A stretch of DNA of 33,938 nt from a bacterium. Its GTDB lineage: Bacteria; Bacillota; Clostridia; Oscillospirales; Acutalibacteraceae. Each line of letters begins with the position of its first letter. Positions within the stretch are counted from its first letter, which is position 1. The DNA is taken from positions 1-33,938 of the forward strand of contig CAVFUV010000001.1 of NCBI GenBank assembly GCA_963625735.1, in the 5' to 3' direction. The notes below the pieces were generated by a model. It ran no database searches. It worked only from the letters and a program-made list of their open reading frames with translations, and had not been told where the DNA came from. The translations under genes and the position numbers were made by a program. Shown one piece after another: positions 1 through 33,938 of the stretch.

Positions 1-10
1 GGCTTCATAC

Positions 11-226
11 AGTGTGGAGTGTGGAGAGTGGAGTGTGGAGTGGATTGTTGCTGTCAGATTGTTCACAAAAATCGAAAAACCGTGAAAGATTCTTAGCACC
101 AAAAGTATCACTGAAGCCGTGTTACAGTGGCATTTTTTTGTTATGTATTCTTATTCGCAGTTCTCAGATTCCTACGATTTAACCCCGGCGAAGCAACTCC
201 ACTCTCCACACTCCACTCTCCACTCT
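11..226. repeat. inverted GTGGAGW heptad arms (11-43 and 197-226) flanking ~150 bp
   Basis: AGTGTGGAGTGTGGAGAGTGGAGTGTGGAGTGG faces ACTCCACTCTCCACACTCCACTCTCCACTC. A GCGAAGC box lies at 188-194. Confidence 0.8.
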
Positions 227-243
227 TGTGCAGCTGCACCTTA

Positions 244-283
244 TTAAAAAAAGGGTCGGACACGGGTTTGCCGCATCCGACCG
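244..283 (-). terminator. intrinsic terminator of the YhhN gene
   Basis: Hairpin GGTCGGA...TCCGACC followed by a T-run on the minus strand. Confidence 0.8.
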
Positions 284-293
284 ATTGTGTTTT

Positions 294-983
294 TTAATCC
301 ATAAGGTAAGCCGTCAGTGCTATAAGATACTGCCCGGCGTAATATGTAACGTGATTCAGAATGAAATTTATCGGAGTGTTCTTGCCCTCGCCGAAGTACA
401 TCGGGGACAGAATCAAATCCGAAATGAGGAACAGCACACCGCCCGCGGCGAACACGATAAACGCCGTCTTGCCGGTGAGAATCGCACACATAACGGCTGT
501 TGCCGCCATAAAGGAAAGTATGAAGCCGTAGATTGTTACAATCACTTTATACTCGCCGAAGTTCTGCTTCATGGGCTTTTCGAGAAGCAGATTGCCGACC
601 GCCACTATTATGCCGACGGCAAGCGGAATAAGCAGGTATTTATGCTCAAGCTCCGCCATTTTTGCCATTGCGGGGATATAGAACAGATGACCGAATCCGA
701 ACGCCATGAAGCCCGCATACAGATACTGCTTTTTGTCGTCGGGATAAACCCACTTCTGATCGAGATAAATATCACCGAGCATTCCGAAAACAAGACCGGC
801 GATAATAAACAGACCGTACTTGTAATGCTCCGAGTTTTTCATGACACCCTGAATTGCAGTCATGATAAAGAATATGCTGACAAAGTTTTTAAGGAACACG
901 CCTTCGACACTTCGCTTGTCCTTGCACCTGATTATGAACAGTACAAGAAATACAGCGCCCATAGCAACGGGAAGATAGACCAT
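294..983 (-). CDS. YhhN-family (lysoplasmalogenase-like) integral membrane protein
   Basis: ORF 294..1043 is a multi-TM protein with MLGDIYLD and LISDLIL motifs typical of YhhN. The codon at 1043 is TTG. I prefer the ATG at 983, preceded by a GAGGTGG SD. Confidence 0.75.
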   Translation of the reverse strand: MVYLPVAMGAVFLVLFIIRCKDKRSVEGVFLKNFVSIFFIMTAIQGVMKNSEHYKYGLFIIAGLVFGMLGDIYLDQKWVYPDDKKQYLYAGFMAFGFGHLFYIPAMAKMAELEHKYLLIPLAVGIIVAVGNLLLEKPMKQNFGEYKVIVTIYGFILSFMAATAVMCAILTGKTAFIVFAAGGVLFLISDLILSPMYFGEGKNTPINFILNHVTYYAGQYLIALTAYLMD

Positions 984-1014
984 ATTTACCACCTCAACAA
1001 TATTTTGTATACAT

Positions 1015-1043
1015 ATTTTAACAAAAGTATGCCTGTATTTCAA
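1015..1043 (-). promoter_or_regulatory. candidate sigma-A promoter of the YhhN gene
   Basis: TTGAAA-17 nt-TAAAAT on the minus strand. Confidence 0.5.
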
Positions 1044-1120
1044 GAGGTTTTATGCAAAAACAATAAAAGCATTTTTGATTTGAAAAATGTTATACTTGAC
1101 AAAATTCACAGTATCCCATA

Positions 1121-1160
1121 AAAAAACCGCCCGATCACCCAAAATCAGCGGTTTTTTCTT
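1121..1160. terminator. bidirectional-type hairpin terminator (module A)
   Basis: AAAAAACCGC-loop-GCGGTTTTTT. Confidence 0.65.
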
Positions 1161-1209
1161 TGAAATATTTCTGACGAGGGCGTAGCCGTCTGCGACGGTT
1201 CGTCTCTTC
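1121..1209 (-). ncRNA. second, ORF-less copy of the same small-RNA module (weaker -10 TAGAAC)
   Basis: Region 1121-1250 aligns with 1488-1615 through the same terminator and the core GAGGGCGTAGCCGTCTGCGACGGTTCGTCTCTTC. Confidence 0.2.
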
Positions 1210-1266
1210 AGTTTCTGTTCTACATCATACTGACATTTTTGTCAATAAAAATATAAAGCATTGTTC

Positions 1267-1295
1267 TTGACAAAAATCGGAATATCCAATAAAAT
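1267..1295 (+). promoter_or_regulatory. candidate promoter of the 36-aa ORF
   Basis: TTGACA-17 nt-TAAAAT. Confidence 0.6.
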
Positions 1296-1369
1296 AACCT
1301 TGCCGAAGAGCGAATCGGCATAAAACGGCAGGCGGCTAAATCCTAAGCCCTCAAAAGGGGGCATGTATT

Positions 1370-1480
1370 ATGGAGCAGTATATCACATTCGATACCCTGA
1401 TTGAGTTTACAATCATGGTTTTCGCAATTCTGACATTTGCCCACAGCGTCTTCTCCGCTCACAACGGAAAGCGTAAATAA
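1370..1480 (+). CDS. 36-aa hydrophobic peptide with basic C-terminus (type I toxin / holin-like toxin candidate)
   Basis: Peptide is MEQYITFDTLIEFTIMVFAILTFAHSVFSAHNGKRK. It has an AAAGGGGG SD 9 nt upstream, a consensus promoter at 1267-1295 and a hairpin terminator at 1484-1530. It is too short for the ORF track. Confidence 0.45.
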   Translation: MEQYITFDTLIEFTIMVFAILTFAHSVFSAHNGKRK

Positions 1481-1483
1481 TAC

Positions 1484-1530
1484 AAAAAAGAAAAACCGCC
1501 CACACGACCAAGTTAGCGGTTTTTTCTTTT
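1484..1530. terminator. bidirectional terminator shared by the 36-aa ORF and the convergent small RNA
   Basis: AAAAACCGC-16 nt-GCGGTTTTT, flanked by an A-run and a T-run. Confidence 0.75.
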
Positions 1531-1579
1531 CAAAAACAACTGATGAGGGCGTAGCCGTCTGCGACGGTTCGTCTCTTCG
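1488..1579 (-). ncRNA. candidate ~90-nt convergent small RNA sharing the bidirectional terminator with the 36-aa ORF
   Basis: Minus-strand promoter TTGACA-17-TAAAAT lies at 1614..1586. An imperfect hairpin lies around 1546-1575. The transcript would end at the shared terminator at 1491-1525. Confidence 0.3.
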
Positions 1580-1585
1580 GTTTCT

Positions 1586-1614
1586 ATTTTACATCATATT
1601 GACAATTTTGTCAA
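1586..1614 (-). promoter_or_regulatory. candidate promoter of the convergent small RNA
   Basis: TTGACA-17 nt-TAAAAT on the minus strand. Confidence 0.55.
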
Positions 1615-1637
1615 CACATGAAAAAATTATCAATCCG

Positions 1638-2630
1638 TCATGAAAACAGTGCCATGATTTTTGCTATGAGTTTTTTTATGGCGTTCATGAGCTTTTGGAA
1701 GAAATTAAGCTTACCGGTGTCTTCGTCTGAAGTCGGTCGCTGCTGAGCGGAGAGCCATGTAATAACGCCTTTGGTGCTTTCGTCAAACGTGATTGTATTG
1801 CCGGCGGCATCCGTTGTTGTAGTGTAGAGATACGGTGTTTTGCCGTCCTTCATGTGCATATCGAATGTAACGGCCTCCCATATATAGTGACCGTTTTTGG
1901 TATTGCCGCTTGCGAAAACCGCTTTGCTGAAGGTTGTTATACGCACACCTTCCTTGCGGTTTGTTATTTTCGCGAGTGAGTTATATGTATTTTTCGCAAG
2001 TGTGCTTGTGGCACCGGCATACGGGTCATTGTCGCTTGACATAATCCATACGGACACATCCGAAAGCTTATTGACTGTGGATGTTGTCGGCTGTGTAATC
2101 GCCGCAAGAGGCATTGCCGCCGCAAAGAAATCGGGATAAGCGGAGAGCATATCCCACACCATAACACCGCCTGTTGAATAACCGGCGATATAGATGCGGT
2201 CTGTGTCAATGTGGTCTTTGTTCTCGGCTATAAAAGCATCTATTGTGGCTTTAAGCACAGAACACTGTGTGGCATCCCAGCTGCTTACAAGTCCGGTTGA
2301 ACGCGGCGCGAGAAGGAAGCATCCGCCGGCGTTCTCAAAGCGTGCCTGATACTCGTCGCTTGCCCAGTTTGAGAACTTGTAATTTTCAAGCTGTTCACGC
2401 TTATGATAACCGCTCATGGCACCGTGAAGCCATACAAGAAGCGGATATTTCGTGCTGTCGGAATTACCCTTTACGGGAGAGAAGTAAACATAATCCTGAC
2501 TGCCGTGCTGCCCGTCAAGCATCTGCTCGTTCAGTGCGCTGTTGCCCTCTGAAATTGAAATAGCGGACACAGGGAGAGCGCAGAGAACAAGCATGAGAGC
2601 TGAAAGTAAAATCGATAACAATTTTTTCAT
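1638..2630 (-). CDS. secreted alpha/beta-hydrolase (esterase/depolymerase-like), paralog 1
   Basis: It has an N-terminal signal peptide and a GYSTGG nucleophile elbow (GxSxG). A GGAGAA SD precedes the ATG at 2630. Confidence 0.85.
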   Translation of the reverse strand: MKKLLSILLSALMLVLCALPVSAISISEGNSALNEQMLDGQHGSQDYVYFSPVKGNSDSTKYPLLVWLHGAMSGYHKREQLENYKFSNWASDEYQARFENAGGCFLLAPRSTGLVSSWDATQCSVLKATIDAFIAENKDHIDTDRIYIAGYSTGGVMVWDMLSAYPDFFAAAMPLAAITQPTTSTVNKLSDVSVWIMSSDNDPYAGATSTLAKNTYNSLAKITNRKEGVRITTFSKAVFASGNTKNGHYIWEAVTFDMHMKDGKTPYLYTTTTDAAGNTITFDESTKGVITWLSAQQRPTSDEDTGKLNFFQKLMNAIKKLIAKIMALFS

Positions 2631-2650
2631 TATAATTTTCTCCGAATAAA

Positions 2651-2941
2651 GAATTAACAGTTAAGAATGAGTGACCGGTGGTCAGTATCCAGTGGCCGGT
2701 GACTAAGGAAGTCCTGCGGACTTGGATTATATAGCTTCGCCTCTGTTCAGAGTGGAGTGTAAAATGCGGAGTGTGGAGTCAGCTTCGCAAAAGGTGAGTT
2801 TATCGCCGGATTGCAACTGCATTGCGAAATTTGGGGCATTCAGCCGCTCGGAAGTGACATTCCTTTTAAGCAGAGCCAAACCTGATTTTCTTTGCCGGGG
2901 TGCCGGGGCAGCGGCCCGTCGCCGGCGCTCCTCGCCTCACC
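2651..2941 (+). repeat. composite modular intergenic element (heptads - stem-loop - box - GTGGAGT heptads - long GC-rich tail)
   Basis: Modules in order are GAATTAACAGTTAAGAAT, GTGACCGGTGGTCAGTATCCAGTGGCCGGTGAC, stem-loop AAGTCC-TGC-GGACTT (2709-2723), GGATTATATAGCTTCGC, GTGGAGT heptads, a second GCTTCGC, a module shared with 19888-19948, and a GC-rich tail. Confidence 0.85.
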
Positions 2942-3985
2942 TTATTTAAATCTCTTGAATATAGTCGCGAACATCTGGAAGAACTTCCTAAGCGCAAGAA
3001 TAATTCTTTGGAAGAAGCTTACGCTGTTTGTCGTGTCCTCGCTTGTCTTTGACTGTGCCGAAAGCCACGAAATAACACCCTCGGTGGGGTCTTCGAATGT
3101 AATCGTGTTGCCTGCGGCATCCTTTGTCGTTGTGTTTACATAGGGCATTGTGCCGTCGGACATATGCATATCATATGTTACGGCCTCCCACAGATAATGC
3201 TGAGCCTTGTCGGAGACGACATACTCACCGTTTGACCACTCCGTCTTGCGTGTGTAGTCGGCAAAAACAACATCGCTGAATGTGGTTATGCGTACACCCG
3301 TTTTGCGGTTTGTGGTGCTCTGAAGATAATTAAATGTCGTCATGGCATCCTCACTGCCCGCAAGAGGATAGGGGTCATTGTCACTTGCCATCATCCATAC
3401 GGATACCTTGCCGAGCTGGCTTAACTGAGAAGCCGAGGGCTGTGTAATCGACGCAAGAGGAAGTCCGGCGGCGAAGAAATCGGGATACTGCGCGAGCATC
3501 TCCCAGACCATTGTGCCGCCTGTCGAATAGCCGCCGATGTAAATGCGGTCGGTGTCAATGTGATCGGCATTCTGTGCTATAAAGGCATCGATAACCTTTT
3601 TGAGTGTGGAGCAGTCCGTGCCGTCCCAGTTATTCTGAGAATTGTTCGCACGTGGAGCAAGAAGGAAGCATCCGCCGGCATTCTCGAAACGGGCCTGATA
3701 TTCGTCACTTGCCCAGTTTGAAAATTCATACCAGCTTAACTGCTGACGCTTTATCTTGCCGCTGTTCATACCGTGCAGCCATATGAAAATGGGATACTTC
3801 GTTGTGTCGGAGTCACCCTTTACAGGTGAAAAATAAACATAGTCAATGTTTGCGTCGGAGTTTTTGCCGTCAAGCATTGTTTTGTTAAGGGCGTCCGTGC
3901 CCTGTGAAATCGAGACTGCGGATGCGGGCAATGCACACAAAACGAGCATAAACACCGCCAAAAATACGGAAATTGCCTTTTTCAT
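2942..3985 (-). CDS. secreted alpha/beta-hydrolase (esterase/depolymerase-like), paralog 2
   Basis: It is collinear and highly similar to the 1638..2630 product (signal peptide, GYSTGG). The codon at 3988 is TTG, so I prefer the ATG at 3985 after an AAGGAA SD. Confidence 0.85.
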   Translation of the reverse strand: MKKAISVFLAVFMLVLCALPASAVSISQGTDALNKTMLDGKNSDANIDYVYFSPVKGDSDTTKYPIFIWLHGMNSGKIKRQQLSWYEFSNWASDEYQARFENAGGCFLLAPRANNSQNNWDGTDCSTLKKVIDAFIAQNADHIDTDRIYIGGYSTGGTMVWEMLAQYPDFFAAGLPLASITQPSASQLSQLGKVSVWMMASDNDPYPLAGSEDAMTTFNYLQSTTNRKTGVRITTFSDVVFADYTRKTEWSNGEYVVSDKAQHYLWEAVTYDMHMSDGTMPYVNTTTKDAAGNTITFEDPTEGVISWLSAQSKTSEDTTNSVSFFQRIILALRKFFQMFATIFKRFK

Positions 3986-4154
3986 CAAAAATCATTCCTT
4001 TCGGAAAATATAATATGTATGATTATAACACACAACGAAAAATAAATCTACCGTTTTTGTTCTGTTTTAACAAATAAAACGAATAATGTTCTACAAAAAA
4101 TTTAATTTTACAGTTGAAAATCTATATTAAACATAATATAATAGAACCGTAAAT

Positions 4155-4667
4155 ATGCTTTTCTTTAAGAAGGTGCGTCCGTTGAAAAGAGCAAGAATTA
4201 CAAAGCCTGTCGACAAATCGATAGCGACACACGGGTTCTCACGTTTTCTGTTCTACCTCGTTCAGTTTACATGGGGTCTGCCCGTAAATCTGGTCGGCGG
4301 TCTTATGTTTCTTATTCTTTGGGCTTTTAAGCACTATCGCCATGAAAAATTCCAAAATGCGTTTATAACGTACATTCCGTGGAATCAGGGCGGTCTTTCT
4401 ATGGGGCTGTTCATTTTCATGGCAGAGGGGCGAGAAGAGAAATGGACCCGCAACACGCGCATACACGAGTACGGTCACACCATACAGTGTCTGCTGCTGG
4501 GCGTATTTTACTATGTCGTAATAGCTATTCCGTCCGCTGTGTGGTGCAACTGCTTTGCAGGGTACCGCAAGAAAAACAATGTTTCCTATTATAAGCTCTA
4601 TTGCGAAAGCTGGGCAAACAAATGGGGGCAGAAATGGTCGGGACTTACGCAGTACGGCATAAAATAA
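4155..4667 (+). CDS. small membrane protein with HEYGH (HExxH) motif, function unknown
   Basis: 170-aa ORF with about 3 hydrophobic segments and one HExxH motif. It sits immediately upstream of the metallophosphoesterase gene on the same strand. Confidence 0.6.
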   Translation: MLFFKKVRPLKRARITKPVDKSIATHGFSRFLFYLVQFTWGLPVNLVGGLMFLILWAFKHYRHEKFQNAFITYIPWNQGGLSMGLFIFMAEGREEKWTRNTRIHEYGHTIQCLLLGVFYYVVIAIPSAVWCNCFAGYRKKNNVSYYKLYCESWANKWGQKWSGLTQYGIK

Positions 4668-4716
4668 CGCACCGCCAAAAGAAAACAAAACAAAAAATCC
4701 AAAAAGGAGCAAAAAC

Positions 4717-5892
4717 ATGAAAAAGTTTTTAAGCGTTCTTCTTGCCGCGGTTATGGTTATAAGCGGCATGGCATTCGCGTTTGCGCAGACCGCAAGTGCG
4801 GCAGATGTAAACACAAAGCTTCAGTTTAACGAAGACGGCGAATTCAAAATCATGATGATTAACGATACTCAGGATGTCGGCAAGGGCAACAAAGAGCAGA
4901 CCGTTAACTTCATCAAAAAGGCCCTCGAGCAGGAAAAGCCCGACCTCGTAGTATTTGACGGCGACCAGCTTGCGGATATCTATCCCGGTGCTTCTGCCGA
5001 AGACTACAAAATCGCCATTGACAACGTTGTAGGTCCCGTTAATGACGCGAAGGTTCCCTTCCTTGTCACTCTCGGCAACCACGACCACGACAGAGCAAGC
5101 AAGATGAGCGAAGCAGATCAGTATGCAGTCTATGCTTCATACGAATACTGCATCTCCGTTAACGTTCGCGGCGATGAAGATCCCTTCACATGCAACACTC
5201 TTGTTTATGATTCATACGGCGAAGATGTTGTTTTTAACATTTATATGATGGACACAAACAACAAGGCAAACGGCAGCTACACCGGCATCAACGCTTCTCA
5301 GCTTGCATGGTATAACGAGACCAGTGCCGCTCTTAAAGCGGCAAACGACGGTGAGGTTGTTCCCTCGCTCCTTTTCCAGCATGTTCCCGTTAAGGAAGTA
5401 TACTCTCTTTTCAAAGAGTGCGACTGGAAAACCGACGGTGCTATCTACTCCCGCAGAGACAACAAGTGGTATGTTCTTGATGAAAGCAAGGCAACAGGTC
5501 ACCTCGGCGAAGCTCCCTGCTCCGAAGATTTCGACATTCAGACAGGCGAATATAAGGCTTGGGTTGAAAACGGCGATATAATCGGTGCTTTCTTTGCACA
5601 CGATCACCTCAACTGCTTCTCCGGCACAACAGATGACGGCATCACAATGACATATAACGGCGGCACAGGCTTCCGTGCATACGGTGACGCAGAAAACGGC
5701 AGATCCATCAGAATAATCAACCTCAACGAATATGATGTAACCGATTACGAGACACACGTTATCTATTATCAGGATGTAGTAGGCGAAGAGTCATCAAATT
5801 TCTTCTTTGATACATTCTCCCCCGCTATCCTCAATAAGGTCATGAAGATTGTTTACGCTATGTTCGGCTGGCTTATCAAGCTCTTCAAATAA
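4717..5892 (+). CDS. secreted calcineurin-like metallophosphoesterase
   Basis: Signal peptide present. Motifs are GDQLAD, GNHDHD, QHVP and AHDH. AAGGAG SD upstream and a hairpin terminator downstream. Confidence 0.85.
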   Translation: MKKFLSVLLAAVMVISGMAFAFAQTASAADVNTKLQFNEDGEFKIMMINDTQDVGKGNKEQTVNFIKKALEQEKPDLVVFDGDQLADIYPGASAEDYKIAIDNVVGPVNDAKVPFLVTLGNHDHDRASKMSEADQYAVYASYEYCISVNVRGDEDPFTCNTLVYDSYGEDVVFNIYMMDTNNKANGSYTGINASQLAWYNETSAALKAANDGEVVPSLLFQHVPVKEVYSLFKECDWKTDGAIYSRRDNKWYVLDESKATGHLGEAPCSEDFDIQTGEYKAWVENGDIIGAFFAHDHLNCFSGTTDDGITMTYNGGTGFRAYGDAENGRSIRIINLNEYDVTDYETHVIYYQDVVGEESSNFFFDTFSPAILNKVMKIVYAMFGWLIKLFK

Positions 5893-5916
5893 TCATTTGG
5901 CATAAATAAAATTCAA

Positions 5917-5952
5917 GCGGATGCGTAGAGATACGCATCCGCGGTTTTTTTA
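5917..5952 (+). terminator. intrinsic terminator of the metallophosphoesterase gene
   Basis: GCGGATGCGT-AGAGAT-ACGCATCCGC followed by T8. Confidence 0.9.
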
Positions 5953-6075
5953 TTTTTTAACGTGATATAAAGGTAAAATAATGTTAAAAAAGGGGGTTTG
6001 CCGGTGAGTGTGGAAGCGAGCGGCTCAGCCCGCCGGTACGGCAAAGCCCCGCAGTGACACGAAAATCTGCCTTCT

Positions 6076-6138
6076 GCGAAGCTTATAATCCAAGGCACTC
6101 CGTGCCTTCCGAAATTGTTAATTGTTAATTGTTAATTG
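6076..6138 (-). repeat. half element: AATTAAC heptads - stem-loop - GGATTATAAGCTTCGC
   Basis: Plus strand reads GCGAAGCTTATAATCC, then AAGGCAC-TCC-GTGCCTT, then CCGAAA, then (TTGTTAA)x3. Confidence 0.9.
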
Positions 6139-8236
6139 AAAATTTTACCGTACTGTCTGCCGGCGCATTGACAACCTCAAACCTATCATGCCAGTAAATC
6201 CCGAGGTTCTTTTTAAGCTCATCGCCGTCCTCAACAAGCACCTTTACATTGGCGTCGAACTGTGTTGTGTTCTGAATATACAGAACGCCGTCCCTAAGCC
6301 ATGCGTTTACATGATCGCATACGCTTACAATGTCACGTGACGGCACGACATACACACCCGGCATATCGGTCCATGTGAGCATCATGGCGACATGCGGCCA
6401 CGAGCAGGCACCGAAAATGTTTCCGCCGACATTCTTTTCGCCCTCCCAGTCGGAGGTGTTGACACGTTCGCATATTTCGGAATCCTTAAGCGGCACGCCC
6501 TTGCTTGTCATAACAGGCCTTTCGGGGTACGACACCGTCTGCGGCATAAAGTGGGCAATCTGTCTTGCCAGGTCAAGATATCTCTTGTCACCTGTCGCAC
6601 GGAATATTTTGATAAATGAAATGGGGCTTGATGTGCAAAGACCCGGTGCGGAGTGCTTGTTCTGAACATTTGCCCATACAGAACCGCAGGCCTTCACATC
6701 CAGTCTGCCCATCTCGCTTGTTTTCGGAAATTCATAATCATACGACTCAACCCAGCTTGCGACCTGATTTGCGGAGTCGATCATGCATTTAAGCCATCTG
6801 TCGCCGTCTGTTTCGTACAGATTTACAAAACTCTCCATAAGTGCCGCAGAGCTTTCGGAGTCGGGAGCCTGCAGTATTTCGCCGGGACCGCCTGTTGTAA
6901 CACCCTTAAGCGTTGCGTTCTTATAGAAGAACTCGCCTATCTCCCTCGCCGTGATAAGATACTTTTCGTCACCCGTCACATTGTACGCTGCACAGAGTCC
7001 CGCGGGAGCCATTGCACCGCTTGTGGAGTTGCCGACAACGATTTCACCTGTTTCGGTGTTGATAAACTGACCGAGCTGACCGTATCTGTTCCACAGAGTG
7101 ACAACCGCATCCGCCGCCGCTTTCGCGCTTTCACGGATTTTTTCGGGAACATCAATACCCATTTTTTCAAGTGCGCGGATTTCTCTGTAAAGGAAATATA
7201 TCATATCAACGTGCTTTCTTATAAGCACCATGTTGTATTTTCCGTCAAAGCTTGAGAATGCGTCGTCATAGACCTTGCCGTTGCTGTCGGCACAGCCGTA
7301 GAACCATCCGAGTTTGCTCTGCTCACGCGCGGCAAAGAGAAGTGTCTTTATGCTTCTCTCTTTTGTAAGAGCATCGCCCTCGCAGATTCCCGCAAGGCTT
7401 GTCATGCCGCCGCCGACCCAGCCCGCCTGCCATACACCGAAATGTGATGTTCTGCGGCCGTCCTGCGCGTCAAGAGTGTACATTTCAAGATTTTCGAGAT
7501 AATGCGTATCGTTAATCTGCTTTTCGGCAAGCTCCCAGAAGTGCGAAAACGGAAGATTGGCATGTGCCGTCTCGCTCGAAAAGTCATATCTTCTCGCAAA
7601 GAACTGTGAGAAAAGCTCCGGAATATCTTCGCAGTCGGATACATATATCTTGTGCGGAATTGTCGTAACATCGCCGTTTTTTACACTTAAGGGCTTATCC
7701 ATTGAAGGATTTTCTCTGCATGAGGGTACACCGTCATACCAGTGATAGACAAGACGTCTTTTTGAGGGTGCTCTTAAGCGGATTATAAGGTTGTCGCCGA
7801 GCTGATCAAGCGACACGCCGTGATTTAAGCCGTGGTCGCCCTGATTAAAGAACAGCATGAACGACTTTTTCTCTTTTTTGTTAAGTATGCATACGCACGG
7901 AGTTGACATATCACCGGTTGTGACATCCATAAAGGAGTCGCCGGTCTTGTTAAGGCGAGGCACCTGTGTCATGCGTGTCGGAACATCGACACCGAGCTCA
8001 TCCTCGTGGAACATTGGTGCGTAGTGACGGGGAACAGCCTCAAAACGGTTGCCGTCATAGGCACACGCCGGAATCATTATGTATGTGTCGGCAATCGGTG
8101 CGTTGAGTTTGAAATCAACCCAATAGCCTGCGTCGTCATTGTCGCAAAGTGCGGTAAAACGGGTCTCTTCCTCATTGAAAACAACACGAGTGCCGTTTTC
8201 GGGTCCGGAAAAACCCCTTGTAATTTCATAGGACAT
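6125..8236 (-). CDS. large cytoplasmic protein, possibly (alpha/alpha)6-barrel glycoside-hydrolase-like; function uncertain
   Basis: Long ORF with no signal peptide. I prefer the ATG at 8236 (MSYEIT...) after an AGGAGTGAG SD over 8275. The last codons and the TAA lie inside the heptad array at 6115-6138. Confidence 0.7.
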   Translation of the reverse strand: MSYEITRGFSGPENGTRVVFNEEETRFTALCDNDDAGYWVDFKLNAPIADTYIMIPACAYDGNRFEAVPRHYAPMFHEDELGVDVPTRMTQVPRLNKTGDSFMDVTTGDMSTPCVCILNKKEKKSFMLFFNQGDHGLNHGVSLDQLGDNLIIRLRAPSKRRLVYHWYDGVPSCRENPSMDKPLSVKNGDVTTIPHKIYVSDCEDIPELFSQFFARRYDFSSETAHANLPFSHFWELAEKQINDTHYLENLEMYTLDAQDGRRTSHFGVWQAGWVGGGMTSLAGICEGDALTKERSIKTLLFAAREQSKLGWFYGCADSNGKVYDDAFSSFDGKYNMVLIRKHVDMIYFLYREIRALEKMGIDVPEKIRESAKAAADAVVTLWNRYGQLGQFINTETGEIVVGNSTSGAMAPAGLCAAYNVTGDEKYLITAREIGEFFYKNATLKGVTTGGPGEILQAPDSESSAALMESFVNLYETDGDRWLKCMIDSANQVASWVESYDYEFPKTSEMGRLDVKACGSVWANVQNKHSAPGLCTSSPISFIKIFRATGDKRYLDLARQIAHFMPQTVSYPERPVMTSKGVPLKDSEICERVNTSDWEGEKNVGGNIFGACSWPHVAMMLTWTDMPGVYVVPSRDIVSVCDHVNAWLRDGVLYIQNTTQFDANVKVLVEDGDELKKNLGIYWHDRFEVVNAPADSTVKFSINN

Positions 8237-8283
8237 TTTTTCTCTCACTCCTAATCTTATCATCTTGCGGTACATTTTTTAAT

Positions 8284-8462
8284 TCATAATGTAGAATGCA
8301 TAATGCATAATTTCGGAAGACACTGCGTGTCTTGAATTATATTGCTTCGCTAATATGGAACTATTTTTTTAACACTAATTCACATTTCGCGAAGCTGTAT
8401 AAATTCAAAACGCTTTAGCGTTTTCCTTCATTATGCATTCTTAATTCTGCATTCTACATTTT
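8284..8462. repeat. complete palindromic element (two inverted half elements)
   Basis: Left half is GCATAAT/GTAGAAT heptads, AAGACAC-TGC-GTGTCTT and AATTATATTGCTTCGC. The centre is about 37 nt. Right half is GCGAAGCTGTATAAATT, AAAACGC-TTTA-GCGTTTT and the reverse-complement heptads. Confidence 0.9.
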
Positions 8463-8481
8463 TTTCATCAGTTACACAGTG

Positions 8482-9561
8482 TTAGCTAAGTTTCGTATAT
8501 CCGCTCTGCGTGCTTCTCACGAACCCGATATACGACTTGCCGGGGTTGAGTGAAAGCGTGCTGCCGTCGGAGGCGTAGAGCTTGAGCATATCTCTGTCGG
8601 AGCCCTTTGCCCATGTAATCTGCTGAGAAACACCGTTGCTTAGATAAATTCCGCTGCCGCCCGTGAGGTCAAGCTCCTGATGTCCGGTGGAATCGAGAGT
8701 TGACATTGCGGTATAGAGAACAAGAACATTTTCGTAGGCGCACTGATTGCCGTCATCGTCCTTGCGTGCGGATGAATTTATATCGCAGTAATAAAGTCCG
8801 TCGGATGAATTGTAATTAAACTCATATGTATATGAGCTTGAAAAAGCGAAATAGATTGAGTTGCACGCTGTCCCGGCGGGTGTCGCAACAGCGGAATTAA
8901 AGCTGAACGGATGCTCATATCCGCTTGTAAGTGTCATGTCGATATTGTTTGCGACATACTCACGAAGTCCGTCCCCCTTAAGTGTAAGGCGATGCTCGCT
9001 CGAGGTGCTTCTTGAGGTATTTCTTACAAAGAAGGACTGCGACGCCATGCCGTCAATCTCTTTAAGCGTGCCGGAATACTGATTTATCTTGTTGTACGCC
9101 ATCGGGCTTCCGCCGCAGTGAATGAACAGTGCGTCAAGCCCCAGGGCAAGTTCGACAACATCGTGACGTGCGCTTCTGATGGGTCCTACGGTATCGGGCA
9201 CATCGTTAATATCGGCATAGAGCCACAGCATACGGGTAATGCCGCCCTCAACCTCGTATTCAAGAAGCATATCGGGAGAGGTAAGTCCCCACTGAGGACG
9301 GGCCGCCGGTGTATTTTCGACAACAATGGCAACGGGCTTCTGCCCCTGTGTCTCAAAGCCGCTGAGCCCTGTCAGAGGGTTTATTGTGCCTGTCTGCACT
9401 TCGGATGTTGTATTTTCGCCGTCGGACGTTACGCCGTCTTCGGCTATCGGAGCGACGGTTGTGTCATCGGTCGACTTTTTTCCGCAGGAAGAAAGAGACA
9501 TTGCGGCTGTTGCGGTAAGTGCCGCCGCTGTCAGAAGTGAAATGATTTTTTTGCAGTACAT
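8482..9561 (-). CDS. DUF3048 (YerB-like) lipoprotein
   Basis: Lipobox is LSSC. Motifs NPLTGL, KPVAIVVEN..ARPQWGL and GGITRMLWLY resemble B. subtilis YerB. The ATG at 9561 follows an AAGGAG SD. The longer ORF to 9663 starts inside a heptad array. Confidence 0.8.
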   Translation of the reverse strand: MYCKKIISLLTAAALTATAAMSLSSCGKKSTDDTTVAPIAEDGVTSDGENTTSEVQTGTINPLTGLSGFETQGQKPVAIVVENTPAARPQWGLTSPDMLLEYEVEGGITRMLWLYADINDVPDTVGPIRSARHDVVELALGLDALFIHCGGSPMAYNKINQYSGTLKEIDGMASQSFFVRNTSRSTSSEHRLTLKGDGLREYVANNIDMTLTSGYEHPFSFNSAVATPAGTACNSIYFAFSSSYTYEFNYNSSDGLYYCDINSSARKDDDGNQCAYENVLVLYTAMSTLDSTGHQELDLTGGSGIYLSNGVSQQITWAKGSDRDMLKLYASDGSTLSLNPGKSYIGFVRSTQSGYTKLS

Positions 9562-9646
9562 TTTTTCGGATCTCCTTAAATTATATGTGAAAATTATTAT
9601 ACCCTTGCCAAAGCGTTTTTTCAATAGCAAATCGAAGAGACGAAAT

Positions 9647-9755
9647 AAATTAACAATTAACAATTAATAATTTACAATTTCGGAAGACACTGCGTGTCTT
9701 GTATTGAAAAAGCTTCGCAAAACAACTCCACACTCCACTCTCCACACTCCACACT
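9647..9755 (+). repeat. half element followed by ACTCCAC heptads
   Basis: Modules in order are TTAACAA-type heptads, CGGAAGACAC-TGC-GTGTCTTG, TATTGAAAAAGCTTCGC and (ACTCCAC)x4. Confidence 0.9.
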
Positions 9756-9816
9756 TGCGGCACGCGACATTTTCCGCACTTCCCACTCAACCACTCGTTT
9801 GCCGCACAATTTATGC

Positions 9817-9845
9817 TTGACAAACCGTCAAAAATGTGCTATGAT
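9817..9845 (+). promoter_or_regulatory. candidate promoter of ylxM-ffh
   Basis: TTGACA-17 nt-TATGAT, with TGc as an extended -10. Confidence 0.6.
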
Positions 9846-9897
9846 ATCGCCTGTAAAGTTTCGCACCTTTACACACTCTCACGAAGGAGAAATAACC

Positions 9898-10260
9898 GTG
9901 GCTAAAGATCTTGAAATCACCATATTGCTCGATTTCTACGGCGATATGCTCACACCGAAACAGCGTGAGTTTCTCGACTTCTATTACAACGAAGACCTGT
10001 CGCTCGCCGAAATAGCCGCGAATGTGGGCATCACACGTCAGGGTGTGCGTGACTCCATAAAGCGTGCCGAATGTCAGCTTTTCGACATGGAGCAGCGTCT
10101 GGGGCTTGTCGCCCGCTTCAAAGAGGTCAGAAAAGGGCTCGAGGAAATAACCGAGTGTGCCAATAAAATAAGCGCCGAGAACCGCAAATGCGGGCTCTCC
10201 CGTGAAATAAGCGACCTCACAGTGCGAATTAAATCAATAGCTGTTTCACTTTCCGAATAA
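9898..10260 (+). CDS. ylxM: YlxM/UPF0122 putative DNA-binding protein upstream of ffh
   Basis: GTG start at 9898 after a GAAGGAGA SD. It has a sigma-70 region-4-like HTH (LSLAEIAANVGITRQGVRD) and conserved synteny with ffh. Confidence 0.8.
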   Translation: MAKDLEITILLDFYGDMLTPKQREFLDFYYNEDLSLAEIAANVGITRQGVRDSIKRAECQLFDMEQRLGLVARFKEVRKGLEEITECANKISAENRKCGLSREISDLTVRIKSIAVSLSE

Positions 10261-10280
10261 AATGGGAAGGAGTTGTATCT

Positions 10281-11630
10281 ATGGCATTTGAAGGCCTTTC
10301 CGACAAGCTTGACTCCGCGTTCAAAAAGCTCAGAAGCAAGGGTACTCTTAACGAAGCGGATGTAAAGGAAGCTATGCGAGAAGTGCGTCTGGCACTGCTC
10401 GAGGCCGATGTAAGCTACAAGGTCGCCAAAGACTTTACGGCGAGAGTTACCGAAAAAGCCATCGGCGAAAAGGTAATGGAAAGTCTTACCCCCGCTCAGA
10501 CGGTTATAAAAATCGTAAATGAGGAGCTTACCGCTCTTATGGGCGGCACTCAGGCAAGACTCACCGAAGCCGCTCACCCGCCGACAATAGTCATGATGTG
10601 CGGTCTTCAGGGTTCAGGTAAAACCACGCATTCCGCAAAGATAGCTAAAATGCTCAAGGGCAAGGGTCACCGTCCGCTTCTGGCGGCGTGCGACATATAC
10701 CGCCCGGCGGCTATAAAGCAGCTGCAGGTTATCGGTGAACAGGCAGGCGTTCCGGTGTTTGAAATGGGCACCGAAAACCCCGTCACAATCGCAACCGAAG
10801 CCGTAAAGCTCGCAAAAGACAAAGGCTACGACTATGTATTTCTTGACACCGCCGGACGTCTGCATATAGATGAACGTCTTATGCAGGAGCTTAAAGACAT
10901 TAAGGCGGCAGTCAAACCTCATGAAATTCTTCTTGTTGTCGACTCCATGACAGGTCAGGACGCCGTAAACGTCGCTTCAACATTCAACGAAGCACTCGGC
11001 ATTGACGGACTTGTTCTTACAAAGCTTGACGGCGACACCAGAGGCGGTGCGGCACTGTCCGCAAGAGCCGTAACAGGCAAGCCGATAAAATTCGTCGGCA
11101 TCGGCGAAAAGCTCGATGACCTCGATGTTTTCCATCCCGACAGAATGGCATCCCGTATTCTCGGCATGGGCGATGTGCTCTCACTTATCGAAAAAGCGGA
11201 GCAGGCACTCGACGAGAAAAAAGCCGAGGAGCTTGAGCAGAAGCTTCGTCAGAACAGATTCGACTTAAACGACCTGCTCTATCAGATGGAAGAAATGAAG
11301 AAAATGGGCTCGATGAAAGACATTCTCTCCATGATTCCGGGGCTCGGCAAAAAACTTAAGGACGTTGATATTGACGACAGACAGCTTGACAAGACAAAGG
11401 CTATCATATTGTCAATGACAAACAAAGAGCGTGAAAAGCCGGACATAATAAATCCCTCAAGAAAACGCCGTATAGCGGCAGGCTGCGGAATGCAGGTTGA
11501 GGACGTCAACAGACTTCTGTCACAGTATAAGCAGATGCAGAAAATGTTCAAGCAGTTCGGCGGAAACAAAAACGCAAAGAAAATGAAGCGTAAGCTGCCT
11601 CCCGGTTACAGAGGCCCGCTTAAACCGTAA
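10281..11630 (+). CDS. ffh: signal recognition particle protein Ffh
   Basis: GTPase motifs are GLQGSGKTT, DTAGR and TKLD. The C-terminal M domain is Met-rich. Confidence 0.97.
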   Translation: MAFEGLSDKLDSAFKKLRSKGTLNEADVKEAMREVRLALLEADVSYKVAKDFTARVTEKAIGEKVMESLTPAQTVIKIVNEELTALMGGTQARLTEAAHPPTIVMMCGLQGSGKTTHSAKIAKMLKGKGHRPLLAACDIYRPAAIKQLQVIGEQAGVPVFEMGTENPVTIATEAVKLAKDKGYDYVFLDTAGRLHIDERLMQELKDIKAAVKPHEILLVVDSMTGQDAVNVASTFNEALGIDGLVLTKLDGDTRGGAALSARAVTGKPIKFVGIGEKLDDLDVFHPDRMASRILGMGDVLSLIEKAEQALDEKKAEELEQKLRQNRFDLNDLLYQMEEMKKMGSMKDILSMIPGLGKKLKDVDIDDRQLDKTKAIILSMTNKEREKPDIINPSRKRRIAAGCGMQVEDVNRLLSQYKQMQKMFKQFGGNKNAKKMKRKLPPGYRGPLKP

Positions 11631-11640
11631 TTCATAATTT

Positions 11641-11654
11641 GCTTCGCAAGAGGC
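11641..11654 (+). repeat. solo box GCTTCGCAAGAGGC in the ffh-rpsP spacer
   Basis: The 13-mer GCTTCGCAAGAGG is identical to 12334-12346. It sits in a small TTTGC...GCAAA hairpin. Confidence 0.5.
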
Positions 11655-11703
11655 AAACATAGAATAAAAAAACTAAAATATTATTTTTTCGGAGGAAAAA
11701 ACA

Positions 11704-11946
11704 ATGGTTAAAATTCGTCTGCGCCGTATGGGCGCGAAAAAAGCTCCCTTCTACCGCATCGTAGTTGCCGATTCAAGATATCCCCGTGACGGCAGATTCA
11801 TCGAGGAAATCGGTTATTATGATCCCATGAAGGAGCCCAAGGTAATCAAGGTTGACGCGGAAAAGGCTCAGCAGTGGATTAAGAACGGCGCTCAGCCCAC
11901 AGAAACAGTTAAGGCTCTTCTTAAGAAGTCCGGCGCTATTGACTGA
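11704..11946 (+). CDS. rpsP: 30S ribosomal protein S16
   Basis: [25 protein letters not shown] is the canonical S16 N-terminus. Confidence 0.97.
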
Positions 11947-11969
11947 TTTTTCCCACGGAGGAAAAAAGA

Positions 11970-12203
11970 ATGAAAGAATTACTTGAAGCACTTGCGAAAA
12001 GCCTTGTTGACAATCCCGAGGCAGTCGAGGTTACGGCAGATGAGAAAAACGAAAACGGTGTTACCGTTCTTCATCTCAAGGTCGCCGAGAACGACATCGG
12101 CAGAGTAATCGGCAAGCAGGGCAAAATAGCAAAGGCTATCAGAACTGTCATGCGCTCAGCGGCAAACAGACAGAACGAAAAGGTTCAGGTTGAAATCAAC
12201 TGA
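11970..12203 (+). CDS. KH-domain RNA-binding protein (YlqC/UPF0109)
   Basis: GRVIGKQGKIAKAIRTV is a KH GXXG motif. Its position after rpsP is conserved. Confidence 0.9.
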   Translation: MKELLEALAKSLVDNPEAVEVTADEKNENGVTVLHLKVAENDIGRVIGKQGKIAKAIRTVMRSAANRQNEKVQVEIN

Positions 12204-12221
12204 ACAAGGCAGAATGAAATC

Positions 12222-12252
12222 GGGCACTCCGCTTTATGCGGGGGCCTTTTTC
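12222..12252 (+). terminator. probable terminator after the KH-protein gene
   Basis: Imperfect GGGCACTCCGC/GCGGGGGCC hairpin followed by T5. Confidence 0.5.
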
Positions 12253-12430
12253 AATTAGCAATTAGCAGTTAGCAATTGGCAATGGAAGGGACCGGAGGTC
12301 AGGGACCGGAGGTCAGGGGCCGGGGGCCGGGGGCTTCGCAAGAGGTTAACTGAAAAAATTGTCTTGTCGGGTTCGAGACACTTTTTAAATTAACAATTGG
12401 CAATGAGAAAAAGTGACCGGTATCCGTTTG
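12252..12430 (+). repeat. element: AGCAATT heptads - (GGGACCGGAGGTCA)x2 - GGGGCCG heptads - GCTTCGCAAGAGG - hairpin - partial second unit
   Basis: Read directly from the sequence. It lies between the KH-protein terminator and the flippase 3' fragment. Confidence 0.85.
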
Positions 12431-12475
12431 CAGGGCTTTGCTGTGAGCGAAATGTACCGCTATTTGTGGTTTGAT

Positions 12476-12544
12476 GATATTTTAATGCTCCCGATGGGAA
12501 GAAAAATAGCAAAAGGTCTTGCAAAATTCGGGCTTATAGAGTAA
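12476..12544 (+). pseudogene. orphan 3'-terminal fragment (last 22 codons + stop) of the MurJ/SpoVB-like flippase gene
   Basis: It translates to DILMLPMGRKIAKGLAKFGLIE*. The 72 nt at 12476-12547 match the reverse complement of 20606-20677 at 70/72 positions. Similarity stops abruptly upstream. Confidence 0.8.
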
Positions 12545-12583
12545 AATGTTTTTTGTATCGCGTTAATGGGGAGGACAAAGATA

Positions 12584-13456
12584 ATGGTTGATAATTTTAC
12601 ATTCAAAGACAGCTATAATATGGATGACCTTGTTGAGATTATCGCAATCCTTCGTGCTCCCGGCGGTTGTCCGTGGGATGCCGAGCAGACGCATGAAAGC
12701 ATAAAGAAGAATTTTATCGAAGAGACATACGAAGTAATTGAGGCAATAAACAAAAAAAGTCCCGAAATGCTCCGTGAAGAGCTGGGTGATGTTCTTCTTC
12801 AGGTTGTTCTTCATACACAGATGGCGAGCGAAAACAACGCGTTTACATTTGACGATGTATGTGACGAGATATGCAAAAAGCTTATAATCCGTCATCCGCA
12901 TGTATTCGGTGATGTTACCGTCAGCGACACGGGCGAGGTGCTTAAAAACTGGGACGCGATAAAAATGCAGACCAAGAAGCAGAAAAGCGTGACGGAGAGC
13001 ATAGATTCCATTCCTCGTGAGCTGCCGTCACTTATGCGCGCACAGAAGGTTCAGCATAAGGCCGCAAAGGCGGGCTTTGACTGGGACAATATCGGCGGCG
13101 CACTCGACAAGGTGAGCGAGGAAGCAAGCGAAGTCAAAGAGGCTCTTGCCGAAAATGACAAGGAGCATGTGTCCGAAGAAATCGGCGATCTGCTTTTCGC
13201 CTGCGTGAATGTCTGCCGTTTTGCCGATACGGACGGTGAGGAAGCGCTTACAGCCGCAACGGATAAATTCGCCGCTCGCTTTGCGATAGTCGAACGCCTT
13301 GCAAAAGAACGTGGGATAGATATGAAGACAGCAACTATTGAGACGCTGGATGAGATGTGGGACGAAGCGAAGAAGCAATTGGCAATGGAAAAGGGGTCAG
13401 GTTCCGGGGGCCGGGGGTCGGGGAAGACACTGCGTGCCTTGGATTGTATGGCTTAG
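12584..13456 (+). CDS. mazG: nucleoside triphosphate pyrophosphohydrolase MazG, with repeat-derived C-terminal extension
   Basis: Two tandem MazG domains (EETYEVIEAI, ELGDVLLQV, EEASEVKEAL, EIGDLLFACV). The ATG at 12584 follows a GGGGAGG SD. The last 27 codons are read from the intergenic repeat element. Confidence 0.9.
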   Translation: MVDNFTFKDSYNMDDLVEIIAILRAPGGCPWDAEQTHESIKKNFIEETYEVIEAINKKSPEMLREELGDVLLQVVLHTQMASENNAFTFDDVCDEICKKLIIRHPHVFGDVTVSDTGEVLKNWDAIKMQTKKQKSVTESIDSIPRELPSLMRAQKVQHKAAKAGFDWDNIGGALDKVSEEASEVKEALAENDKEHVSEEIGDLLFACVNVCRFADTDGEEALTAATDKFAARFAIVERLAKERGIDMKTATIETLDEMWDEAKKQLAMEKGSGSGGRGSGKTLRALDCMA

Positions 13457-13501
13457 CTTTTTGCGAAGCCGACTCCACACTCCACACTCCACACTCCACA
13501 C
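13374..13501 (+). repeat. element copy 1 (AGCAATT/GGGGNCG heptads - stem-loop - box hairpin - ACTCCAC x4), overlapping the mazG 3' end
   Basis: Modules in order are AGCAATTGGCAATGG, GGGGTCAGGTTCCGGGGGCCGGGGGTCGGGG, AAGACAC-TGC-GTGCCTT, GGATTGTATGGCTTAGCTTTTTGCGAAGCC and ACTCCAC heptads. Confidence 0.9.
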
Positions 13502-13712
13502 TTTTAAACAGCTGACCGCTTAATTAAATTTGACAAAACGTCTTATGGTATTAGCAATCAGCAAATGGAAAAAGGGGTCGGGGTCGGGCCGGGAAAACAC
13601 TGCATACCTTGGATTATATGGCTTAGCTTTTTGCGAAGCCGACTCCACACTCCACACTCCACACTTTTAAACAGCTGACCGCTTAATTAAATTTGACAAA
13701 ACGCCTTATGGC
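13448..13712 (+). repeat. ~165-bp tandem duplication spanning element 3' half plus the hup upstream region
   Basis: The segment ATGGCTTAGCTTTTTGCGAAGCCG(ACTCCAC)nACTTTTAAACAGCTGACCGCTTAATTAAATTTGACAAAACGYCTTATGG occurs twice (13448-13548 and 13618-13711). The copies differ by one heptad and one SNP. Confidence 0.9.
13551..13665 (+). repeat. element copy 2 (decayed stem-loop, ACTCCAC x3)
   Basis: Same module order as copy 1. The stem-loop is degenerate (AAAACAC-TGC-ATACCTT). Confidence 0.85.
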
Positions 13713-13739
13713 TTTTGAAATATACAGGAGGAAACAAAA

Positions 13740-14012
13740 ATGAATAAGACAGAGCTTGTAGCTGCCGTTATGGAAAAATCGGGTCTCGATAAGAAGGCCG
13801 CAGATGCAGCGGTAAAGGCAACATTTGAAGCAATCACAGACGCTCTTGCAAAGGGCGATAAGGTTCAGCTCATCGGTTTCGGTACTTTTGATGTTCGTGA
13901 AAGAGCCGCAAGAGAAGCTATAAACCCCCAGACCAAAGAAAAGATTGCCGTTGAAGCCTGCAAGGTTCCCGGATTCAAGGCCGGCGCAGCACTTAAGAAC
14001 GCTGTAAAATAA
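13740..14012 (+). CDS. hup: DNA-binding protein HU
   Basis: MNKTELV...GFGTFDVRERAAREAINPQT is canonical HU. AGGAGG SD upstream and terminator downstream. Confidence 0.97.
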   Translation: MNKTELVAAVMEKSGLDKKAADAAVKATFEAITDALAKGDKVQLIGFGTFDVRERAAREAINPQTKEKIAVEACKVPGFKAGAALKNAVK

Positions 14013-14033
14013 TTTAATTCGTAAGAACAATTT

Positions 14034-14071
14034 CGCACCCTCGACGTAATGCCGGAGGTGCGGTTTTGTTT
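14034..14071 (+). terminator. intrinsic terminator of hup
   Basis: CGCACCCTC...GAGGTGCG hairpin followed by GTTTTGTTT. Confidence 0.8.
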
Positions 14072-14073
14072 AA

Positions 14074-14146
14074 TGCAGAATTAAGAATGCATAATGCATA
14101 ATGTCGGAAGTCCGCAAGACTTCCGAAATTGTTAATTGTTAATTAT
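14074..14146. repeat. minimal element: GCATAAT heptads - stem-loop GGAAGTC-CGCAA-GACTTCC - TTGTTAA heptads
   Basis: Read directly from the sequence, immediately after the hup terminator. Confidence 0.85.
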
Positions 14147-14168
14147 AAACAGCCGGGAGGAATTTATA

Positions 14169-14654
14169 GTGTCAATAGAAAAAGTTACGGCGTATTTTCG
14201 TTCGATGAACGCCGAGGATAAGATAAAGGTATTTGATGTATCGTCCGCAACAGTCGCTTTGGCGGCAAAGGCACTCGGCACAGAAGAGGCACGCATTGCC
14301 AAAACCATGTCATTTACAGTTAACGGCACACCAGTGCTTATAGTAACGGCAGGCGATACCAAAATCGCGAACTCAAAATTTAAGACATATTTTCACGTAA
14401 AGGCGAAAATGCTGACGGCCGAGGAGCTGACGGAATACGTCGGCCACGCTCCGGGCGGGGTCTGCCCGTTTGCCCTTAAAGACGGATGCAAGGTCTATCT
14501 TGATGAATCGCTTAAAAGATTTGATATTGTCTATCCCGCGGCGGGCAGCGCGAATTCCGCAGTTGAGCTGACACCCGACGAACTCGAAAAATATTCCAAC
14601 CCCGTCGGCTGGGTTGATGTTTGCAATATTGTTGAAAAAACTGCCGAATCGTAA
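14169..14654 (+). CDS. YbaK/EbsC-family aminoacyl-tRNA editing domain protein
   Basis: Motifs are AKTMSF and GGVCPF. I prefer the GTG at 14169 after a GGGAGGA SD. The ATG at 14136 lies inside a TTGTTAA heptad array. Confidence 0.75.
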   Translation: MSIEKVTAYFRSMNAEDKIKVFDVSSATVALAAKALGTEEARIAKTMSFTVNGTPVLIVTAGDTKIANSKFKTYFHVKAKMLTAEELTEYVGHAPGGVCPFALKDGCKVYLDESLKRFDIVYPAAGSANSAVELTPDELEKYSNPVGWVDVCNIVEKTAES

Positions 14655-14669
14655 TCTACCGAATCGTAC

Positions 14670-14698
14670 TTGACTAAATTTTTCTGTTGTCGTATACT
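14670..14698 (+). promoter_or_regulatory. candidate promoter of the DUF234 ATPase gene
   Basis: TTGACT-17 nt-TATACT. Confidence 0.5.
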
Positions 14699-14730
14699 GA
14701 ATACGGATAAATTTTTTCAGGGGTGATTTC

Positions 14731-16134
14731 ATGTTTATCGGTCGTGAAAAAGAGCTTAATATTCTGAACAGACTGTATGAGTCCGACAGATTTGAATTTG
14801 CCGTTATATACGGTCGCCGCCGTGTTGGCAAAACAGCACTTATAAATAAATTTCTTGACGGAAAAAAAGCCGTTTATTTTACCGGGGTTGAGAGCAACGC
14901 AAAACAAAATCTTGAAAACCTGAGCAAATGTATTGCCGAATATAACGGCGGAATTCCTGCTGATGCCGTGTTTTCATCTGTACAGTCGGCTGTTGAATTT
15001 TTATTTGAGCTTGCCGAAGACAGACGAATTGTTTTTGTAATTGACGAATATCCGTATTTCGCACGTGCGGAAAAAAGTCTCGCGTCCACCTTGCAGATGC
15101 TTATTGATAAGCATAAAGATTCGTCTAAGCTCATGCTCATTCTCTGCGGTTCGTCAATGTCTTATATGGAAGATAATGTTCTTGCGTATAAGTCTCCGCT
15201 GTACGGCAGACGGACGGCACAGCTTAAAATCGAGCCCTTTGATTTTGAAACTGCCTGCCGCTTTCTCGGCAACTTCTCCGCTGAGGACAAAGCTCTGCTT
15301 TACGGTGCTGTCGGCGGAACACCGCAGTATCTGGCACAGATAAACAACAAATTAAGTGTTGAAGATAACATAAAAAATACGTTTCTGAATGCATCGTCAT
15401 TTCTGTATGAAGAGCCTGTTAATCTCTTAAAACAGGAGGTTCGTGAACCGTCTCTTTACACGGCGATTATCGGTGCGGTTGCGTCCGGTGCGGTAAGAAT
15501 GAAGGAAATTTCAGTTAAAATCGGCGAGAATACAAGCAACAGTTCCTCTTACATAAAAAATCTTATATCGCTCGGAATACTTAAAAAGGAATCTCCATAC
15601 AACGAAAAAGAGTCAAAAAGAACGATTTATGCAATTGAAGACAATATGTTCCGCTTCTGGTATCGTTTTGTTTTGAATAACAGTTCGCTTATTTCACGAG
15701 GAGCGGCAGATCTTGTATACAATCGAATAAAGCCGTTTTTATCGGACTACATGGGAAAGGTATTTGAGGATATCTGCACCGAGTATCTGTGGAAGCTTCT
15801 TCTGACAGGAAAAAGTCCCGTAATGTTTGAATCTCTCGGACGTTGGTGGGGAAATGACCCGAAAGAAAAGTGTCAGACAGAGATTAATATAATGGGTGAG
15901 CAGGATAAAAACACCGCCGTTTTCGCAGAGTGCAAGTGGACAAACGAAAAGGTTGATGTCAAAGTCCTTGATACACTTATAAAGCGCAGTGAACTGTTCT
16001 CATATAAAAATACATTTCTGTTTCTTTTCGCAAAAACAGGTTTTACACAGAGCTGTATTGATAAGGCGGAGAGAATGGGAAATGTAAGACTTGTGAAATA
16101 TGAAGAGATGGCACAATTAGAAATTAGAAATTAG
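14731..16134 (+). CDS. AAA-type ATPase with DUF234 C-terminal domain (archaeal-ATPase family)
   Basis: N-terminus is FIGREKEL. Walker A is YGRRRVGKT and Walker B is VFVIDEYPY. The last six codons and the TAG lie inside the heptad array at 16114-16145. Confidence 0.85.
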   Translation: MFIGREKELNILNRLYESDRFEFAVIYGRRRVGKTALINKFLDGKKAVYFTGVESNAKQNLENLSKCIAEYNGGIPADAVFSSVQSAVEFLFELAEDRRIVFVIDEYPYFARAEKSLASTLQMLIDKHKDSSKLMLILCGSSMSYMEDNVLAYKSPLYGRRTAQLKIEPFDFETACRFLGNFSAEDKALLYGAVGGTPQYLAQINNKLSVEDNIKNTFLNASSFLYEEPVNLLKQEVREPSLYTAIIGAVASGAVRMKEISVKIGENTSNSSSYIKNLISLGILKKESPYNEKESKRTIYAIEDNMFRFWYRFVLNNSSLISRGAADLVYNRIKPFLSDYMGKVFEDICTEYLWKLLLTGKSPVMFESLGRWWGNDPKEKCQTEINIMGEQDKNTAVFAECKWTNEKVDVKVLDTLIKRSELFSYKNTFLFLFAKTGFTQSCIDKAERMGNVRLVKYEEMAQLEIRN

Positions 16135-16256
16135 CAATTAGCAATGAGTGGAAGTGACCGGTATCCGGTGGGCAGTATCCGGTGGCTGAGGAAGGCACAC
16201 AGTGCCTTGGATTTATAAAGCTTCGCAAAAGGTAAGCTAATGATGAGCTTCGCAAA
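16114..16256 (+). repeat. element: AATTAGN heptads - GACCGGTATCCGGTGG-type repeats - stem-loop - GGATTTATAAAGCTTCGC - second GCTTCGC
   Basis: Stem-loop is AAGGCAC-ACA-GTGCCTT at 16192-16208. The element overlaps the ATPase stop codon. Confidence 0.9.
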
Positions 16257-16314
16257 GTGTAGGCTTTTTGGGCGTTGCCGGCACTTCAGCCTTTCAAATC
16301 ACAATACAAAAAAG

Positions 16315-16360
16315 CATTAAAAAATTGCCGAATCGTAAACCGCCTGATTACGATTCGGCA
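16315..16360 (-). terminator. intrinsic terminator of the Cthe_2159-family gene
   Basis: 14-bp stem TTGCCGAATCGTAA/TTACGATTCGGCAA followed by a T-run on the minus strand. Confidence 0.85.
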
Positions 16361-16377
16361 AATTGTTTATATGGTTT

Positions 16378-18063
16378 TTATGTGTTCGAGGTGTTCTGCC
16401 CGCCGCTGTTCCCATTATCATCGGGCTTCTGCGGTCTGCCGCTCTCGTCCGTTTCGGGCTCCTGCCCGACCTGTCCGCCGGGGTTGCCGCCCTGACCGCC
16501 CGAGGGAATTTCGGGCTGACCGTTCTCGTTTGTCTCGGGTTCAAAGCTGCCGTCGGGCTTATTGCCACCCTGTCCGCCGCCCTGTCCGGGGTCGCCGCCC
16601 ATGTTGCCGCCCATACCGCTCTCGCCGTATATAAAGCCGCTGAGGGTAATTTCCGTACTGTTTGTGCCGTTTGATACCGTGAATGTTCCGTTCTCGGTCA
16701 TGCCGGCGCAGCTTATCACAACACAGTCAAAATTCTTTTTCGATGTCGCGGAACCGAGTGTCTCTCCGGCGTCGTTTTTGATTTCAACGGTATCGCCCGC
16801 CTTGCCGGAAATGTTGACAAGTGCCACGCCCTGATTTTCAGCCGCATTGAAGTTCTCCGCCATGCCGACAGAGCCGAACGCGAATATCGTGCCGCCCGTA
16901 ACCTTCGCAGTGGTGTTGCCGTCGCCGTAGTCAATCGCACCGTCACCGCCCGACACGGGGCCGTATACCGTAAGCGTACCGCCGCTGACATACAGGTCGC
17001 CGTTTGAGTCAACACCGTCGCCCGAAGCGTCAATTGTTATCTCGCCGCCGCTTATATTGATATAAGCCTCGCTGTCGCCCTGTCCGGGGTCGCTTCCCGT
17101 GTCGCCGCCTGCCGCGTTTATGCCGTCGTCGCTCGATATTATGTCTATCGTGCCGCCGGAAATATCAACCGTGTGACCCTCAATCCCTTCATAGGACTGC
17201 TCTATATTTATTGTGCCGCCTAAAATCTTAAGCGAAGCCGATGAGTGCATACCGTCGTCTCCGGCGTTTATCGTGTAGGTGCCGTCCTCAATATAGACAA
17301 AGCCCAGGTCGTCATCCTCGTCATTGTCGCCGTGGATACCGTCCTTGCCCGAAGTGAGATTGAATGTGCCGTTCATTATGCGGACGTCGTCCTTGCCTGC
17401 CAGACAGTGTTTTTCGGCGTTGACGGTATATGTGCCGCCTGTTACACACAAAGTGTCCTTCGATACAATACCGTGACCTGTCTCACTTGAAATTGTAATA
17501 CTGCCCGAGCCGTTGAATGTAAGGTCATCCTTCGAGAATACGCACGCATCTATATTGTTGTCGTCAATTGCGACAAAGTCCCCGGTGTTTGTCAGAGTGT
17601 TCTCGGTGTTCGGAGCGAGTGTTATGACAACCTTGTCGGCACTCTTGACATATACCGCCGCCGTGGTGCTTTTTGAGATATTCACACCGGCGAAAATAAT
17701 ATGAACCTTGTCGGAATCGTCTGCGTCAACAACGATACTGCCGTCCGAGAGTGTGCCCTTGAAGATATATGTGCCCTCGTCGCTTATCGTAATGTTATTG
17801 CCGTCAATTGTTACCGTGCCGTTTTTGCATTTTGTGCCGTTGTCGGCAAGAGTTATCACGGTGTCGTTGTTCTCGTCGTAGCCGACATTTACGTCAAAGC
17901 TTGTGAACATATCTGAAATACCTGTGTTTTCGTCGTATGCGGCGGCATCCGTCGCAATTGCCGATGAAGTCGTGTCGGTCGAGTTGCCGACTGAACAGCC
18001 GGCGAATGACAGAACGGAAATTACCGCCGTTATTATGCATACCGTTTTCTTAAAGTTCATCAT
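16378..18063 (-). CDS. Cthe_2159-family (DUF4353) beta-helix carbohydrate-binding lipoprotein with G/P/Q-rich tail
   Basis: Lipobox is FAGC. Repeated motifs of the type GTYxIxG...DGI... are present. I prefer the ATG at 18063 (GGGAG SD). It overlaps the upstream gene by 14 nt. Confidence 0.8.
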   Translation of the reverse strand: MMNFKKTVCIITAVISVLSFAGCSVGNSTDTTSSAIATDAAAYDENTGISDMFTSFDVNVGYDENNDTVITLADNGTKCKNGTVTIDGNNITISDEGTYIFKGTLSDGSIVVDADDSDKVHIIFAGVNISKSTTAAVYVKSADKVVITLAPNTENTLTNTGDFVAIDDNNIDACVFSKDDLTFNGSGSITISSETGHGIVSKDTLCVTGGTYTVNAEKHCLAGKDDVRIMNGTFNLTSGKDGIHGDNDEDDDLGFVYIEDGTYTINAGDDGMHSSASLKILGGTINIEQSYEGIEGHTVDISGGTIDIISSDDGINAAGGDTGSDPGQGDSEAYINISGGEITIDASGDGVDSNGDLYVSGGTLTVYGPVSGGDGAIDYGDGNTTAKVTGGTIFAFGSVGMAENFNAAENQGVALVNISGKAGDTVEIKNDAGETLGSATSKKNFDCVVISCAGMTENGTFTVSNGTNSTEITLSGFIYGESGMGGNMGGDPGQGGGQGGNKPDGSFEPETNENGQPEIPSGGQGGNPGGQVGQEPETDESGRPQKPDDNGNSGGQNTSNT

Positions 18064-18745
18064 TTTCACCGCTCCCTTCAATATTGTGCATGATAATTTC
18101 AAGATTGCCGTTTAAGCATCTGAGTTCATCTATAAAAGCCTTTTCCTGCGAGGCGTTCTTAAGCTTAAGACGATAGGTCAGTCTGAACAGACTTCCGAGT
18201 CCTGCCGTTTTTGAGCCGAGGCGTATGCAGGAGGTTGTGTATTTTTTGAATACGTCATTAAAGGCGACTGTATAATCAACATCCTCGGGTACGGTCATTT
18301 TCATGACACGCTCAAGACTGTCGCCACGCTCGCCGAAGGGCGTGAGATTGAGCAAAGCGAACACCAGACAAACGATAGCCGTGAACAGAACCGCAAACGC
18401 GATATAGCCCATTCCGCACAGGAGTCCCGTGCCCATTGCCATAAACAGAACCGCTATTTCTCTTGCCGTGCCGGGAGCGGAACGAAAGCGAACCAGACCG
18501 AACGCGCCCGCGACTGCGACACCCGCGCCGACATTGCCGTTGACAGCCATTATCACAACGCATACAATCGCCGGCAGAATAGCTGCCGTGACCGTAAAGC
18601 TTTTTGATGAATATGTTTTTCTTGTGCACAGAACCGCAATCGCCGCACCGAGTATAAGAGCCGCGACAAGTGCGATTAAAAAGCTCTGTACCGACACCGT
18701 TGTCGTAGTCGAAGTGTCGAAAATTCCGTTAAAAATTGATGACAT
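18050..18745 (-). CDS. DUF4956 membrane protein
   Basis: Multi-TM protein with a GLVRFRSA motif. The ATG at 18745 follows an AAGGAG SD. It overlaps the VTC gene by 17 nt. Confidence 0.8.
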   Translation of the reverse strand: MSSIFNGIFDTSTTTTVSVQSFLIALVAALILGAAIAVLCTRKTYSSKSFTVTAAILPAIVCVVIMAVNGNVGAGVAVAGAFGLVRFRSAPGTAREIAVLFMAMGTGLLCGMGYIAFAVLFTAIVCLVFALLNLTPFGERGDSLERVMKMTVPEDVDYTVAFNDVFKKYTTSCIRLGSKTAGLGSLFRLTYRLKLKNASQEKAFIDELRCLNGNLEIIMHNIEGSGENDEL

Positions 18746-19445
18746 TGTTAAAATCTCCTTCCGTATTTCCGCCTGTTTTAATATAGAGTGCACCGTATTT
18801 TGAAAAGCTCGATTTGTATATCTTGAGGTCCGACAGCTTTTTCGCAATTTCAAGCGGAATTACCGTCGGCGTTTTTATCTCGAGAATGACTTTTCCGGGG
18901 CAAAGCTCAATACCGTACGGCGGTGACTCAAGCGACAAATCGTAATTTCTGCCCCGCACATTCATGTCAAACGTTATGCGGACAAGGTTGTCAAGAGTGA
19001 CATATGACCGTCTGTCGCATGAAATGTACGCTGTCGGAATAAGCGTGCCGTAGTGAGTTAAAAAGCTGTCTATCTCTTTTTCAATCTGCGTATCCTTGCG
19101 TGGACACGTGCCGTCAAGCCACTGCTCGGCCTGCTTTTCGGTCGCCGTAACACGCCGTTTATAGACAACGGAATTGTACTTTTTCTTAAGCTCCACAAAA
19201 ACCGTCGAGTTGTCGTCAACCGTTTTGTATGCCCTGACACGCAGCTTTTCTTTGTATGCGGGCCCTTCAAGGGAGCGTGTTATCAGCCGTCTGTCGGGAG
19301 TGTCATAATAGAGACTCCGCACCGTGCCTTCCGGGAAAACGTCGGGCTTTATCATCTCTTTAAGGCCTGACAGAAGCTCAAGATATTGACTTTCGGTTAT
19401 CAGAAACTTTATCTCGTTTCTTTCAAATCTGTCGGTGATGTTCAT
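18729..19445 (-). CDS. VTC-domain (polyphosphate polymerase domain) protein
   Basis: The pattern ERNEIKFLI...SLYYDTPD...KLRVRAY...VFVELKKK is typical of the VTC/CYTH-like domain. Confidence 0.8.
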   Translation of the reverse strand: MNITDRFERNEIKFLITESQYLELLSGLKEMIKPDVFPEGTVRSLYYDTPDRRLITRSLEGPAYKEKLRVRAYKTVDDNSTVFVELKKKYNSVVYKRRVTATEKQAEQWLDGTCPRKDTQIEKEIDSFLTHYGTLIPTAYISCDRRSYVTLDNLVRITFDMNVRGRNYDLSLESPPYGIELCPGKVILEIKTPTVIPLEIAKKLSDLKIYKSSFSKYGALYIKTGGNTEGDFNNVINF

Positions 19446-19550
19446 TGGTTTTACACCGCTTTCTCTGTTTGATGAGATAATACGATGAGGACTTTAATCG
19501 GAATTTAAAAAGATTACAGAGTTGTAATATTTTTAAGGTTTGTGAAAAAA

Positions 19551-20070
19551 GGGCGAGCGAAGCGAGCCTGAAGCCCGAGCCGACAGGCGAGGGCATGTCG
19601 CGAGGAGCGACAGCGACGAGCGAAGCCGAGCGAAGCGAGGCAAAGCCCGAGGAGGCGGCGTAAGCCGACGACGAGGGCACGGGCGGCGAGGAGAGCGACA
19701 GCGTCGACGAGCCGCAGGACGCGACGACGAACACCTGCCAACGGCAGGCGTAAGGAGGAGTGTCTCCCCGAGCGAAGCAGATTTGTGAGGGGCTGCCCGT
19801 GGCTGCCCTCATAAATCTGCTGAGCGGAGGGTGCCGTCCGGAATGTGGCTTCCGGCAGTACGCCATACGAAAGGCATGTCATTTTACTTGAAAGGAATGT
19901 CACTCCCGGGCGGCAAAGCGACCCGGATTTCGCAGCAAGCTTGCAATCAAGCAAAAAGCTTGCCTCTTGCGTTAGCTTACAATCCAAGTCCGCAGGACTT
20001 CCTTGTTTTCCCGGCCCCCGACCCCCGGTCCCCGGCCCCTGTCCAATTGCTAACTGCTAATTGCTGATTA
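19551..20070 (-). repeat. largest element copy: AGCAATT + GGGGNCG heptads - stem-loop - box - structured module - T-depleted GCGAAGC-rich tract
   Basis: On the plus strand, heptads lie at 20010-20068, stem-loop AAGTCC-GCA-GGACTT at 19986-20000, hairpins at 19777-19820 and 19935-19963, and the GCGARGC-rich tract at 19551-19740. Confidence 0.8.
19777..19820. other. 15-bp-stem hairpin (GCAGATTTGTGAGGG ... CCCTCATAAATCTGC) in the 716-bp spacer
   Basis: Direct complementarity with one G-T pair. The 14-nt loop contains the GGCTGCC direct repeat. Confidence 0.7.
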
Positions 20071-20099
20071 TTCTCCCGCTTTGCCGCAACCTGCAGCAC

Positions 20100-20129
20100 G
20101 AAAAAAAGCACCGACAAAAGTCGATGCTT
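20100..20129 (-). terminator. intrinsic terminator of rpmB
   Basis: Minus strand reads AGCATCGAC-TTTT-GTCGGTGCT followed by T7. Confidence 0.85.
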
Positions 20130-20161
20130 AAAATCGCAGCTTAAAATTTCGATTAACCGGA

Positions 20162-20350
20162 TCAGACGGCTCTCGTAACCTTGCCCGAACGGATGCAGCG
20201 AGTGCATGCATACACTCTGCAGGGGGAACCGTTAACAACAGCCTTAACCTTCTTAATGTTGGGCTTCCAAGTTCTGTTGGATCTTCTGTGGGAGTGGGAT
20301 ACCTTGATGCCGAATTTTACGTCTTTGCCGCAAAAGTCACACTTTGCCAT
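20162..20350 (-). CDS. rpmB: 50S ribosomal protein L28
   Basis: MAKCDFCGK...SHSHRRSNRTWKPNI matches L28. AGGAGG SD upstream and terminator downstream. Confidence 0.95.
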   Translation of the reverse strand: MAKCDFCGKDVKFGIKVSHSHRRSNRTWKPNIKKVKAVVNGSPCRVYACTRCIRSGKVTRAV

Positions 20351-20605
20351 TGAGAGCACACCTCCTTTGAAATATGGGTAAAATTACCCCTCGTAAATCG
20401 CAAGAAATATATTAACAGATATGCACCGGAATTGCAAGTGTTTTTTTAAACTTTTTTATTGAACCTCAAAAGCAAAAACATTCCCAAACATAATATTCGC
20501 AAAGTTTAACAACAAGTACATATCGTTACGAAACATAAAACGGCCGCAACACCCGAATTTACGGGGATTGCGATTGTTTTTTCCGCTCAGGCTGTCAAAA
20601 ACGGG

Positions 20606-20677
20606 ATTTTACTCTATAAGCCCGAATTTTGCAAGACATTTTGCTATTTTTCTTCCCATCGGAAGCATTAAAATATC
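20606..20677 (-). repeat. right copy of the 72-bp inverted repeat (native flippase 3' end); partner at 12476-12547
   Basis: 70/72 identity in inverted orientation. Confidence 0.9.
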
Positions 20678-22381
20678 TTCCTTGGGGATAGAATGAGTCG
20701 CAAGCAGTGCAAGAACATATGTAACAATCGCCGCGAACACACCGGCAATCACGCCTAAATTGGCGGCGTTCAGCAGTCCGCCCAGCCCCTCTTCGGGCAA
20801 GAATCTGTTGTATGCGGCATCCACACCCCATGCGGCAATACCCGACAGTACAGCACAGAACAGCGGTTTTAAGAATGTGCCCATTATATCGTATTTCAGT
20901 CCCGTTTCTTTTTTCAGCACAACAAGACCGTATGCGACCATTATAATGTTGCACAGAATCGAGCCCAGAACCGCCCCCTGAATATTGATTGACGGAACGC
21001 TTACGATAAGAAAATTCGCGACAATTTTTACAATGGCGCCAATAGCCATTGCCTTTATCGGAACATCCGCACGGTTGACAGCCTGAAGCATGTTCGTTAT
21101 AGGCTGAGTAAGCGCAAGAAAAACAACCGACACGCCGTAAAGCATCAATATTGGTGCGATATACGGAATAGCCGGTGAAATAGTCTCGCTTGAGCCGTAT
21201 ATAAGCTCCAGAATATCATCGGCAAGGGCAACCATTCCGCACCCCGCCGGATACGCAATAAGCAATGTAAGACGAATGACGGAATCAACCGCCTTGTTTA
21301 CTTCTTCCCATTTTCTCTTTGTCCACGCGGCGGACAGAACCGGAATGGCACTGAGTCCCAGGGTTATCGTAAAAGTGGGAACAATATTTTTAATTTCTAT
21401 TACCGTATCATACGCGCCGTAAAGGTAATCCTTAAACGCCACGGCATCGGCGGCGGTGTAGCCCTGTGATGATACAATACCGGGATACATGGCGGCGACG
21501 GTGTCAAAATGCTCGCTTAATACCGCCATAAGACGGTTCGGTATTACCCAGTTGTCAATAAGCGTTGTAACGTTGAATATAAGAGAGCTTACGGCAATCG
21601 GTATCGCTATTTTCATAAGCTCCTTTGAAAGAGCGCCGAATGACAGTGCGTCGGGCGAAGCGTCAAGCTCCCCTTGCGTGATAAGATTTTTTTCAAAGCG
21701 GTGACGGAGCATCAGATACAAAAGCCCCATCAAAGAACCTATCGTCACTCCGGCAATTGCCGCCGCCGCGGACCACGCCTGAACCTTTTCGGTTACTATC
21801 GTATTGAGATACGGAATTTTATCGGCAAATGTCGCACCCGTTCCGACGACGACGTTTATTAAGAGCCAGCCGAAAATAAGCTTGCCGCCGGCTTCAAACA
21901 CCTGCGATATGGCGGATGGGGTCATATTTCCGAGTCCCTGATAATAGCCGCGGTAGCCGCTCATCACACAGCAGAAAAACAGTGACGGAGCAATCGCGAG
22001 AATTGCCGGCACGGCGTTTAACACACCGTCTGACTGCGACGACGCAAACGGCACGGCAAGCACCGCTATAAGCACCATGCCCACAACGCCGAAGAGCGAG
22101 AAAAGCAGGACGGAAACGTTAAACAGCTTCTTGACATCCTTATATCTGCCCTCAGCCGCACGGGACGCCACCATTTTTGAAACTGCAGTCGGCAGCCCCG
22201 CCAGGGCTATTGTGTAAATGGGCGTATAGATATTGTATGCAGTGGCATAATAGCTCTTGCCCTCAAGCCCTATCTGATACGTAACATAGACCTTAAAGAA
22301 AATGCCTATTATTTTAACGGCCAATATCGCGAGCGACAGAATTAAAGCGCCGTTTAATACCGATTGTGATTTTTTTGCCAT
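20609..22381 (-). CDS. MOP-superfamily flippase (MurJ/SpoVB-like polysaccharide biosynthesis protein)
   Basis: 590-aa protein with about 14 TM segments and an N-terminus typical of SpoVB/MurJ-like proteins. GGAGG SD upstream. Confidence 0.85.
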   Translation of the reverse strand: MAKKSQSVLNGALILSLAILAVKIIGIFFKVYVTYQIGLEGKSYYATAYNIYTPIYTIALAGLPTAVSKMVASRAAEGRYKDVKKLFNVSVLLFSLFGVVGMVLIAVLAVPFASSQSDGVLNAVPAILAIAPSLFFCCVMSGYRGYYQGLGNMTPSAISQVFEAGGKLIFGWLLINVVVGTGATFADKIPYLNTIVTEKVQAWSAAAAIAGVTIGSLMGLLYLMLRHRFEKNLITQGELDASPDALSFGALSKELMKIAIPIAVSSLIFNVTTLIDNWVIPNRLMAVLSEHFDTVAAMYPGIVSSQGYTAADAVAFKDYLYGAYDTVIEIKNIVPTFTITLGLSAIPVLSAAWTKRKWEEVNKAVDSVIRLTLLIAYPAGCGMVALADDILELIYGSSETISPAIPYIAPILMLYGVSVVFLALTQPITNMLQAVNRADVPIKAMAIGAIVKIVANFLIVSVPSINIQGAVLGSILCNIIMVAYGLVVLKKETGLKYDIMGTFLKPLFCAVLSGIAAWGVDAAYNRFLPEEGLGGLLNAANLGVIAGVFAAIVTYVLALLATHSIPKEDILMLPMGRKIAKCLAKFGLIE

Positions 22382-22414
22382 GAGGACCTCCGAGGTATTA
22401 CTTTGGTTAAGAAT

Positions 22415-22443
22415 ATAATACAGCTTGCTTTAGAATATATCAA
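22415..22443 (-). promoter_or_regulatory. candidate promoter of the flippase gene
   Basis: TTGATA-17 nt-TATTAT on the minus strand, abutting the phased array. Confidence 0.5.
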
Positions 22444-22622
22444 AGAACTTTCAAAACTTTTAAAATGATTTTAAAAGTTTCAAAGAGATTTTCAAAGTTT
22501 CAAAGAGATTTTCAAAGTTTCAAACAAATTTTCAAAAGTTTCAAAGAGATTTTAAGAGTTTCAAACACTTTTTCAAAACTTTCAAACGATTTTCAGAAGT
22601 TTTCAAATCATTTCAAAACTTA
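22441..22622. repeat. ~17 tandem ~10-bp units (TTTCAAAGNN / TTTTCAAAG), helically phased T/A-tract array
   Basis: TTCAAA cores recur every 9-11 bp from 22450 to 22610. The array lies directly upstream of the flippase -35 and begins at the helicase stop codon. Confidence 0.9.
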
Positions 22623-24728
22623 TTCATCCGAAATGAGATTTGCCTTTACAAGATGCGACACGCTCAGTTTCCGTGTTTTGCCATCCTCAAACTCGGCGAC
22701 TATCGTGTCCCCGGTGCGTGCGGTCACGGTGAAACTGCCGAGCTTGCGGTGGTTGAATTTTCCGCCGACAGTTACGCTGTCATTCGAGAAAAATCCGCTC
22801 TCTCCGCCTGCGTCCCATACGGAAAATGTCGCAAGCTTCAGCGGTGTGCCGATATCGTATTTTTTCGCCGCGTTCAGAGCCGCTTCGTGCCGCTTTTCTA
22901 TCTTGCGGCGAAGCGTCTTGCCGAAAACCTCATCCGAAAAGCTCGTTTCATAGCTTTTTGACGTATATGTAAAAATATTAAGATTGTTTTTCGCGCGTGT
23001 CATGGCGACATAGAAAAGCCGCCGCTCCTCCTCCGCCTGCGTTTCGGACTGCTCGCCCGTCATATTCTCTCGATTATCAGCGGGAAGAGTACCGTCAAAG
23101 GCGTTTATAATATATACGGTGTCGTATTCCGTGCCCTTTGCACCGTGAATTGTGGACAGCACAGCGCCTTTTTCTTTTCTGCCGTCACCGACCGCCGTTT
23201 TAAGTGTCCCGAGATGCTCAAGAAAATCCGGTACCGTCTTGTCATCCTTTGCGAGAATACTCAGAATTTCCGTTTTGTTGATATCCGTCCCCTGAGTATA
23301 CCCGGCGTACCCCGGCAGAAATGCCGCAAGAAAAACCCCGGTGGAAACATTCGATTTTTTTATTCTGTCAAGCGTCTGCTCGATTTTTCCGCATTTTTCA
23401 AGTGCGGGCTGAGACAGAACCCTGTTTCGCTTAAGACAGTCAAACACGCTCTTTTTCTTTTTCACAGCTTCATTCACGGCGACAACCGCGTCGTTTTTTG
23501 AGATGTACAGCCCCAATTTATAATAAAGCATCATAAAAGCGTCGCTGTCATATCTGTTATACGCGAGCTTCAGAATATTGCCGATATCCGTGACCGTTTT
23601 GGACGTAAAAAACGTACAGTCGTTTTCACGGCTCATAAACGGTATACCGCGTTTTATAAGCATATCGATAAGCGGCAAAGCGCACTCGTTGTTTCTGTAA
23701 AGCACAGCCGTATCGGAGTCGGCGTCTTTCAGAATACCGCACAGTGCCGTATACTGGTCTTCAAGCGTCGCAACGGAAATTTCCTTTACCTGCCCGTGGG
23801 CGGTTCTTGAAGCGAACATATTCTTCTGTATTCTCTGCGTGTTTTTGGAGATAAATCCGTCCGCAGCCTTTACTATTTCGGGAACGCTTCTGAAATTTTC
23901 TTCGCTTTTGAGAATTACGGCATTCTTGTATTTTTCGTTGAATGTCAGCAGAAATTCGGGGTATGCCCCTCTGAAGCCGTAAATACTCTGGTCTTCATCA
24001 CCGACCATGAAAATATTGCCGCTCCCCGCCAGAAGCCTTATTATGCAGTGTTGGATTTTGGATGTATCCTGCGCTTCATCCACGCATATATACTTAAATC
24101 TGTCGTGATATTTTTTTCTGAGTGACGGATAGTTTTTAAGCATCGACAAAGCGTAAACAAGCTGATCGTCATAATCCATCAGCCGCTGCTCACGCATATA
24201 GTCCGTATACGCCTTATATATTTTTGAAATTGCCGCTCCCCCGCCGTCAAGTTTTTTTATTTCTTCATCGGTCAGCATGCTGTTTTTTATACAGGTGATA
24301 CTGCGGCGTATTTCGGAAATTGTCGTCTCCGACGGATATTCGTCGTTAAGCTTTAGATAAATTGCGCCGATTGCGGAAACGGTCTTGCGCTCGTCCGTCT
24401 GAAGTGAAAAGGGAATACGCCCGGTCATATTCGAAAAATCGTTGATTATTTTCTGGGCTATGCCGTTAATCGTGCGAAACTCGGGCGGTTCAAGCTCCGG
24501 GAACATTGCGTGAAAGCGATGTCTCATCTCGTTTGCCGCCGCCACCGTATAGGTAAGCACCAACACACTGTCGGACGGTATCCCCCGGTTTTCTATCATC
24601 TCGCCAAGGCGTGCGATAAGCACCGTTGTCTTGCCGCTCCCCGGCACCGCAAGCAGCAAAACAGCGCCGTCGATATTTTCGACAGCGGCAGACTGCTGAG
24701 GGTTCAGTTGACGACTTACATTATACAT
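22620..24728 (-). CDS. UvrD/Rep/PcrA-family ATP-dependent DNA helicase with extra C-terminal domain
   Basis: Motifs are LNPQQSAAV, Walker A AVPGSGKTT, DEAQD and TIHGAKGTEYD. Confidence 0.88.
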   Translation of the reverse strand: MYNVSRQLNPQQSAAVENIDGAVLLLAVPGSGKTTVLIARLGEMIENRGIPSDSVLVLTYTVAAANEMRHRFHAMFPELEPPEFRTINGIAQKIINDFSNMTGRIPFSLQTDERKTVSAIGAIYLKLNDEYPSETTISEIRRSITCIKNSMLTDEEIKKLDGGGAAISKIYKAYTDYMREQRLMDYDDQLVYALSMLKNYPSLRKKYHDRFKYICVDEAQDTSKIQHCIIRLLAGSGNIFMVGDEDQSIYGFRGAYPEFLLTFNEKYKNAVILKSEENFRSVPEIVKAADGFISKNTQRIQKNMFASRTAHGQVKEISVATLEDQYTALCGILKDADSDTAVLYRNNECALPLIDMLIKRGIPFMSRENDCTFFTSKTVTDIGNILKLAYNRYDSDAFMMLYYKLGLYISKNDAVVAVNEAVKKKKSVFDCLKRNRVLSQPALEKCGKIEQTLDRIKKSNVSTGVFLAAFLPGYAGYTQGTDINKTEILSILAKDDKTVPDFLEHLGTLKTAVGDGRKEKGAVLSTIHGAKGTEYDTVYIINAFDGTLPADNRENMTGEQSETQAEEERRLFYVAMTRAKNNLNIFTYTSKSYETSFSDEVFGKTLRRKIEKRHEAALNAAKKYDIGTPLKLATFSVWDAGGESGFFSNDSVTVGGKFNHRKLGSFTVTARTGDTIVAEFEDGKTRKLSVSHLVKANLISDE

Positions 24729-24745
24729 TTTACGTTAGAAAAACA

Positions 24746-24951
24746 GTTAGCGGTTAGCAAGGAGCAGTGTCAATGTAGAATGTAGAATGCAGAATGCAGA
24801 ATTTCGGAAGACACTATGTGTCTTGAATTATATAGCTTCGCAATCATAAAAACATTTTTCTTACAAATAAACTAACATTCAGTGGAGCTTTATAATCCAA
24901 AACGCCTTGGCGTTTTCCTTCACTGCTCCTTGCTCCTTGCTCCTTGCTCAC
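24746..24951. repeat. palindromic element with GCAAGGAGCAG outer arms and ATGTAGA/ATGCAGA inner heptads
   Basis: Arms are 24757-24769 (GCAAGGAGCAGTG) and 24921-24951 (CACTGCTCCTTGC...). Stem-loops are AAGACAC-TAT-GTGTCTT and AAAACGC-CTTG-GCGTTTT. Boxes are GAATTATATAGCTTCGC and GGAGCTTTATAATCC. Confidence 0.9.
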
Positions 24952-24954
24952 TTT

Positions 24955-26724
24955 TTACAGCTTAATCTGCTCATTTATACTCTTCATAAAATCTATGTCC
25001 ACCTTCACAACCTCCCTGTCAAACGTCAGCAATCCGTTTGTTTCGTCCTCAACGTCGCTGACCTCGGTGTAGACAAGAGCGGAGAGGCCCTTTGAATAGA
25101 TAAGGGGCTTAAGTCTGTCAATATAAAGATGATGAAGAGCAGAAGAGAGCTTTTCCTTGTTTTTGAATATCTTATAGCCGAATGTCTTTTCGGTATTGAA
25201 ACGGTGTCCGTCAAGGCTCATTGAGTAGCCGCCGAACTCCGTCAGAGCTATTACACGGTTGTCGTCCTTATTGAGCTTCGGGAACACAAACGGCGTAAAA
25301 TAAATATGGAAGCTGTTTATGTCGCCGACACCCTGATCGTGCCAGCCGCTCGCGTGGTCAATTATTCTTGTGGGGTCTTTTTCACGGAAAAATCTCTCCG
25401 CCTTTACTGCGTCAAACTGCCCCCAGCCCTCATTAAACGGAACCCACATGCAGATTGAAACGGTATTGTAAAGCGTGTTTATCATACGCTCGGCATCCGT
25501 ATAATATTCCTTTCTGCCCTTGGGGTCATCACGGGAGAACAGCTTATAATTCTTCTCACCGTCCGACAGCACGCCGACTTTTTTTGTGCATGTCGCAAGC
25601 TGAAACGCCGGGCACACGGCAACAGCGGACTGCTTTACGGGATAGCCGCCGTTTACCATATCCTGCCACACAAGCATTCCGAGACGGTCGCAGTGATAAT
25701 ACCAGCGCAGAGGCTCAACCTTTATGTGCTTTCTGAGCATATTAAAGCCCATGTCCTTCATGGTCTGTATATCATAAATCATGGCCCCATCCGACGGTGC
25801 CGTATAAAGTCCGTCGCTCCAGTACCCCTGATCAAGAAGTCCATTCTGGAAATACGCTTCATTATTGAGCATAAGACGGGGCGTGCCGTTTATGTCCTTG
25901 CCGACGGAGAATTTACGCATGCCGAAATAGCATTTTACACTGTCATCGCCGTAGTTTATATATAAATCGTAAAGTTTGGGATTTTCGGGAGTCCAAAGTT
26001 CATAGTCATTAAGCGCTATGCAGGCGCTCTTGCCCGAAATCGTAAGAGCTGTCTTGACATTATCGCCGTCCTTTACGGTATACGTAACCGTGCCGGCATC
26101 CCCAACGGTGTCAAGCTCGACTTTTATTACATTTGTATCTATATCGGGGGTAAGACGAACAGACGCGATATGCGTTTTGGGCATTTCCTCAATCCACACC
26201 GTCTGCCATATACCGGACTGGGGTGTGTACCATATATTGCCCCGCTTTGAGGTCTGCTTGCCGCTTGCCTGTGAGCCTGTTTCCGACGGGTCGGTAACGG
26301 ACAGAGTAAGCTCGTTTTCACCGTCTTTTACTATATCGGAAATATCAAACTCAAACGGATAATAGCCGCCCTCGTGCGTGCCGAGAACAGTACCGTTTAA
26401 CTTTACTTCGCACTTATAGTCAACCGCTCCGAAATGAAGCACAACCGTGTCATCTGTCTTTTTGAAATCAAACTTTTTTCTGTAATAGAGCGTATCATTC
26501 GGCGTCACGGTTTTTTCGACACCGCTCAGAATCGTCTCGGGACTGAAGGGCACAATTATTTCGCCCCGGTAATCCGCGAATTTCTCTTCAGTGGGATAAA
26601 TCGCGTAATCCCATTTGCCGTTAAGACAGATAAAGGAATTTCTCTCCATCTGCGGACGGGGGTAATCATTCAAAGGGCATTCTGTGTTGAGGGCCTTGCC
26701 CCAGCGTGTCAAAAGCTTTTCCAT
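24955..26724 (-). CDS. glycoside hydrolase family 2 enzyme (beta-galactosidase/glucuronidase-like)
   Basis: GH2 sugar-binding, Ig-like and TIM-barrel pattern (NGKWDY, FGMRKF, MLRKHIKVEP, WVPFNEGWGQ). No signal peptide. Confidence 0.85.
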   Translation of the reverse strand: MEKLLTRWGKALNTECPLNDYPRPQMERNSFICLNGKWDYAIYPTEEKFADYRGEIIVPFSPETILSGVEKTVTPNDTLYYRKKFDFKKTDDTVVLHFGAVDYKCEVKLNGTVLGTHEGGYYPFEFDISDIVKDGENELTLSVTDPSETGSQASGKQTSKRGNIWYTPQSGIWQTVWIEEMPKTHIASVRLTPDIDTNVIKVELDTVGDAGTVTYTVKDGDNVKTALTISGKSACIALNDYELWTPENPKLYDLYINYGDDSVKCYFGMRKFSVGKDINGTPRLMLNNEAYFQNGLLDQGYWSDGLYTAPSDGAMIYDIQTMKDMGFNMLRKHIKVEPLRWYYHCDRLGMLVWQDMVNGGYPVKQSAVAVCPAFQLATCTKKVGVLSDGEKNYKLFSRDDPKGRKEYYTDAERMINTLYNTVSICMWVPFNEGWGQFDAVKAERFFREKDPTRIIDHASGWHDQGVGDINSFHIYFTPFVFPKLNKDDNRVIALTEFGGYSMSLDGHRFNTEKTFGYKIFKNKEKLSSALHHLYIDRLKPLIYSKGLSALVYTEVSDVEDETNGLLTFDREVVKVDIDFMKSINEQIKL

Positions 26725-26743
26725 TTATATCTCTCCTGCTGTG

Positions 26744-28330
26744 TTATTCTTCTGTATATGCGTTTTCAAAATAAATTCTGTCTTTGCCCGCGCCGACATA
26801 AATGCCGTCAAGCGAGTTCATACATACAAAATTGCTCGCTTCGCTCCACACGGGAATTGCGGCGGCTTCGTTTATGAGAATTTCATCCGCCTGCTTTATA
26901 AGCTCGGTTTTTTCTTCGTCGGACGCCTGCTTAAACTGCGATATTACGCCGTTTAGCGTATCATTCTGAAGTCCGGTTATGTTCAGAATATCATCAAATA
27001 CCGTTCTGCCGTCGTTGTAATCCGTCTGAAGCGGATAGAACGCAATCTCGTAATCGCCGCTTTTTACACGGGACAGCAACTCGGACTTTTCGACCTGTTC
27101 AAGCTTTATGTTAAGCTTTATGCCGAAAATTTTCTGCCACTGCTGAAGCTGTTTTTTGAGCGTCTCGCCGTTTGCCGTATCGACAAGAACCGTGACGGTG
27201 ACGTCCTCGCTTTTAAGCTCCTCTAACGCCTTGTCAAGAACGGACTGTACATTATCGGTGTTATAAAAATCATTCCGCACCTCTGTTTTGCCGACGCACC
27301 CGGGCACGACGGAATTAACCTTTGTCATACCGGCGATGTCGCAGATATACGATATATCCGTGCCGTAAAGAAAAGCCAGCCGCAGATTTTTATTCGACAG
27401 ATTTTCATTTGCCGTATTTATAAAAAATACTCTGTTTGTGTCGTTTACGGTTATCACACTGTCTGTTTTGCCGAGCGACATGGAATCAATCGATGTCCGC
27501 GACAGAAACGCGCCGTTATAGTCTTCATTATCAAGTTTTTTTATAATTGATGCTTCGTCCGTGTTTACATAGAACCAGAGTGTGTCAGCCTTTGCCGTGT
27601 TGACACCGGTATAGCCGGAGCATTTGCGAAGTCGGTATGTGCTCTCGTCAAAATAAGACAGATAGAACGGACCGTTTGACATATTGTACGCAATAAGAAG
27701 ACCGTATCTGCCGCCGCACGCCTCAAAAAACGTACGGTTGCACGGCATCGTTATCGGCTCTGCCAGAACGGACAGGAAGTTATCGTCTGCCGCTTTGAGC
27801 CTTATTTCAAGAGTATATGTGTCAAGTGCCGAAACGCCCAGCTCCTCAGGCTGTTTTTCACCGTTTATTATCTCTTCGGCGTTTAGGACGGAGCTTAATA
27901 TCGTGCTGTCCGCCGCACCCGTCGCGGGGTCAACCGCCCTCTGAAGCGCGAACACAAAATCATCCGCAGTGACTTCGGGTGCGAAATTTTCGGGGAGCTT
28001 GCTTTCAAGCTGTTCACGGGCATTATCGGTAATATACCACTTTACGCCCTTGCGAATATTAAATGTATAGGTAAGTCCGTCCTCCGAAACGGTATAATTT
28101 TCGGCGGCGGCGGGCTTCATCTCGCCGTTTTGGTCGGGCCGCATCAGCCCTTCAAAGGTGTTTCTGACTATAATTTTCGCCGTGCCGGACTCTGCTATCT
28201 GCGGATCAAACGTTATCGCCCTGTTTGAAACGGCAAAGCGAAGCACGACAGAAGACTCCGACCCGCATGAAGCGAAAATCAGAGAGATTAGTATTATTGC
28301 GGTTATGAGGGAGATTATACGTGGTTTCAT
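26744..28330 (-). CDS. ABC transporter substrate-binding lipoprotein, family 5 (peptide/oligosaccharide type)
   Basis: Lipobox is FASC. AENYTVSEDGLTYTFNIRKGVKW is SBP_bac_5-like. I prefer the ATG at 28330, because the longer ORF starts inside a heptad array. No permease or ATPase genes are adjacent. Confidence 0.82.
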   Translation of the reverse strand: MKPRIISLITAIILISLIFASCGSESSVVLRFAVSNRAITFDPQIAESGTAKIIVRNTFEGLMRPDQNGEMKPAAAENYTVSEDGLTYTFNIRKGVKWYITDNAREQLESKLPENFAPEVTADDFVFALQRAVDPATGAADSTILSSVLNAEEIINGEKQPEELGVSALDTYTLEIRLKAADDNFLSVLAEPITMPCNRTFFEACGGRYGLLIAYNMSNGPFYLSYFDESTYRLRKCSGYTGVNTAKADTLWFYVNTDEASIIKKLDNEDYNGAFLSRTSIDSMSLGKTDSVITVNDTNRVFFINTANENLSNKNLRLAFLYGTDISYICDIAGMTKVNSVVPGCVGKTEVRNDFYNTDNVQSVLDKALEELKSEDVTVTVLVDTANGETLKKQLQQWQKIFGIKLNIKLEQVEKSELLSRVKSGDYEIAFYPLQTDYNDGRTVFDDILNITGLQNDTLNGVISQFKQASDEEKTELIKQADEILINEAAAIPVWSEASNFVCMNSLDGIYVGAGKDRIYFENAYTEE

Positions 28331-28344
28331 GATGTGCCGCCTTA

Positions 28345-28544
28345 TAAAAAGTGAGCAAGGAGCAGGGAGCAGGGAGCAGTTAGGCATAGTGTGGAGCTTT
28401 ACAAAGTGTGGAGTGTGGAGAGTGGAGTGTGGAGTTACAGCTTCGCGAACGGTAAATGCAGTAAAAGAGCTTTAATGTAAGCGGAGCTTTATAATCCAAA
28501 ACGCTTTGGCGTTTTCCTTCATTGTTAATTGTTAATTGTTAATT
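28345..28544. repeat. element: GAGCAGG heptads - GTGGAGT heptads - GCTTCGCGAA - centre - GGAGCTTTATAATCC - stem-loop - TTGTTAA heptads
   Basis: Read directly from the sequence. Stem-loop is AAAACGC-TTTG-GCGTTTT at 28498-28515. Confidence 0.9.
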
Positions 28545-28621
28545 AAAAGTGCCTTCCGCATTCGATACGGCTTATTTTATCATATATAAAAGCGGTTTGC
28601 AATAAGATTAGATGTGTTCAT

Positions 28622-30073
28622 TCAGCCGGAAACGTATCTTTGATTTTTGCTTTTAGGCTTATCCGGAATTGTCATTTTCAGACGGCCGTCAAGAATAAGG
28701 GGACTTACATACTGCTGCATTGCATAAAATGTTGTTTTAACACCGAGAAAATCCGCAATTTCCTGCCGTGAACGAGGCACAGTGCAAAATGCAATAAGTC
28801 TCTCTGCTTCGTCATCGCTTTCGATATCGTTATTTTGATTTTTGCTACCGTTATAAAATGTCACAACAAACTCGTTGCGGCGGTTTTCAAATACAGGTTC
28901 GGGGAGTCCGTATTCCTTCATGGCGTTTCGCATTGTGGGAATACCCGAATATCGATGCTCCGCAGATGTCAGCGTTTCTGCTATTACCGCAAGTGCGGGA
29001 TTCCTGAGATCCGGCTTTGCGATGCCGAGCTGTTCAATACTCATTCTGCCGTAAAGACCGCCGGGAGAGTGTATTTCCACACGGTCAGAGAAAAAATCTA
29101 TCTGTACGGGAGTGCCCTCGGTATAAATGCTGTAATCTCTGTGCATAACGGCGTTTAATATCGCTTCTCTTAATGCATCTATCGGATATTCGGTTATATC
29201 GGTTCTTTTTGCCGTTTCCCTGCTTATTATCGTTCTTGTTTTCATATTGCGGCGGCAGAAATTAAGTGCTTCCTCAACCATCTCGGGAATTGTGCCGTCA
29301 ATTCGTTTGTTATCGACAAACCGTGCGCTGTCGTTATCGGTATCCCCTATCTGCGTTCCGGGGACAACAATCGCGGTTATGCAAAGCTGCGGAAAAAATC
29401 CCTGAGGATATATTCCGAAATTAAGGACCGCCGCCAGAGTGGGTACGCCGTCACGTGTTATATTCAGAAGCTCAAGAGCCTGTTTTTCGGGAAGTCTTGA
29501 AAATCCCGGTCTGTCGACACGCATTCCGGCAATATATGCGTCCACCTTGTTTTTGTCGAGCAGATTTATGTCTGCTCTTTCAACGGGGCGTTCATCGTCA
29601 TGCAGATGCTTTCTGAATGCTTCAAAACTGTAAAGCTCATAGTCGGTCATCGGCAAATCCGCATCGCCGACCCTTATATATGAACCCTTTGTTCTGCCTG
29701 CACCTCTGTAATAACACGGGCGTTCGGAAATGTCAATCGCCGGAATTTCGGCGGCACATACCGTTTTGCCGTTATAATCGGTCAAAGTGAACACCGCTCT
29801 TACAACAGGCTCCATCTGCAGACACTGCTCGGTAACCTTTTTCTGCAGGTCCTGAGGATTATAGACACCGACAACCTCATAGCCGGCATTTTCATCAATG
29901 CCGAATATTATCACACCGCCGCTGTCCTGATTTGAAAAGCTCGACAATGTATCATACAGCTTTTTCGGACAGTCTGTGTGTGCGGTCTTAAGCTCAACAG
30001 TCTGTTCCTCCGCCTTCTGTCGGCAGATTCTGTTTATAAGTTCGATAAGATCTTCGGTTAACAAGCGGATCAC
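28622..30073 (-). CDS. AlbA_2/Schlafen-like DNA-binding domain + HATPase_c_4-like domain + C-terminal wHTH protein (often annotated as a RecG-like ATP-dependent DNA helicase)
   Basis: The N-terminus E..ELK......CPKKLYDTLSSFSNQDSGGVIIFGIDE is typical of AlbA_2. GTG start at 30073 with a short SD spacing. Confidence 0.75.
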   Translation of the reverse strand: MIRLLTEDLIELINRICRQKAEEQTVELKTAHTDCPKKLYDTLSSFSNQDSGGVIIFGIDENAGYEVVGVYNPQDLQKKVTEQCLQMEPVVRAVFTLTDYNGKTVCAAEIPAIDISERPCYYRGAGRTKGSYIRVGDADLPMTDYELYSFEAFRKHLHDDERPVERADINLLDKNKVDAYIAGMRVDRPGFSRLPEKQALELLNITRDGVPTLAAVLNFGIYPQGFFPQLCITAIVVPGTQIGDTDNDSARFVDNKRIDGTIPEMVEEALNFCRRNMKTRTIISRETAKRTDITEYPIDALREAILNAVMHRDYSIYTEGTPVQIDFFSDRVEIHSPGGLYGRMSIEQLGIAKPDLRNPALAVIAETLTSAEHRYSGIPTMRNAMKEYGLPEPVFENRRNEFVVTFYNGSKNQNNDIESDDEAERLIAFCTVPRSRQEIADFLGVKTTFYAMQQYVSPLILDGRLKMTIPDKPKSKNQRYVSG

Positions 30074-30094
30074 CGTCCTTCAAATCGATTTTAG

Positions 30095-30290
30095 CAAAAT
30101 TATTTTGTTAAATCAAGTATTTCCGCAAAATCTGTTTGTTAATTTTTTGCGGAAATTTTGCAGATTTCAAATTTCAGCAAAATCATTTTGCAGATTTTTT
30201 GTTAATTCGCAATTTTTGCAAAGTCACTTTGCAGAAATTTTGCGGAAATTTTGTTAATTTAAGATTTTTGCAAAATTACCGTCAGTTTTC
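30095..30290. repeat. ~10-11-bp phased array of TTTTGC(A/G)GA / TTTTGTTAAT units with internal inverted repeats
   Basis: TTTTG cores lie at about 30104, 30134, 30146, 30157, 30186, 30197, 30214, 30228, 30238, 30249 and 30266. TTCCGCAAAA (30121) and TTTTGCGGAA (30146) form a perfect 10-bp inverted repeat. Confidence 0.85.
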
Positions 30291-30362
30291 AAACCTTTCC
30301 ACACCGCTTTCTAAAACCGACAACCGCAATAACTCCGCGATAAAGCGAAAAACTTTCCCCTT

Positions 30363-30460
30363 GCGAAGCTTTATAATGCAAGACACGCAGTGTCTTCCTC
30401 GGTGCCCCGGCCCCCGACCCCCGGTCCCCGGCCCCTTTTCATTGCTAATTGCCAATTGCC
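30363..30460 (-). repeat. element: GCAATTN heptads - GGGGNCG heptads - stem-loop - box, overlapping the DUF4091 gene 3' end
   Basis: Plus strand reads GCGAAGCTTTATAAT, then AAGACAC-GCA-GTGTCTT, then CCCCGGN heptads, then ATTGCYA heptads. Confidence 0.9.
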
Positions 30461-32049
30461 TCAACAAGCTCTCGTCTGAACTCCTCAAACTTCTCAGCCT
30501 CAAGCGGATAAGACGTAAATGTAATATCGCCAAGCGTGCGTTTCAGCAGTTCTTCCGCCGCCGGTCTGCCCGCTTTCTTTTCGAGAGCACGCAACGCTGC
30601 ATAATCACACACTCCGGCATAAAACGCCTGTTCACGGATTGTCGTCATAGGCTCGCCGTTTTCGCCGGGGTAGACTATAAAACCGTCGCCCGCCGGGAAA
30701 TTGCCGTCCGCCGTTGTATTTTCGAACGGATTGACCGCACGCTTTGACAGCTGAGCGTACCAGAAATTAAAGCCCCAGTGCAGAAAGCCCTTGCAGTTAT
30801 ATTTCCATAACAGTACGCCTATTATACGCATTTTTATGAGCGGCAAAAACAGAAATCTGTTCGGGTACTCGTTTTCGTACGGACCGCAGCAGTAGTATGT
30901 CCACAGCTCGTCCACCTTGCCCCTAAACGACTCAATCGCCGACTCGCTCGGAACGGGAATATCCACAAGTCCCTCTTCGTAAAATTCATAATCTGAAAGT
31001 GCGTCTATATGCTTAAACGCCGGGAAATATTCCTTCATAATCGCCGAAATACAGCGGTAGTGGCGTATGGAGCTTTTGCTCGGTTCGTCGGACGCGTGAA
31101 TGCGGCAGATGTCCGTAATGCCGAGAGAATCCGTGTGTTCCTTAAGGCTCTGCCCGAACTGCCGCAGAAAAGATTTGTAGCCCTGCGACAGAGAGTAGTT
31201 ATCCCAGCCGAAAATCCGGCGGTCACCGGTTGAAGTCCGTGCTATGATTTTGGGCGCGAATTTTGCTCCCCACTGCGTAAACAGATGAGAAAGCTCAAAG
31301 TATTTCACGCCGCAACGAAGGCACATATCAACCCAGCGGTCAAAATTCGTGAAGTCAAACGCATAACCGTACTGTATTCTTTTTACCCCCACAAGCTGAA
31401 CGGTGGGACGCTCCGCACCGACCTCGGTGTCAAGCGGAGGTGTAAAGAGCGGCGTCAGAATCATATTTATACCGTGTGCTACGGCGTTTCTGACATAGTT
31501 TTCGACAATTCGCCAATATTCTTCACTGAAGGCGTCAATCTTATACCATGTCATAAGACAGTCGGTGTGAAACCAGTTTGTGCATATAAGCGTCTGCTCG
31601 GGCAAGGCGGCGGCGGACACATGAACATTGACCTCGGCTGAATTTTCACCGAGTGTAAATATAACGGTATGCTCACCGGGGATATTCCCCTCAAGCTCAA
31701 TTCTTACGCACAAAAGATTGTCTTTTTTAAGTGTAACGGTATCACCCTCAACGGGGCACATTAAATCGGGATAAAAGCCCTCTCTACCGTTATTGAGCAT
31801 GGTGCAGTTTTTTACCGAGTTTTCACGGGACGTATCCGAGTAAATCTCTTTCACGGTATACGCCTTATATTCAAGCGGACATCTGATTTCAAACGGCAGA
31901 ACGCAGTCTTCATCCGCCGACACGGCAAACTGCACCGCCCCCTTCTCCCCGCACAGCAGCGGCAGAAAATCGGACTTCTTATAGGCGGATATATCCGAAT
32001 TTGAAAAAACTTTTTCAAGAGAAGAAACAGGGACTATTTCTGTATGCAT
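30445..32049 (-). CDS. DUF4091-like protein (putative glycoside-hydrolase-like), function uncertain
   Basis: I prefer the ATG at 32049 after a GGAGG SD. It is cytoplasmic. The last four codons and the TAG lie inside the GCAATTN heptad array. Confidence 0.7.
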   Translation of the reverse strand: MHTEIVPVSSLEKVFSNSDISAYKKSDFLPLLCGEKGAVQFAVSADEDCVLPFEIRCPLEYKAYTVKEIYSDTSRENSVKNCTMLNNGREGFYPDLMCPVEGDTVTLKKDNLLCVRIELEGNIPGEHTVIFTLGENSAEVNVHVSAAALPEQTLICTNWFHTDCLMTWYKIDAFSEEYWRIVENYVRNAVAHGINMILTPLFTPPLDTEVGAERPTVQLVGVKRIQYGYAFDFTNFDRWVDMCLRCGVKYFELSHLFTQWGAKFAPKIIARTSTGDRRIFGWDNYSLSQGYKSFLRQFGQSLKEHTDSLGITDICRIHASDEPSKSSIRHYRCISAIMKEYFPAFKHIDALSDYEFYEEGLVDIPVPSESAIESFRGKVDELWTYYCCGPYENEYPNRFLFLPLIKMRIIGVLLWKYNCKGFLHWGFNFWYAQLSKRAVNPFENTTADGNFPAGDGFIVYPGENGEPMTTIREQAFYAGVCDYAALRALEKKAGRPAAEELLKRTLGDITFTSYPLEAEKFEEFRRELVEAIGN

Positions 32050-32103
32050 TATATTTACCTCCGATATATGTATCGACAAAAAAGTTGTGAAAAACCGGGA
32101 AAA

Positions 32104-32213
32104 GTGTGGAGTGTGGAAAGTGGAGTGTGGAGTTGGCTACGCAAAAGGCGAAGCTATATAATTCAAAACGCTTCAGCGTTTTCCTCAGCCCCCGGCCCCT
32201 GCCCCCGGGCCCT
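32104..32213 (-). repeat. element: GTGGAGT heptads - GGCTACGCAAAAGGCGAAGC hairpin - TATATAATT - stem-loop - GCCCCNG heptads
   Basis: Stem-loop is AAAACGC-TTCA-GCGTTTT at 32164-32181. The element lies in a divergent promoter region. Confidence 0.9.
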
Positions 32214-32330
32214 ATACTGCCTCGTTCATTCTATCATATCTTAAAATAAATTGAAATAATCGACTTTAAAATTATGAAGTTGCACAAAAATCAAGGCGAA
32301 ATTTTTACTTGTACACAGGTTGTTAACATA

Positions 32331-32359
32331 TTGACATTTTGCCGTAAAGAACTTATAAT
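32331..32359 (+). promoter_or_regulatory. candidate promoter of the 375-aa secreted protein gene
   Basis: Perfect TTGACA-17 nt-TATAAT. Confidence 0.7.
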
Positions 32360-32403
32360 AAGCTTGTATTAAAGTATATACCCTTTGACAGGAGGATTTT
32401 TCC

Positions 32404-33531
32404 ATGAAAAAAACATTATCCGTAGTTTTAGCGGTGATTATGGTTCTCTGCTGCTTCCCCTTTGCGGCTTTCGCAGACGGCAACGTGGTCTATGATACAT
32501 CCGCACAGTTTACAAGCTCCAATCAGCTTGAGTCAAACACAACCTACACAATCAAGAGCGGCACGACAATGACCGTTCCCAGTGACCTGACTCTCTATAT
32601 CCCCACAGGCGCAACAGTTATTGTTGAAGAGGGTGCGAAGCTTGCCGTCAACGGTTACATCACGATACTCGACGGCGGTTATCTGTACGTTTACGGCACA
32701 CTTGTCGGCGGCGGACACATCGGCGGCAGCGGCGAAGCGTATTGCGAGTACAGATTCCCCTCACTCGCAAGCCAGGGTCTTACAAAGACTGACGGCACAT
32801 CGAGAGTTGAAATCTCCTACGCTGTTTCCGACAACGGCAACGCATATGAAGATCTCGCCGATTCTCTTAAGTTTACAGCTATCCCCGATAACGGCGGCAA
32901 TGTTATGGTCGCGCTTAATCAGTACATTTACATCAAGGCACACATCATTGAGCCTGACGAAAGCGTAGACAAGTTTGATGATTCTCTTCTCAATGTTTAC
33001 GCAAACGGTGTCGGCGTTAACTATCTTCAGGGTTCACACATCATGAAGGTCGCGTCTTCCGCGGACGTAACCTACGGCACATGGACCACCGATAATGACT
33101 TCCTTTCAACATTCAAGATCTATCTTCCCACCGGCACAGGCTACACGGTATACGGCAGAAACGGCGAGCAGAGCGCATTCACCGACAAGACGGTTACACT
33201 CAAATACGGTCAGTCATTCTCATTCAAGGTTGAAATCGAGGATGAGTATGATATGTCGCAGTATGAAGTATACATCTATAACGGCTACGGCTGGACAGGC
33301 TACGACACAACCGAGCTTCTTAAGGACATTGCTCCCGCAGAGCCCGATGAGTACGGCTACTACAACATTGACTGCGTAAAGGGCGATACAACAATCTATG
33401 TTATCGGTGTTGTAAAGAACGAGACAATCACTCTTATCGGTGATATTCTCTCCATGATCCGCTCAATCTTTGAGACAATCAGGGAATTCTTTGAGCAGCT
33501 CTTCGGTTCAATCGGCAATATCGGCAAATAA
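32404..33531 (+). CDS. secreted hypothetical protein with C-terminal amphipathic tail
   Basis: Signal peptide present. Perfect TTGACA-17-TATAAT promoter, AGGAGG SD and terminator. I recognise no domain. Confidence 0.8.
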   Translation: MKKTLSVVLAVIMVLCCFPFAAFADGNVVYDTSAQFTSSNQLESNTTYTIKSGTTMTVPSDLTLYIPTGATVIVEEGAKLAVNGYITILDGGYLYVYGTLVGGGHIGGSGEAYCEYRFPSLASQGLTKTDGTSRVEISYAVSDNGNAYEDLADSLKFTAIPDNGGNVMVALNQYIYIKAHIIEPDESVDKFDDSLLNVYANGVGVNYLQGSHIMKVASSADVTYGTWTTDNDFLSTFKIYLPTGTGYTVYGRNGEQSAFTDKTVTLKYGQSFSFKVEIEDEYDMSQYEVYIYNGYGWTGYDTTELLKDIAPAEPDEYGYYNIDCVKGDTTIYVIGVVKNETITLIGDILSMIRSIFETIREFFEQLFGSIGNIGK

Positions 33532-33553
33532 GAAACAATAAAACTATAAATAA

Positions 33554-33590
33554 AATCGCTTCGTCTGAAAAGATGAGGCGATTTTTTTAT
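33554..33590 (+). terminator. intrinsic terminator of the 375-aa secreted protein gene
   Basis: ATCGCTTCGTC-TGAAAA-GATGAGGCGAT followed by T7. Confidence 0.85.
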
Positions 33591-33720
33591 TAATCCTCAT
33601 CTTCCGCCGAAATAAAATAGCATTGGCTTCTCTGTCTTCCTTTAGCGAAACCCAACATACAAAAAAATCATACTTTCTGAACACTAGACTACATTAATTT
33701 GAATTATAGAACCAAATTGC

Positions 33721-33749
33721 TTGACTTTTGGTTTTATGCAAAGTATAAT
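33721..33749 (+). promoter_or_regulatory. candidate promoter of the Fic-family gene
   Basis: TTGACT-17 nt-TATAAT. Confidence 0.6.
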
Positions 33750-33778
33750 CGAAGTATAGAAATCGAAAGGTGTATATT

Positions 33779-33938
33779 ATGAACAAAGCTTTTAATGCAG
33801 ATTTATTACCTCTTAAAGATAATATCATTGACCTGACATATTTTACCGACGAGTTAATCGATGCGACTGCCAAGTTAGAAGTGTATAAAGAGAAGATAAA
33901 TGATAGCAAGCTCGACAGCACATGGTTTATGCCTACGC
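33779..33938 (+). CDS. Fic-family protein, N-terminal fragment (runs off window)
   Basis: MNKAFNADLLPLKDNIIDLTYFTDELIDATAKLEVYKEKINDSKLDSTWFMPT resembles the Fic_N region. TTGACT-17-TATAAT promoter and GAAAGG SD upstream. The flank is AT-rich. Confidence 0.55.
   Translation, partial: MNKAFNADLLPLKDNIIDLTYFTDELIDATAKLEVYKEKINDSKLDSTWFMPT

Follow-up and report, generated by a model that had tools for sequence, protein, structure and literature searches.

Among described bacterial repeats, BIME-1 carries a conserved IHF site in its linker, while BOX of the Firmicute Streptococcus pneumoniae is a modular intergenic repeat whose internal tandem modules, 45-59 bp each, vary in number. Cyanobacterial STRR sequences are said to show a strong and specific intergenic excess of tandem heptanucleotides, in several sequence families, and Elhai and colleagues reportedly described in 2008 small hairpin elements of Nostoc with compensatory changes, embedded in heptamer arrays. 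The REP super-families carry a GTAG or CGTC tag, in a survey where Firmicutes go unmentioned (PMC3733652). TAACTGA heptamers occur in Beggiatoaceae, Cyanobacteria and Bacteroidetes (PMC4679880), GGGAATC in Xanthomonas and GGGGAYT in Nostoc (PMC4692102). Finally, GCGNAGC and GCGNNAGC fold as DNA into mini-hairpins of extraordinary stability, which are found at the recognition sites of primase and N4 polymerase (PMC13037366).

Here we analyse a 33,938-nucleotide stretch from an uncultured member of the Acutalibacteraceae (Clostridia), hereafter the window. Its spacers hold a real small-hairpin repeat family bordered by 7-base microsatellites. The family is apparently undescribed to date: Rfam, phage, plasmid, viral and literature searches gave no match, in agreement with the first-pass annotation, which could not name it. 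The wider sample of 553 kb comprises the window and related loci from the same species and one sister species; the ~550 kb searched for proteins are incomplete genomes.

The hairpin core and its box

The core spans 36-44 nt and consists of a 7-bp hairpin followed by ATTATA(T/A)A and then GCTTCGC, the unpaired flanks being GG...GG/GA and ATTATA(T/A)AGCTTCGC. An HMM located 14 full cores in the window, a covariance model with filters off gave the same count, and the 553 kb contain 222 unique cores, just one of them inside a predicted gene, as expected from the extragenic position first proposed. The window cores occupy 12 of the 15 loci listed in the first-pass annotation, which had counted at least 15 copies; three (11-226, 12252-12430 and 14074-14146) have arrays with GCTTCGC or a hairpin and no full core (Table 1).

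Covariation bears out the stem-loop. In the hairpin alignment 93.7% of cells are paired, four of the seven pairs are changed on both sides, and doubly changed cells number 62, against 15 in shuffles. Perfect stems (172/189) predominate, and the stems fall into four discrete co-varying classes, interchangeable and complementary, named AGTCC, GGCAC, GACAC and AACGC in the window elements. Mismatches on the reference strand are more often A.C (19) than G.T (6), which places the wobble on the GCGNAGC-bearing strand.

The conserved box was likewise confirmed, with nine window matches to RATTATAYAGCTTCGC at up to two mismatches (0.05 expected) and 30 to GCTTCGC (7.2 expected); the variants GCGTTAGC and GCGTCAGC are also present. 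The complement of the box agrees with GCGNAGC in 184 of 197 full cores (93%), most of the variation falling at N (A 158, G 13, T 13), and by its sequence could form this DNA mini-hairpin. In addition, a conventional stem is formed between GCTTCGC and a GCGAAGC downstream of it. Whole half-elements (six tested) fold no better than shuffles (z +0.25 to -1.8), and with a stem of only 7 bp any effect at the RNA level would be modest. The minimal form at 14071..14146 does fold better than shuffles (z = -3.2), as does the long form at 19545..20070 (z = -7.0 for the plus and -3.4 for the minus strand).

Heptad arrays, module order and dimers

TRF returns 26 period-7 rows at or adjoining the loci where such arrays were first noticed, and the window has ~26 period-7 arrays outside conserved coding sequence; a 14-nt GGGACCGGAGGTCA array lies at 12287-12323. 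Throughout the 553 kb, arrays of at least three copies number 299 with period 7, against six with period 6, one with period 8 and none in shuffled sequence. Five heptad families cover 401 of 414 arrays, the GTGACCGGTGGTCAGTATCCAGTGG... stretch being itself a heptad array, of the fifth family (GTGGYCA). Module order is strict: AAGGAGC heptads are followed by AATNNAN, then by GGGGCCG or GTGGYCA, then by hairpin and box (abbreviated K-A-G/W-core), with a second hairpin and ACTCCAC heptads as options after the box. Arrays within 45 bp 5' of the core are forward in 151 of 210 cores and reversed in 10, as a single modular family with constant order, the arrangement initially suggested, would have it.

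A unit may stand alone, be repeated in tandem or pair box to box, as a dimer, with a unit of a different stem class. There are 30 box-to-box pairs, and the centre measures 38-41 bp in 19. Dimers whose centre measures 36-47 bp number 22, and every one of them joins unlike classes, AACGC being present in 16; under random pairing the chance of no same-class dimer is ~0.001 by our own arithmetic. The centres are constant in length (~40 bp) and AT-rich, their sequence is not conserved, and a whole doublet is only 73-84% self-complementary. Both palindromes singled out in the first reading are real dimers of this kind, with centres of 38 and 41 bp.

Table 1. Repeat elements of the window, with their parts and immediate surroundings.
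Coordinates	Strand	Type	Parts	Surroundings
11..226	.	partial element	inverted GTGGAGT/ACTCCAC arrays 11-42 and 197-226 around 154 bp (TRF); GCGAAGC 188-194; no hairpin+box core (no covariance-model match)	beyond canonical yhhN terminator 254-282
2651..2941	+	unit	AATTAAC and GTGGYCA heptads; core 2699-2740, AGTCC; then variable part with GTGGAGT fragments; second GCTTCGC 2782-2788	heptad side abuts ribosome-binding site of peptidase_S9 gene (1638-2630, minus strand)
6019..6144	-	half element	core 6076-6118, GGCAC; AATTAAC-family heptads 6112-6144; beginning of GC-rich box-distal module 6019-6075	heptads overlap stop codon of GH127-like gene (6125-8275, minus strand)
8280..8462	.	box-to-box dimer	AATGCAT-type heptads 8280-8311; core + 8307-8350, GACAC; 38-bp AT-rich centre 8351-8388; core - 8389-8434, AACGC; heptads 8426-8460
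9647..9755	+	monomer	AATTAAC heptads 9648-9679; core 9674-9718 (degenerate AT box); ACTCCAC heptads 9725-9755	divergent spacer, DUF3048 gene / ylxM; promoter-like sites of both genes outside element, 9596-9624 (minus strand) and 9817-9845 (plus strand)
12252..12430	+	partial element	AATTAGC heptads 12252-12283; 14-nt and 7-nt G-rich arrays 12287-12334; GCTTCGC 12333-12339; different hairpin 12360-12380; then inverted AATTAAC-type heptads; no full core	after canonical KH gene terminator (12227-12243)
13374..13502	+	complete monomer	A and G heptads; core 13414-13457; second hairpin GGCTTAGC-TTTTT-GCGAAGCC (13447-13470); ACTCCAC x4.4 at 13472-13502	mazG ORF runs into element; stop is TAG of box
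13551..13665	+	second tandem monomer, slightly diverged	core 13584-13627
14071..14146	.	minimal palindromic form	AATGCAK heptads; hairpin TCGGAAGTC-CGCAA-GACTTCCGA (14104-14126); inverted AATTAAC heptads; without box	after HU terminator
16114..16256	+	unit	AATTAGA/AATTAGC heptads 16115-16145, then GTGGYCA heptads; core 16182-16226, GGCAC; second GCTTCGC 16247-16253	16115-16145 heptads overlap ATPase_2 gene stop
19545..20070	-	long form	AATTAGC-type and GGGGCCG heptads 20010-20066; core 19975-20010, AGTCC, degenerate box GCGTTAGC; ~430-bp GC-rich non-coding part 19545-19969 with four GCGAAGC on plus strand	ORFs across it look spurious; no Rfam match
24746..24951	.	box-to-box dimer	AAGGAGC and AATGYAG heptads 24746-24802; core + 24798-24841, GACAC; 41-bp centre; core - 24882-24926, AACGC; AAGGAGC heptads 24924-24949
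28345..28544	-	unit	AATTAAC heptads 28521-28544; core 28481-28525, AACGC; then variable stretch; GCTTCGC 28440-28446; GTGGAGT heptads 28405-28435; GAGCAGG (AAGGAGC-family) heptads 28353-28379
30363..30460	-	half element	AATTGSC heptads 30441-30460; GGGGCCG heptads 30400-30435; core 30363-30406, GACAC	30441-30460 heptads overlap stop of 544-aa gene
32103..32213	-	complete monomer	GGGGCCG-type array 32188-32213; core 32148-32192, AACGC; second hairpin GCTTCGC-CTTTT-GCGTAGC (32133-32154); ACTCCAC heptads 32103-32133	downstream gene has own perfect TTGACA-17-TATAAT at 32331-32359

Position relative to genes

Most copies had been placed just after gene 3' ends. As a preference this stands, the heptad side facing a 3' end in 82 cases and a 5' end in 54, but it is a 60:40 one, and the orientation of single cores in tandem spacers splits 31:21. 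Heptads turned outward, to the gene, and a box turned inward are the firmer rule: the heptad side is next to a gene end 136 times, the box side 59 times. By spacer type, a core is found in 24 of the 36 convergent spacers, in 83 of the 290 tandem ones and in 12 of the 36 divergent ones.

Between stop codon and first array the median gap is 21 nt, and 32 of the 62 3' ends that face heptads leave less than 25 nt before that array. Where there is room, a crude detector recognized a terminator-like site at three of 30 such ends, in line with the claim that most of these genes have no other terminator. In the window the claim fares less well: a canonical terminator precedes the element at yhhN, the KH gene, HU and rpmB, and four of ten 3'-facing elements lie beyond one. 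Several 5'-facing window elements sit upstream of the gene's own promoter-like site. Given both placements, many copies may not be transcribed. A canonical promoter or terminator role is not supported.

Variation between strains and species

Six strains and the sister species (87% identity) have elements in the same inter-operon spacers, with different modules. Compared with a 99.2% identical strain, indel events reach 2.07/kb in elements and 0.06/kb in coding sequence, substitutions 1.6/kb and 3.6/kb, respectively. Alleles include tandem duplications and one two-allele tandem, and a module swap separates strains that are 99% identical across the adjoining 376 bp. The unit at 2651..2941 has different heptads and stem classes in other strains, with two units in tandem in L078; the element at 6019..6144 is tandemly duplicated in L076 and L074 and takes a long form in L073 and L074; and the dimer site at 8280..8462 bears AAGGAGC heptads and classes GGCAC/AGTCC in L073 and L074. 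Together, the monomers at 13374-13501 and 13551-13665 form a tandem duplication; strain L076 (99.2% identical) has a single monomer here and lacks the second copy, and ACTCCAC copies at the first range from 4 to 13 depending on strain. The minimal form at 14071..14146 is replaced by a full dimer in L073, L075 and L077, and the long form at 19545..20070 by an ordinary dimer in L074, while diverged relatives of the long form lie at other places. Content changes fast, through slippage in heptad copy number, unequal crossing-over that duplicates units in tandem, and replacement of modules or whole alleles; for the last, homologous or ectopic recombination is the probable route.

Core identity between species (0.85-0.95) equals the within-species value. 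Cores and arrays of these heptad families are absent from the 21 kb around ffh in relatives whose Ffh is 93, 90, 89 and 86% identical. Matches outside the two species, in two genomes of other phyla and one 32% GC JGI metagenome contig, were set aside as chance.

The MITE-like behaviour initially suspected was not borne out: there are no terminal inverted repeats at the boundaries and no target-site duplications, dimer centres are unconserved, and strain differences have the look of slippage, unequal crossing-over and replaced alleles or modules, not of empty sites being filled. No empty-site polymorphism was seen, and the search for a RAYT/TnpA enzyme in ~550 kb of incomplete genomes returned no RayT-like ORF (one E. 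coli query), no multi-copy protein family and no transposase.

Alternative explanations

Could the elements nevertheless be actively mobile? As non-autonomous elements of REPIN- or PATE-like type, they would be served by an unseen enzyme acting on single-stranded DNA, which would recognise the hairpin and the GCGNAGC mini-hairpin and copy units between spacers, the heptad arrays arising as a by-product of the enzyme or of stalling at hairpins. The recurrence of the heptad-families-plus-core composite at many unrelated loci means that something copies whole composites, and the near-identical cores within and between species, the fit of the box complement to GCGNAGC with variation at N, the wobble on that same strand and the unlike-unit dimers, which recall left and right transposon ends, point the same way. 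We nonetheless hold active mobility to be unlikely, in view of the lack of a RayT-like ORF or multi-copy protein family in the ~550 kb searched, spacer positions kept in strains and sister species with content alone varying, single cores without orientation bias and unconserved dimer centres; ectopic gene conversion could also copy composites. Quite improbable, in our judgement, is a role as transcription punctuation cassettes, the 3'-facing half terminating and the 5'-facing half acting as promoter, with hairpin and heptads placed in the 5' UTR. The box complement reads GCGAAGCTATATAAT, and a perfect TATAAT in 125 of 162 cores points through hairpin and heptads to the flanking gene; dimers between co-directional genes put one half beside each, most 3'-facing elements have no other terminator-like site, and in some cases (2631-2660) heptads lie ~10-20 nt from the ribosome-binding site, with no space for another promoter. 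However, at 16-18 bp spacing a -35-like hexamer occurs no more often (15%) than at control spacings (15-17%), genes beside 5'-facing halves have promoter-like sites of their own that lie outside the element, the 7-bp stem with its tail GGAUUAUA has no U-tract, few copies pass a lax terminator scan, elements also follow canonical terminators, and orientation relative to transcription is near random.

Selection as DNA-level binding or structural sites in chromosome organisation, for an array- or cruciform-binding nucleoid protein, a topoisomerase or lagging-strand priming, appears more doubtful still. The fixed centre of 39-41 bp with variable AT-rich sequence does suggest a constraint on box-box spacing, which we take to be like that of BIME-1, and spacer occupancy conserved across species, the lack of orientation bias and the association of the mini-hairpin motif with phage and plasmid priming sites would agree. 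Yet the analysis yielded no candidate protein, the nearest relatives covered do without the elements in the 21 kb around ffh, which argues against a general requirement, and heptad families that differ so widely are hard to square with a single binding protein. Least credible of all, to the point of being negligible, is that the modules are artefacts of short-read metagenome assembly. Many cores do lie at MAG contig ends and short reads leave array copy numbers uncertain, but the same loci and architecture recur in independently assembled contigs with differing styles of name (k141_, k123_, NODE_, Spades_, scaffold_) from several samples, co-linear with the window at 94-99% identity.

We therefore consider the elements to be, more probably than not, genus-restricted REP/BIME-like mosaic repeats combined with heptanucleotide microsatellites, both reshuffled by recombination and slippage. 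The basic unit comprises the 7-bp-stem hairpin in its four interchangeable classes, the AT box and GCTTCGC, with the five microsatellite families in fixed order on its outer, gene-facing side. The maintained part would be the hairpin. About half of the elements start within 25 nt of a stop codon and so are probably transcribed into 3' UTRs, where the palindromic stem-loop may act in either orientation as a 3' exonuclease barrier, as in REP. The heptad arrays would most simply be slippage-prone microsatellites, carried with the unit and expanded locally. Plain slippage and recombination do not explain why the period is strictly 7, why the heptad families keep a fixed order or why the centre is fixed at 39-41 bp.

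Comparison with known systems

By its general description, BOX is a comparable modular intergenic repeat in a Firmicute; to our knowledge it has no heptads and no sequence similarity to the present family. Known natural GCGNAGC and GCGNNAGC examples, which the box complement resembles, are phage or plasmid priming sites and N4 promoters, unlike the dispersed chromosomal repeat found here. The TAACTGA, GGGAATC and GGGGAYT arrays share period 7, confinement to spacers, frequent placement beside gene starts or ends and copy number that differs between close relatives, and quadruplex formation is possible in principle for the G-rich types, here as there; they are, however, single-motif arrays without hairpin and box, whereas here five families stand in fixed order around a core. 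The nearest architectural analogue, likened by description only, is found in the cyanobacterial STRR and Nostoc repeats with their specific intergenic heptad excess. The present host belongs to the Clostridia, no sequence relationship is evident, and the core is longer than the Nostoc elements, with an AT box and a GCTTCGC box.

As in REPIN/RAYT systems (PMC3116915, PMC3337134), two inverted hairpin units are joined by a short spacer and many near-identical copies are restricted to spacers, but the arms are always of different stem classes, the doublet is incompletely self-complementary, and neither a RAYT nor insertion polymorphism was seen. Compared with the REP/BIME palindromic units of Enterobacteria, the GTAG and CGTC tags are not present in the core alignment, a RAYT did not turn up, heptanucleotide arrays, absent from REPs, form the outer flanks, and the dimer centre is constant in length and not, as in BIME-1, in sequence. 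The anatomy is nevertheless REP/BIME-like, as first proposed: short, high-copy extragenic stem-loops form sub-families with alternative complementary stem residues, occur as singles, inverted dimers, whose two units are often unlike, and tandem clusters that take in flanking DNA, lie mostly downstream of genes, and often keep their position while their content varies. By this analogy, the family appears to behave as REP/BIME of E. coli does rather than as new machinery.

Core and box

The elements, which occupy 2,630 of the 33,938 bp of the window (7.7%, by the spans of the first-pass annotation), form a real and dense feature that is apparently undescribed. The best-supported reading is a REP/BIME-type family of extragenic mosaics, fused to heptanucleotide microsatellites and resident in inter-operon spacers. 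The window, a piece of Clostridia chromosome with a GC content of ~47% and strong GGAGG ribosome-binding sites, includes ylxM-ffh-rpsP-KH, mazG, HU, spoVB/murJ-like and UvrD/PcrA-like helicase genes, glycoside hydrolases and an Opp-type binding protein, and no tRNA or tmRNA gene. The proposal that its spacers hold a true family is borne out by the box, matched 9 times against 0.05 expected, and by GCTTCGC, of which there are 30 where 7.2 would be expected. The HMM search, which had been suggested from the sequence, used a model of 14 window cores and gives 245 matches, 222 of them unique, in 553 kb comprising the window and loci fetched from the same species and a sister species; a covariance model with all filters off recovers the same 14 window cores and no other credible match. 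The same architecture at the same loci recurs in independent samples and differently named assemblies, which rules out an assembly artefact.

The core layout is GG-AAGNNNN-loop-NNNNCTT-GG/GA-ATTATA(T/A)A-GCTTCGC, and the stem falls into four discrete, internally complementary classes (GACAC/GTGTC, GGCAC/GTGCC, AGTCC/GGACT and AACGC/GCGTT, here H1 to H4). On the REP/BIME-type reading the hairpin is what is constrained in the element. Among 66 distinct cores 93.7% of stem cells are paired, with changes on both sides at four of the seven pairs; doubly changed cells number 62 against 15 in shuffles, and slid registers fall to 18-48% paired. Perfect stems are found in 172 of 189 full cores. Nearly all mismatches are transitions, and they are unevenly split into 19 A.C and 6 G.T on the reference strand, so that the tolerated wobble sits on the GCGNAGC-bearing strand. 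This is a hint that one specific strand of the hairpin may fold, as single-stranded DNA or RNA, and is not proof, because the counts include orthologous copies.

The complement of the box, GCGAAGC, fits GCGNAGC in 184 of 197 full-length cores (N being A in 158, G in 13 and T in 13), while two more fit GCGNNAGC; box variants such as GCGTTAGC and GCGTCAGC also occur. The strand with GCGAAGC also carries TATATAAT and the hairpin. GCGNAGC and GCGNNAGC are the consensus of an 'extraordinarily stable' DNA mini-hairpin, natural examples of which lie in the origins of phages G4, St-1 and alpha3, in plasmid ssiA priming sites and in N4 virion-polymerase promoters (PMC13037366).

Heptad arrays and module order

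Period-7 arrays lie where the first-pass annotation had placed them (26 TRF rows in the window, plus a 14-nt array). Across the 553 kb, arrays of at least three copies number 299 at period 7, 6 at period 6, 1 at period 8 and 16 at period 14, with none in shuffled sequence. Five heptad families explain 401 of 414 period-7 arrays: A (AATNNAN, including AATTAAC, AATTAGC, AATGCAT and AATGYAG), K (AAGGAGC), G (GGGGCCG), W (GTGGYCA, overlooked as heptads in the earlier reading) and S (ACTCCAC). The module order described there is indeed conserved: within 45 bp 5' of the core an array is forward in 151 of 210 cores and reversed in 10. In this chain K is outermost, followed by A and then by G or W adjoining the hairpin. 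The 3' side usually has no array; otherwise it has the A array of the next unit (18 cases) or an S array (13 cases), and S arrays are preceded by a second small hairpin, GGCTTNGC-TTTT(T)-GCGAAGCC.

Two tandem repeats of other types are also present in the window. One, with super-periods of 20, 40 and 61 bp, repeats a 10-bp AT-rich motif (TTTCAAAGNN) ~17 times and lies where the UvrD-like helicase gene has ended and before the start of the minus-strand spoVB/murJ-like gene. The other consists of 41-bp and 11-bp repeats (TTTTGCAGAAA...), distinct in type from the heptads, upstream of a gene for 483 aa; it may be a regulatory array.

Coordinates of features in the window and in fetched loci of related genomes (L074, L075, L076 and L078, strains syntenic with the window, L076 being 99.2% identical; L084, a relative without the family)
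Sequence	Coordinates	Strand	Feature
Window	5893-6124		Site of the AAA_21 cassette, cassette absent
Window	12566-13456		mazG ORF
Window	13374-13456		Part of the mazG ORF inside an element
Window	13374-13501		Tandemly duplicated unit plus flank, first copy
Window	13551-13665		Tandemly duplicated unit plus flank, second copy
Window	14731-16134		ATPase_2/DUF234 gene
Window	19423-19866		Annotated 147-aa ORF
Window	19545-20070	-	Element with long part
Window	19545-19969		Long part, ~430 bp
Window	22440-22621		10-bp tandem repeat
Window	22620-24728		UvrD-like helicase gene
Window	28622-30073	-	483-aa gene
Window	30145-30253		41-bp and 11-bp tandem repeats
L074	14466-14909		Annotated 147-aa ORF
L075	2981-5732		AAA_21 cassette
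L075	14412-14855		Annotated 147-aa ORF
L076	18987-19430		Annotated 147-aa ORF
L078	3760-5837		AAA_21 cassette
L078	12239-13492		IS256-type transposase gene
L084	14957-15097		Inverted pair of unrelated heptad arrays

Dimers, tandem units and the long part

Adjacent cores (65 pairs) are arranged in tandem in 28 pairs, box-to-box inverted in 30 and heptad-to-heptad in 7. The centre of the box-to-box dimers measures 38-41 bp in 19 of the 30; centres are constant in length and AT-rich, and their sequences are unrelated. Palindromic centres are rejected, with a self-complementarity of 0.405 against 0.422 in shuffles. All 22 short dimers join two different stem classes, AACGC being one of them in 16, and the arms are mutually complementary at only 73-84%.

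The variable region distal to the box starts GCTTCGC-AAGAGGTGGGCTTTTGG... and can extend to the long part, a GC-rich non-coding stretch that is itself a diverged mosaic. The long part folds well on its purine-rich strand (z = -7.0), and Rfam contains nothing that matches it at E up to 1. Public annotations call a 147-aa ORF across it in the window and three strains; a protein product is rejected and the ORF is probably spurious, because the translations are of low complexity.

Position relative to genes and possible roles

The family is extragenic, with only one of 222 cores inside a predicted gene. Of the core sides that directly face a gene end, 136 are heptad sides (82 facing 3' ends and 54 facing 5' ends) and 59 are box sides. 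Cores occur in 24 of the 36 convergent spacers, in 83 of the 290 tandem ones and in 12 of the 36 divergent ones; where a co-directional spacer has a single core, the orientations with respect to transcription are 31:21. For the 62 non-redundant 3' ends that face heptads, stop codon and first array are a median 21 nt apart; in 15 the array contains or touches the stop, and in 32 the distance is less than 25 nt. The claim that most of these genes have no other terminator stands in part: a crude detector finds a terminator-like site before the element at 3 of the 30 3' ends with room for one, but yhhN, the KH gene, HU and rpmB of the window do carry canonical terminators there.

Could the elements themselves act as promoters or terminators? 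On the complementary strand the box holds a perfect TATAAT, directed at the flanking gene, in 125 of 162 cores. However, a -35 hexamer (at least 4 of 6 positions) lies 16-18 bp upstream of it in 15% of cases against 15-17% at control spacings, which lends no support to a sigma-70-type promoter. In the window, DUF3048, ylxM and the gene at 32404 have promoter-like sites of their own between element and gene. An intrinsic (Rho-independent) terminator is likewise unsupported: the stem of 7 bp has the tail GGAUUAUA or, in the opposite direction, CCGAAAUU, neither of which is a U-tract, few copies pass a lax terminator scan, and several elements come after true terminators. Six half or full monomers fold no better than shuffles (z +0.25 to -1.8). 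A canonical promoter or terminator role is therefore unsupported. REP sequences provide 3'-end stem-loops that act in either orientation; by analogy a modest role of this kind is possible for the present hairpin, and it would fit the preference for 3' ends and convergent spacers.

The mazG ORF enters an element for 27 codons, crossing the G-rich heptads and then the hairpin, and ends on the TAG of a GGCTTAGC box (296 aa), while in other strains the stop lies within an AATTAGC array (270-277 aa). Array variation thus alters the C-terminus of a housekeeping protein. Practical effects of the family include such changed C-termini, broken short-read assemblies and spurious ORF calls.

Variation among strains

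When the window and six syntenic strains are parsed into modules, the same spacers are occupied throughout, and heptad families, stem classes and unit numbers differ. The spacer between GH127 and DUF3048, for example, reads A-H1-38-H4-A in the window, K-H2-41-H3-K in one strain (L073) and A-81-H4-A in another (L078). The window species and its sister species likewise share spacers and differ in modules. Against the 99.2% identical strain, elements have 1.6 substitutions per kb versus 3.6 in coding DNA, and 2.07 indel events per kb versus 0.06, a ~35 times higher rate. The elements are thus not hypermutated, since indels alone are raised.

Slippage and unequal exchange act on the elements, and their indel and duplication alleles are seen directly. 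ACTCCAC varies from 4 to 13 copies between strains, a unit and its flank are tandemly duplicated in the window where the 99.2% identical strain has a single copy, and L078 carries two population alleles side by side in tandem. The long part is present in some strains and absent from others. An array-plus-core segment has been cleanly swapped between strains that are 99% identical over the adjoining 376 bp, and from such module swaps we infer recombination between copies or alleles. Allelic breakpoints fall within arrays and modules and not at element ends. Core identity between species (0.85-0.95) equals that within species, and master sequences are common to all four stem classes; this identity implies sequence constraint or continuing homogenisation.

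Larger differences in gene content were noted at several spacers. In two strains an inserted cassette, which carries an AAA_21 ATPase together with a 173-aa gene and in L075 also HicAB, lies between the terminator of the Metallophos gene and the half element by the GH127-like gene. The ATPase_2/DUF234 gene is found in the window and the 99.2% identical strain and is missing in the other strains. The UvrD-like helicase gene is found in the window only, though the contig of the 99.2% identical strain ends short of this position; in strains L073-L077 an SLFN/AlbA_2 gene replaces it and the corresponding spacer is ~53 bp. Both of these variable regions, ATPase_2/DUF234 and helicase, are flanked by elements.

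Host range

An Ffh identical to that of the window is encoded on contigs of several ENA metagenome assemblies and in the NCBI MAG GCA_963637735.1; identity to the window is 99.2% for the MAG and 94-96% for the remaining contigs. The box 20-mer, scanned against the genome collection, occurs at 72 loci, of which 70 belong to two GTDB species representatives, CAZTWO01 ('uncultured Ruminococcus sp.') and CAVFPQ01 ('Acutalibacteraceae bacterium'), and two are chance matches in genomes of other phyla. CAZTWO01 is taken as the species of the window because it is 95-99.8% identical to the window and the syntenic strains; CAVFPQ01 is a sister species at ~87% nucleotide identity. In relatives whose Ffh is 93, 90, 89 and 86% identical, the 21 kb around ffh contain neither cores nor these heptad arrays, and the family looks, on this sampling, restricted to one small clade. 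In the last of these relatives (L084) one spacer or small ORF contains two unrelated heptad arrays, AAAGTGC and TTGAACT, as an inverted pair.

The narrow host range limits the interest of the family. At ~8% of the window, in two sister species and absent around ffh in the nearest other relatives, it offers a compact comparative system for repeat origin, for homogenisation and for the question of whether hairpins nucleate period-7 slippage.

Known families gave no counterpart. Searched with the whole window, Rfam yields nothing relevant at gathering score; relaxing E to 0.1 brings up a single chance miRNA match, outside the elements. Exact 20-mer scans return no match in viral contigs and one chance match in JGI metagenomes, a 32% GC contig without the hairpin; blastn of a full dimer finds nothing in phages and plasmids. 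Literature searches on heptad and box strings return coincidental primers only, and those on REP, REPIN or MITE in Clostridia or Ruminococcaceae nothing specific.

Origin and comparison with known systems

No mobilising enzyme was found in ~550 kb of fragmented genomes: phmmer with E. coli RayT has no match among their 2,481 ORFs, and all-against-all blastp of the fetched loci gives orthologues only, with no multi-copy protein family. No related autonomous IS is seen among the proteins of these loci, and the loci compared show neither empty sites, nor duplicated target sites, nor defined termini. In one strain (L078) the AATTAGC array that lies downstream of the KH gene is immediately followed by an inserted IS256-type transposase gene (PF00872), an arrangement that recalls the insertion sequences that target REP/BIME.

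The hairpin and the GCGNAGC mini-hairpin could conceivably form the site of a putative single-stranded-DNA enzyme that copies units between spacers and whose stepwise action or stalling leaves the 7-nt arrays. Such an enzyme might be a primase, a template-switching polymerase or a transposase that differs from RAYT. We consider this unlikely, and keep it open because the REP/BIME-type mosaic explains neither why the period is strictly 7 nor why the heptad families keep a fixed order and the centre a fixed 39-41 bp. If true, Firmicutes would have their first REP/RAYT-like system, and there would be a mechanistic handle on the period-7 preference of bacterial intergenic microsatellites. The housekeeping genes in mixed orientation and the architecture lead us to reject integron attC sites and CRISPR, and tandem units (of period 75 in the fetched locus L001, for example) are separated by heptad arrays and not by the unique spacers of a CRISPR array. 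The earlier likening to REP/BIME or MITE survives for the former, in anatomy and behaviour, but not for MITEs, which have terminal inverted repeats, a target-site duplication, a conserved interior and a related autonomous IS, given the unrelated centres, the breakpoints inside modules and the lack of a related IS in the fetched loci.

The REP/BIME-type mosaic reading remains preferred. REP, BIME and REPIN are dispersed extragenic palindromes well studied in Proteobacteria, and by its anatomy and behaviour the present family resembles REP/BIME in how it works. It shares with them a short extragenic palindrome in high copy (222 cores in 553 kb, with a covarying 7-bp stem; REP palindromes are imperfect and 20-40 bp long), alternative complementary stem classes, inverted dimers of unlike units and tandem clusters. 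REP super-families are defined by a conserved tetranucleotide, GTAG or CGTC, which terminates the unit and stays unpaired, and their survey makes no mention of Firmicutes (PMC3733652). Here this tag is absent; the 5' flank is variable (TTTC, TGTC, TGAA or CTAA, TGTC in a subset only) and then GG. The family is therefore not filed as a REP member, since it fails this formal definition and no RAYT, the tyrosine transposase that REPs usually flank, is known for it. A REPIN is two inverted REPs that form one long hairpin and act as the replicative unit; the present doublets are box-to-box in 30 of 65 adjacent pairs, with unlike arms and centres that are not self-complementary.

The second affinity is with heptanucleotide SSR/STRR-type arrays, with which the elements share a specific intergenic excess of period 7 and strain-variable copy number. 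An intergenic heptanucleotide excess in some bacteria was reported in 2007 and is still without explanation (PMC4692102); heptamer repeats are in excess, with function unknown, in Nostoc and Xanthomonas (PMC4692102) and in Beggiatoaceae (PMC4679880). In the present family dispersed palindromes and heptanucleotide excess are united, the arrays abutting the outer side of a covarying hairpin in fixed order. The closest known architectural precedent would be found in Nostoc, where the SDR modules of Elhai in 2008 are reportedly small hairpins of 21-27 nt with compensatory changes, lying inside heptamer arrays and polymorphic for insertion between strains.

What the first reader, a model, noticed from the sequence alone, without database searches (positions are those of the whole stretch)
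8316..8424. Stem-loop module shows compensatory (covarying) arm substitutions between copies
Fifteen stem-loops fall into four arm variants, and each variant is self-complementary.
- AAGACAC/GTGTCTT at 8317, 9685, 24808 and 30380.
- AAGGCAC/GTGCCTT at 6092 and 16192.
- AAGTCC/GGACTT at 2709 and 19986, with GGAAGTC/GACTTCC at 14106.
- AAAACGC/GCGTTTT at 8407, 24899, 28498 and 32164.
Loops vary (TGC, TCC, ACA, TAT, GCA, TTTA, CTTG, TTCA). The flanks (TTCGG... and ...GRATTATA) stay conserved.
Within the single palindromic element 8284-8462, the left hairpin is the AAGACAC type and the right is the AAAACGC type. Local hairpins are therefore preserved even where long-range arm pairing is not. Two copies look like intermediates or decay products: 13424 (AAGACAC/GTGCCTT, one mismatch) and 13594 (AAAACAC/ATACCTT). 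Paired changes of this kind indicate selection on secondary structure in RNA or single-stranded DNA.
Basis: seen in the sequence. Interest (0 to 1): 0.6.

Follow-up and report, generated by a model that had tools for sequence, protein, structure and literature searches.

The report
Structure-kept hairpin of a mosaic repeat
The small stem-loop is real and its two arms do change together; it is the best-conserved core of a very abundant, fast-changing intergenic repeat family in a few uncultured gut Clostridia, resembling the REP/BIME repeats of E. coli but with 7-base repeat arms and no recognisable transposase.

Summary
Observation confirmed. All 15 stem-loops are where stated, apart from two 1-nt offsets. 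Genome-wide there are about 519 copies in this 2.28 Mb Acutalibacteraceae MAG, and 439 are perfect copies of four self-complementary types.

The arms covary strongly:
- 414 matched versus 12 chimeric arm pairs (118 matched expected by free assortment).
- 92.9% of stem positions paired versus 77.4% in shuffles.
- Stems vary at 1-2% per site, loops at 10-51%.
- Hairpin type is almost independent of the adjoining 7-nt array, so these are not whole-element subfamilies.

Ten other species of the genus carry further compensated stems (AAGACGC/GCGTCTT, AAAACCC/GGGTTTT).

Against a 95%-identical sister genome, 33 orthologous hairpins gave 16 identical, 9 with only the loop changed, 6 with both arms changed and pairing kept, and 2 one-sided. 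Arms therefore mostly change as whole cassettes.

New here: in 94 two-hairpin elements the spacing is fixed at 72-75 nt, and the two hairpins are almost never the same type (3 versus 32 expected). E. coli BIME-1 shows the same y/z1 pairing.

I found no RAYT, TnpB or Rfam match, no G·U bias and no transcriptional polarity. DNA-level folding is favoured over RNA but is unproven.

The scan had already noted similar heptad-plus-hairpin families in at least 12 other genomes.

The parts
8287..8311 (+). Outer 7-nt tandem array (AATGTAG / AATGCAT class) of the left half of element 8284-8462
   Evidence: Read. Period-7 arrays number 596 in the genome, against 28 or fewer for any other period from 5 to 12.
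8312..8316 (+). Linker TTCGG
   Evidence: Linker type follows the array class: xTCGG after AT-rich arrays, xAAGG after GC-rich arrays.
8317..8333 (+). Hairpin AAGACAC-TGC-GTGTCTT (type ACAC)
   Evidence: RNA dG -7.2, DNA dG -4.9 kcal/mol. 114 perfect copies genome-wide.
8334..8350 (+). Box GAATTATATT plus GCTTCGC (the left half's inner arm; its reverse-complement motif GCGAAGC-TGTATAAATTC lies at 8389-8406)
8351..8388 (.). Central spacer, variable in sequence and fixed in length (39-40 nt in 59 of 72 elements)
   Evidence: Only about 55% identical to the G013 ortholog, while the flanking modules are 90-100% identical.
8389..8406 (-). GCGAAGC plus box' TGTATAAATTC (inner arm of the right half)
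8407..8424 (-). Hairpin AAAACGC-TTTA-GCGTTTT (type ACGC)
   Evidence: 68 perfect copies. A different type from its partner at 8317, as in 91 of 94 such pairs.
8425..8460 (-). Linker' CCTTC plus outer array (ATTATGC class, complementary to the left array)
   Evidence: I21. The whole element folds at -66.9 kcal/mol, z -9.15.
2709..2723 (+). Hairpin AAGTCC-TGC-GGACTT (type TCC)
6092..6108 (-). Hairpin AAGGCAC-TCC-GTGCCTT (type GCAC). The ortholog in G354 is AAGACAC-GCA-GTGTCTT within near-identical flanks.
9684..9700 (+). Hairpin AAGACAC-TGC-GTGTCTT, lying between divergent predicted promoters. The ortholog is AAGTCC-TGC-GGACTT in G013 and unchanged in G354.
13424..13440 (+). Hairpin AAGACAC-TGC-GTGCCTT, a chimera or half-step with one A·C mismatch. 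It is further decayed in G354 (3' arm GCACCTT).
13594..13610 (+). Decayed duplicate AAAACAC-TGC-ATACCTT (four mismatches) in a tandem duplication that G354 lacks
14104..14126 (.). Minimal element: hairpin TCGGAAGTC-CGCAA-GACTTCCGA placed directly between two arrays. G354 has a full two-hairpin element at this site.
16192..16208 (+). Hairpin AAGGCAC-ACA-GTGCCTT. The whole element is absent at the orthologous G013 site.
19986..20000 (-). Hairpin AAGTCC-GCA-GGACTT
24808..24824 (+). Hairpin AAGACAC-TAT-GTGTCTT, left half of two-hairpin element 24766-24957
24899..24916 (-). Hairpin AAAACGC-CTTG-GCGTTTT, right half of the same element, 74 nt from its partner
   Evidence: The loop is one nucleotide longer in G354.
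28498..28515 (-). Hairpin AAAACGC-TTTG-GCGTTTT
30380..30396 (-). Hairpin AAGACAC-GCA-GTGTCTT. The G354 ortholog is AAAACGC-TTTA-GCGTTTT.
32165..32182 (-). Hairpin AAAACGC-TTCA-GCGTTTT

Best explanation
The stem-loop is the structure-constrained core of a REP/BIME-like mosaic intergenic repeat.

**Anatomy.** A half-element reads: four or five 7-nt repeats, a 5-nt linker, a 6-7 bp hairpin, the box GGATTATAAA, then GCTTCGC. Two half-elements joined centre to centre, across a 39-40 nt variable spacer, make a full element of about 180 bp.

**Shown.**
- The hairpin's ability to pair is kept while its sequence, its loop and all neighbouring modules change.
- The stem variants form a network of single compensated base-pair steps: AAGGCAC - AAGACAC - AAGACGC or AAAACAC - AAAACGC - AAAACCC. 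AAGTCC stands apart from this network.
- Between close genomes the arms change together, usually with the loop. New variants therefore spread mainly as whole stem-loop cassettes copied from other elements, by gene conversion, recombination or re-insertion.
- Chimeric, non-pairing hairpins are rare.
- The two hairpins of one element are almost always of different types, so they cannot pair with each other and each must fold locally.

**Inferred.** The constraint acts on a folded single strand. Most likely this is DNA: a hairpin on single-stranded DNA, or a cruciform arm, recognised by a still unidentified protein that copies, moves or recombines the elements. In E. coli, RAYT does this with REP/BIME. 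RNA folding as a by-product, or as a secondary use when the element is transcribed, is not excluded.
For: **Abundance.** About 519 copies, 439 of them perfect. Period-7 arrays number 596, against 28 or fewer for other periods.

**Arm association.** 414 matched versus 12 chimeric pairs, V 0.96, with 118 matched expected under free assortment. Hairpin type versus array class gives V 0.16.

**Site variability.** Stems 1-2% per site, loops 10-51%, flanks 25-43%.

**Pair counts.** 92.9% paired versus 77.4% in shuffles, 0/500. For other species, 99.5% paired with 3 pairs changed on both sides.

**Compensated minor variants.**
- G000: AAAACAC/GTGTTTT, AAGGTAC/GTACCTT, AAGTCT/AGACTT, GAGACAC/GTGTCTC, AAAGCAC/GTGCTTT.
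- G013: AAGTTC/GAACTT.
- Other species: AAGACGC/GCGTCTT and AAAACCC/GGGTTTT.

**Orthologs.**
- G354: 16 identical, 9 loop-only, 6 concerted, 2 one-sided.
- Individual cases at 6092, 9684 and 30380.

**Heterotypic rule and spacing.**
- 3 same-group pairs versus 31.7 expected, P = 3e-13.
- 15 of 33 pairs are same-group when more than 200 nt apart.
- G013 gives 9 of 9 heterotypic pairs.
- Spacing is 72-75 nt, with a 39-40 nt spacer.

**Signs favouring DNA over RNA.**
- Present in 18% of divergent, 17% of tandem and 31% of convergent intergenic regions.
- The 9640-9760 element lies between two 11/12-match divergent promoters.
- No orientation polarity in tandem contexts.
- No G·U excess: 22 G·T versus 31 A·C overall; 11 versus 11 on the sense strand at gene tails.
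- Every consensus stem is a perfect Watson-Crick palindrome.

**Analogy.** E. coli y, z1 and z2 REPs keep complementarity, and BIME-1 pairs y with z1 across a long linker (PMC3333891).
Against: **No partner enzyme was found.**
- No Y1/RAYT in G000 or G013.
- No TnpB domain in any of the three burst genomes.
- Reverse transcriptase only in G000.
- PF05635 genes do not track the bursts.
- No multi-copy transposase in the assembly, and no gene-bearing 'master' element.

**No clean empty site or target duplication could be defined**.

**Ascertainment bias.** The main catalogue required 2 or fewer mismatches to a palindromic consensus. This inflates pairing percentages, although the anchor-based tables agree with it.

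**Limits of the data.**
- All genomes are fragmented MAGs.
- Copies are related to one another, so shuffle tests overstate independence.
Confidence: 0.55

Rival explanations
1. RNA-level module. When transcribed, the central box/GCTTCGC stem forms a long double-stranded RNA hairpin that is processed, for example by RNase III. The two unlike local hairpins then remain as protective caps: a 3' cap on the upstream message and a 5' cap on the downstream message. REP elements stabilise 3' ends in this way, and 5' stem-loops block RNase J. Selection on RNA folding would keep the arms complementary and the two hairpins unlike.
For: - Half-elements sit a median 69 nt from stop codons, and 219 of 381 face a gene tail.
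- They are enriched in convergent intergenic regions, 31%.
- The element downstream of gene 6125-8275 lies before the only good terminator, so it should be in the 3' UTR.
- The full element folds very stably as RNA, z -9.15.
- The heterotypic rule and the fixed spacing fit a design that keeps local hairpins beside a cleavable stem.
- Heptamer repeats in Xanthomonas are mostly transcribed (PMC4692102).
Against: - No G·U tolerance on the sense strand: 11 versus 11 at tails, and the opposite trend at heads.
- No G·U pair in any consensus stem.
- No orientation polarity.
- As frequent in divergent as in tandem intergenic regions.
- The 9640-9760 copy lies upstream of both flanking predicted promoters.
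- The stems are weak, -5.6 to -9.3 kcal/mol, with no U-tract typical of terminators.
- No Rfam match.
- No transcript data were obtainable.
Confidence: 0.25
2. No functional constraint. The palindromes are perfect because of how they are made and how young they are. Recent bursts from a few master copies, together with intra-strand template switching or gene conversion that repairs quasi-palindromes, would give matched arms without selection. Close pairs with identical hairpins would be missing only because long perfect palindromes are deleted, or are not assembled.
For: - Four discrete types make up 85% of copies.
- Within a genome, one-sided variants outnumber compensated ones by 92 to 8.
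- G013 copies are more decayed, 54 of 95 perfect.
- Concerted changes usually include the loop, as a cassette copy would.
- Decaying copies exist at 13424 and 13594.
- 22% of contig ends lie in elements, so assembly bias is possible.
Against: - Loops and flanks in the same copies are highly variable, while stems vary at 1-2% per site. A young burst would leave loops uniform too.
- The same hairpin with compensated variants occurs at low copy in at least 10 other species, with different arrays. It is therefore old and maintained.
- All four types are shared by G000, G013 and G354.
- Chimeras are about 35 times rarer than free assortment predicts, although adjacent modules recombine freely.
Confidence: 0.12
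3. Each palindrome is a double-stranded operator for a dimeric DNA-binding protein. The arms match because both half-sites must fit the same protein, not because a strand folds.
For: - Interrupted palindromes of 6-7 bp half-sites with a 3-4 bp centre are typical of dimeric regulators and of some restriction or modification sites.
- The flanks are conserved.
Against: - At least seven different half-site sequences across the genus would need as many specificities.
- Types are swapped at orthologous sites with no change of neighbouring genes.
- About 500 sites, with no relation to gene function or promoter position.
- Avoidance of identical hairpins at 74-nt spacing has no rationale for duplex binding.
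Confidence: 0.05

Closest known systems
REP / BIME elements of Enterobacteria, especially BIME-1 (y REP - L linker - z1 REP; RIP/RIB) (Ton-Hoang et al. 2012, PMC3333891; Bachellier et al., own knowledge)
   Same: - Hundreds of intergenic copies.
- A short hairpin with conserved flanks.
- Several hairpin types that differ at positions which keep complementarity.
- Two hairpins in inverted orientation, of different types, separated by a linker of set length.
- A mosaic of interchangeable flanking motifs.
- Copy number and composition vary between close strains.
   Different: - No GTAG-like foot tetranucleotide, and no obligatory stem mismatch.
- No RAYT (Y1 transposase) in G000 or G013.
- The linker is conserved in length, not in sequence.
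- The outer arms are 7-nt tandem arrays, which BIMEs lack.
- The host is a Gram-positive gut anaerobe.
- The stems are shorter (6-7 bp) and are perfect palindromes.
REPINs (REP doublets forming hairpins) with RAYTs (Bertels and Rainey 2011, PMC3116915)
   Same: - Two inverted REP-like units at a preferred fixed spacing, forming a long hairpin.
- Within-genome populations with bursts in some lineages.
   Different: - In a REPIN the two units are copies of the same REP. Here the two hairpins are almost never the same type.
- No RAYT was found.
Intergenic heptamer tandem repeats: GGGAATC/GGGGAYT of Xanthomonas and Nostoc (Rehm et al. 2015, PMC4692102); TAACTGA of Beggiatoaceae, cyanobacteria and Bacteroidetes (MacGregor 2015, PMC4679880); cyanobacterial STRR (Mazel 1990, own knowledge)
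   Same: - 7-nt unit, with a preference for about four units.
- Positions close to gene ends.
- Convergent pairs of arrays occur (70-75 in Xanthomonas).
- The GGGGNCC class here also fits a G-quadruplex motif.
   Different: - Those reports describe arrays alone. No conserved hairpin, box or GCTTCGC module and no arm covariation are described.
- Here seven array classes coexist in one genome and are attached to one shared hairpin module.
MITEs and modular repeats such as pneumococcal BOX or Neisseria Correia elements (own knowledge)
   Same: Small, non-coding, intergenic, palindromic overall, modular, and found in either orientation.
   Different: - No terminal inverted repeats matching a known IS.
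- No target-site duplication could be shown.
- The inner sequence is variable while the sub-terminal modules are conserved.
Small cassettes bounded by inverted heptad arrays that carry a 23S-rRNA-IVS-protein (PF05635) gene
   Same: In G000 the PF05635 gene at C71:9275-9589 has a GGGGNCC array upstream. Downstream it has an AAGACAC hairpin plus a CCCCGAC array. The C86 copy lies between inverted GCAATGT arrays.
   Different: PF05635 genes occur in 36 of 41 genomes of the genus, and in none of the assembled G013. They therefore do not explain the bursts, and nothing shows that they mobilise the elements.

Membership tests
REP/REPIN-RAYT system | Cognate RAYT (Y1 HUH transposase, Pfam Y1_Tnp PF01797) encoded in the genome, usually flanked by REPs | tested here: not met
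   No PF01797 match in G000 (94% complete) or G013 (97% complete). The control search rang in 6 of 14 reference genomes. G354 was not tested.
REP/REPIN-RAYT system | Short imperfect palindrome with a conserved 5' tetranucleotide (GTAG) and a stem mismatch needed for binding | tested here: not met
   The stems are perfect palindromes flanked by GG...G(G/A). No GTAG foot.
REP/REPIN-RAYT system | High-copy intergenic hairpins, often as inverted doublets at a preferred spacing | tested here: met
   About 519 copies. 94 inverted doublets, 79 of them with the hairpins 70-79 nt apart.
BIME-1-type mosaic | Two palindromic units of different types in inverted orientation across a long linker | tested here: met
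   91 of 94 close pairs are heterotypic. Compare y/z1 in PMC3333891.
BIME-1-type mosaic | Linker conserved in sequence and carrying an IHF site | tested here: not met
   The spacer is fixed at 39-40 nt but variable in sequence. Only a loose A(G/A)AC(A/G)ATTAA-like end motif is present. Protein binding cannot be tested here.
MITE | Terminal inverted repeats related to an autonomous IS, and target-site duplications | tested here: inconclusive
   No autonomous partner and no multi-copy transposase. Filled versus empty orthologous sites were too diverged to show duplications.
Intergenic heptamer tandem repeats (STRR, GGGAATC, TAACTGA kind) | Tandem 7-nt units, a few copies per array, over-represented in intergenic DNA near gene ends | tested here: met
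   596 period-7 arrays, against 28 or fewer for other periods. The modal array is 4 units. Positions at gene ends are shown.
Intrinsic (Rho-independent) terminator | GC-rich stem followed directly by a U-tract, on the sense strand at gene 3' ends | tested here: not met
   - Stems of -5.6 to -9.3 kcal/mol are followed by GGAUUAUAAA or CCGAAA.
- The elements are found at gene heads and in divergent intergenic regions as well.
- Separate canonical terminators exist beside them, for example at 5917-5942.
Any curated RNA family (Rfam 15) | Match at the gathering score | tested here: not met
   No match in the whole window.
IS200/IS605-derived elements (PATE-like) | TnpA (Y1) and/or TnpB present, with sub-terminal hairpins at both ends | tested here: not met
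   No PF01797 in G000 or G013. No PF07282 in G000, G013 or G354.

The most novel reading that the evidence does not exclude
The hairpin pair and heptad arrays are the ends of a so far unrecognised class of hairpin-dependent mobile or self-copying cassette. It would be related to the heptad-bounded cassettes that carry 23S-rRNA-IVS-protein genes. It would be moved by an enzyme that is not a Y1/HUH transposase, and would use two deliberately unlike hairpins as left and right ends.
Probability: 0.15. Interest if true: 0.85.

Novelty: new variant of a known kind. Interest (0 to 1): 0.55.

Why it matters
**Scale.** These elements fill at least 1.8% of the genome. They occupy about a fifth of intergenic regions and sit at 22% of contig ends, so they are a main reason these gut MAGs assemble poorly.

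**A natural experiment on hairpin constraint.** Hundreds of copies, seven or more compensated stem variants across one genus, and very fast module turnover make the system unusually informative. It can address how a hairpin is kept by selection while everything around it is reshuffled.

**Rules shared with E. coli BIME-1.** The unlike-hairpin rule and the fixed 39-40 nt spacer parallel E. coli BIME-1, in a distant phylum that lacks RAYT. This points either to convergent constraints on palindromic repeats or to an unknown partner protein.

**A link between two puzzles.** The family may connect bacterial heptamer repeats and REP-like hairpins, neither of which is well understood.

Tried and rejected
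**Partner enzymes.**
- RAYT / IS200 Y1 transposase: none in G000 or G013.
- TnpB zinc-ribbon domain: none in five genomes.
- Reverse transcriptase: only in G000, next to an Avd-like gene, probably a DGR. Absent from G013 and G354, so unrelated to the bursts.
- PF05635 IVS-protein genes as mobilisers: flanked by arrays in G000, but present in 36 of 41 genus genomes and absent from G013.
- A master element with a gene between inward-facing halves: only housekeeping genes were found.
- Multi-copy protein families: no transposase.

**RNA and transcription signals.**
- Rfam: no match.
- Promoter reading of the TATAAT-like box: no conserved -35 at the right spacing, and a variable spacer.
- Terminator reading: weak stems, no U-tract, wrong contexts.
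- G·U versus A·C strand asymmetry as an RNA signature: none.
- Polarity of hairpin types relative to transcription: none clear.

**Long-range pairing.**
- Element-specific palindromy of the spacer, and matching of the two boxes within an element: both are no higher than between elements, and are slightly lower. Long-range pairing beyond the box and GCTTCGC is therefore not selected.

**Insertion boundaries.**
- Clean target duplications from filled versus empty sites: the flanks are too diverged.
Full report
**1. What is there**

The window is contig C1 of a 2.28 Mb, 329-contig MAG. Its Ffh protein is closest to Acutalibacteraceae and Oscillospiraceae gut and rumen MAGs.

Two start coordinates are off by one: 9684 and 32165. 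Neither hairpin pattern occurred in 100 dinucleotide-preserving shuffles of the window, against 7 and 4 real matches.

The hairpin is one module of a larger repeat. In the forward orientation a half-element reads:
- four or five tandem 7-nt units;
- a 5-nt linker (xTCGG or xAAGG);
- the hairpin;
- the box GGATTATAAA;
- GCTTCGC.

Period-7 arrays number 596 in the genome, against 28 or fewer for any other period from 5 to 12. They fall into about seven sequence classes.

**2. Genome-wide catalogue and covariation**

A scan for hairpins within two mismatches of the four types, carrying the downstream box, gave 519 oriented copies. Of these, 439 are perfect: AAGTCC 165, AAGACAC 114, AAGGCAC 92, AAAACGC 68.

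*Arm association.* I classified the 5' and 3' arms independently, at sites found only through the downstream anchor. This gave 414 matched and 12 chimeric pairs among the four main types, where free assortment predicts 118 matched (Cramer's V 0.96).

*Independence from neighbours.* Hairpin type is nearly independent of the adjoining array class (V 0.16). All four types occur with all array classes. The types are therefore not lineages of whole elements. Modules are reshuffled, yet the two arms stay together.

*Within-type variants.* 92 stem positions carry one-sided changes: 39 other mismatches, 31 A·C and 22 G·T. Eight positions are compensated, representing at least five independent variants, against 0.2 expected (P = 2e-6).

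*Site variability.* Stem sites vary at 1-2%, loop sites at 10-51% and flanks at 25-43%.

*Formal pair count on 123 distinct stem-loop sequences*:
- 92.9% of cells paired versus 77.4% in shuffles (0/500).
- Covariation score 0.432 versus 0.144.
- Five of seven pairs with changes on both sides.
- 16-48% paired when the partners are slid.

*Caveat.* The catalogue required nearness to a palindromic consensus, and the copies are related to one another. These numbers therefore overstate independence.

**3. Other genomes**

An exact pattern for the module occurs only in G000 and G013 among 301 family genomes sampled. A covariance model found saturating counts in three species of the genus: G000, G013 and G354. 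It found 1-31 weaker matches in 28 of 55 other species.

These low-copy relatives have their own heptad sequences but the same layout. Their stems are:
- AAGACAC;
- AAGACGC/GCGTCTT (G016, G002, G021);
- AAAACGC (G370, G023);
- AAAACCC/GGGTTTT (G352);
- AAGTCC (G010).

For these, 99.5% of cells pair and three pairs change on both sides (the alignment was fitted to the model).

Together with AAGGCAC and AAAACAC, the stems form a network of single compensated base-pair steps. Half-step chimeras exist at low frequency: AAGACAC/GTGCCTT seven times, and AAGGCAC/GTGTCTT twice.

**4. Orthologous comparisons**

*G013* (flanking genes about 90% identical). Of 221 orthologous intergenic regions, 144 have no module, 38 have one only in G000, 8 only in G013, and 31 in both. 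Hairpin type often differs at the same site. At 9684, the array, linker and GCTTCGC are conserved, but AAGACAC-TGC-GTGTCTT is replaced by AAGTCC-TGC-GGACTT. At 16192 the whole element is missing in G013. At 14106 a different element occupies the same slot.

*G354* (about 95% identical). Of 61 G000 hairpins in the 199 orthologous regions, 27 lie in flanks too different to call orthologous and one was unaligned. The remaining 33 comprise:
- 16 identical;
- 9 differing only in the loop;
- 6 with both arms changed and pairing kept (one of these a 7-bp to 6-bp switch);
- 2 with a one-sided change.

At 6092, AAGGCAC-TCC-GTGCCTT corresponds to AAGACAC-GCA-GTGTCTT within nearly identical flanks. The loop usually changes along with the arms. 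The simplest reading is replacement of the whole stem-loop cassette from another copy, with non-pairing products removed.

**5. Architecture of full elements**

There are 94 pairs of half-elements joined centre to centre. In 79 of them the hairpins are 70-79 nt apart, mostly 72-75. The spacer between GCTTCGC and GCGAAGC is 39-40 nt in 59 of 72, but variable in sequence.

The two hairpins are almost never of the same type. I grouped the types as {AAGTCC}, {AAAACGC} and {AAGACAC, AAGGCAC}. Three pairs are same-group, against 31.7 expected (P = 3e-13). When pairs lie more than 200 nt apart, 15 of 33 are same-group (Fisher P = 4e-8). G013 repeats the pattern, with 9 of 9 heterotypic pairs at 71-75 nt spacing (7 at 74-75) in 8 and 60 nt in one.

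The two boxes and the two spacer ends of one element are not more complementary than those of different elements. Local hairpins are thus kept, and long-range pairing through them is avoided. That element, whose arrays happen to be complementary, folds at -66.9 kcal/mol (z -9.15).

**6. RNA or DNA?**

Half-elements face gene tails 219 times and gene heads 162 times. They occur in 17% of tandem, 18% of divergent and 31% of convergent intergenic regions. The element at 9640-9760 lies between two divergent 11/12-match promoters. In tandem contexts neither orientation is preferred.

G·T mismatches are not favoured over A·C: 22 versus 31 overall, and 11 versus 11 on the sense strand at tails. No consensus stem contains a wobble pair.

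The stems are weak (-5.6 to -9.3 kcal/mol as RNA) and lack a U-tract. Proper terminators stand beside the elements. No Rfam family matches.

These points favour a constraint on folded DNA, or on an element that must work in either orientation. They do not exclude an RNA role for transcribed copies. Sequencing runs could not be consulted.

**7. Search for a partner**

- No Y1 transposase in G000 or G013.
- No TnpB domain in G000, G013 or G354.
- Reverse transcriptase only in G000.
- No multi-copy transposase.
- Only housekeeping genes between inward-facing halves.

One of them has an AAGACAC hairpin on its 3' side. However, the family is present in 36 of 41 genus genomes and absent from assembled G013.

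**8. Comparison with known systems**

The closest system is REP/BIME of E. coli. It has three REP types (y, z1, z2) whose differences keep complementarity, and BIME-1 pairs y with z1 in inverted orientation across a long linker (PMC3333891). REPINs share the fixed doublet spacing (PMC3116915, abstract seen). The arrays match the heptamer repeats of Xanthomonas and Nostoc (four-unit preference, convergent pairs; PMC4692102) and of Beggiatoaceae (PMC4679880).

The differences are: no RAYT, no GTAG foot, perfect stems, a linker fixed in length but not in sequence, and heptad arms.

I file it as a new variant of a known kind, not as a member of the REP-RAYT family, because the defining enzyme and foot motif were tested and not met.

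**9. Verdict**

The mechanism of change is mainly concerted cassette replacement under a pairing constraint. The strand that folds and the protein that reads it remain unknown.

Noticed in passing
window 12473-12547 and 20606-20680: A 75-nt inverted duplicate (96% complementary) of the 3' end of the MurJ-like flippase gene lies just upstream of mazG.
   Followed up: no
window 22406-22607: A tandem array of about ten 20-21 nt units (GATTTTCAAAGTTTCAAAGA-like) lies in the gap between the flippase gene and the UvrD-like helicase gene. It is unrelated to the heptad family.
   Followed up: no
window 19551-19740; G354:C46 about 3600-4100: A T-poor tract built from GCGAAGC/GAGCGAAGC-like units. At the site orthologous to window position about 5950, G354 carries a large tandem repeat (GGCGAGGGCACAGGCCCGAGCAA units, partly masked) that G000 lacks.
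   Followed up: partly
window 13374-13456: The mazG reading frame runs on through a heptad array and the hairpin at 13424. In G013 the gene instead runs into AGCAATC-type heptads, with no hairpin.
   Followed up: partly
window 13416-13505 and 13586-13665: A tandem duplication of a short-form element together with the hup promoter region. G354 lacks it, and instead has an expanded ACTCCAC/ACTCCAA array of about ten units.
   Followed up: partly
window 30100-30290: A run of imperfect repeats of TTTGCGGAAATTTTGCAGATTT / TTTTGCAAA type lies upstream of the gene at 28622-30073. It is not part of the heptad-hairpin family.
   Followed up: no
G000 contig C85:1399-2972 (outside the window): A reverse-transcriptase gene lies next to an Avd-like four-helix-bundle gene, flanked by near-repeated coding segments. 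It looks like a diversity-generating retroelement.
   Followed up: no
G000 contig C86:5600-6050 (outside the window): A PF05635 (23S rRNA IVS protein) gene, bounded by inverted GCAATGT heptad arrays, sits between the S and R genes of a type I restriction system.
   Followed up: partly
window 1638-2630 and 2942-3988: Two paralogous secreted esterase-like genes (about 74% nucleotide identity) lie in tandem, separated by a heptad-hairpin element.
   Followed up: no
genome-wide (G000): GTGGAGT/ACTCCAC arrays (about 167) behave differently from the other classes. They abut GCTTCGC directly, with no hairpin or box, and form the second half of the 'short form' elements.
   Followed up: partly

What the first reader, a model, noticed from the sequence alone, without database searches (positions are those of the whole stretch)
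12476..20677. 72-bp inverted duplication of the flippase 3' end brackets an 8-kb segment: invertible region or recent inversion scar
Positions 12476-12547 encode DILMLPMGRKIAKGLAKFGLIE* plus 3 nt after the stop. They match the reverse complement of 20606-20677, the real 3' end of the 590-aa flippase gene on the minus strand, at 70/72 positions. Homology ends sharply on both sides.
The orphan copy sits directly upstream of mazG. In many Firmicutes a SpoVB/MurJ-like gene, mazG and hup are adjacent and co-oriented, as I recall from Clostridium and Bacillus gene orders. Flipping 12548-20605 by recombination between the two copies would restore flippase-mazG-hup colinearity and leave the flippase intact in both orientations.
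The left breakpoint also coincides with truncation of the ffh operon and with a repeat element at 12252-12430. An orphan non-coding stub at 97% identity suggests either a very recent event or ongoing gene conversion or inversion.
Basis: partly seen in the sequence, partly recalled or inferred. Interest (0 to 1): 0.62.

Follow-up and report, generated by a model that had tools for sequence, protein, structure and literature searches.

The report
Inversion scar that keeps mazG's promoter
The 75-base orphan copy of the flippase gene's end is a real leftover of an old chromosomal inversion, kept because it probably carries the promoter of the next gene, and nothing shows it acting as a flip-flop switch.

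Summary
Arms 12473-12547 and 20606-20680 are 72/75 complementary, and homology ends sharply on both sides.

In more than 100 related species the order is flippase, mazG, hup, co-oriented. In the window the mazG-to-VTC block is inverted relative to the flippase. About 20 independent contigs share the same two junction sequences, so the inversion arose once and is not a misassembly.

The stub's high identity does not need recency or gene conversion to explain it. Its last 29 bases read TTGCAA-17-TAAAAT, a promoter-like site whose -10 hexamer contains the flippase stop codon. The exact motif stands at 78 of 104 distinct flippase-mazG junctions in other species. Among inverted strains this part changes far less than neutral sites. 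The upstream third of the stub has decayed in one lineage, where the arms are only about 86% alike.

Uninverted genomes persist, including two contigs identical over kilobases to inverted strains. So this is a structural polymorphism in a recombining population. Those genomes do not have the layout that arm-by-arm flipping predicts. No recombinase gene lies nearby.

The ancestral left junction was not recovered, and more than one rearrangement is likely. No read-level test was possible.

The parts
11970..12203 (+). KH-domain (KhpA-like) gene, last gene of the ylxM-ffh-rpsP-KH operon. It is the left flank of the rearranged block.
   Evidence: Translation. Called with PF13083 in related contigs. 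A terminator-like hairpin lies at 12227-12243.
12252..12430 (.). Intergenic repeat-element array (7-nt unit arrays plus a hairpin core). It is hypervariable between strains.
   Evidence: The array at this site differs completely between inverted strains.
12425..12472 (+). Truncated 5' part (about 50 nt) of a second repeat family ('E'). The left breakpoint cuts this element.
   Evidence: Alignments, against full copies in L301, L289, L285, L292 and L291.
12473..12547 (+). Orphan copy ('stub') of the last 22 codons plus stop plus 3 nt of the flippase gene. It is the left arm of the inverted repeat.
12519..12547 (+). Promoter-like site TTGCAA-17 nt-TAAAAT, the proposed mazG promoter. Its -10 hexamer holds the former flippase stop codon.
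   Evidence: The exact motif is at 78 of 104 distinct flippase-mazG junctions in other species, and in 77 of these the TAA closes the flippase ORF. Among inverted strains 12506-12547 shows 0-1 differences in 42 nt, against about 13% at neutral sites.
12548..12583 (+). mazG 5' leader with a GGAGG ribosome-binding site.
   Evidence: It shows 1-2 differences in 36 nt among inverted strains.
12584..13456 (+). mazG (nucleoside triphosphate pyrophosphohydrolase). In this window the ORF tail runs into a repeat element.
   Evidence: PF03819. Homology to other mazG genes ends near 13380.
13740..14012 (+). hup (HU DNA-binding protein).
   Evidence: PF00216.
14136..14654 (+). YbaK/aminoacyl-tRNA editing domain gene.
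   Evidence: PF04073.
14731..16134 (+). ATPase_2/DUF234 gene, an accessory gene present in some strains and absent in others.
   Evidence: It is absent in L284-L287, L290 and L301.
16378..19445 (-). Operon of three genes: VTC-domain, DUF4956 and Cthe_2159.
   Evidence: PF09359, PF16316 and PF14262.
19978..20069 (.). Repeat element at the far end of the inverted block. Homology with the uninverted contig L301 stops inside it, at 19995.
20162..20350 (-). rpmB (ribosomal protein L28). It has its own promoter-like site, TTGCAA-17-TAATAT (read by eye), and a terminator. It is absent from this position in the uninverted genomes.
   Evidence: PF00830. Terminator at 20129-20106. L301 has no rpmB upstream of VTC.
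20351..20605 (-). rpmB upstream region, including a terminator-like hairpin (20515-20571). This is the sequence now joined to the flippase stop.
   Evidence: Positions 20467-20605 were found only in inverted genomes and are 85-89% alike between sequence groups.
20606..20680 (-). True 3' end of the flippase gene, the right arm of the inverted repeat. It carries the same promoter-like site at 20634-20606.
20609..22381 (-). MurJ/SpoVB-like flippase gene (MOP superfamily), 590 aa and intact.
   Evidence: PF03023, PF01554 and PF01943. It is 57-99% identical to orthologues in 26 genomes.

Best explanation
The 75-bp copy is the old flippase/mazG junction. It travelled with mazG when the block mazG-hup-ybaK-(ATPase)-Cthe_2159-DUF4956-VTC was turned around relative to the flippase gene.

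The last ~35 bp of the flippase gene double as the mazG promoter: -35 TTGCAA, a 17-bp spacer, and -10 TAAAAT whose TAA is the flippase stop codon. A breakpoint at this junction therefore has to keep this stretch on both sides to leave both genes working. The rearrangement that survived duplicated it in inverted orientation. This fits a staggered break filled in on both ends, or a replication template switch.

Since then the stub's promoter-proximal two thirds have been held by purifying selection. Its upstream third is free to decay.

The inversion arose once. It is now a stable structural variant carried by many strains of an uncultured Acutalibacteraceae species, labelled 'Ruminococcus sp.' in the MAG records. 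The uninverted form persists in the same recombining population. The two arms are not an active switch.

Shown:
- the inverted order
- the single origin
- the conservation pattern
- the family-wide motif
- coexistence of both forms

Inferred:
- promoter activity
- selection as the reason the duplication was retained
- the break mechanism
- the number of steps
For: Ancestral order:
- Flippase, mazG and hup are adjacent and co-oriented in 24 of 26 loci and 77 of 80 loci.
- The nearest species (L005, L296, L299, L300; about 88% nt) has uvrD-flippase-mazG-hup-ybaK-ATPase then Cthe_2159-DUF4956-VTC on the other strand. This is the window's block in the opposite orientation.

Single event:
- All inverted contigs share the same two joints...GTGGTTT|GATGATATT... 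and ...TAAAAT|CCCGTTTTTGACAG....
- These contigs fall into four sequence groups that differ by about 13% at third codon positions.

No homogenisation of the arms:
- The window's gene end has its own CTC>CTT and GGT>TGT changes.
- Other groups have ATA>ATT or GTT.
- None of these changes is in the stubs.
- In L286/L290 the arms are about 86% alike.

Promoter:
- TTGCAA-17-TAAAAT lies at 12519-12547 and ends exactly at the repeat boundary.
- The exact motif TTG[A/C]AA-17-TAAAAT is at 78 of 104 distinct junctions. In 77 of these its TAA closes the flippase ORF.
- There are only 99 hits in 3.6 Mb of the fetched loci, nearly all of them at these junctions.
- The stub's 3' 42 nt plus the 36-nt leader show 1-3 differences in 78 nt where about 10 are expected (binomial P 0.0003-0.007 per group).
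- The stub's 5' 33 nt show 0, 1 and 6 differences.

Coexistence of both forms:
- L301/L302 are uninverted and 94-97% identical to the window.
- They have 0 differences from inverted L290 over about 3.5 kb and 0-1 per 500 nt from inverted L286/L279 over several kb.

Mechanism precedent:
- Inversions flanked by inverted duplications of unique sequence, sometimes at only one breakpoint and as short as 46 bp, are explained by staggered breaks in Drosophila (PMC1885836).
Against: - No transcript data. The promoter rests on sequence and conservation only, and the RNA attempt in R. bromii gave only undirected contigs.
- The conserved hexamers also lie partly in coding sequence in the ancestral arrangement. 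The AAT after the stop and the fixed 17-nt spacer do not.
- The upstream third of the stub is also less changed than neutral in three of four groups (0, 0 and 1 differences in 33 nt). So some further constraint, or a younger shared origin of the junction allele, is possible.
- The population recombines heavily, which weakens any dating from divergence.
- The ancestral left junction was never recovered.
- The uninverted L301 has an OYE-type reductase gene, not rpmB or KH, next to VTC. An outgroup contig (L282) has rpmB beside rplU-prp-rpmA. The left breakpoint lies inside a repeat element. So a single two-break inversion does not account for everything.
Confidence: 0.68

Rival explanations
1. 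The 8-kb segment is an invertible region. The two 75-bp arms recombine, through RecA or a dedicated invertase, so cells switch between orientations and change the transcriptional context of mazG-hup and rpmB.
For: - The geometry fits: inverted arms bracket the segment and the flippase stays intact either way.
- In the window's own group the arms share perfect blocks of 14, 24 and 32 nt. That is near the lower limit for homologous recombination (own knowledge).
- Both orientations relative to the flippase exist among near-identical strains.
- One 664-nt Logan contig in run X3 joins the flippase directly to mazG.
Against: - Every one of about 20 inverted assemblies shows one orientation. None shows the predicted alternative KH-stub-rpmB joint.
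- The uninverted L301/L302 have no stub, rpmB or KH to the left of VTC. They have a single arm whose markers are not a one-crossover chimera of the arms of their nearest inverted relatives.
- Arms about 86% alike in L286/L290 keep the same orientation.
- No integrase, resolvase or DDE transposase domain was found in any window ORF tested.
- Arm-specific substitutions are not shared.
- The X3 contig has 3x depth and comes from a k=31 graph, so it could be chimeric.
Confidence: 0.06
2. The inversion is very recent. The stub is a neutral scar that has simply not had time to diverge.
For: - The arms are 72/75 identical in the window.
- The stub is identical in the window, L028, L287 and L288.
- Heavy recombination could have spread a young junction allele into diverged backgrounds.
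Against: - The sequences immediately flanking the joints exist only in inverted genomes and differ by 10-18% between groups: 12405-12472, and 20467-20605 with 16-20 differences in 139 nt. The adjacent stub barely changes.
- The differences between the arms are changes in the real gene, not in the stub.
- The conserved stretch coincides with a motif conserved across more than 100 species.
Confidence: 0.12
3. The arrangement arose through several rearrangements driven by the abundant intergenic repeat elements and an IS256-family element. It was not a single two-break inversion, and the 75-bp duplication is a by-product of one of those steps, for example a tandem-inversion-duplication intermediate later trimmed by deletions.
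For: - The left breakpoint lies inside an 'E' repeat copy.
- Homology between the inverted and uninverted forms ends inside a repeat element at 19995.
- The neighbour of VTC differs in three lineages: rpmB, the OYE gene, and an unknown sequence.
- rpmB sits beside rplU-prp-rpmA in L282.
- IS256-family copies lie after KH (L291), after Cthe_2159 (L278) and at the left end of L301.
- The site after KH is a recurrent synteny break.
Against: - Neither joint of the 75-bp arms carries an IS or a repeat-element copy in inverted orientation.
- No inverted copy of the left-flank sequence is present at the right joint (read).
- The intermediate states are unobserved.
- This rival concerns the path, not the nature of the stub, and is compatible with the promoter-retention explanation.
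Confidence: 0.4
4. The stub is an assembly artefact, or a collapsed repeat wrongly placed upstream of mazG.
For: The only contig holding the exact flippase protein in Logan ends at the repeat, as expected when a short-k graph breaks at a repeat.
Against: - Independent assemblies made with k of 119-141 or SPAdes, from different samples and pipelines, cross both joints with unique sequence on each side.
- The uninverted genomes have only one copy.
Confidence: 0.01

Closest known systems
Inversions flanked by inverted duplications of unique sequence (staggered-break model, Drosophila melanogaster group; Ranz et al. 2007, PMC1885836)
   Same: - A derived inversion relative to outgroups.
- A sequence that is single-copy in the ancestral arrangement is present in inverted orientation at the two ends of the inverted block.
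- One copy is a non-coding gene fragment.
[quoted passage not shown]
- The size is within their range (46 bp to 1.9 kb).
   Different: - This is a bacterial chromosome with no meiosis. The repair pathway is unknown.
- The left breakpoint lies in a repeat element.
- The duplicate appears to be kept by selection because it holds a promoter.
- More than one rearrangement may be involved.
Site-specific invertible DNA switches ('invertons': Hin/Gin-type, Fim-type, Bacteroides promoter inversions, shufflons)
   Same: Inverted repeats bracket a DNA segment, and a promoter-like site lies in a repeat arm.
   Different: - No invertase gene was found nearby.
- The arms are 75 bp of ordinary coding sequence, not short recombinase sites.
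- The segment is 8 kb with nine housekeeping or accessory genes.
- One orientation per assembly.
- The arms diverge freely in one lineage.
IS- or repeat-mediated chromosomal inversions in bacteria (homologous recombination between inverted IS, rrn or REP copies)
   Same: Repeat elements and an IS256-family element cluster around the block's borders in this population, and borders coincide with repeat elements.
   Different: The two joints defined by the 75-bp arms do not carry matching mobile-element copies. The repeated sequence is a piece of a resident gene that was single-copy before the event.
Tandem inversion duplications remodelled by deletion (Salmonella lac system, Roth laboratory; own knowledge, not checked in a paper here)
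   Same: Template switching can create inverted copies of a region. Later deletions can leave an inverted segment with short inverted leftovers at a border.
   Different: No intermediate, quasi-palindromic junction or remaining extra copy was seen. This is purely a candidate path.

Membership tests
Site-specific invertible element (inverton) | Inverted repeats flanking the segment | tested here: met
   Arms of 75 nt, 96% complementary.
Site-specific invertible element (inverton) | A serine or tyrosine recombinase (invertase) encoded in or beside the element | tested here: not met
   Pfam scans of all large ORFs of the window found no Resolvase, Recombinase, Phage_integrase or DDE domain. Four ORFs have no Pfam hit (228-1121, 4155-4667, 19423-19866, 32404-33531).
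Site-specific invertible element (inverton) | Both orientations present within one clonal population or sample | not testable with these tools
The raw runs offered do not hold the organism. Logan contigs cannot phase a 75-nt repeat. Across samples, each assembly shows one orientation.
Site-specific invertible element (inverton) | The alternative orientation is the exact product of exchange between the two arms | tested here: not met
   The uninverted L301/L302 lack the stub, rpmB and KH to the left of VTC, and carry one arm only.
Inversion with breakpoint duplication (staggered-break type) | The arrangement is derived relative to outgroups | tested here: met
   More than 100 species plus the sister species keep flippase-mazG-hup.
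Inversion with breakpoint duplication (staggered-break type) | The duplicated stretch is single-copy in the uninverted arrangement | tested here: met
   One copy in L005 and one in L301.
Inversion with breakpoint duplication (staggered-break type) | Copies lie in inverted orientation at the two ends of the inverted block, with identical joints in all carriers | tested here: met
Inversion with breakpoint duplication (staggered-break type) | Both ancestral junctions can be reconstructed as a simple two-break exchange | tested here: inconclusive
   The right junction is reconstructed (flippase|mazG in L005 and L301). The left junction was not recovered, and the neighbours found (OYE gene in L301, rplU operon in L282) do not fit a single exchange.
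IS-mediated inversion | Inverted copies of one IS at both breakpoints | tested here: not met
   There is no transposase in the window. An IS256-family gene occurs only in relatives, and at other positions.
Sigma-70/SigA-type promoter | -35 and -10 hexamers close to consensus with a 16-18 nt spacer | tested here: met
   TTGCAA-17-TAAAAT, 9 of 12 matches. A single such hit is at chance level for 500 nt, so this alone proves nothing.
Sigma-70/SigA-type promoter | Conservation of hexamers and spacing beyond coding needs | tested here: met
   The exact motif is at 78 of 104 junctions, including the non-coding AAT after the stop. It is nearly absent elsewhere in 3.6 Mb. It also changes little in the non-coding stub.
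Sigma-70/SigA-type promoter | A mapped transcription start downstream of the -10 | not testable with these tools
   Only undirected Logan contigs were available for R. bromii RNA runs.
MurJ/SpoVB-like flippase (MOP superfamily) | MurJ / MatE / Polysacc_synt domain architecture over the full length | tested here: met
   PF03023, PF01554 and PF01943 on the 590-aa product.

The most novel reading that the evidence does not exclude
The block containing hup (HU) and mazG may be a cassette that this population rearranges repeatedly. The drivers could be rare exchange between the 75-bp arms, or the unusual hypervariable intergenic repeat elements and IS256 copies at its borders. Strains with virtually identical sequence would then differ in which promoters drive mazG-hup and rpmB, a heritable and possibly reversible expression polymorphism of a nucleoid protein. 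The coexistence of both orientations in backgrounds with 0 differences over kilobases is compatible with this.
Probability: 0.07. Interest if true: 0.7.

Novelty: new member of a known kind. Interest (0 to 1): 0.36.

Why it matters
- It is a clean bacterial example of an inversion that duplicated a breakpoint sequence. The example comes with a concrete reason for the duplicate's survival: a promoter that overlaps the upstream gene's last codons and stop codon.
- It shows that high identity between an orphan fragment and its parent gene need not mean recency or gene conversion.
- The family-wide 'stop codon inside the -10' arrangement at the flippase-mazG junction is a testable regulatory feature in cultured relatives such as Ruminococcus bromii and Clostridium leptum.
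- For scans of this kind, it warns that inverted repeats around housekeeping genes are more likely scars than switches.
- It points to the repeat elements of this genome as the more unusual feature.

Tried and rejected
- Rfam scan of the window: no family. tRNA scan: none.
The sister genome's KH contig (L188) ends 190 nt after KH, inside a repeat array, so the ancestral left junction was not seen.
- The metagenome-contig scan found nothing closer than 73%.
- The exact hup look-up gave only near-identical inverted contigs.
- Contigs of the sister species all start 136-610 nt upstream of VTC in repeat arrays.
- I tried to find the reciprocal junction through the OYE gene. Its 90% cluster is dominated by another organism with unrelated neighbours, so I abandoned this route.
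Runs X1-X4 and X25 are Logan contigs of related strains. The raw metagenome runs X9-X11 hold only a handful of reads. No run was listed for the sister species.
- RNA evidence for the promoter in R. bromii: contigs only, uninformative.
- Rejected: the stub as the remnant of a second, paralogous flippase. Uninverted genomes have a single copy, and the stub equals the ancestral allele.
- Rejected: a duplication of left-flank sequence at the right joint. None is present.
- Rejected: the sequence at 20605 being the missing rest of the E element. The alignment is not convincing.
- The literature search for yabM/yabN/mazG promoter work found nothing relevant.

Full report
**Observation**

The inverted repeat is real. 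The repeat finder lists arms 12473-12547 and 20606-20680, 75 nt and 96% complementary, with 8058 nt between them. The differences are at 12490 and 12515, with a third at the left edge (12475). The right arm is the true 3' end of a 590-aa MurJ/SpoVB-like flippase gene at 20609-22381, minus strand. The left arm is an orphan that ends 36 nt before the likely mazG start (ATG 12584 after GGAGG).

**Gene map**

- Plus strand: ylxM, ffh, rpsP and KH.
- A repeat array at 12252-12430, then a truncated 'E' repeat at 12425-12472.
- The stub.
- Plus strand: mazG, hup, a YbaK-like gene and an ATPase_2/DUF234 gene.
- Minus strand: Cthe_2159, DUF4956 and VTC.
- A GC-rich non-coding stretch and a repeat element at 19978-20069.
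- rpmB (20350-20162, minus), with a promoter-like site read by eye and a terminator.
- Minus strand: flippase, uvrD, GH2 and SBP5.
- No Rfam family and no tRNA gene.

**Is the segment inverted?**

Yes. With the flippase as query, 24 of 26 related genomes show flippase, mazG and hup adjacent and co-oriented. With mazG as query, 77 of 80 species do. The nearest other species is represented by L005, L296, L299 and L300, at about 88% nt identity and 24-30% difference at third codon positions. It has SBP5-GH2-uvrD-flippase-mazG-hup-ybaK-ATPase followed by Cthe_2159-DUF4956-VTC on the other strand. That is the window's block 12548 to about 19995 in the opposite orientation relative to the flippase.

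**Is it an assembly error or a one-off?**

No. The MAG 'Ruminococcus sp. binchicken_co354_49' is about 94% identical at the nucleotide level. It has the left joint on one contig (L028) and the right joint on another (L002). Exact-protein look-ups with L28 and the KH protein returned many more contigs:

- L284-L288 and L290 span the whole arrangement in single contigs of 29-225 kb.
- L274-L281 and L283 span the right joint.
- L295 spans the left joint.
- Logan contigs of runs X1, X4 and X25 add further support.

All carry the same two joints...GTGGTTT|GATGATATT... and ...TAAAAT|CCCGTTTTTGACAG.... This points to one origin.

**Why is the stub so well preserved?**

The inverted genomes fall into four sequence groups. 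These differ by about 13% at third codon positions and in the non-coding 139 nt next to the right joint. The stub is nevertheless identical in the window, L028, L287 and L288, and has one change in each of L284 and L285.

The three arm differences in the window are changes in the real gene. Two are the window's own (CTC>CTT, GGT>TGT). At those two sites the stub keeps the state seen in the sister species. At the left edge (12475) all three sequences differ. Other groups have their own changes in the real arm (ATA>ATT or GTT) that are likewise absent from their stubs. So the arms are not being homogenised.

In L286/L290 the stub has seven changes, six of them clustered in its first third, and the arms are only about 86% alike. 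The orientation is the same.

The conserved part coincides with a promoter-like site, TTGCAA-17-TAAAAT at 12519-12547. This site ends exactly at the repeat boundary, and its -10 hexamer contains the flippase stop codon. The same site stands at 20634-20606 on the minus strand.

A single such match is at chance level, but its conservation is not:

- At 78 of 104 distinct flippase-mazG junctions from other species, the exact motif TTG[A/C]AA-17-TAAAAT is present.
- In 77 of these its TAA closes the flippase ORF.
- The motif is almost absent elsewhere in 3.6 Mb of fetched loci.
- The conserved positions include the three non-coding bases after the stop and an invariant 17-nt spacer.
- Within the inverted strains, the stub's 3' 42 nt plus the 36-nt leader show 1-3 differences in 78 nt where about 10 are expected (binomial P 0.0003-0.007).
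- The stub's 5' 33 nt show 0, 1 and 6 differences.

I therefore read the stub as the mazG promoter cassette. Promoter activity itself is inferred, not shown.

**Switch or scar?**

No recombinase domain was found in any window ORF tested. No assembly shows the joint predicted by arm-by-arm exchange, which would be KH-stub-rpmB.

A search through the Cthe_2159 protein cluster found two uninverted contigs at in-group identity: L301 (ENA, 43 kb) and L302 (JGI, 38 kb). Their order is orf160-PnuC-AP_endonuclease-OYE reductase, then repeats, then VTC-DUF4956-Cthe_2159, then ybaK-hup-mazG-flippase-uvrD-GH2-SBP5 on the other strand.

These contigs are strikingly close to inverted genomes. L301 has 0 differences from inverted L290 over about 3.5 kb (window coordinates 12548-17548). 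It has 0-1 differences per 500 nt from inverted L286/L279 over 17548-19048 and 21048-24500. So both orientations coexist in one recombining population. This also makes the flippase-mazG Logan contig of run X3 credible.

L301 is not, however, the flip-back product:

- It has one arm only.
- It has no rpmB, stub or KH to the left of VTC. Homology to the window ends at 19995, inside a repeat element.
- Its arm markers are not a single-crossover chimera of the arms of L286/L290.

The simplest reading is a stable structural polymorphism, with allele exchange by homologous recombination inside the block. It is not programmed inversion. A read-level test in one sample was not possible.

**How it arose**

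The right-hand ancestral junction is clear: the flippase end is continuous with the mazG leader. The duplicate is single-copy in the uninverted genomes. This pattern matches inversions with inverted duplication of unique sequence at a breakpoint, explained by staggered breaks and fill-in in Drosophila. Cases with duplication at only one breakpoint, and sizes down to 46 bp, are reported there (PMC1885836). A replication template switch is an alternative.

Flippase coding sequence and the mazG promoter overlap. Only events that duplicate the overlap keep both genes working. That may explain why this particular outcome survived. This is an inference.

The left side is unresolved:

- The break lies inside an 'E' repeat copy.
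- The sister species' KH contig stops in a repeat array.
- L291 and L293 have other sequence after KH, and L291 also carries an IS256-family transposase gene there.
- L301 starts inside the same IS.
- An outgroup contig (L282) has rpmB beside rplU-prp-rpmA.
- rpmB is not next to VTC in L301.

More than one rearrangement is therefore likely. I put this at about 0.4.

**The ffh operon claim**

rimM-trmD follow KH in L118, L122 and L135. In the closest other species, KH is followed by unrelated genes that differ from species to species: a dockerin protein, mraZ-mraW, RbsD or phosphoglucomutase. The truncation is therefore older than this inversion and independent of it. The site after KH is, however, a recurrent break.

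**Verdict**

- The 'inversion scar' reading is right.
- The 'invertible region', 'very recent' and 'gene conversion' readings are not supported.
- The feature is an ordinary kind of event: a chromosomal inversion with a breakpoint duplication.
- It has one instructive twist, retention of an overlapping promoter, and it sits in a genome whose intergenic repeat elements look more unusual than the finding itself.

Noticed in passing
window 6087-6110(-), 8315-8338, 9682-9705, 12252-12430, 13422-13445, 16190-16213, 19978-20069, 24806-24829, 30375-30398(-), and flanks: Nearly every intergenic gap holds a repeat element. The core is a hairpin, GGAAG-palindrome-CTTG.ATT.TA..GCTTCGC, whose stem varies by compensatory changes. 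It is flanked by arrays of 7-nt units that differ from copy to copy (AATTAGC, TGCATAA, AGTGTGG, GGGGCCG, CTCCTTG). Arrays at the same site differ completely between strains. There is no Rfam match.
   Followed up: partly
window 12425-12472 and 19446-19977; L301:165-470, L289:3690-4020, L282:1235-1500: A second repeat family ('E') of about 300 nt with a GC-rich GCTCGCTTCGCTCG tail. The window's left breakpoint cuts one copy. The 147-aa 'ORF' at 19423-19866 is probably non-coding, low-complexity, GC-rich sequence, though gene callers annotate it.
   Followed up: partly
window 22429-22631: About ten tandem copies of a 20-21-nt unit (TTTCAAAGTTTCAAAGAGAT) between the uvrD stop and the flippase start. 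This is helically phased A/T-rich sequence in the flippase upstream region.
   Followed up: no
window 13380-13456: The mazG ORF of this strain runs about 70 nt into a repeat element, giving a 290/296-aa product. Other strains' genes are called at 270-272 aa.
   Followed up: no
window 14731-16134: The ATPase_2/DUF234 gene (with a weak Mrr_cat hit) is present or absent among otherwise collinear strains. It is absent in L284-L287, L290 and L301.
   Followed up: partly
window 28622-30073; L002:8578-9550, L276:639-2075, L296:8504-9940: A Schlafen/AlbA_2-HATPase_c_4-Fic_C gene is inserted between the flippase and uvrD in many relatives but not in the window. The window has a paralogue, 68% identical at the nucleotide level, further right.
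   Followed up: no
L291:10550-11803, L278:4731-4841, L301:1-125: An IS256-family element (PF00872 transposase) sits at three different places around this locus in related strains.
   Followed up: partly
window 20515-20571: A 57-nt terminator-like hairpin just downstream of the flippase stop also occurs in unrelated contexts in Logan contigs of runs X1 and X3. In the inverted form it could stop transcripts from the promoter copy left at the flippase end.
   Followed up: no
L282:1-2107: In an outgroup contig, rpmB (identical protein; 10 mismatches and 2 gaps in 369 nt) lies divergently beside rplU-prp-rpmA. So the position of rpmB also differs between lineages.
   Followed up: partly
window 1638-2630 and 2942-3988: Two tandem paralogous alpha/beta-hydrolase (Peptidase_S9-like) genes share stretches that are 74-87% identical.
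   Followed up: no
L286, L290 and L301 across window coordinates 12548-24500: There are sharp mosaic blocks, 0 differences for kilobases and then 3-6%, between strains of one study. This indicates frequent homologous recombination in this species.
   Followed up: partly

What the first reader, a model, noticed from the sequence alone, without database searches (positions are those of the whole stretch)
16114..16145. Outer AT-rich heptad arrays act as all-frame stop cassettes; four genes terminate inside them
A 7-nt unit that contains a stop triplet and is repeated three or more times places that stop in all three reading frames, because 7 mod 3 = 1.
The gene-proximal heptad types all contain TAA or TAG. 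AATTAGC gives TAG, and its complement gives TAA. AATTAAC/TTGTTAA gives TAA on both strands. GCATAAT gives TAA and ATGTAGA gives TAG. The inner GC-rich types (GGGGCCG, GTGGAGT, GAGCAGG) contain none.
These cases are directly visible:
- The DUF234 ATPase ends QLEIRN-TAG inside CAATTAG AAATTAG AAATTAG CAATTAG. The TAGs at 16118, 16125, 16132 and 16139 cover all three frames.
- The 716-aa protein ends SINN-TAA inside (AATTAAC)x3 at 6115-6138.
- DUF4091 ends AIGN-TAG inside GGCAATTGGCAATTAGCAAT at 30441-30460.
- The ylqC-proximal array at 12252-12285 carries TAG three times.
This pattern fits an element that inserts into or abuts ORF 3' ends and caps any reading frame after a few codons.
Basis: partly seen in the sequence, partly recalled or inferred. 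Interest (0 to 1): 0.7.

Follow-up and report, generated by a model that had tools for sequence, protein, structure and literature searches.

The report
Heptad-repeat elements that cap gene ends
A 32-base run of the 7-base unit CAATTAG, the outer part of a very abundant heptad-and-hairpin repeat element in this gut Clostridia lineage, has overrun the last codons of an ATPase gene and now supplies its stop codon. This effect is real, but it looks like a side-effect of an AT-rich 7-base repeat rather than a purpose-built stop cassette.

Summary
The array exists as described. CAATTAG-type heptads at 16114-16145 place TAG in all three frames, and the DUF234 ATPase stops at 16132. Two more window genes (716-aa, GH123/DUF4091) also stop inside such arrays. 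The ylqC/KH gene does not. MazG runs through a decayed array.

The arrays are modules of an apparently undescribed mosaic repeat: heptad arrays, a 7-bp hairpin with compensatory changes, and a TTGGATTATAAAGCTTCGC box. It saturates intergenic DNA here and in two Acutalibacteraceae/'Ruminococcus' MAGs.

Orthologs lacking the element end differently, so native C-termini were replaced. In about 470 kb of related DNA, 24 of 319 long ORFs stop in arrays, never more than 20 nt in.

The 'cassette' reading fails its own test:
- Stop-bearing heptads are no commoner than unit composition predicts.
- Stop density is the same at 5' and 3' gene ends.
- Stopless arrays (GAGCAAG, ACTCCAC) are equally gene-proximal.
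- The all-frame-stop property was already noted for TAACTGA heptamers.

Best reading: slippage-prone heptad arrays on a REPIN/STRR-like element, whose overlap with gene ends is tolerated because the frames close quickly.

The parts
14731..16134 (+). DUF234/ATPase_2 gene. Its last 6-7 codons (…A-QLEIRN) and its TAG stop (16132-16134) are encoded by the heptad array.
   Evidence: ORF. Pfam ATPase_2, DUF234 and Mrr_cat. C-terminus compared with 120 homologs and with L002/L093.
16114..16145 (+). Outer AT-rich heptad array (CAATTAG/AAATTAG, 4.5 units). TAG falls in all three frames. This is the reported feature.
16146..16191 (+). Inner GC-type heptads (GTGACCG / GTATCCG / GTGGGCA alternating, effective period 14), with no stops.
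   Evidence: The same module occurs at 2680-2715.
16192..16208 (+). Hairpin 1: AAGGCAC-ACA-GTGCCTT, the conserved 7-bp stem of the element family.
   Evidence: Family-wide covariation: 97.6% of cells paired and 3 of 7 pairs with compensatory changes. Stem classes are listed.
16207..16226 (+). Conserved box TTGGATTTATAAAGCTTCGC.
   Evidence: This 19-mer was the pattern used to recover related loci.
16218..16319 (+). GCTTCGC-repeat / second-hairpin module and the right-hand part of the element. It has no counterpart in the relatives L002/L093.
   Evidence: Homology with L093 stops at 16110 and resumes at 16320.
16325..16361 (.). Flanking bidirectional terminator-like hairpin shared with L002/L093. 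It is not part of the element, and it shows that the element lies between the gene and its terminator.
6113..6144 (-). CAATTAA array (AATTGTT on the + strand) holding the TAA stop (6125-6127) of the 716-aa gene, which ends …TVKF-SINN*.
30439..30460 (-). CAATTGG/CAATTAG array holding the TAG stop (30445-30447) of GH123/DUF4091, which ends …ELVE-AIGN*.
13375..13456 (+). Counter-example. A decayed stopless array (GCAATTGGCAATGG) plus GC heptads and hairpin is translated as a 25-aa MazG extension that ends at a TAG in hairpin 2.
12248..12285 (+). CAATTAG array that starts immediately after the KH/ylqC terminator T-run. No gene ends in it.
24920..24949 (-). Stopless outer array (GAGCAAG in the incoming sense) starting 5 nt after the native TAA of the GH2 gene.

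Best explanation
The 16114-16145 array is the outer module of one copy (about 16111-16319) of a mosaic interspersed repeat. From the outside in, the element has one or more ~32-nt arrays of 7-nt units drawn from a small vocabulary (CAATTAG/CAATTAA, xAATGCA, GAGCAAG, GGGGCCG/GTGGTCA, GTGGAGT). Then come a 7-bp hairpin kept by compensatory changes, a TTGGATTATAAAGCTTCGC box and further modules. Copies are often arranged as inverted doublets. Copies fill intergenic DNA on both the 5' and 3' sides of genes. The arrays behave as slippage-prone long SSRs and change in 7- or 14-nt steps between strains. Whole elements duplicate, delete and swap modules in place. Where an element, or a later deletion or slippage event, reaches into the last codons of a gene, the native stop is lost. 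Because 7 is not a multiple of 3, any unit containing TAA or TAG closes all three frames within 21 nt. The protein therefore only exchanges a few C-terminal residues, and the variant is nearly neutral and persists. Arrays without stops can only sit after an intact native stop, or else they produce longer read-through tails, as in MazG. On this reading the stop-cassette behaviour is an arithmetic and compositional by-product filtered by purifying selection, not a demonstrated adaptation. Shown: the anatomy, the hairpin covariation, the 7-nt indels, the replaced C-termini and the lack of stop enrichment. Inferred: the order of events (insertion versus encroachment), near-neutrality, and the unknown copying mechanism.
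For: Arrays number 26 in the window against about 1.2 expected. Density is 4.1-5.8 per 10 kb in the window and the CAZTWO MAG, and 2.9 in the CAVFPQ MAG, against 0.25 in control loci. Hairpin 1 is 97.6% paired, has 76 cells with double compensatory changes, and slid controls pair at only 19-47%. Most indels between strains that are 99% identical are 7- or 14-nt steps inside arrays. Tandem element copy number differs between strains. Replaced or extended C-termini are shown. Across related loci, 24 of 319 ORFs stop in arrays, and ten that were checked are ordinary Pfam-supported genes. Overlaps run from 1 to 20 nt and are spread over all entry phases, while stopless GAGCAAG arrays begin 0-9 nt after the stop in 7 of 8 cases, the eighth at 34 nt. 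Stops are not enriched beyond composition, and stop density does not depend on context. The same property was noted for TAACTGA heptamers in PMC4679880. Heptamer arrays close to or overlapping stop codons and varying between related species are reported for Xanthomonas and Nostoc in PMC4692102.
Against: CAATTAx arrays do face gene 3' ends more often than 5' ends (39:19, p=0.012), which a purely passive model does not predict. Array length is held near 4.5 units (mode 32-35 nt), which is unlike free slippage. In several places the junction between unique DNA and the array is at the same nucleotide in two species although the modules differ: after the GH2 stop, after the HU terminator, and at the GH123 and MazG ends. 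That could reflect targeting rather than selection-defined boundaries. No mobilising enzyme, target-site duplication or clean empty site was found. The 'empty' DUF234 site in L093 still contains CAATTAA, AAAGCTT and GAATTAA fragments. The composition test has few independent families (10-15).
Confidence: 0.57

Rival explanations
1. Selected stop cassette. The outer AT-rich arrays evolved, by selection at the level of the element, to close every reading frame. Insertions into gene ends are then harmless and the element fixes more often.
For: The main outer family, CAATTAG/CAATTAA, carries stops on both strands, and xAATGCA carries them only on the strand an incoming gene would read, with a 61:8 orientation bias. 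CAATTAx arrays are biased to 3' ends at 39:19. Fourteen such arrays overlap ORF ends, and all close the frame within 20 nt.
Against: Stops are not enriched once unit composition is controlled: 8 of 10 families against 7.9 expected, and 153 of 253 arrays against 146.6 expected. Stops per unit are identical at 5' ends, where no frame needs closing. About one fifth of outer arrays (GAGCAAG, GTGGAGT) have no stop. The orientation bias is a fixed part of the element's structure, so it counts as few independent events. Decayed arrays are tolerated, as in MazG.
Confidence: 0.15
2. Functional cis-element. The heptad arrays are multivalent binding platforms on RNA or DNA, for example one cold-shock or KH-type protein per 7 nt, or a nucleoid protein. 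Together with the hairpin they tune mRNA stability, termination or translation of neighbouring genes. Stops are incidental.
For: The unit vocabulary is small and conserved and the array length is constrained near 4.5 units. The hairpin is under structural selection. Families show positional bias: CAATTAx at 3' ends and ACTCCAC on the sense strand before gene starts. The element lies between the DUF234 stop and its terminator, so it is probably part of the 3' UTR. PMC4679880 discusses CspB binding one protein per heptamer.
Against: There is no Rfam match. The whole DUF234 copy folds no better than shuffled sequence (z=-0.64). Promoter-like and terminator-like signals are not enriched. Modules at orthologous sites differ between close species, which fits poorly with gene-specific regulation. 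No expression data are available.
Confidence: 0.2
3. Stop-codon-targeted insertion. The element integrates at TAA/TAG (a TA[AG] target or microhomology with its own CAATTA[AG] end), so gene stops coincide with element termini by mechanism.
For: The element begins exactly at or after the native TAA of GH2 in the window, the CAZTWO MAG and L093. Several GAGCAAG termini read TAA-AAAGT-GAGCAAG. The L093 site has CAATTAA where the window has the CAATTAG array.
Against: The flank of 57 GAGCAAG termini is variable and only about 12 abut a gene end. Overlaps with ORFs are spread over 1-20 nt rather than fixed at the stop. About a third to a half of the arrays face gene starts or terminators instead. 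No target-site duplication was seen.
Confidence: 0.07
4. Chance or artefact. Ordinary AT-rich intergenic DNA, assembly errors or mis-called ORF ends give the impression of genes ending in repeats.
For: AT-rich sequence is stop-rich by composition.
Against: Arrays are about 20 times above expectation. The same arrays appear in independent assemblies (L001, L094, L095). The genes are well supported and their tails differ from those of orthologs.
Confidence: 0.01

Closest known systems
TAACTGA heptamer direct repeats of marine Beggiatoaceae, cyanobacteria and Bacteroidetes (MacGregor 2015, PMC4679880)
   Same: These are dispersed, mostly intergenic arrays of 2-6 copies of one heptamer. [quoted passage not shown] Function and spread are unknown.
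   Different: There is a single unit type, most copies lie just upstream of start codons, and no associated hairpin or box module or multi-family mosaic is described. The taxa and the unit sequence are different.
Cyanobacterial STRR heptanucleotide repeats and other heptameric long SSRs: Calothrix/Nostoc STRR; Xanthomonas GGGAATC and Nostoc GGGGAYT (PMC4692102); Geobacter metallireducens four-copy GGGACCG elements (PMC2700814); the heptamer excess among bacterial SSRs (Mrazek 2007, cited in PMC4692102)
   Same: They have several heptad families per genome, about 4-5 units per array and intergenic location. They lie close to the upstream gene's 3' end and are sometimes over the stop codon. Length and sequence vary between close relatives at conserved sites. 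The Geobacter unit GGGACCG is close to the inner arrays here. IMG/VR contigs with CAATTAG, CAATTGG and CTGACCG arrays show inverted arrays around a central spacer or hairpin.
   Different: Here the arrays are fixed modules of a composite element with a covarying hairpin and a conserved 19-nt box. The host is a Clostridia lineage (Acutalibacteraceae). Statements about STRR itself rest on my own knowledge; Mazel 1990 and Elhai 2008 were not readable here.
REP / BIME / REPIN elements of proteobacteria (PMC3116915, PMC3733652)
   Same: Both are very abundant intergenic short palindromes whose stems are kept by compensatory changes. Both show mosaic combination with other short motifs and inverted doublets as the common unit.
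   Different: There is no GTAG or CGTC tag next to the hairpin. Heptad arrays are not part of BIMEs. No RAYT transposase has been identified.
MIRU (mycobacterial interspersed repetitive units) and other repeats that rewrite gene ends, such as Correia elements and RPEs (own knowledge)
   Same: They are intergenic repeats that overlap the stop or start codons of flanking genes or alter protein termini without destroying the gene.
   Different: MIRUs are 40-100-bp units carrying in-phase small ORFs for translational coupling. The units here are 7 nt and act only by closing the frame.

Membership tests
Heptanucleotide long-SSR / STRR-type arrays | Head-to-tail copies of a 7-nt unit, typically 3-6 copies | tested here: met
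   TRF gives period 7 and 4.4 copies at 16115-16145, and about 25 such arrays in the window. Median array length is 31 nt with a mode at 32-35 nt.
Heptanucleotide long-SSR / STRR-type arrays | The same units dispersed at many, mostly intergenic, sites of the genome | tested here: met
   There are 353 arrays from a small unit vocabulary in 470 kb. Window arrays lie outside coding sequence except for at most 20 nt at gene ends or in over-extended ORF starts.
Heptanucleotide long-SSR / STRR-type arrays | Unit-number polymorphism between close relatives (slippage) | tested here: met
   Indels of 7 or 14 nt occur inside arrays between the window and L094/L095, which are 99% identical.
TAACTGA-type all-frame-stop heptamers | The unit contains a stop triplet, so three or more copies close all frames, and ORFs end within the first units | tested here: met
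   TAGs fall at 16118, 16125, 16132 and 16139. Fourteen CAATTAx arrays overlap ORF ends, and no overlap exceeds 20 nt. The unit sequence differs from TAACTGA, so this is an analogue and not the same family.
REP / REPIN | Short imperfect palindrome with its stem conserved through compensatory changes | tested here: met
   97.6% of cells are paired and 3 of 7 pairs covary.
REP / REPIN | Inverted doublets as the repeated unit | tested here: met
   Window doublets lie at 8315/8412 and 24806/24900, and there are many in CAVFPQ loci. Single units and tandem units are also common.
REP / REPIN | GTAG or CGTC tetranucleotide tag flanking the palindrome | tested here: not met
   The flanks are (T/G)TCGG or (G/A)AAGG on the 5' side and GGATTATA on the 3' side.
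REP / REPIN | A cognate RAYT (Y1 HUH transposase) gene in the genome | not tested
   Only element-containing fragments of the MAGs were available and no whole-genome protein search was possible.
MITE | Terminal inverted repeats plus a target-site duplication, and a related autonomous IS | tested here: inconclusive
   Doublets are large imperfect palindromes. However, no duplication was seen at the DUF234 site or at GAGCAAG termini, and no autonomous copy is known.
Intrinsic terminator | GC-rich stem followed by a T-run | tested here: not met
   In 12000-16500, hairpin 1 copies that are followed by the TTGGATT box were not called. Only the box-less hairpin at 14104-14126, followed by the AATTGTT array, was. 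The tail of hairpin 1 is GGATTATA.
Any Rfam RNA family | A covariance-model match | tested here: not met
   There were 0 hits at gathering thresholds over the whole window. The only hit at E<=5 in 12200-16400 was a chance miRNA match.

The most novel reading that the evidence does not exclude
The heptad-hairpin elements are a distinct and still unrecognised class of mobile or templated DNA. Its small heptad 'alphabet' (CAATTAG, CAATTGG, CTGACCG/GTGGTCA, GGGACCG) and its layout of arrays, hairpin and inverted arrays recur in unrelated lineages: Clostridia MAGs, IMG/VR contigs of 27-62% GC, and Geobacter. On this reading a shared, unidentified machinery writes about 4.5-unit arrays at gene boundaries, and CAATTAx ends are pre-adapted to land on gene 3' ends harmlessly by closing all frames.
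Probability: 0.12. Interest if true: 0.8.

Novelty: new variant of a known kind. Interest (0 to 1): 0.45.

Why it matters
There are three consequences.

1. Annotation and protein evolution. In this lineage about 7% of the sampled genes have a C-terminus and stop codon written by a hypervariable repeat. Strain-specific tails arise without loss of function, for example SINN* against SINIRIKN*, or a 25-aa MazG extension.

2. A new system for an old question. This is a compact, very dense example of bacterial heptanucleotide repeats, whose origin and role have been open since the cyanobacterial STRR reports. Here the repeats are tied to a covarying hairpin and a conserved box, which gives handles for finding the responsible enzyme or binding protein.

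3. A caution. A 7-nt unit with a stop triplet looks designed but is expected from composition alone.

Tried and rejected
- Promoter reading of the TATAAT inside the box. No usable -35 was found, and promoter-like sites are not enriched (6 against 6.4 expected). The elements face gene starts and gene ends alike.
- Terminator reading of hairpin 1. There is no T-run and the scan did not call it.
- Structured-RNA reading of the whole DUF234 copy. Its fold is no better than shuffled sequence (z=-0.64), and Rfam gives nothing.
- TA(A) target or target-site duplication. The flanks of 57 GAGCAAG termini are variable.
- Similarity to annotated plasmids or phages. None was found.
- The core box in viral contigs. 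There was only one, chance, hit.
- Literature search for the exact arrays or units. No bacterial paper was found. Elhai 2008 could not be read.
- Treating L002/L093 as a pristine empty site. This is doubtful, because heptad-like and box-like fragments remain there.
- Single hits to the 19-mer box in other phyla. They lie in coding DNA without hairpin or heptads, so I used them as controls.
- A Pfam screen of all 319 ORFs for transposases. I did not run it, because the output format would hide single hits.
Full report
**1. The observation**

Window 16114-16145 reads CAATTAG AAATTAG AAATTAG CAATTAG CAAT. TRF reports period 7, 4.4 copies and 95% matches. TAG starts at 16118, 16125, 16132 and 16139, which are 2, 0, 1 and 2 mod 3, so all three frames are closed.

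Three genes in the window stop inside such arrays:
- The ORF 14731-16134 is a DUF234/ATPase_2 protein with an Mrr_cat-like end. It stops at 16132-16134 after …EEMAQLEIRN.
- The 716-aa ORF (minus strand) stops at 6125-6127 inside the AATTGTT array 6113-6144.
- GH123/DUF4091 (minus strand) stops at 30445-30447 inside the array 30439-30460.

The fourth case is not a termination. The KH/ylqC gene ends at 12203 and has its own terminator at 12227-12243, and the CAATTAG array begins right after that terminator's T-run.

Period-7 arrays are not a chance feature. There are 26 in the window against a mean of 1.2 (maximum 4) in 100 Markov-1 simulations, and periods 8-10 are almost absent.

**2. What the arrays belong to**

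Every array is a module of one repeat family. In a common orientation the modules run as follows:
- One or more outer arrays. On the strand that reads toward the hairpin these are CAATTAG, CAATTAA, xAATGCA or GAGCAAG.
- Often an inner GC-type array, GGGGCCG or GTGACCG/GTATCCG.
- A short linker, (T/G)TCGG or (G/A)AAGG.
- A 7-bp hairpin.
- The box TTGGATTATA(A/T)AGCTTCGC.
- GCTTCGC-containing hairpins and spacers.
- Either an ACTCCAC array or a second, inverted unit. Doublets lie at 8280-8460 and 24772-24949.

The DUF234 copy spans about 16111-16319: the array, GC heptads at 16146-16191, the hairpin at 16192-16208, the box at 16207-16226 and a right-hand part. It lies between the gene and a conserved bidirectional terminator-like hairpin at 16325-16361.

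The hairpin occurs in four main stem classes (AAGACAC, AAGGCAC, AAAACGC, AAGTCC) with free loops. On 74 distinct copies, 97.6% of cells pair and 3 of 7 pairs show double compensatory changes (76 cells). Slid controls pair at 19-47%. The stem is therefore selected as a structure, in ssDNA or RNA.

Rfam has no match. Annotated plasmids and phages have none either.

**3. Distribution**

The hits were dominated by two MAGs:
- 'Uncultured Ruminococcus sp. binchicken_co354_49' (CAZTWO01; 59 loci, 314 kb).
- 'Acutalibacteraceae bacterium H07627-L1' (CAVFPQ01; 16 loci, 122 kb).

Single hits in other phyla lie in coding DNA without hairpin or heptads, and I used them as controls.

Array density per 10 kb is 4.1 in the window, 5.8 in CAZTWO, 2.9 in CAVFPQ and 0.25 in the controls. 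The unit vocabulary is small and its orientation relative to the hairpin is fixed. Array length peaks at 32-35 nt, about 4.5 units, in all families.

**4. Were native C-termini replaced?**

- **DUF234.** Among the 120 homologs listed, the commonest tails run 2-4 residues past the conserved …MGNVxLVxYxE[IM]. The nearest relative (92% identity; L002 and L093) ends …YEDM-FN* and lacks the element. Its 37 nt between ATG and the shared terminator flank correspond to 209 nt in the window. The window tail AQLEIRN is array-coded. The site in the relative still contains CAATTAA, AAAGCTT and GAATTAA fragments, so it may be a decayed element rather than a pristine empty site.
- **GH123.** The window ends …ELVE-AIGN*. 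L096 (81% identity) ends …EIIN-AINN* and also has an array at the same junction (GCAATTAACAACTGA…). Element-free L097 (64% identity) ends …ALIKELA*.
- **716-aa protein.** The window ends …TVKF-SINN*. A 97%-identical relative ends …TVKF-SINIRIKN*. Element-free L099 ends …TVSVCLNIL*.
- **MazG.** Homology to 150 library representatives ends at query residues about 270-272 (…EAKKQ), within a few residues of their C-termini. The window adds 25 residues through a decayed array, the GC heptads and the hairpin. L093 adds SAVRNEQ and stops at the TGA of an AATGAGC array.

The tails really are repeat-derived.

**5. How general is it?**

With a simple greedy ORF call (at least 120 aa), 24 of 319 ORFs in the window plus the two MAGs have their stop inside an array. 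Ten that I checked are ordinary genes with Pfam domains reaching close to the C-terminus: an MFS transporter, an aldolase, an aspartokinase, a PTS EIIC, Sua5, a DEAD helicase, a GH3 and others.

- For CAATTAx arrays the overlaps run from 1 to 20 nt and are spread over all phases. This is the bound of 21 nt expected for a unit that carries one stop.
- Stopless GAGCAAG arrays start 0-9 nt after an intact stop in 7 of 8 cases, the eighth at 34 nt.
- xAATGCA arrays do not overlap genes because they usually lie inside other arrays or remnants of arrays.

**6. Is it a selected cassette?**

- Given each unit's base composition, a stop is expected in 60-100% of AT-rich heptads. Eight of 10 AT-rich families carry one against 7.9 expected (P=0.66), and 153 of 253 arrays against 146.6 expected.
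- Stops per unit are the same in arrays that overlap ORF ends (0.90), in other 3' arrays (0.97) and in arrays facing gene starts (0.91).
- Stopless families (GAGCAAG, GTGGAGT/ACTCCAC, GC arrays) are also outermost and gene-proximal.
- In the window the AT arrays face gene starts about as often as gene ends.

CAATTAx arrays face 3' ends 39:19 (p=0.012), unlike xAATGCA at 19:30 (Fisher p=0.004). The arrays are not fully independent, so this is only suggestive.

**7. Dynamics**

- Between strains that are 99% identical, most indels are 7- or 14-nt steps inside arrays.
- Whole elements vary in tandem copy number. There are two copies at 13375-13680 in the window against one in L094 and L095. There are two in L094 where the window has one at 6019-6144.
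- Between species (about 87-89% nucleotide identity), the junction between unique DNA and the repeat is at the same nucleotide while the modules differ. This holds after the GH2 stop, after the HU terminator T-run, and at the GH123 and MazG ends.

This pattern fits old insertions followed by slippage, recombination or conversion among copies, with boundaries set by selection on the flanking functional sequence. Targeted re-insertion cannot be excluded.

**8. Comparison with what is known**

- MacGregor (PMC4679880) stated the all-frame-stop property, and its consequence that ORFs end in the repeats, for TAACTGA heptamers. Thirteen sets there overlap upstream stop codons.
- Intergenic arrays of 4-5 heptamers that sit close to or over upstream stop codons and vary between close species are described for Xanthomonas and Nostoc (PMC4692102).
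- Geobacter metallireducens has 49 four-copy GGGACCG elements (PMC2700814).
- Hairpin doublets resemble REPINs (PMC3116915), but the GTAG/CGTC tag is absent and no RAYT is known here.
- CAATTAG arrays also occur in 17 IMG/VR contigs of 27-62% GC. Some carry several heptad families and inverted arrays around a central spacer or hairpin.

I found no description of this composite element or of these arrays in Clostridia.

**9. Verdict**

The effect, in which frames are capped and native termini replaced, is real and general in this lineage. The claim that the arrays 'act as cassettes' in an adaptive sense is not supported.

The underlying heptad-hairpin mosaic element appears to be an undescribed variant of known kinds of bacterial interspersed and heptanucleotide repeats. 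Its copying mechanism and any function remain unknown.

Noticed in passing
window 22440-22621: Complex AT-rich tandem repeat (periods 10, 20, 40 and 61; TTTCAAAACTTTCAAAAAGATTTTAAAAGTT) in the stretch between the MurJ-like gene's start (22381) and the UvrD stop (22620). It is conserved in L093 4449-4746 and differs by a 20-nt step in strain L094.
   Followed up: partly
window 30145-30253 (and L096 3250-3590): Repeats of 41 nt and 11 nt (TTTTGCAGAAAT / AATTTTGCAAAAATC) upstream of the SLFN_AlbA_2/HATPase_c_4 gene. They look like a regulator-binding array and are unrelated to the heptad elements.
   Followed up: no
window 197-226, 9725-9755, 13469-13502, 13639-13665, 28405-28435 (rc), 32103-32133 (rc): ACTCCAC arrays (CUCC-rich, like an anti-Shine-Dalgarno sequence) lie on the sense strand upstream of gene starts in 6 of 7 window cases. 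In the larger sample the bias was not evident (3:3).
   Followed up: partly
window 13375-13680; window 6019-6144 versus L094 1170-1600: Whole elements differ in tandem copy number between strains that are 99% identical. The tandem copies carry different hairpin stem classes, so they are not recent duplicates.
   Followed up: yes
window 12566-13456 (MazG): MazG carries a 25-aa element-encoded extension (LAMEKGSGSGGRGSGKTLRALDCMA). The ortholog in L093 ends in a different array-coded tail (SAVRNEQ).
   Followed up: yes
window 19540-19960: GC-rich stretch with GAGCGAAGC-type short repeats and a 147-aa ORF without a Pfam match. It is absent from the related genome L093, where heptad arrays follow directly.
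   Followed up: no
window 14071-14144: Minimal element form: xAATGCA array, single hairpin (GGAAGTCCGCAAGACTTCC), inverted AATTGTT array, with no TTGGATTATA box. It starts exactly after the HU terminator T-run. L093 has a different element at the same junction.
   Followed up: partly
L102, L106, L109, L111, L115, L116 (IMG/VR contigs): Dense multi-family heptad arrays (CAATTAG, CAATTGG, CTGACCG, CTAACCG, GAATTTA, CCTCCTG) occur in contigs of very different GC content, often as inverted arrays around a central spacer. The unit alphabet partly overlaps the one here.
   Followed up: partly
all arrays in the window, CAZTWO and CAVFPQ loci: Array length is sharply peaked at 32-35 nt (about 4.5 units) in every heptad family, with rare expansions up to 100 nt.
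   Followed up: partly
window 12287-12334: Period-14 array AGGGACCGGAGGTC that merges into GGGGCCG heptads. It differs by 13-14 nt between strains, and its unit resembles the GGGACCG four-repeat elements of Geobacter metallireducens.
   Followed up: no
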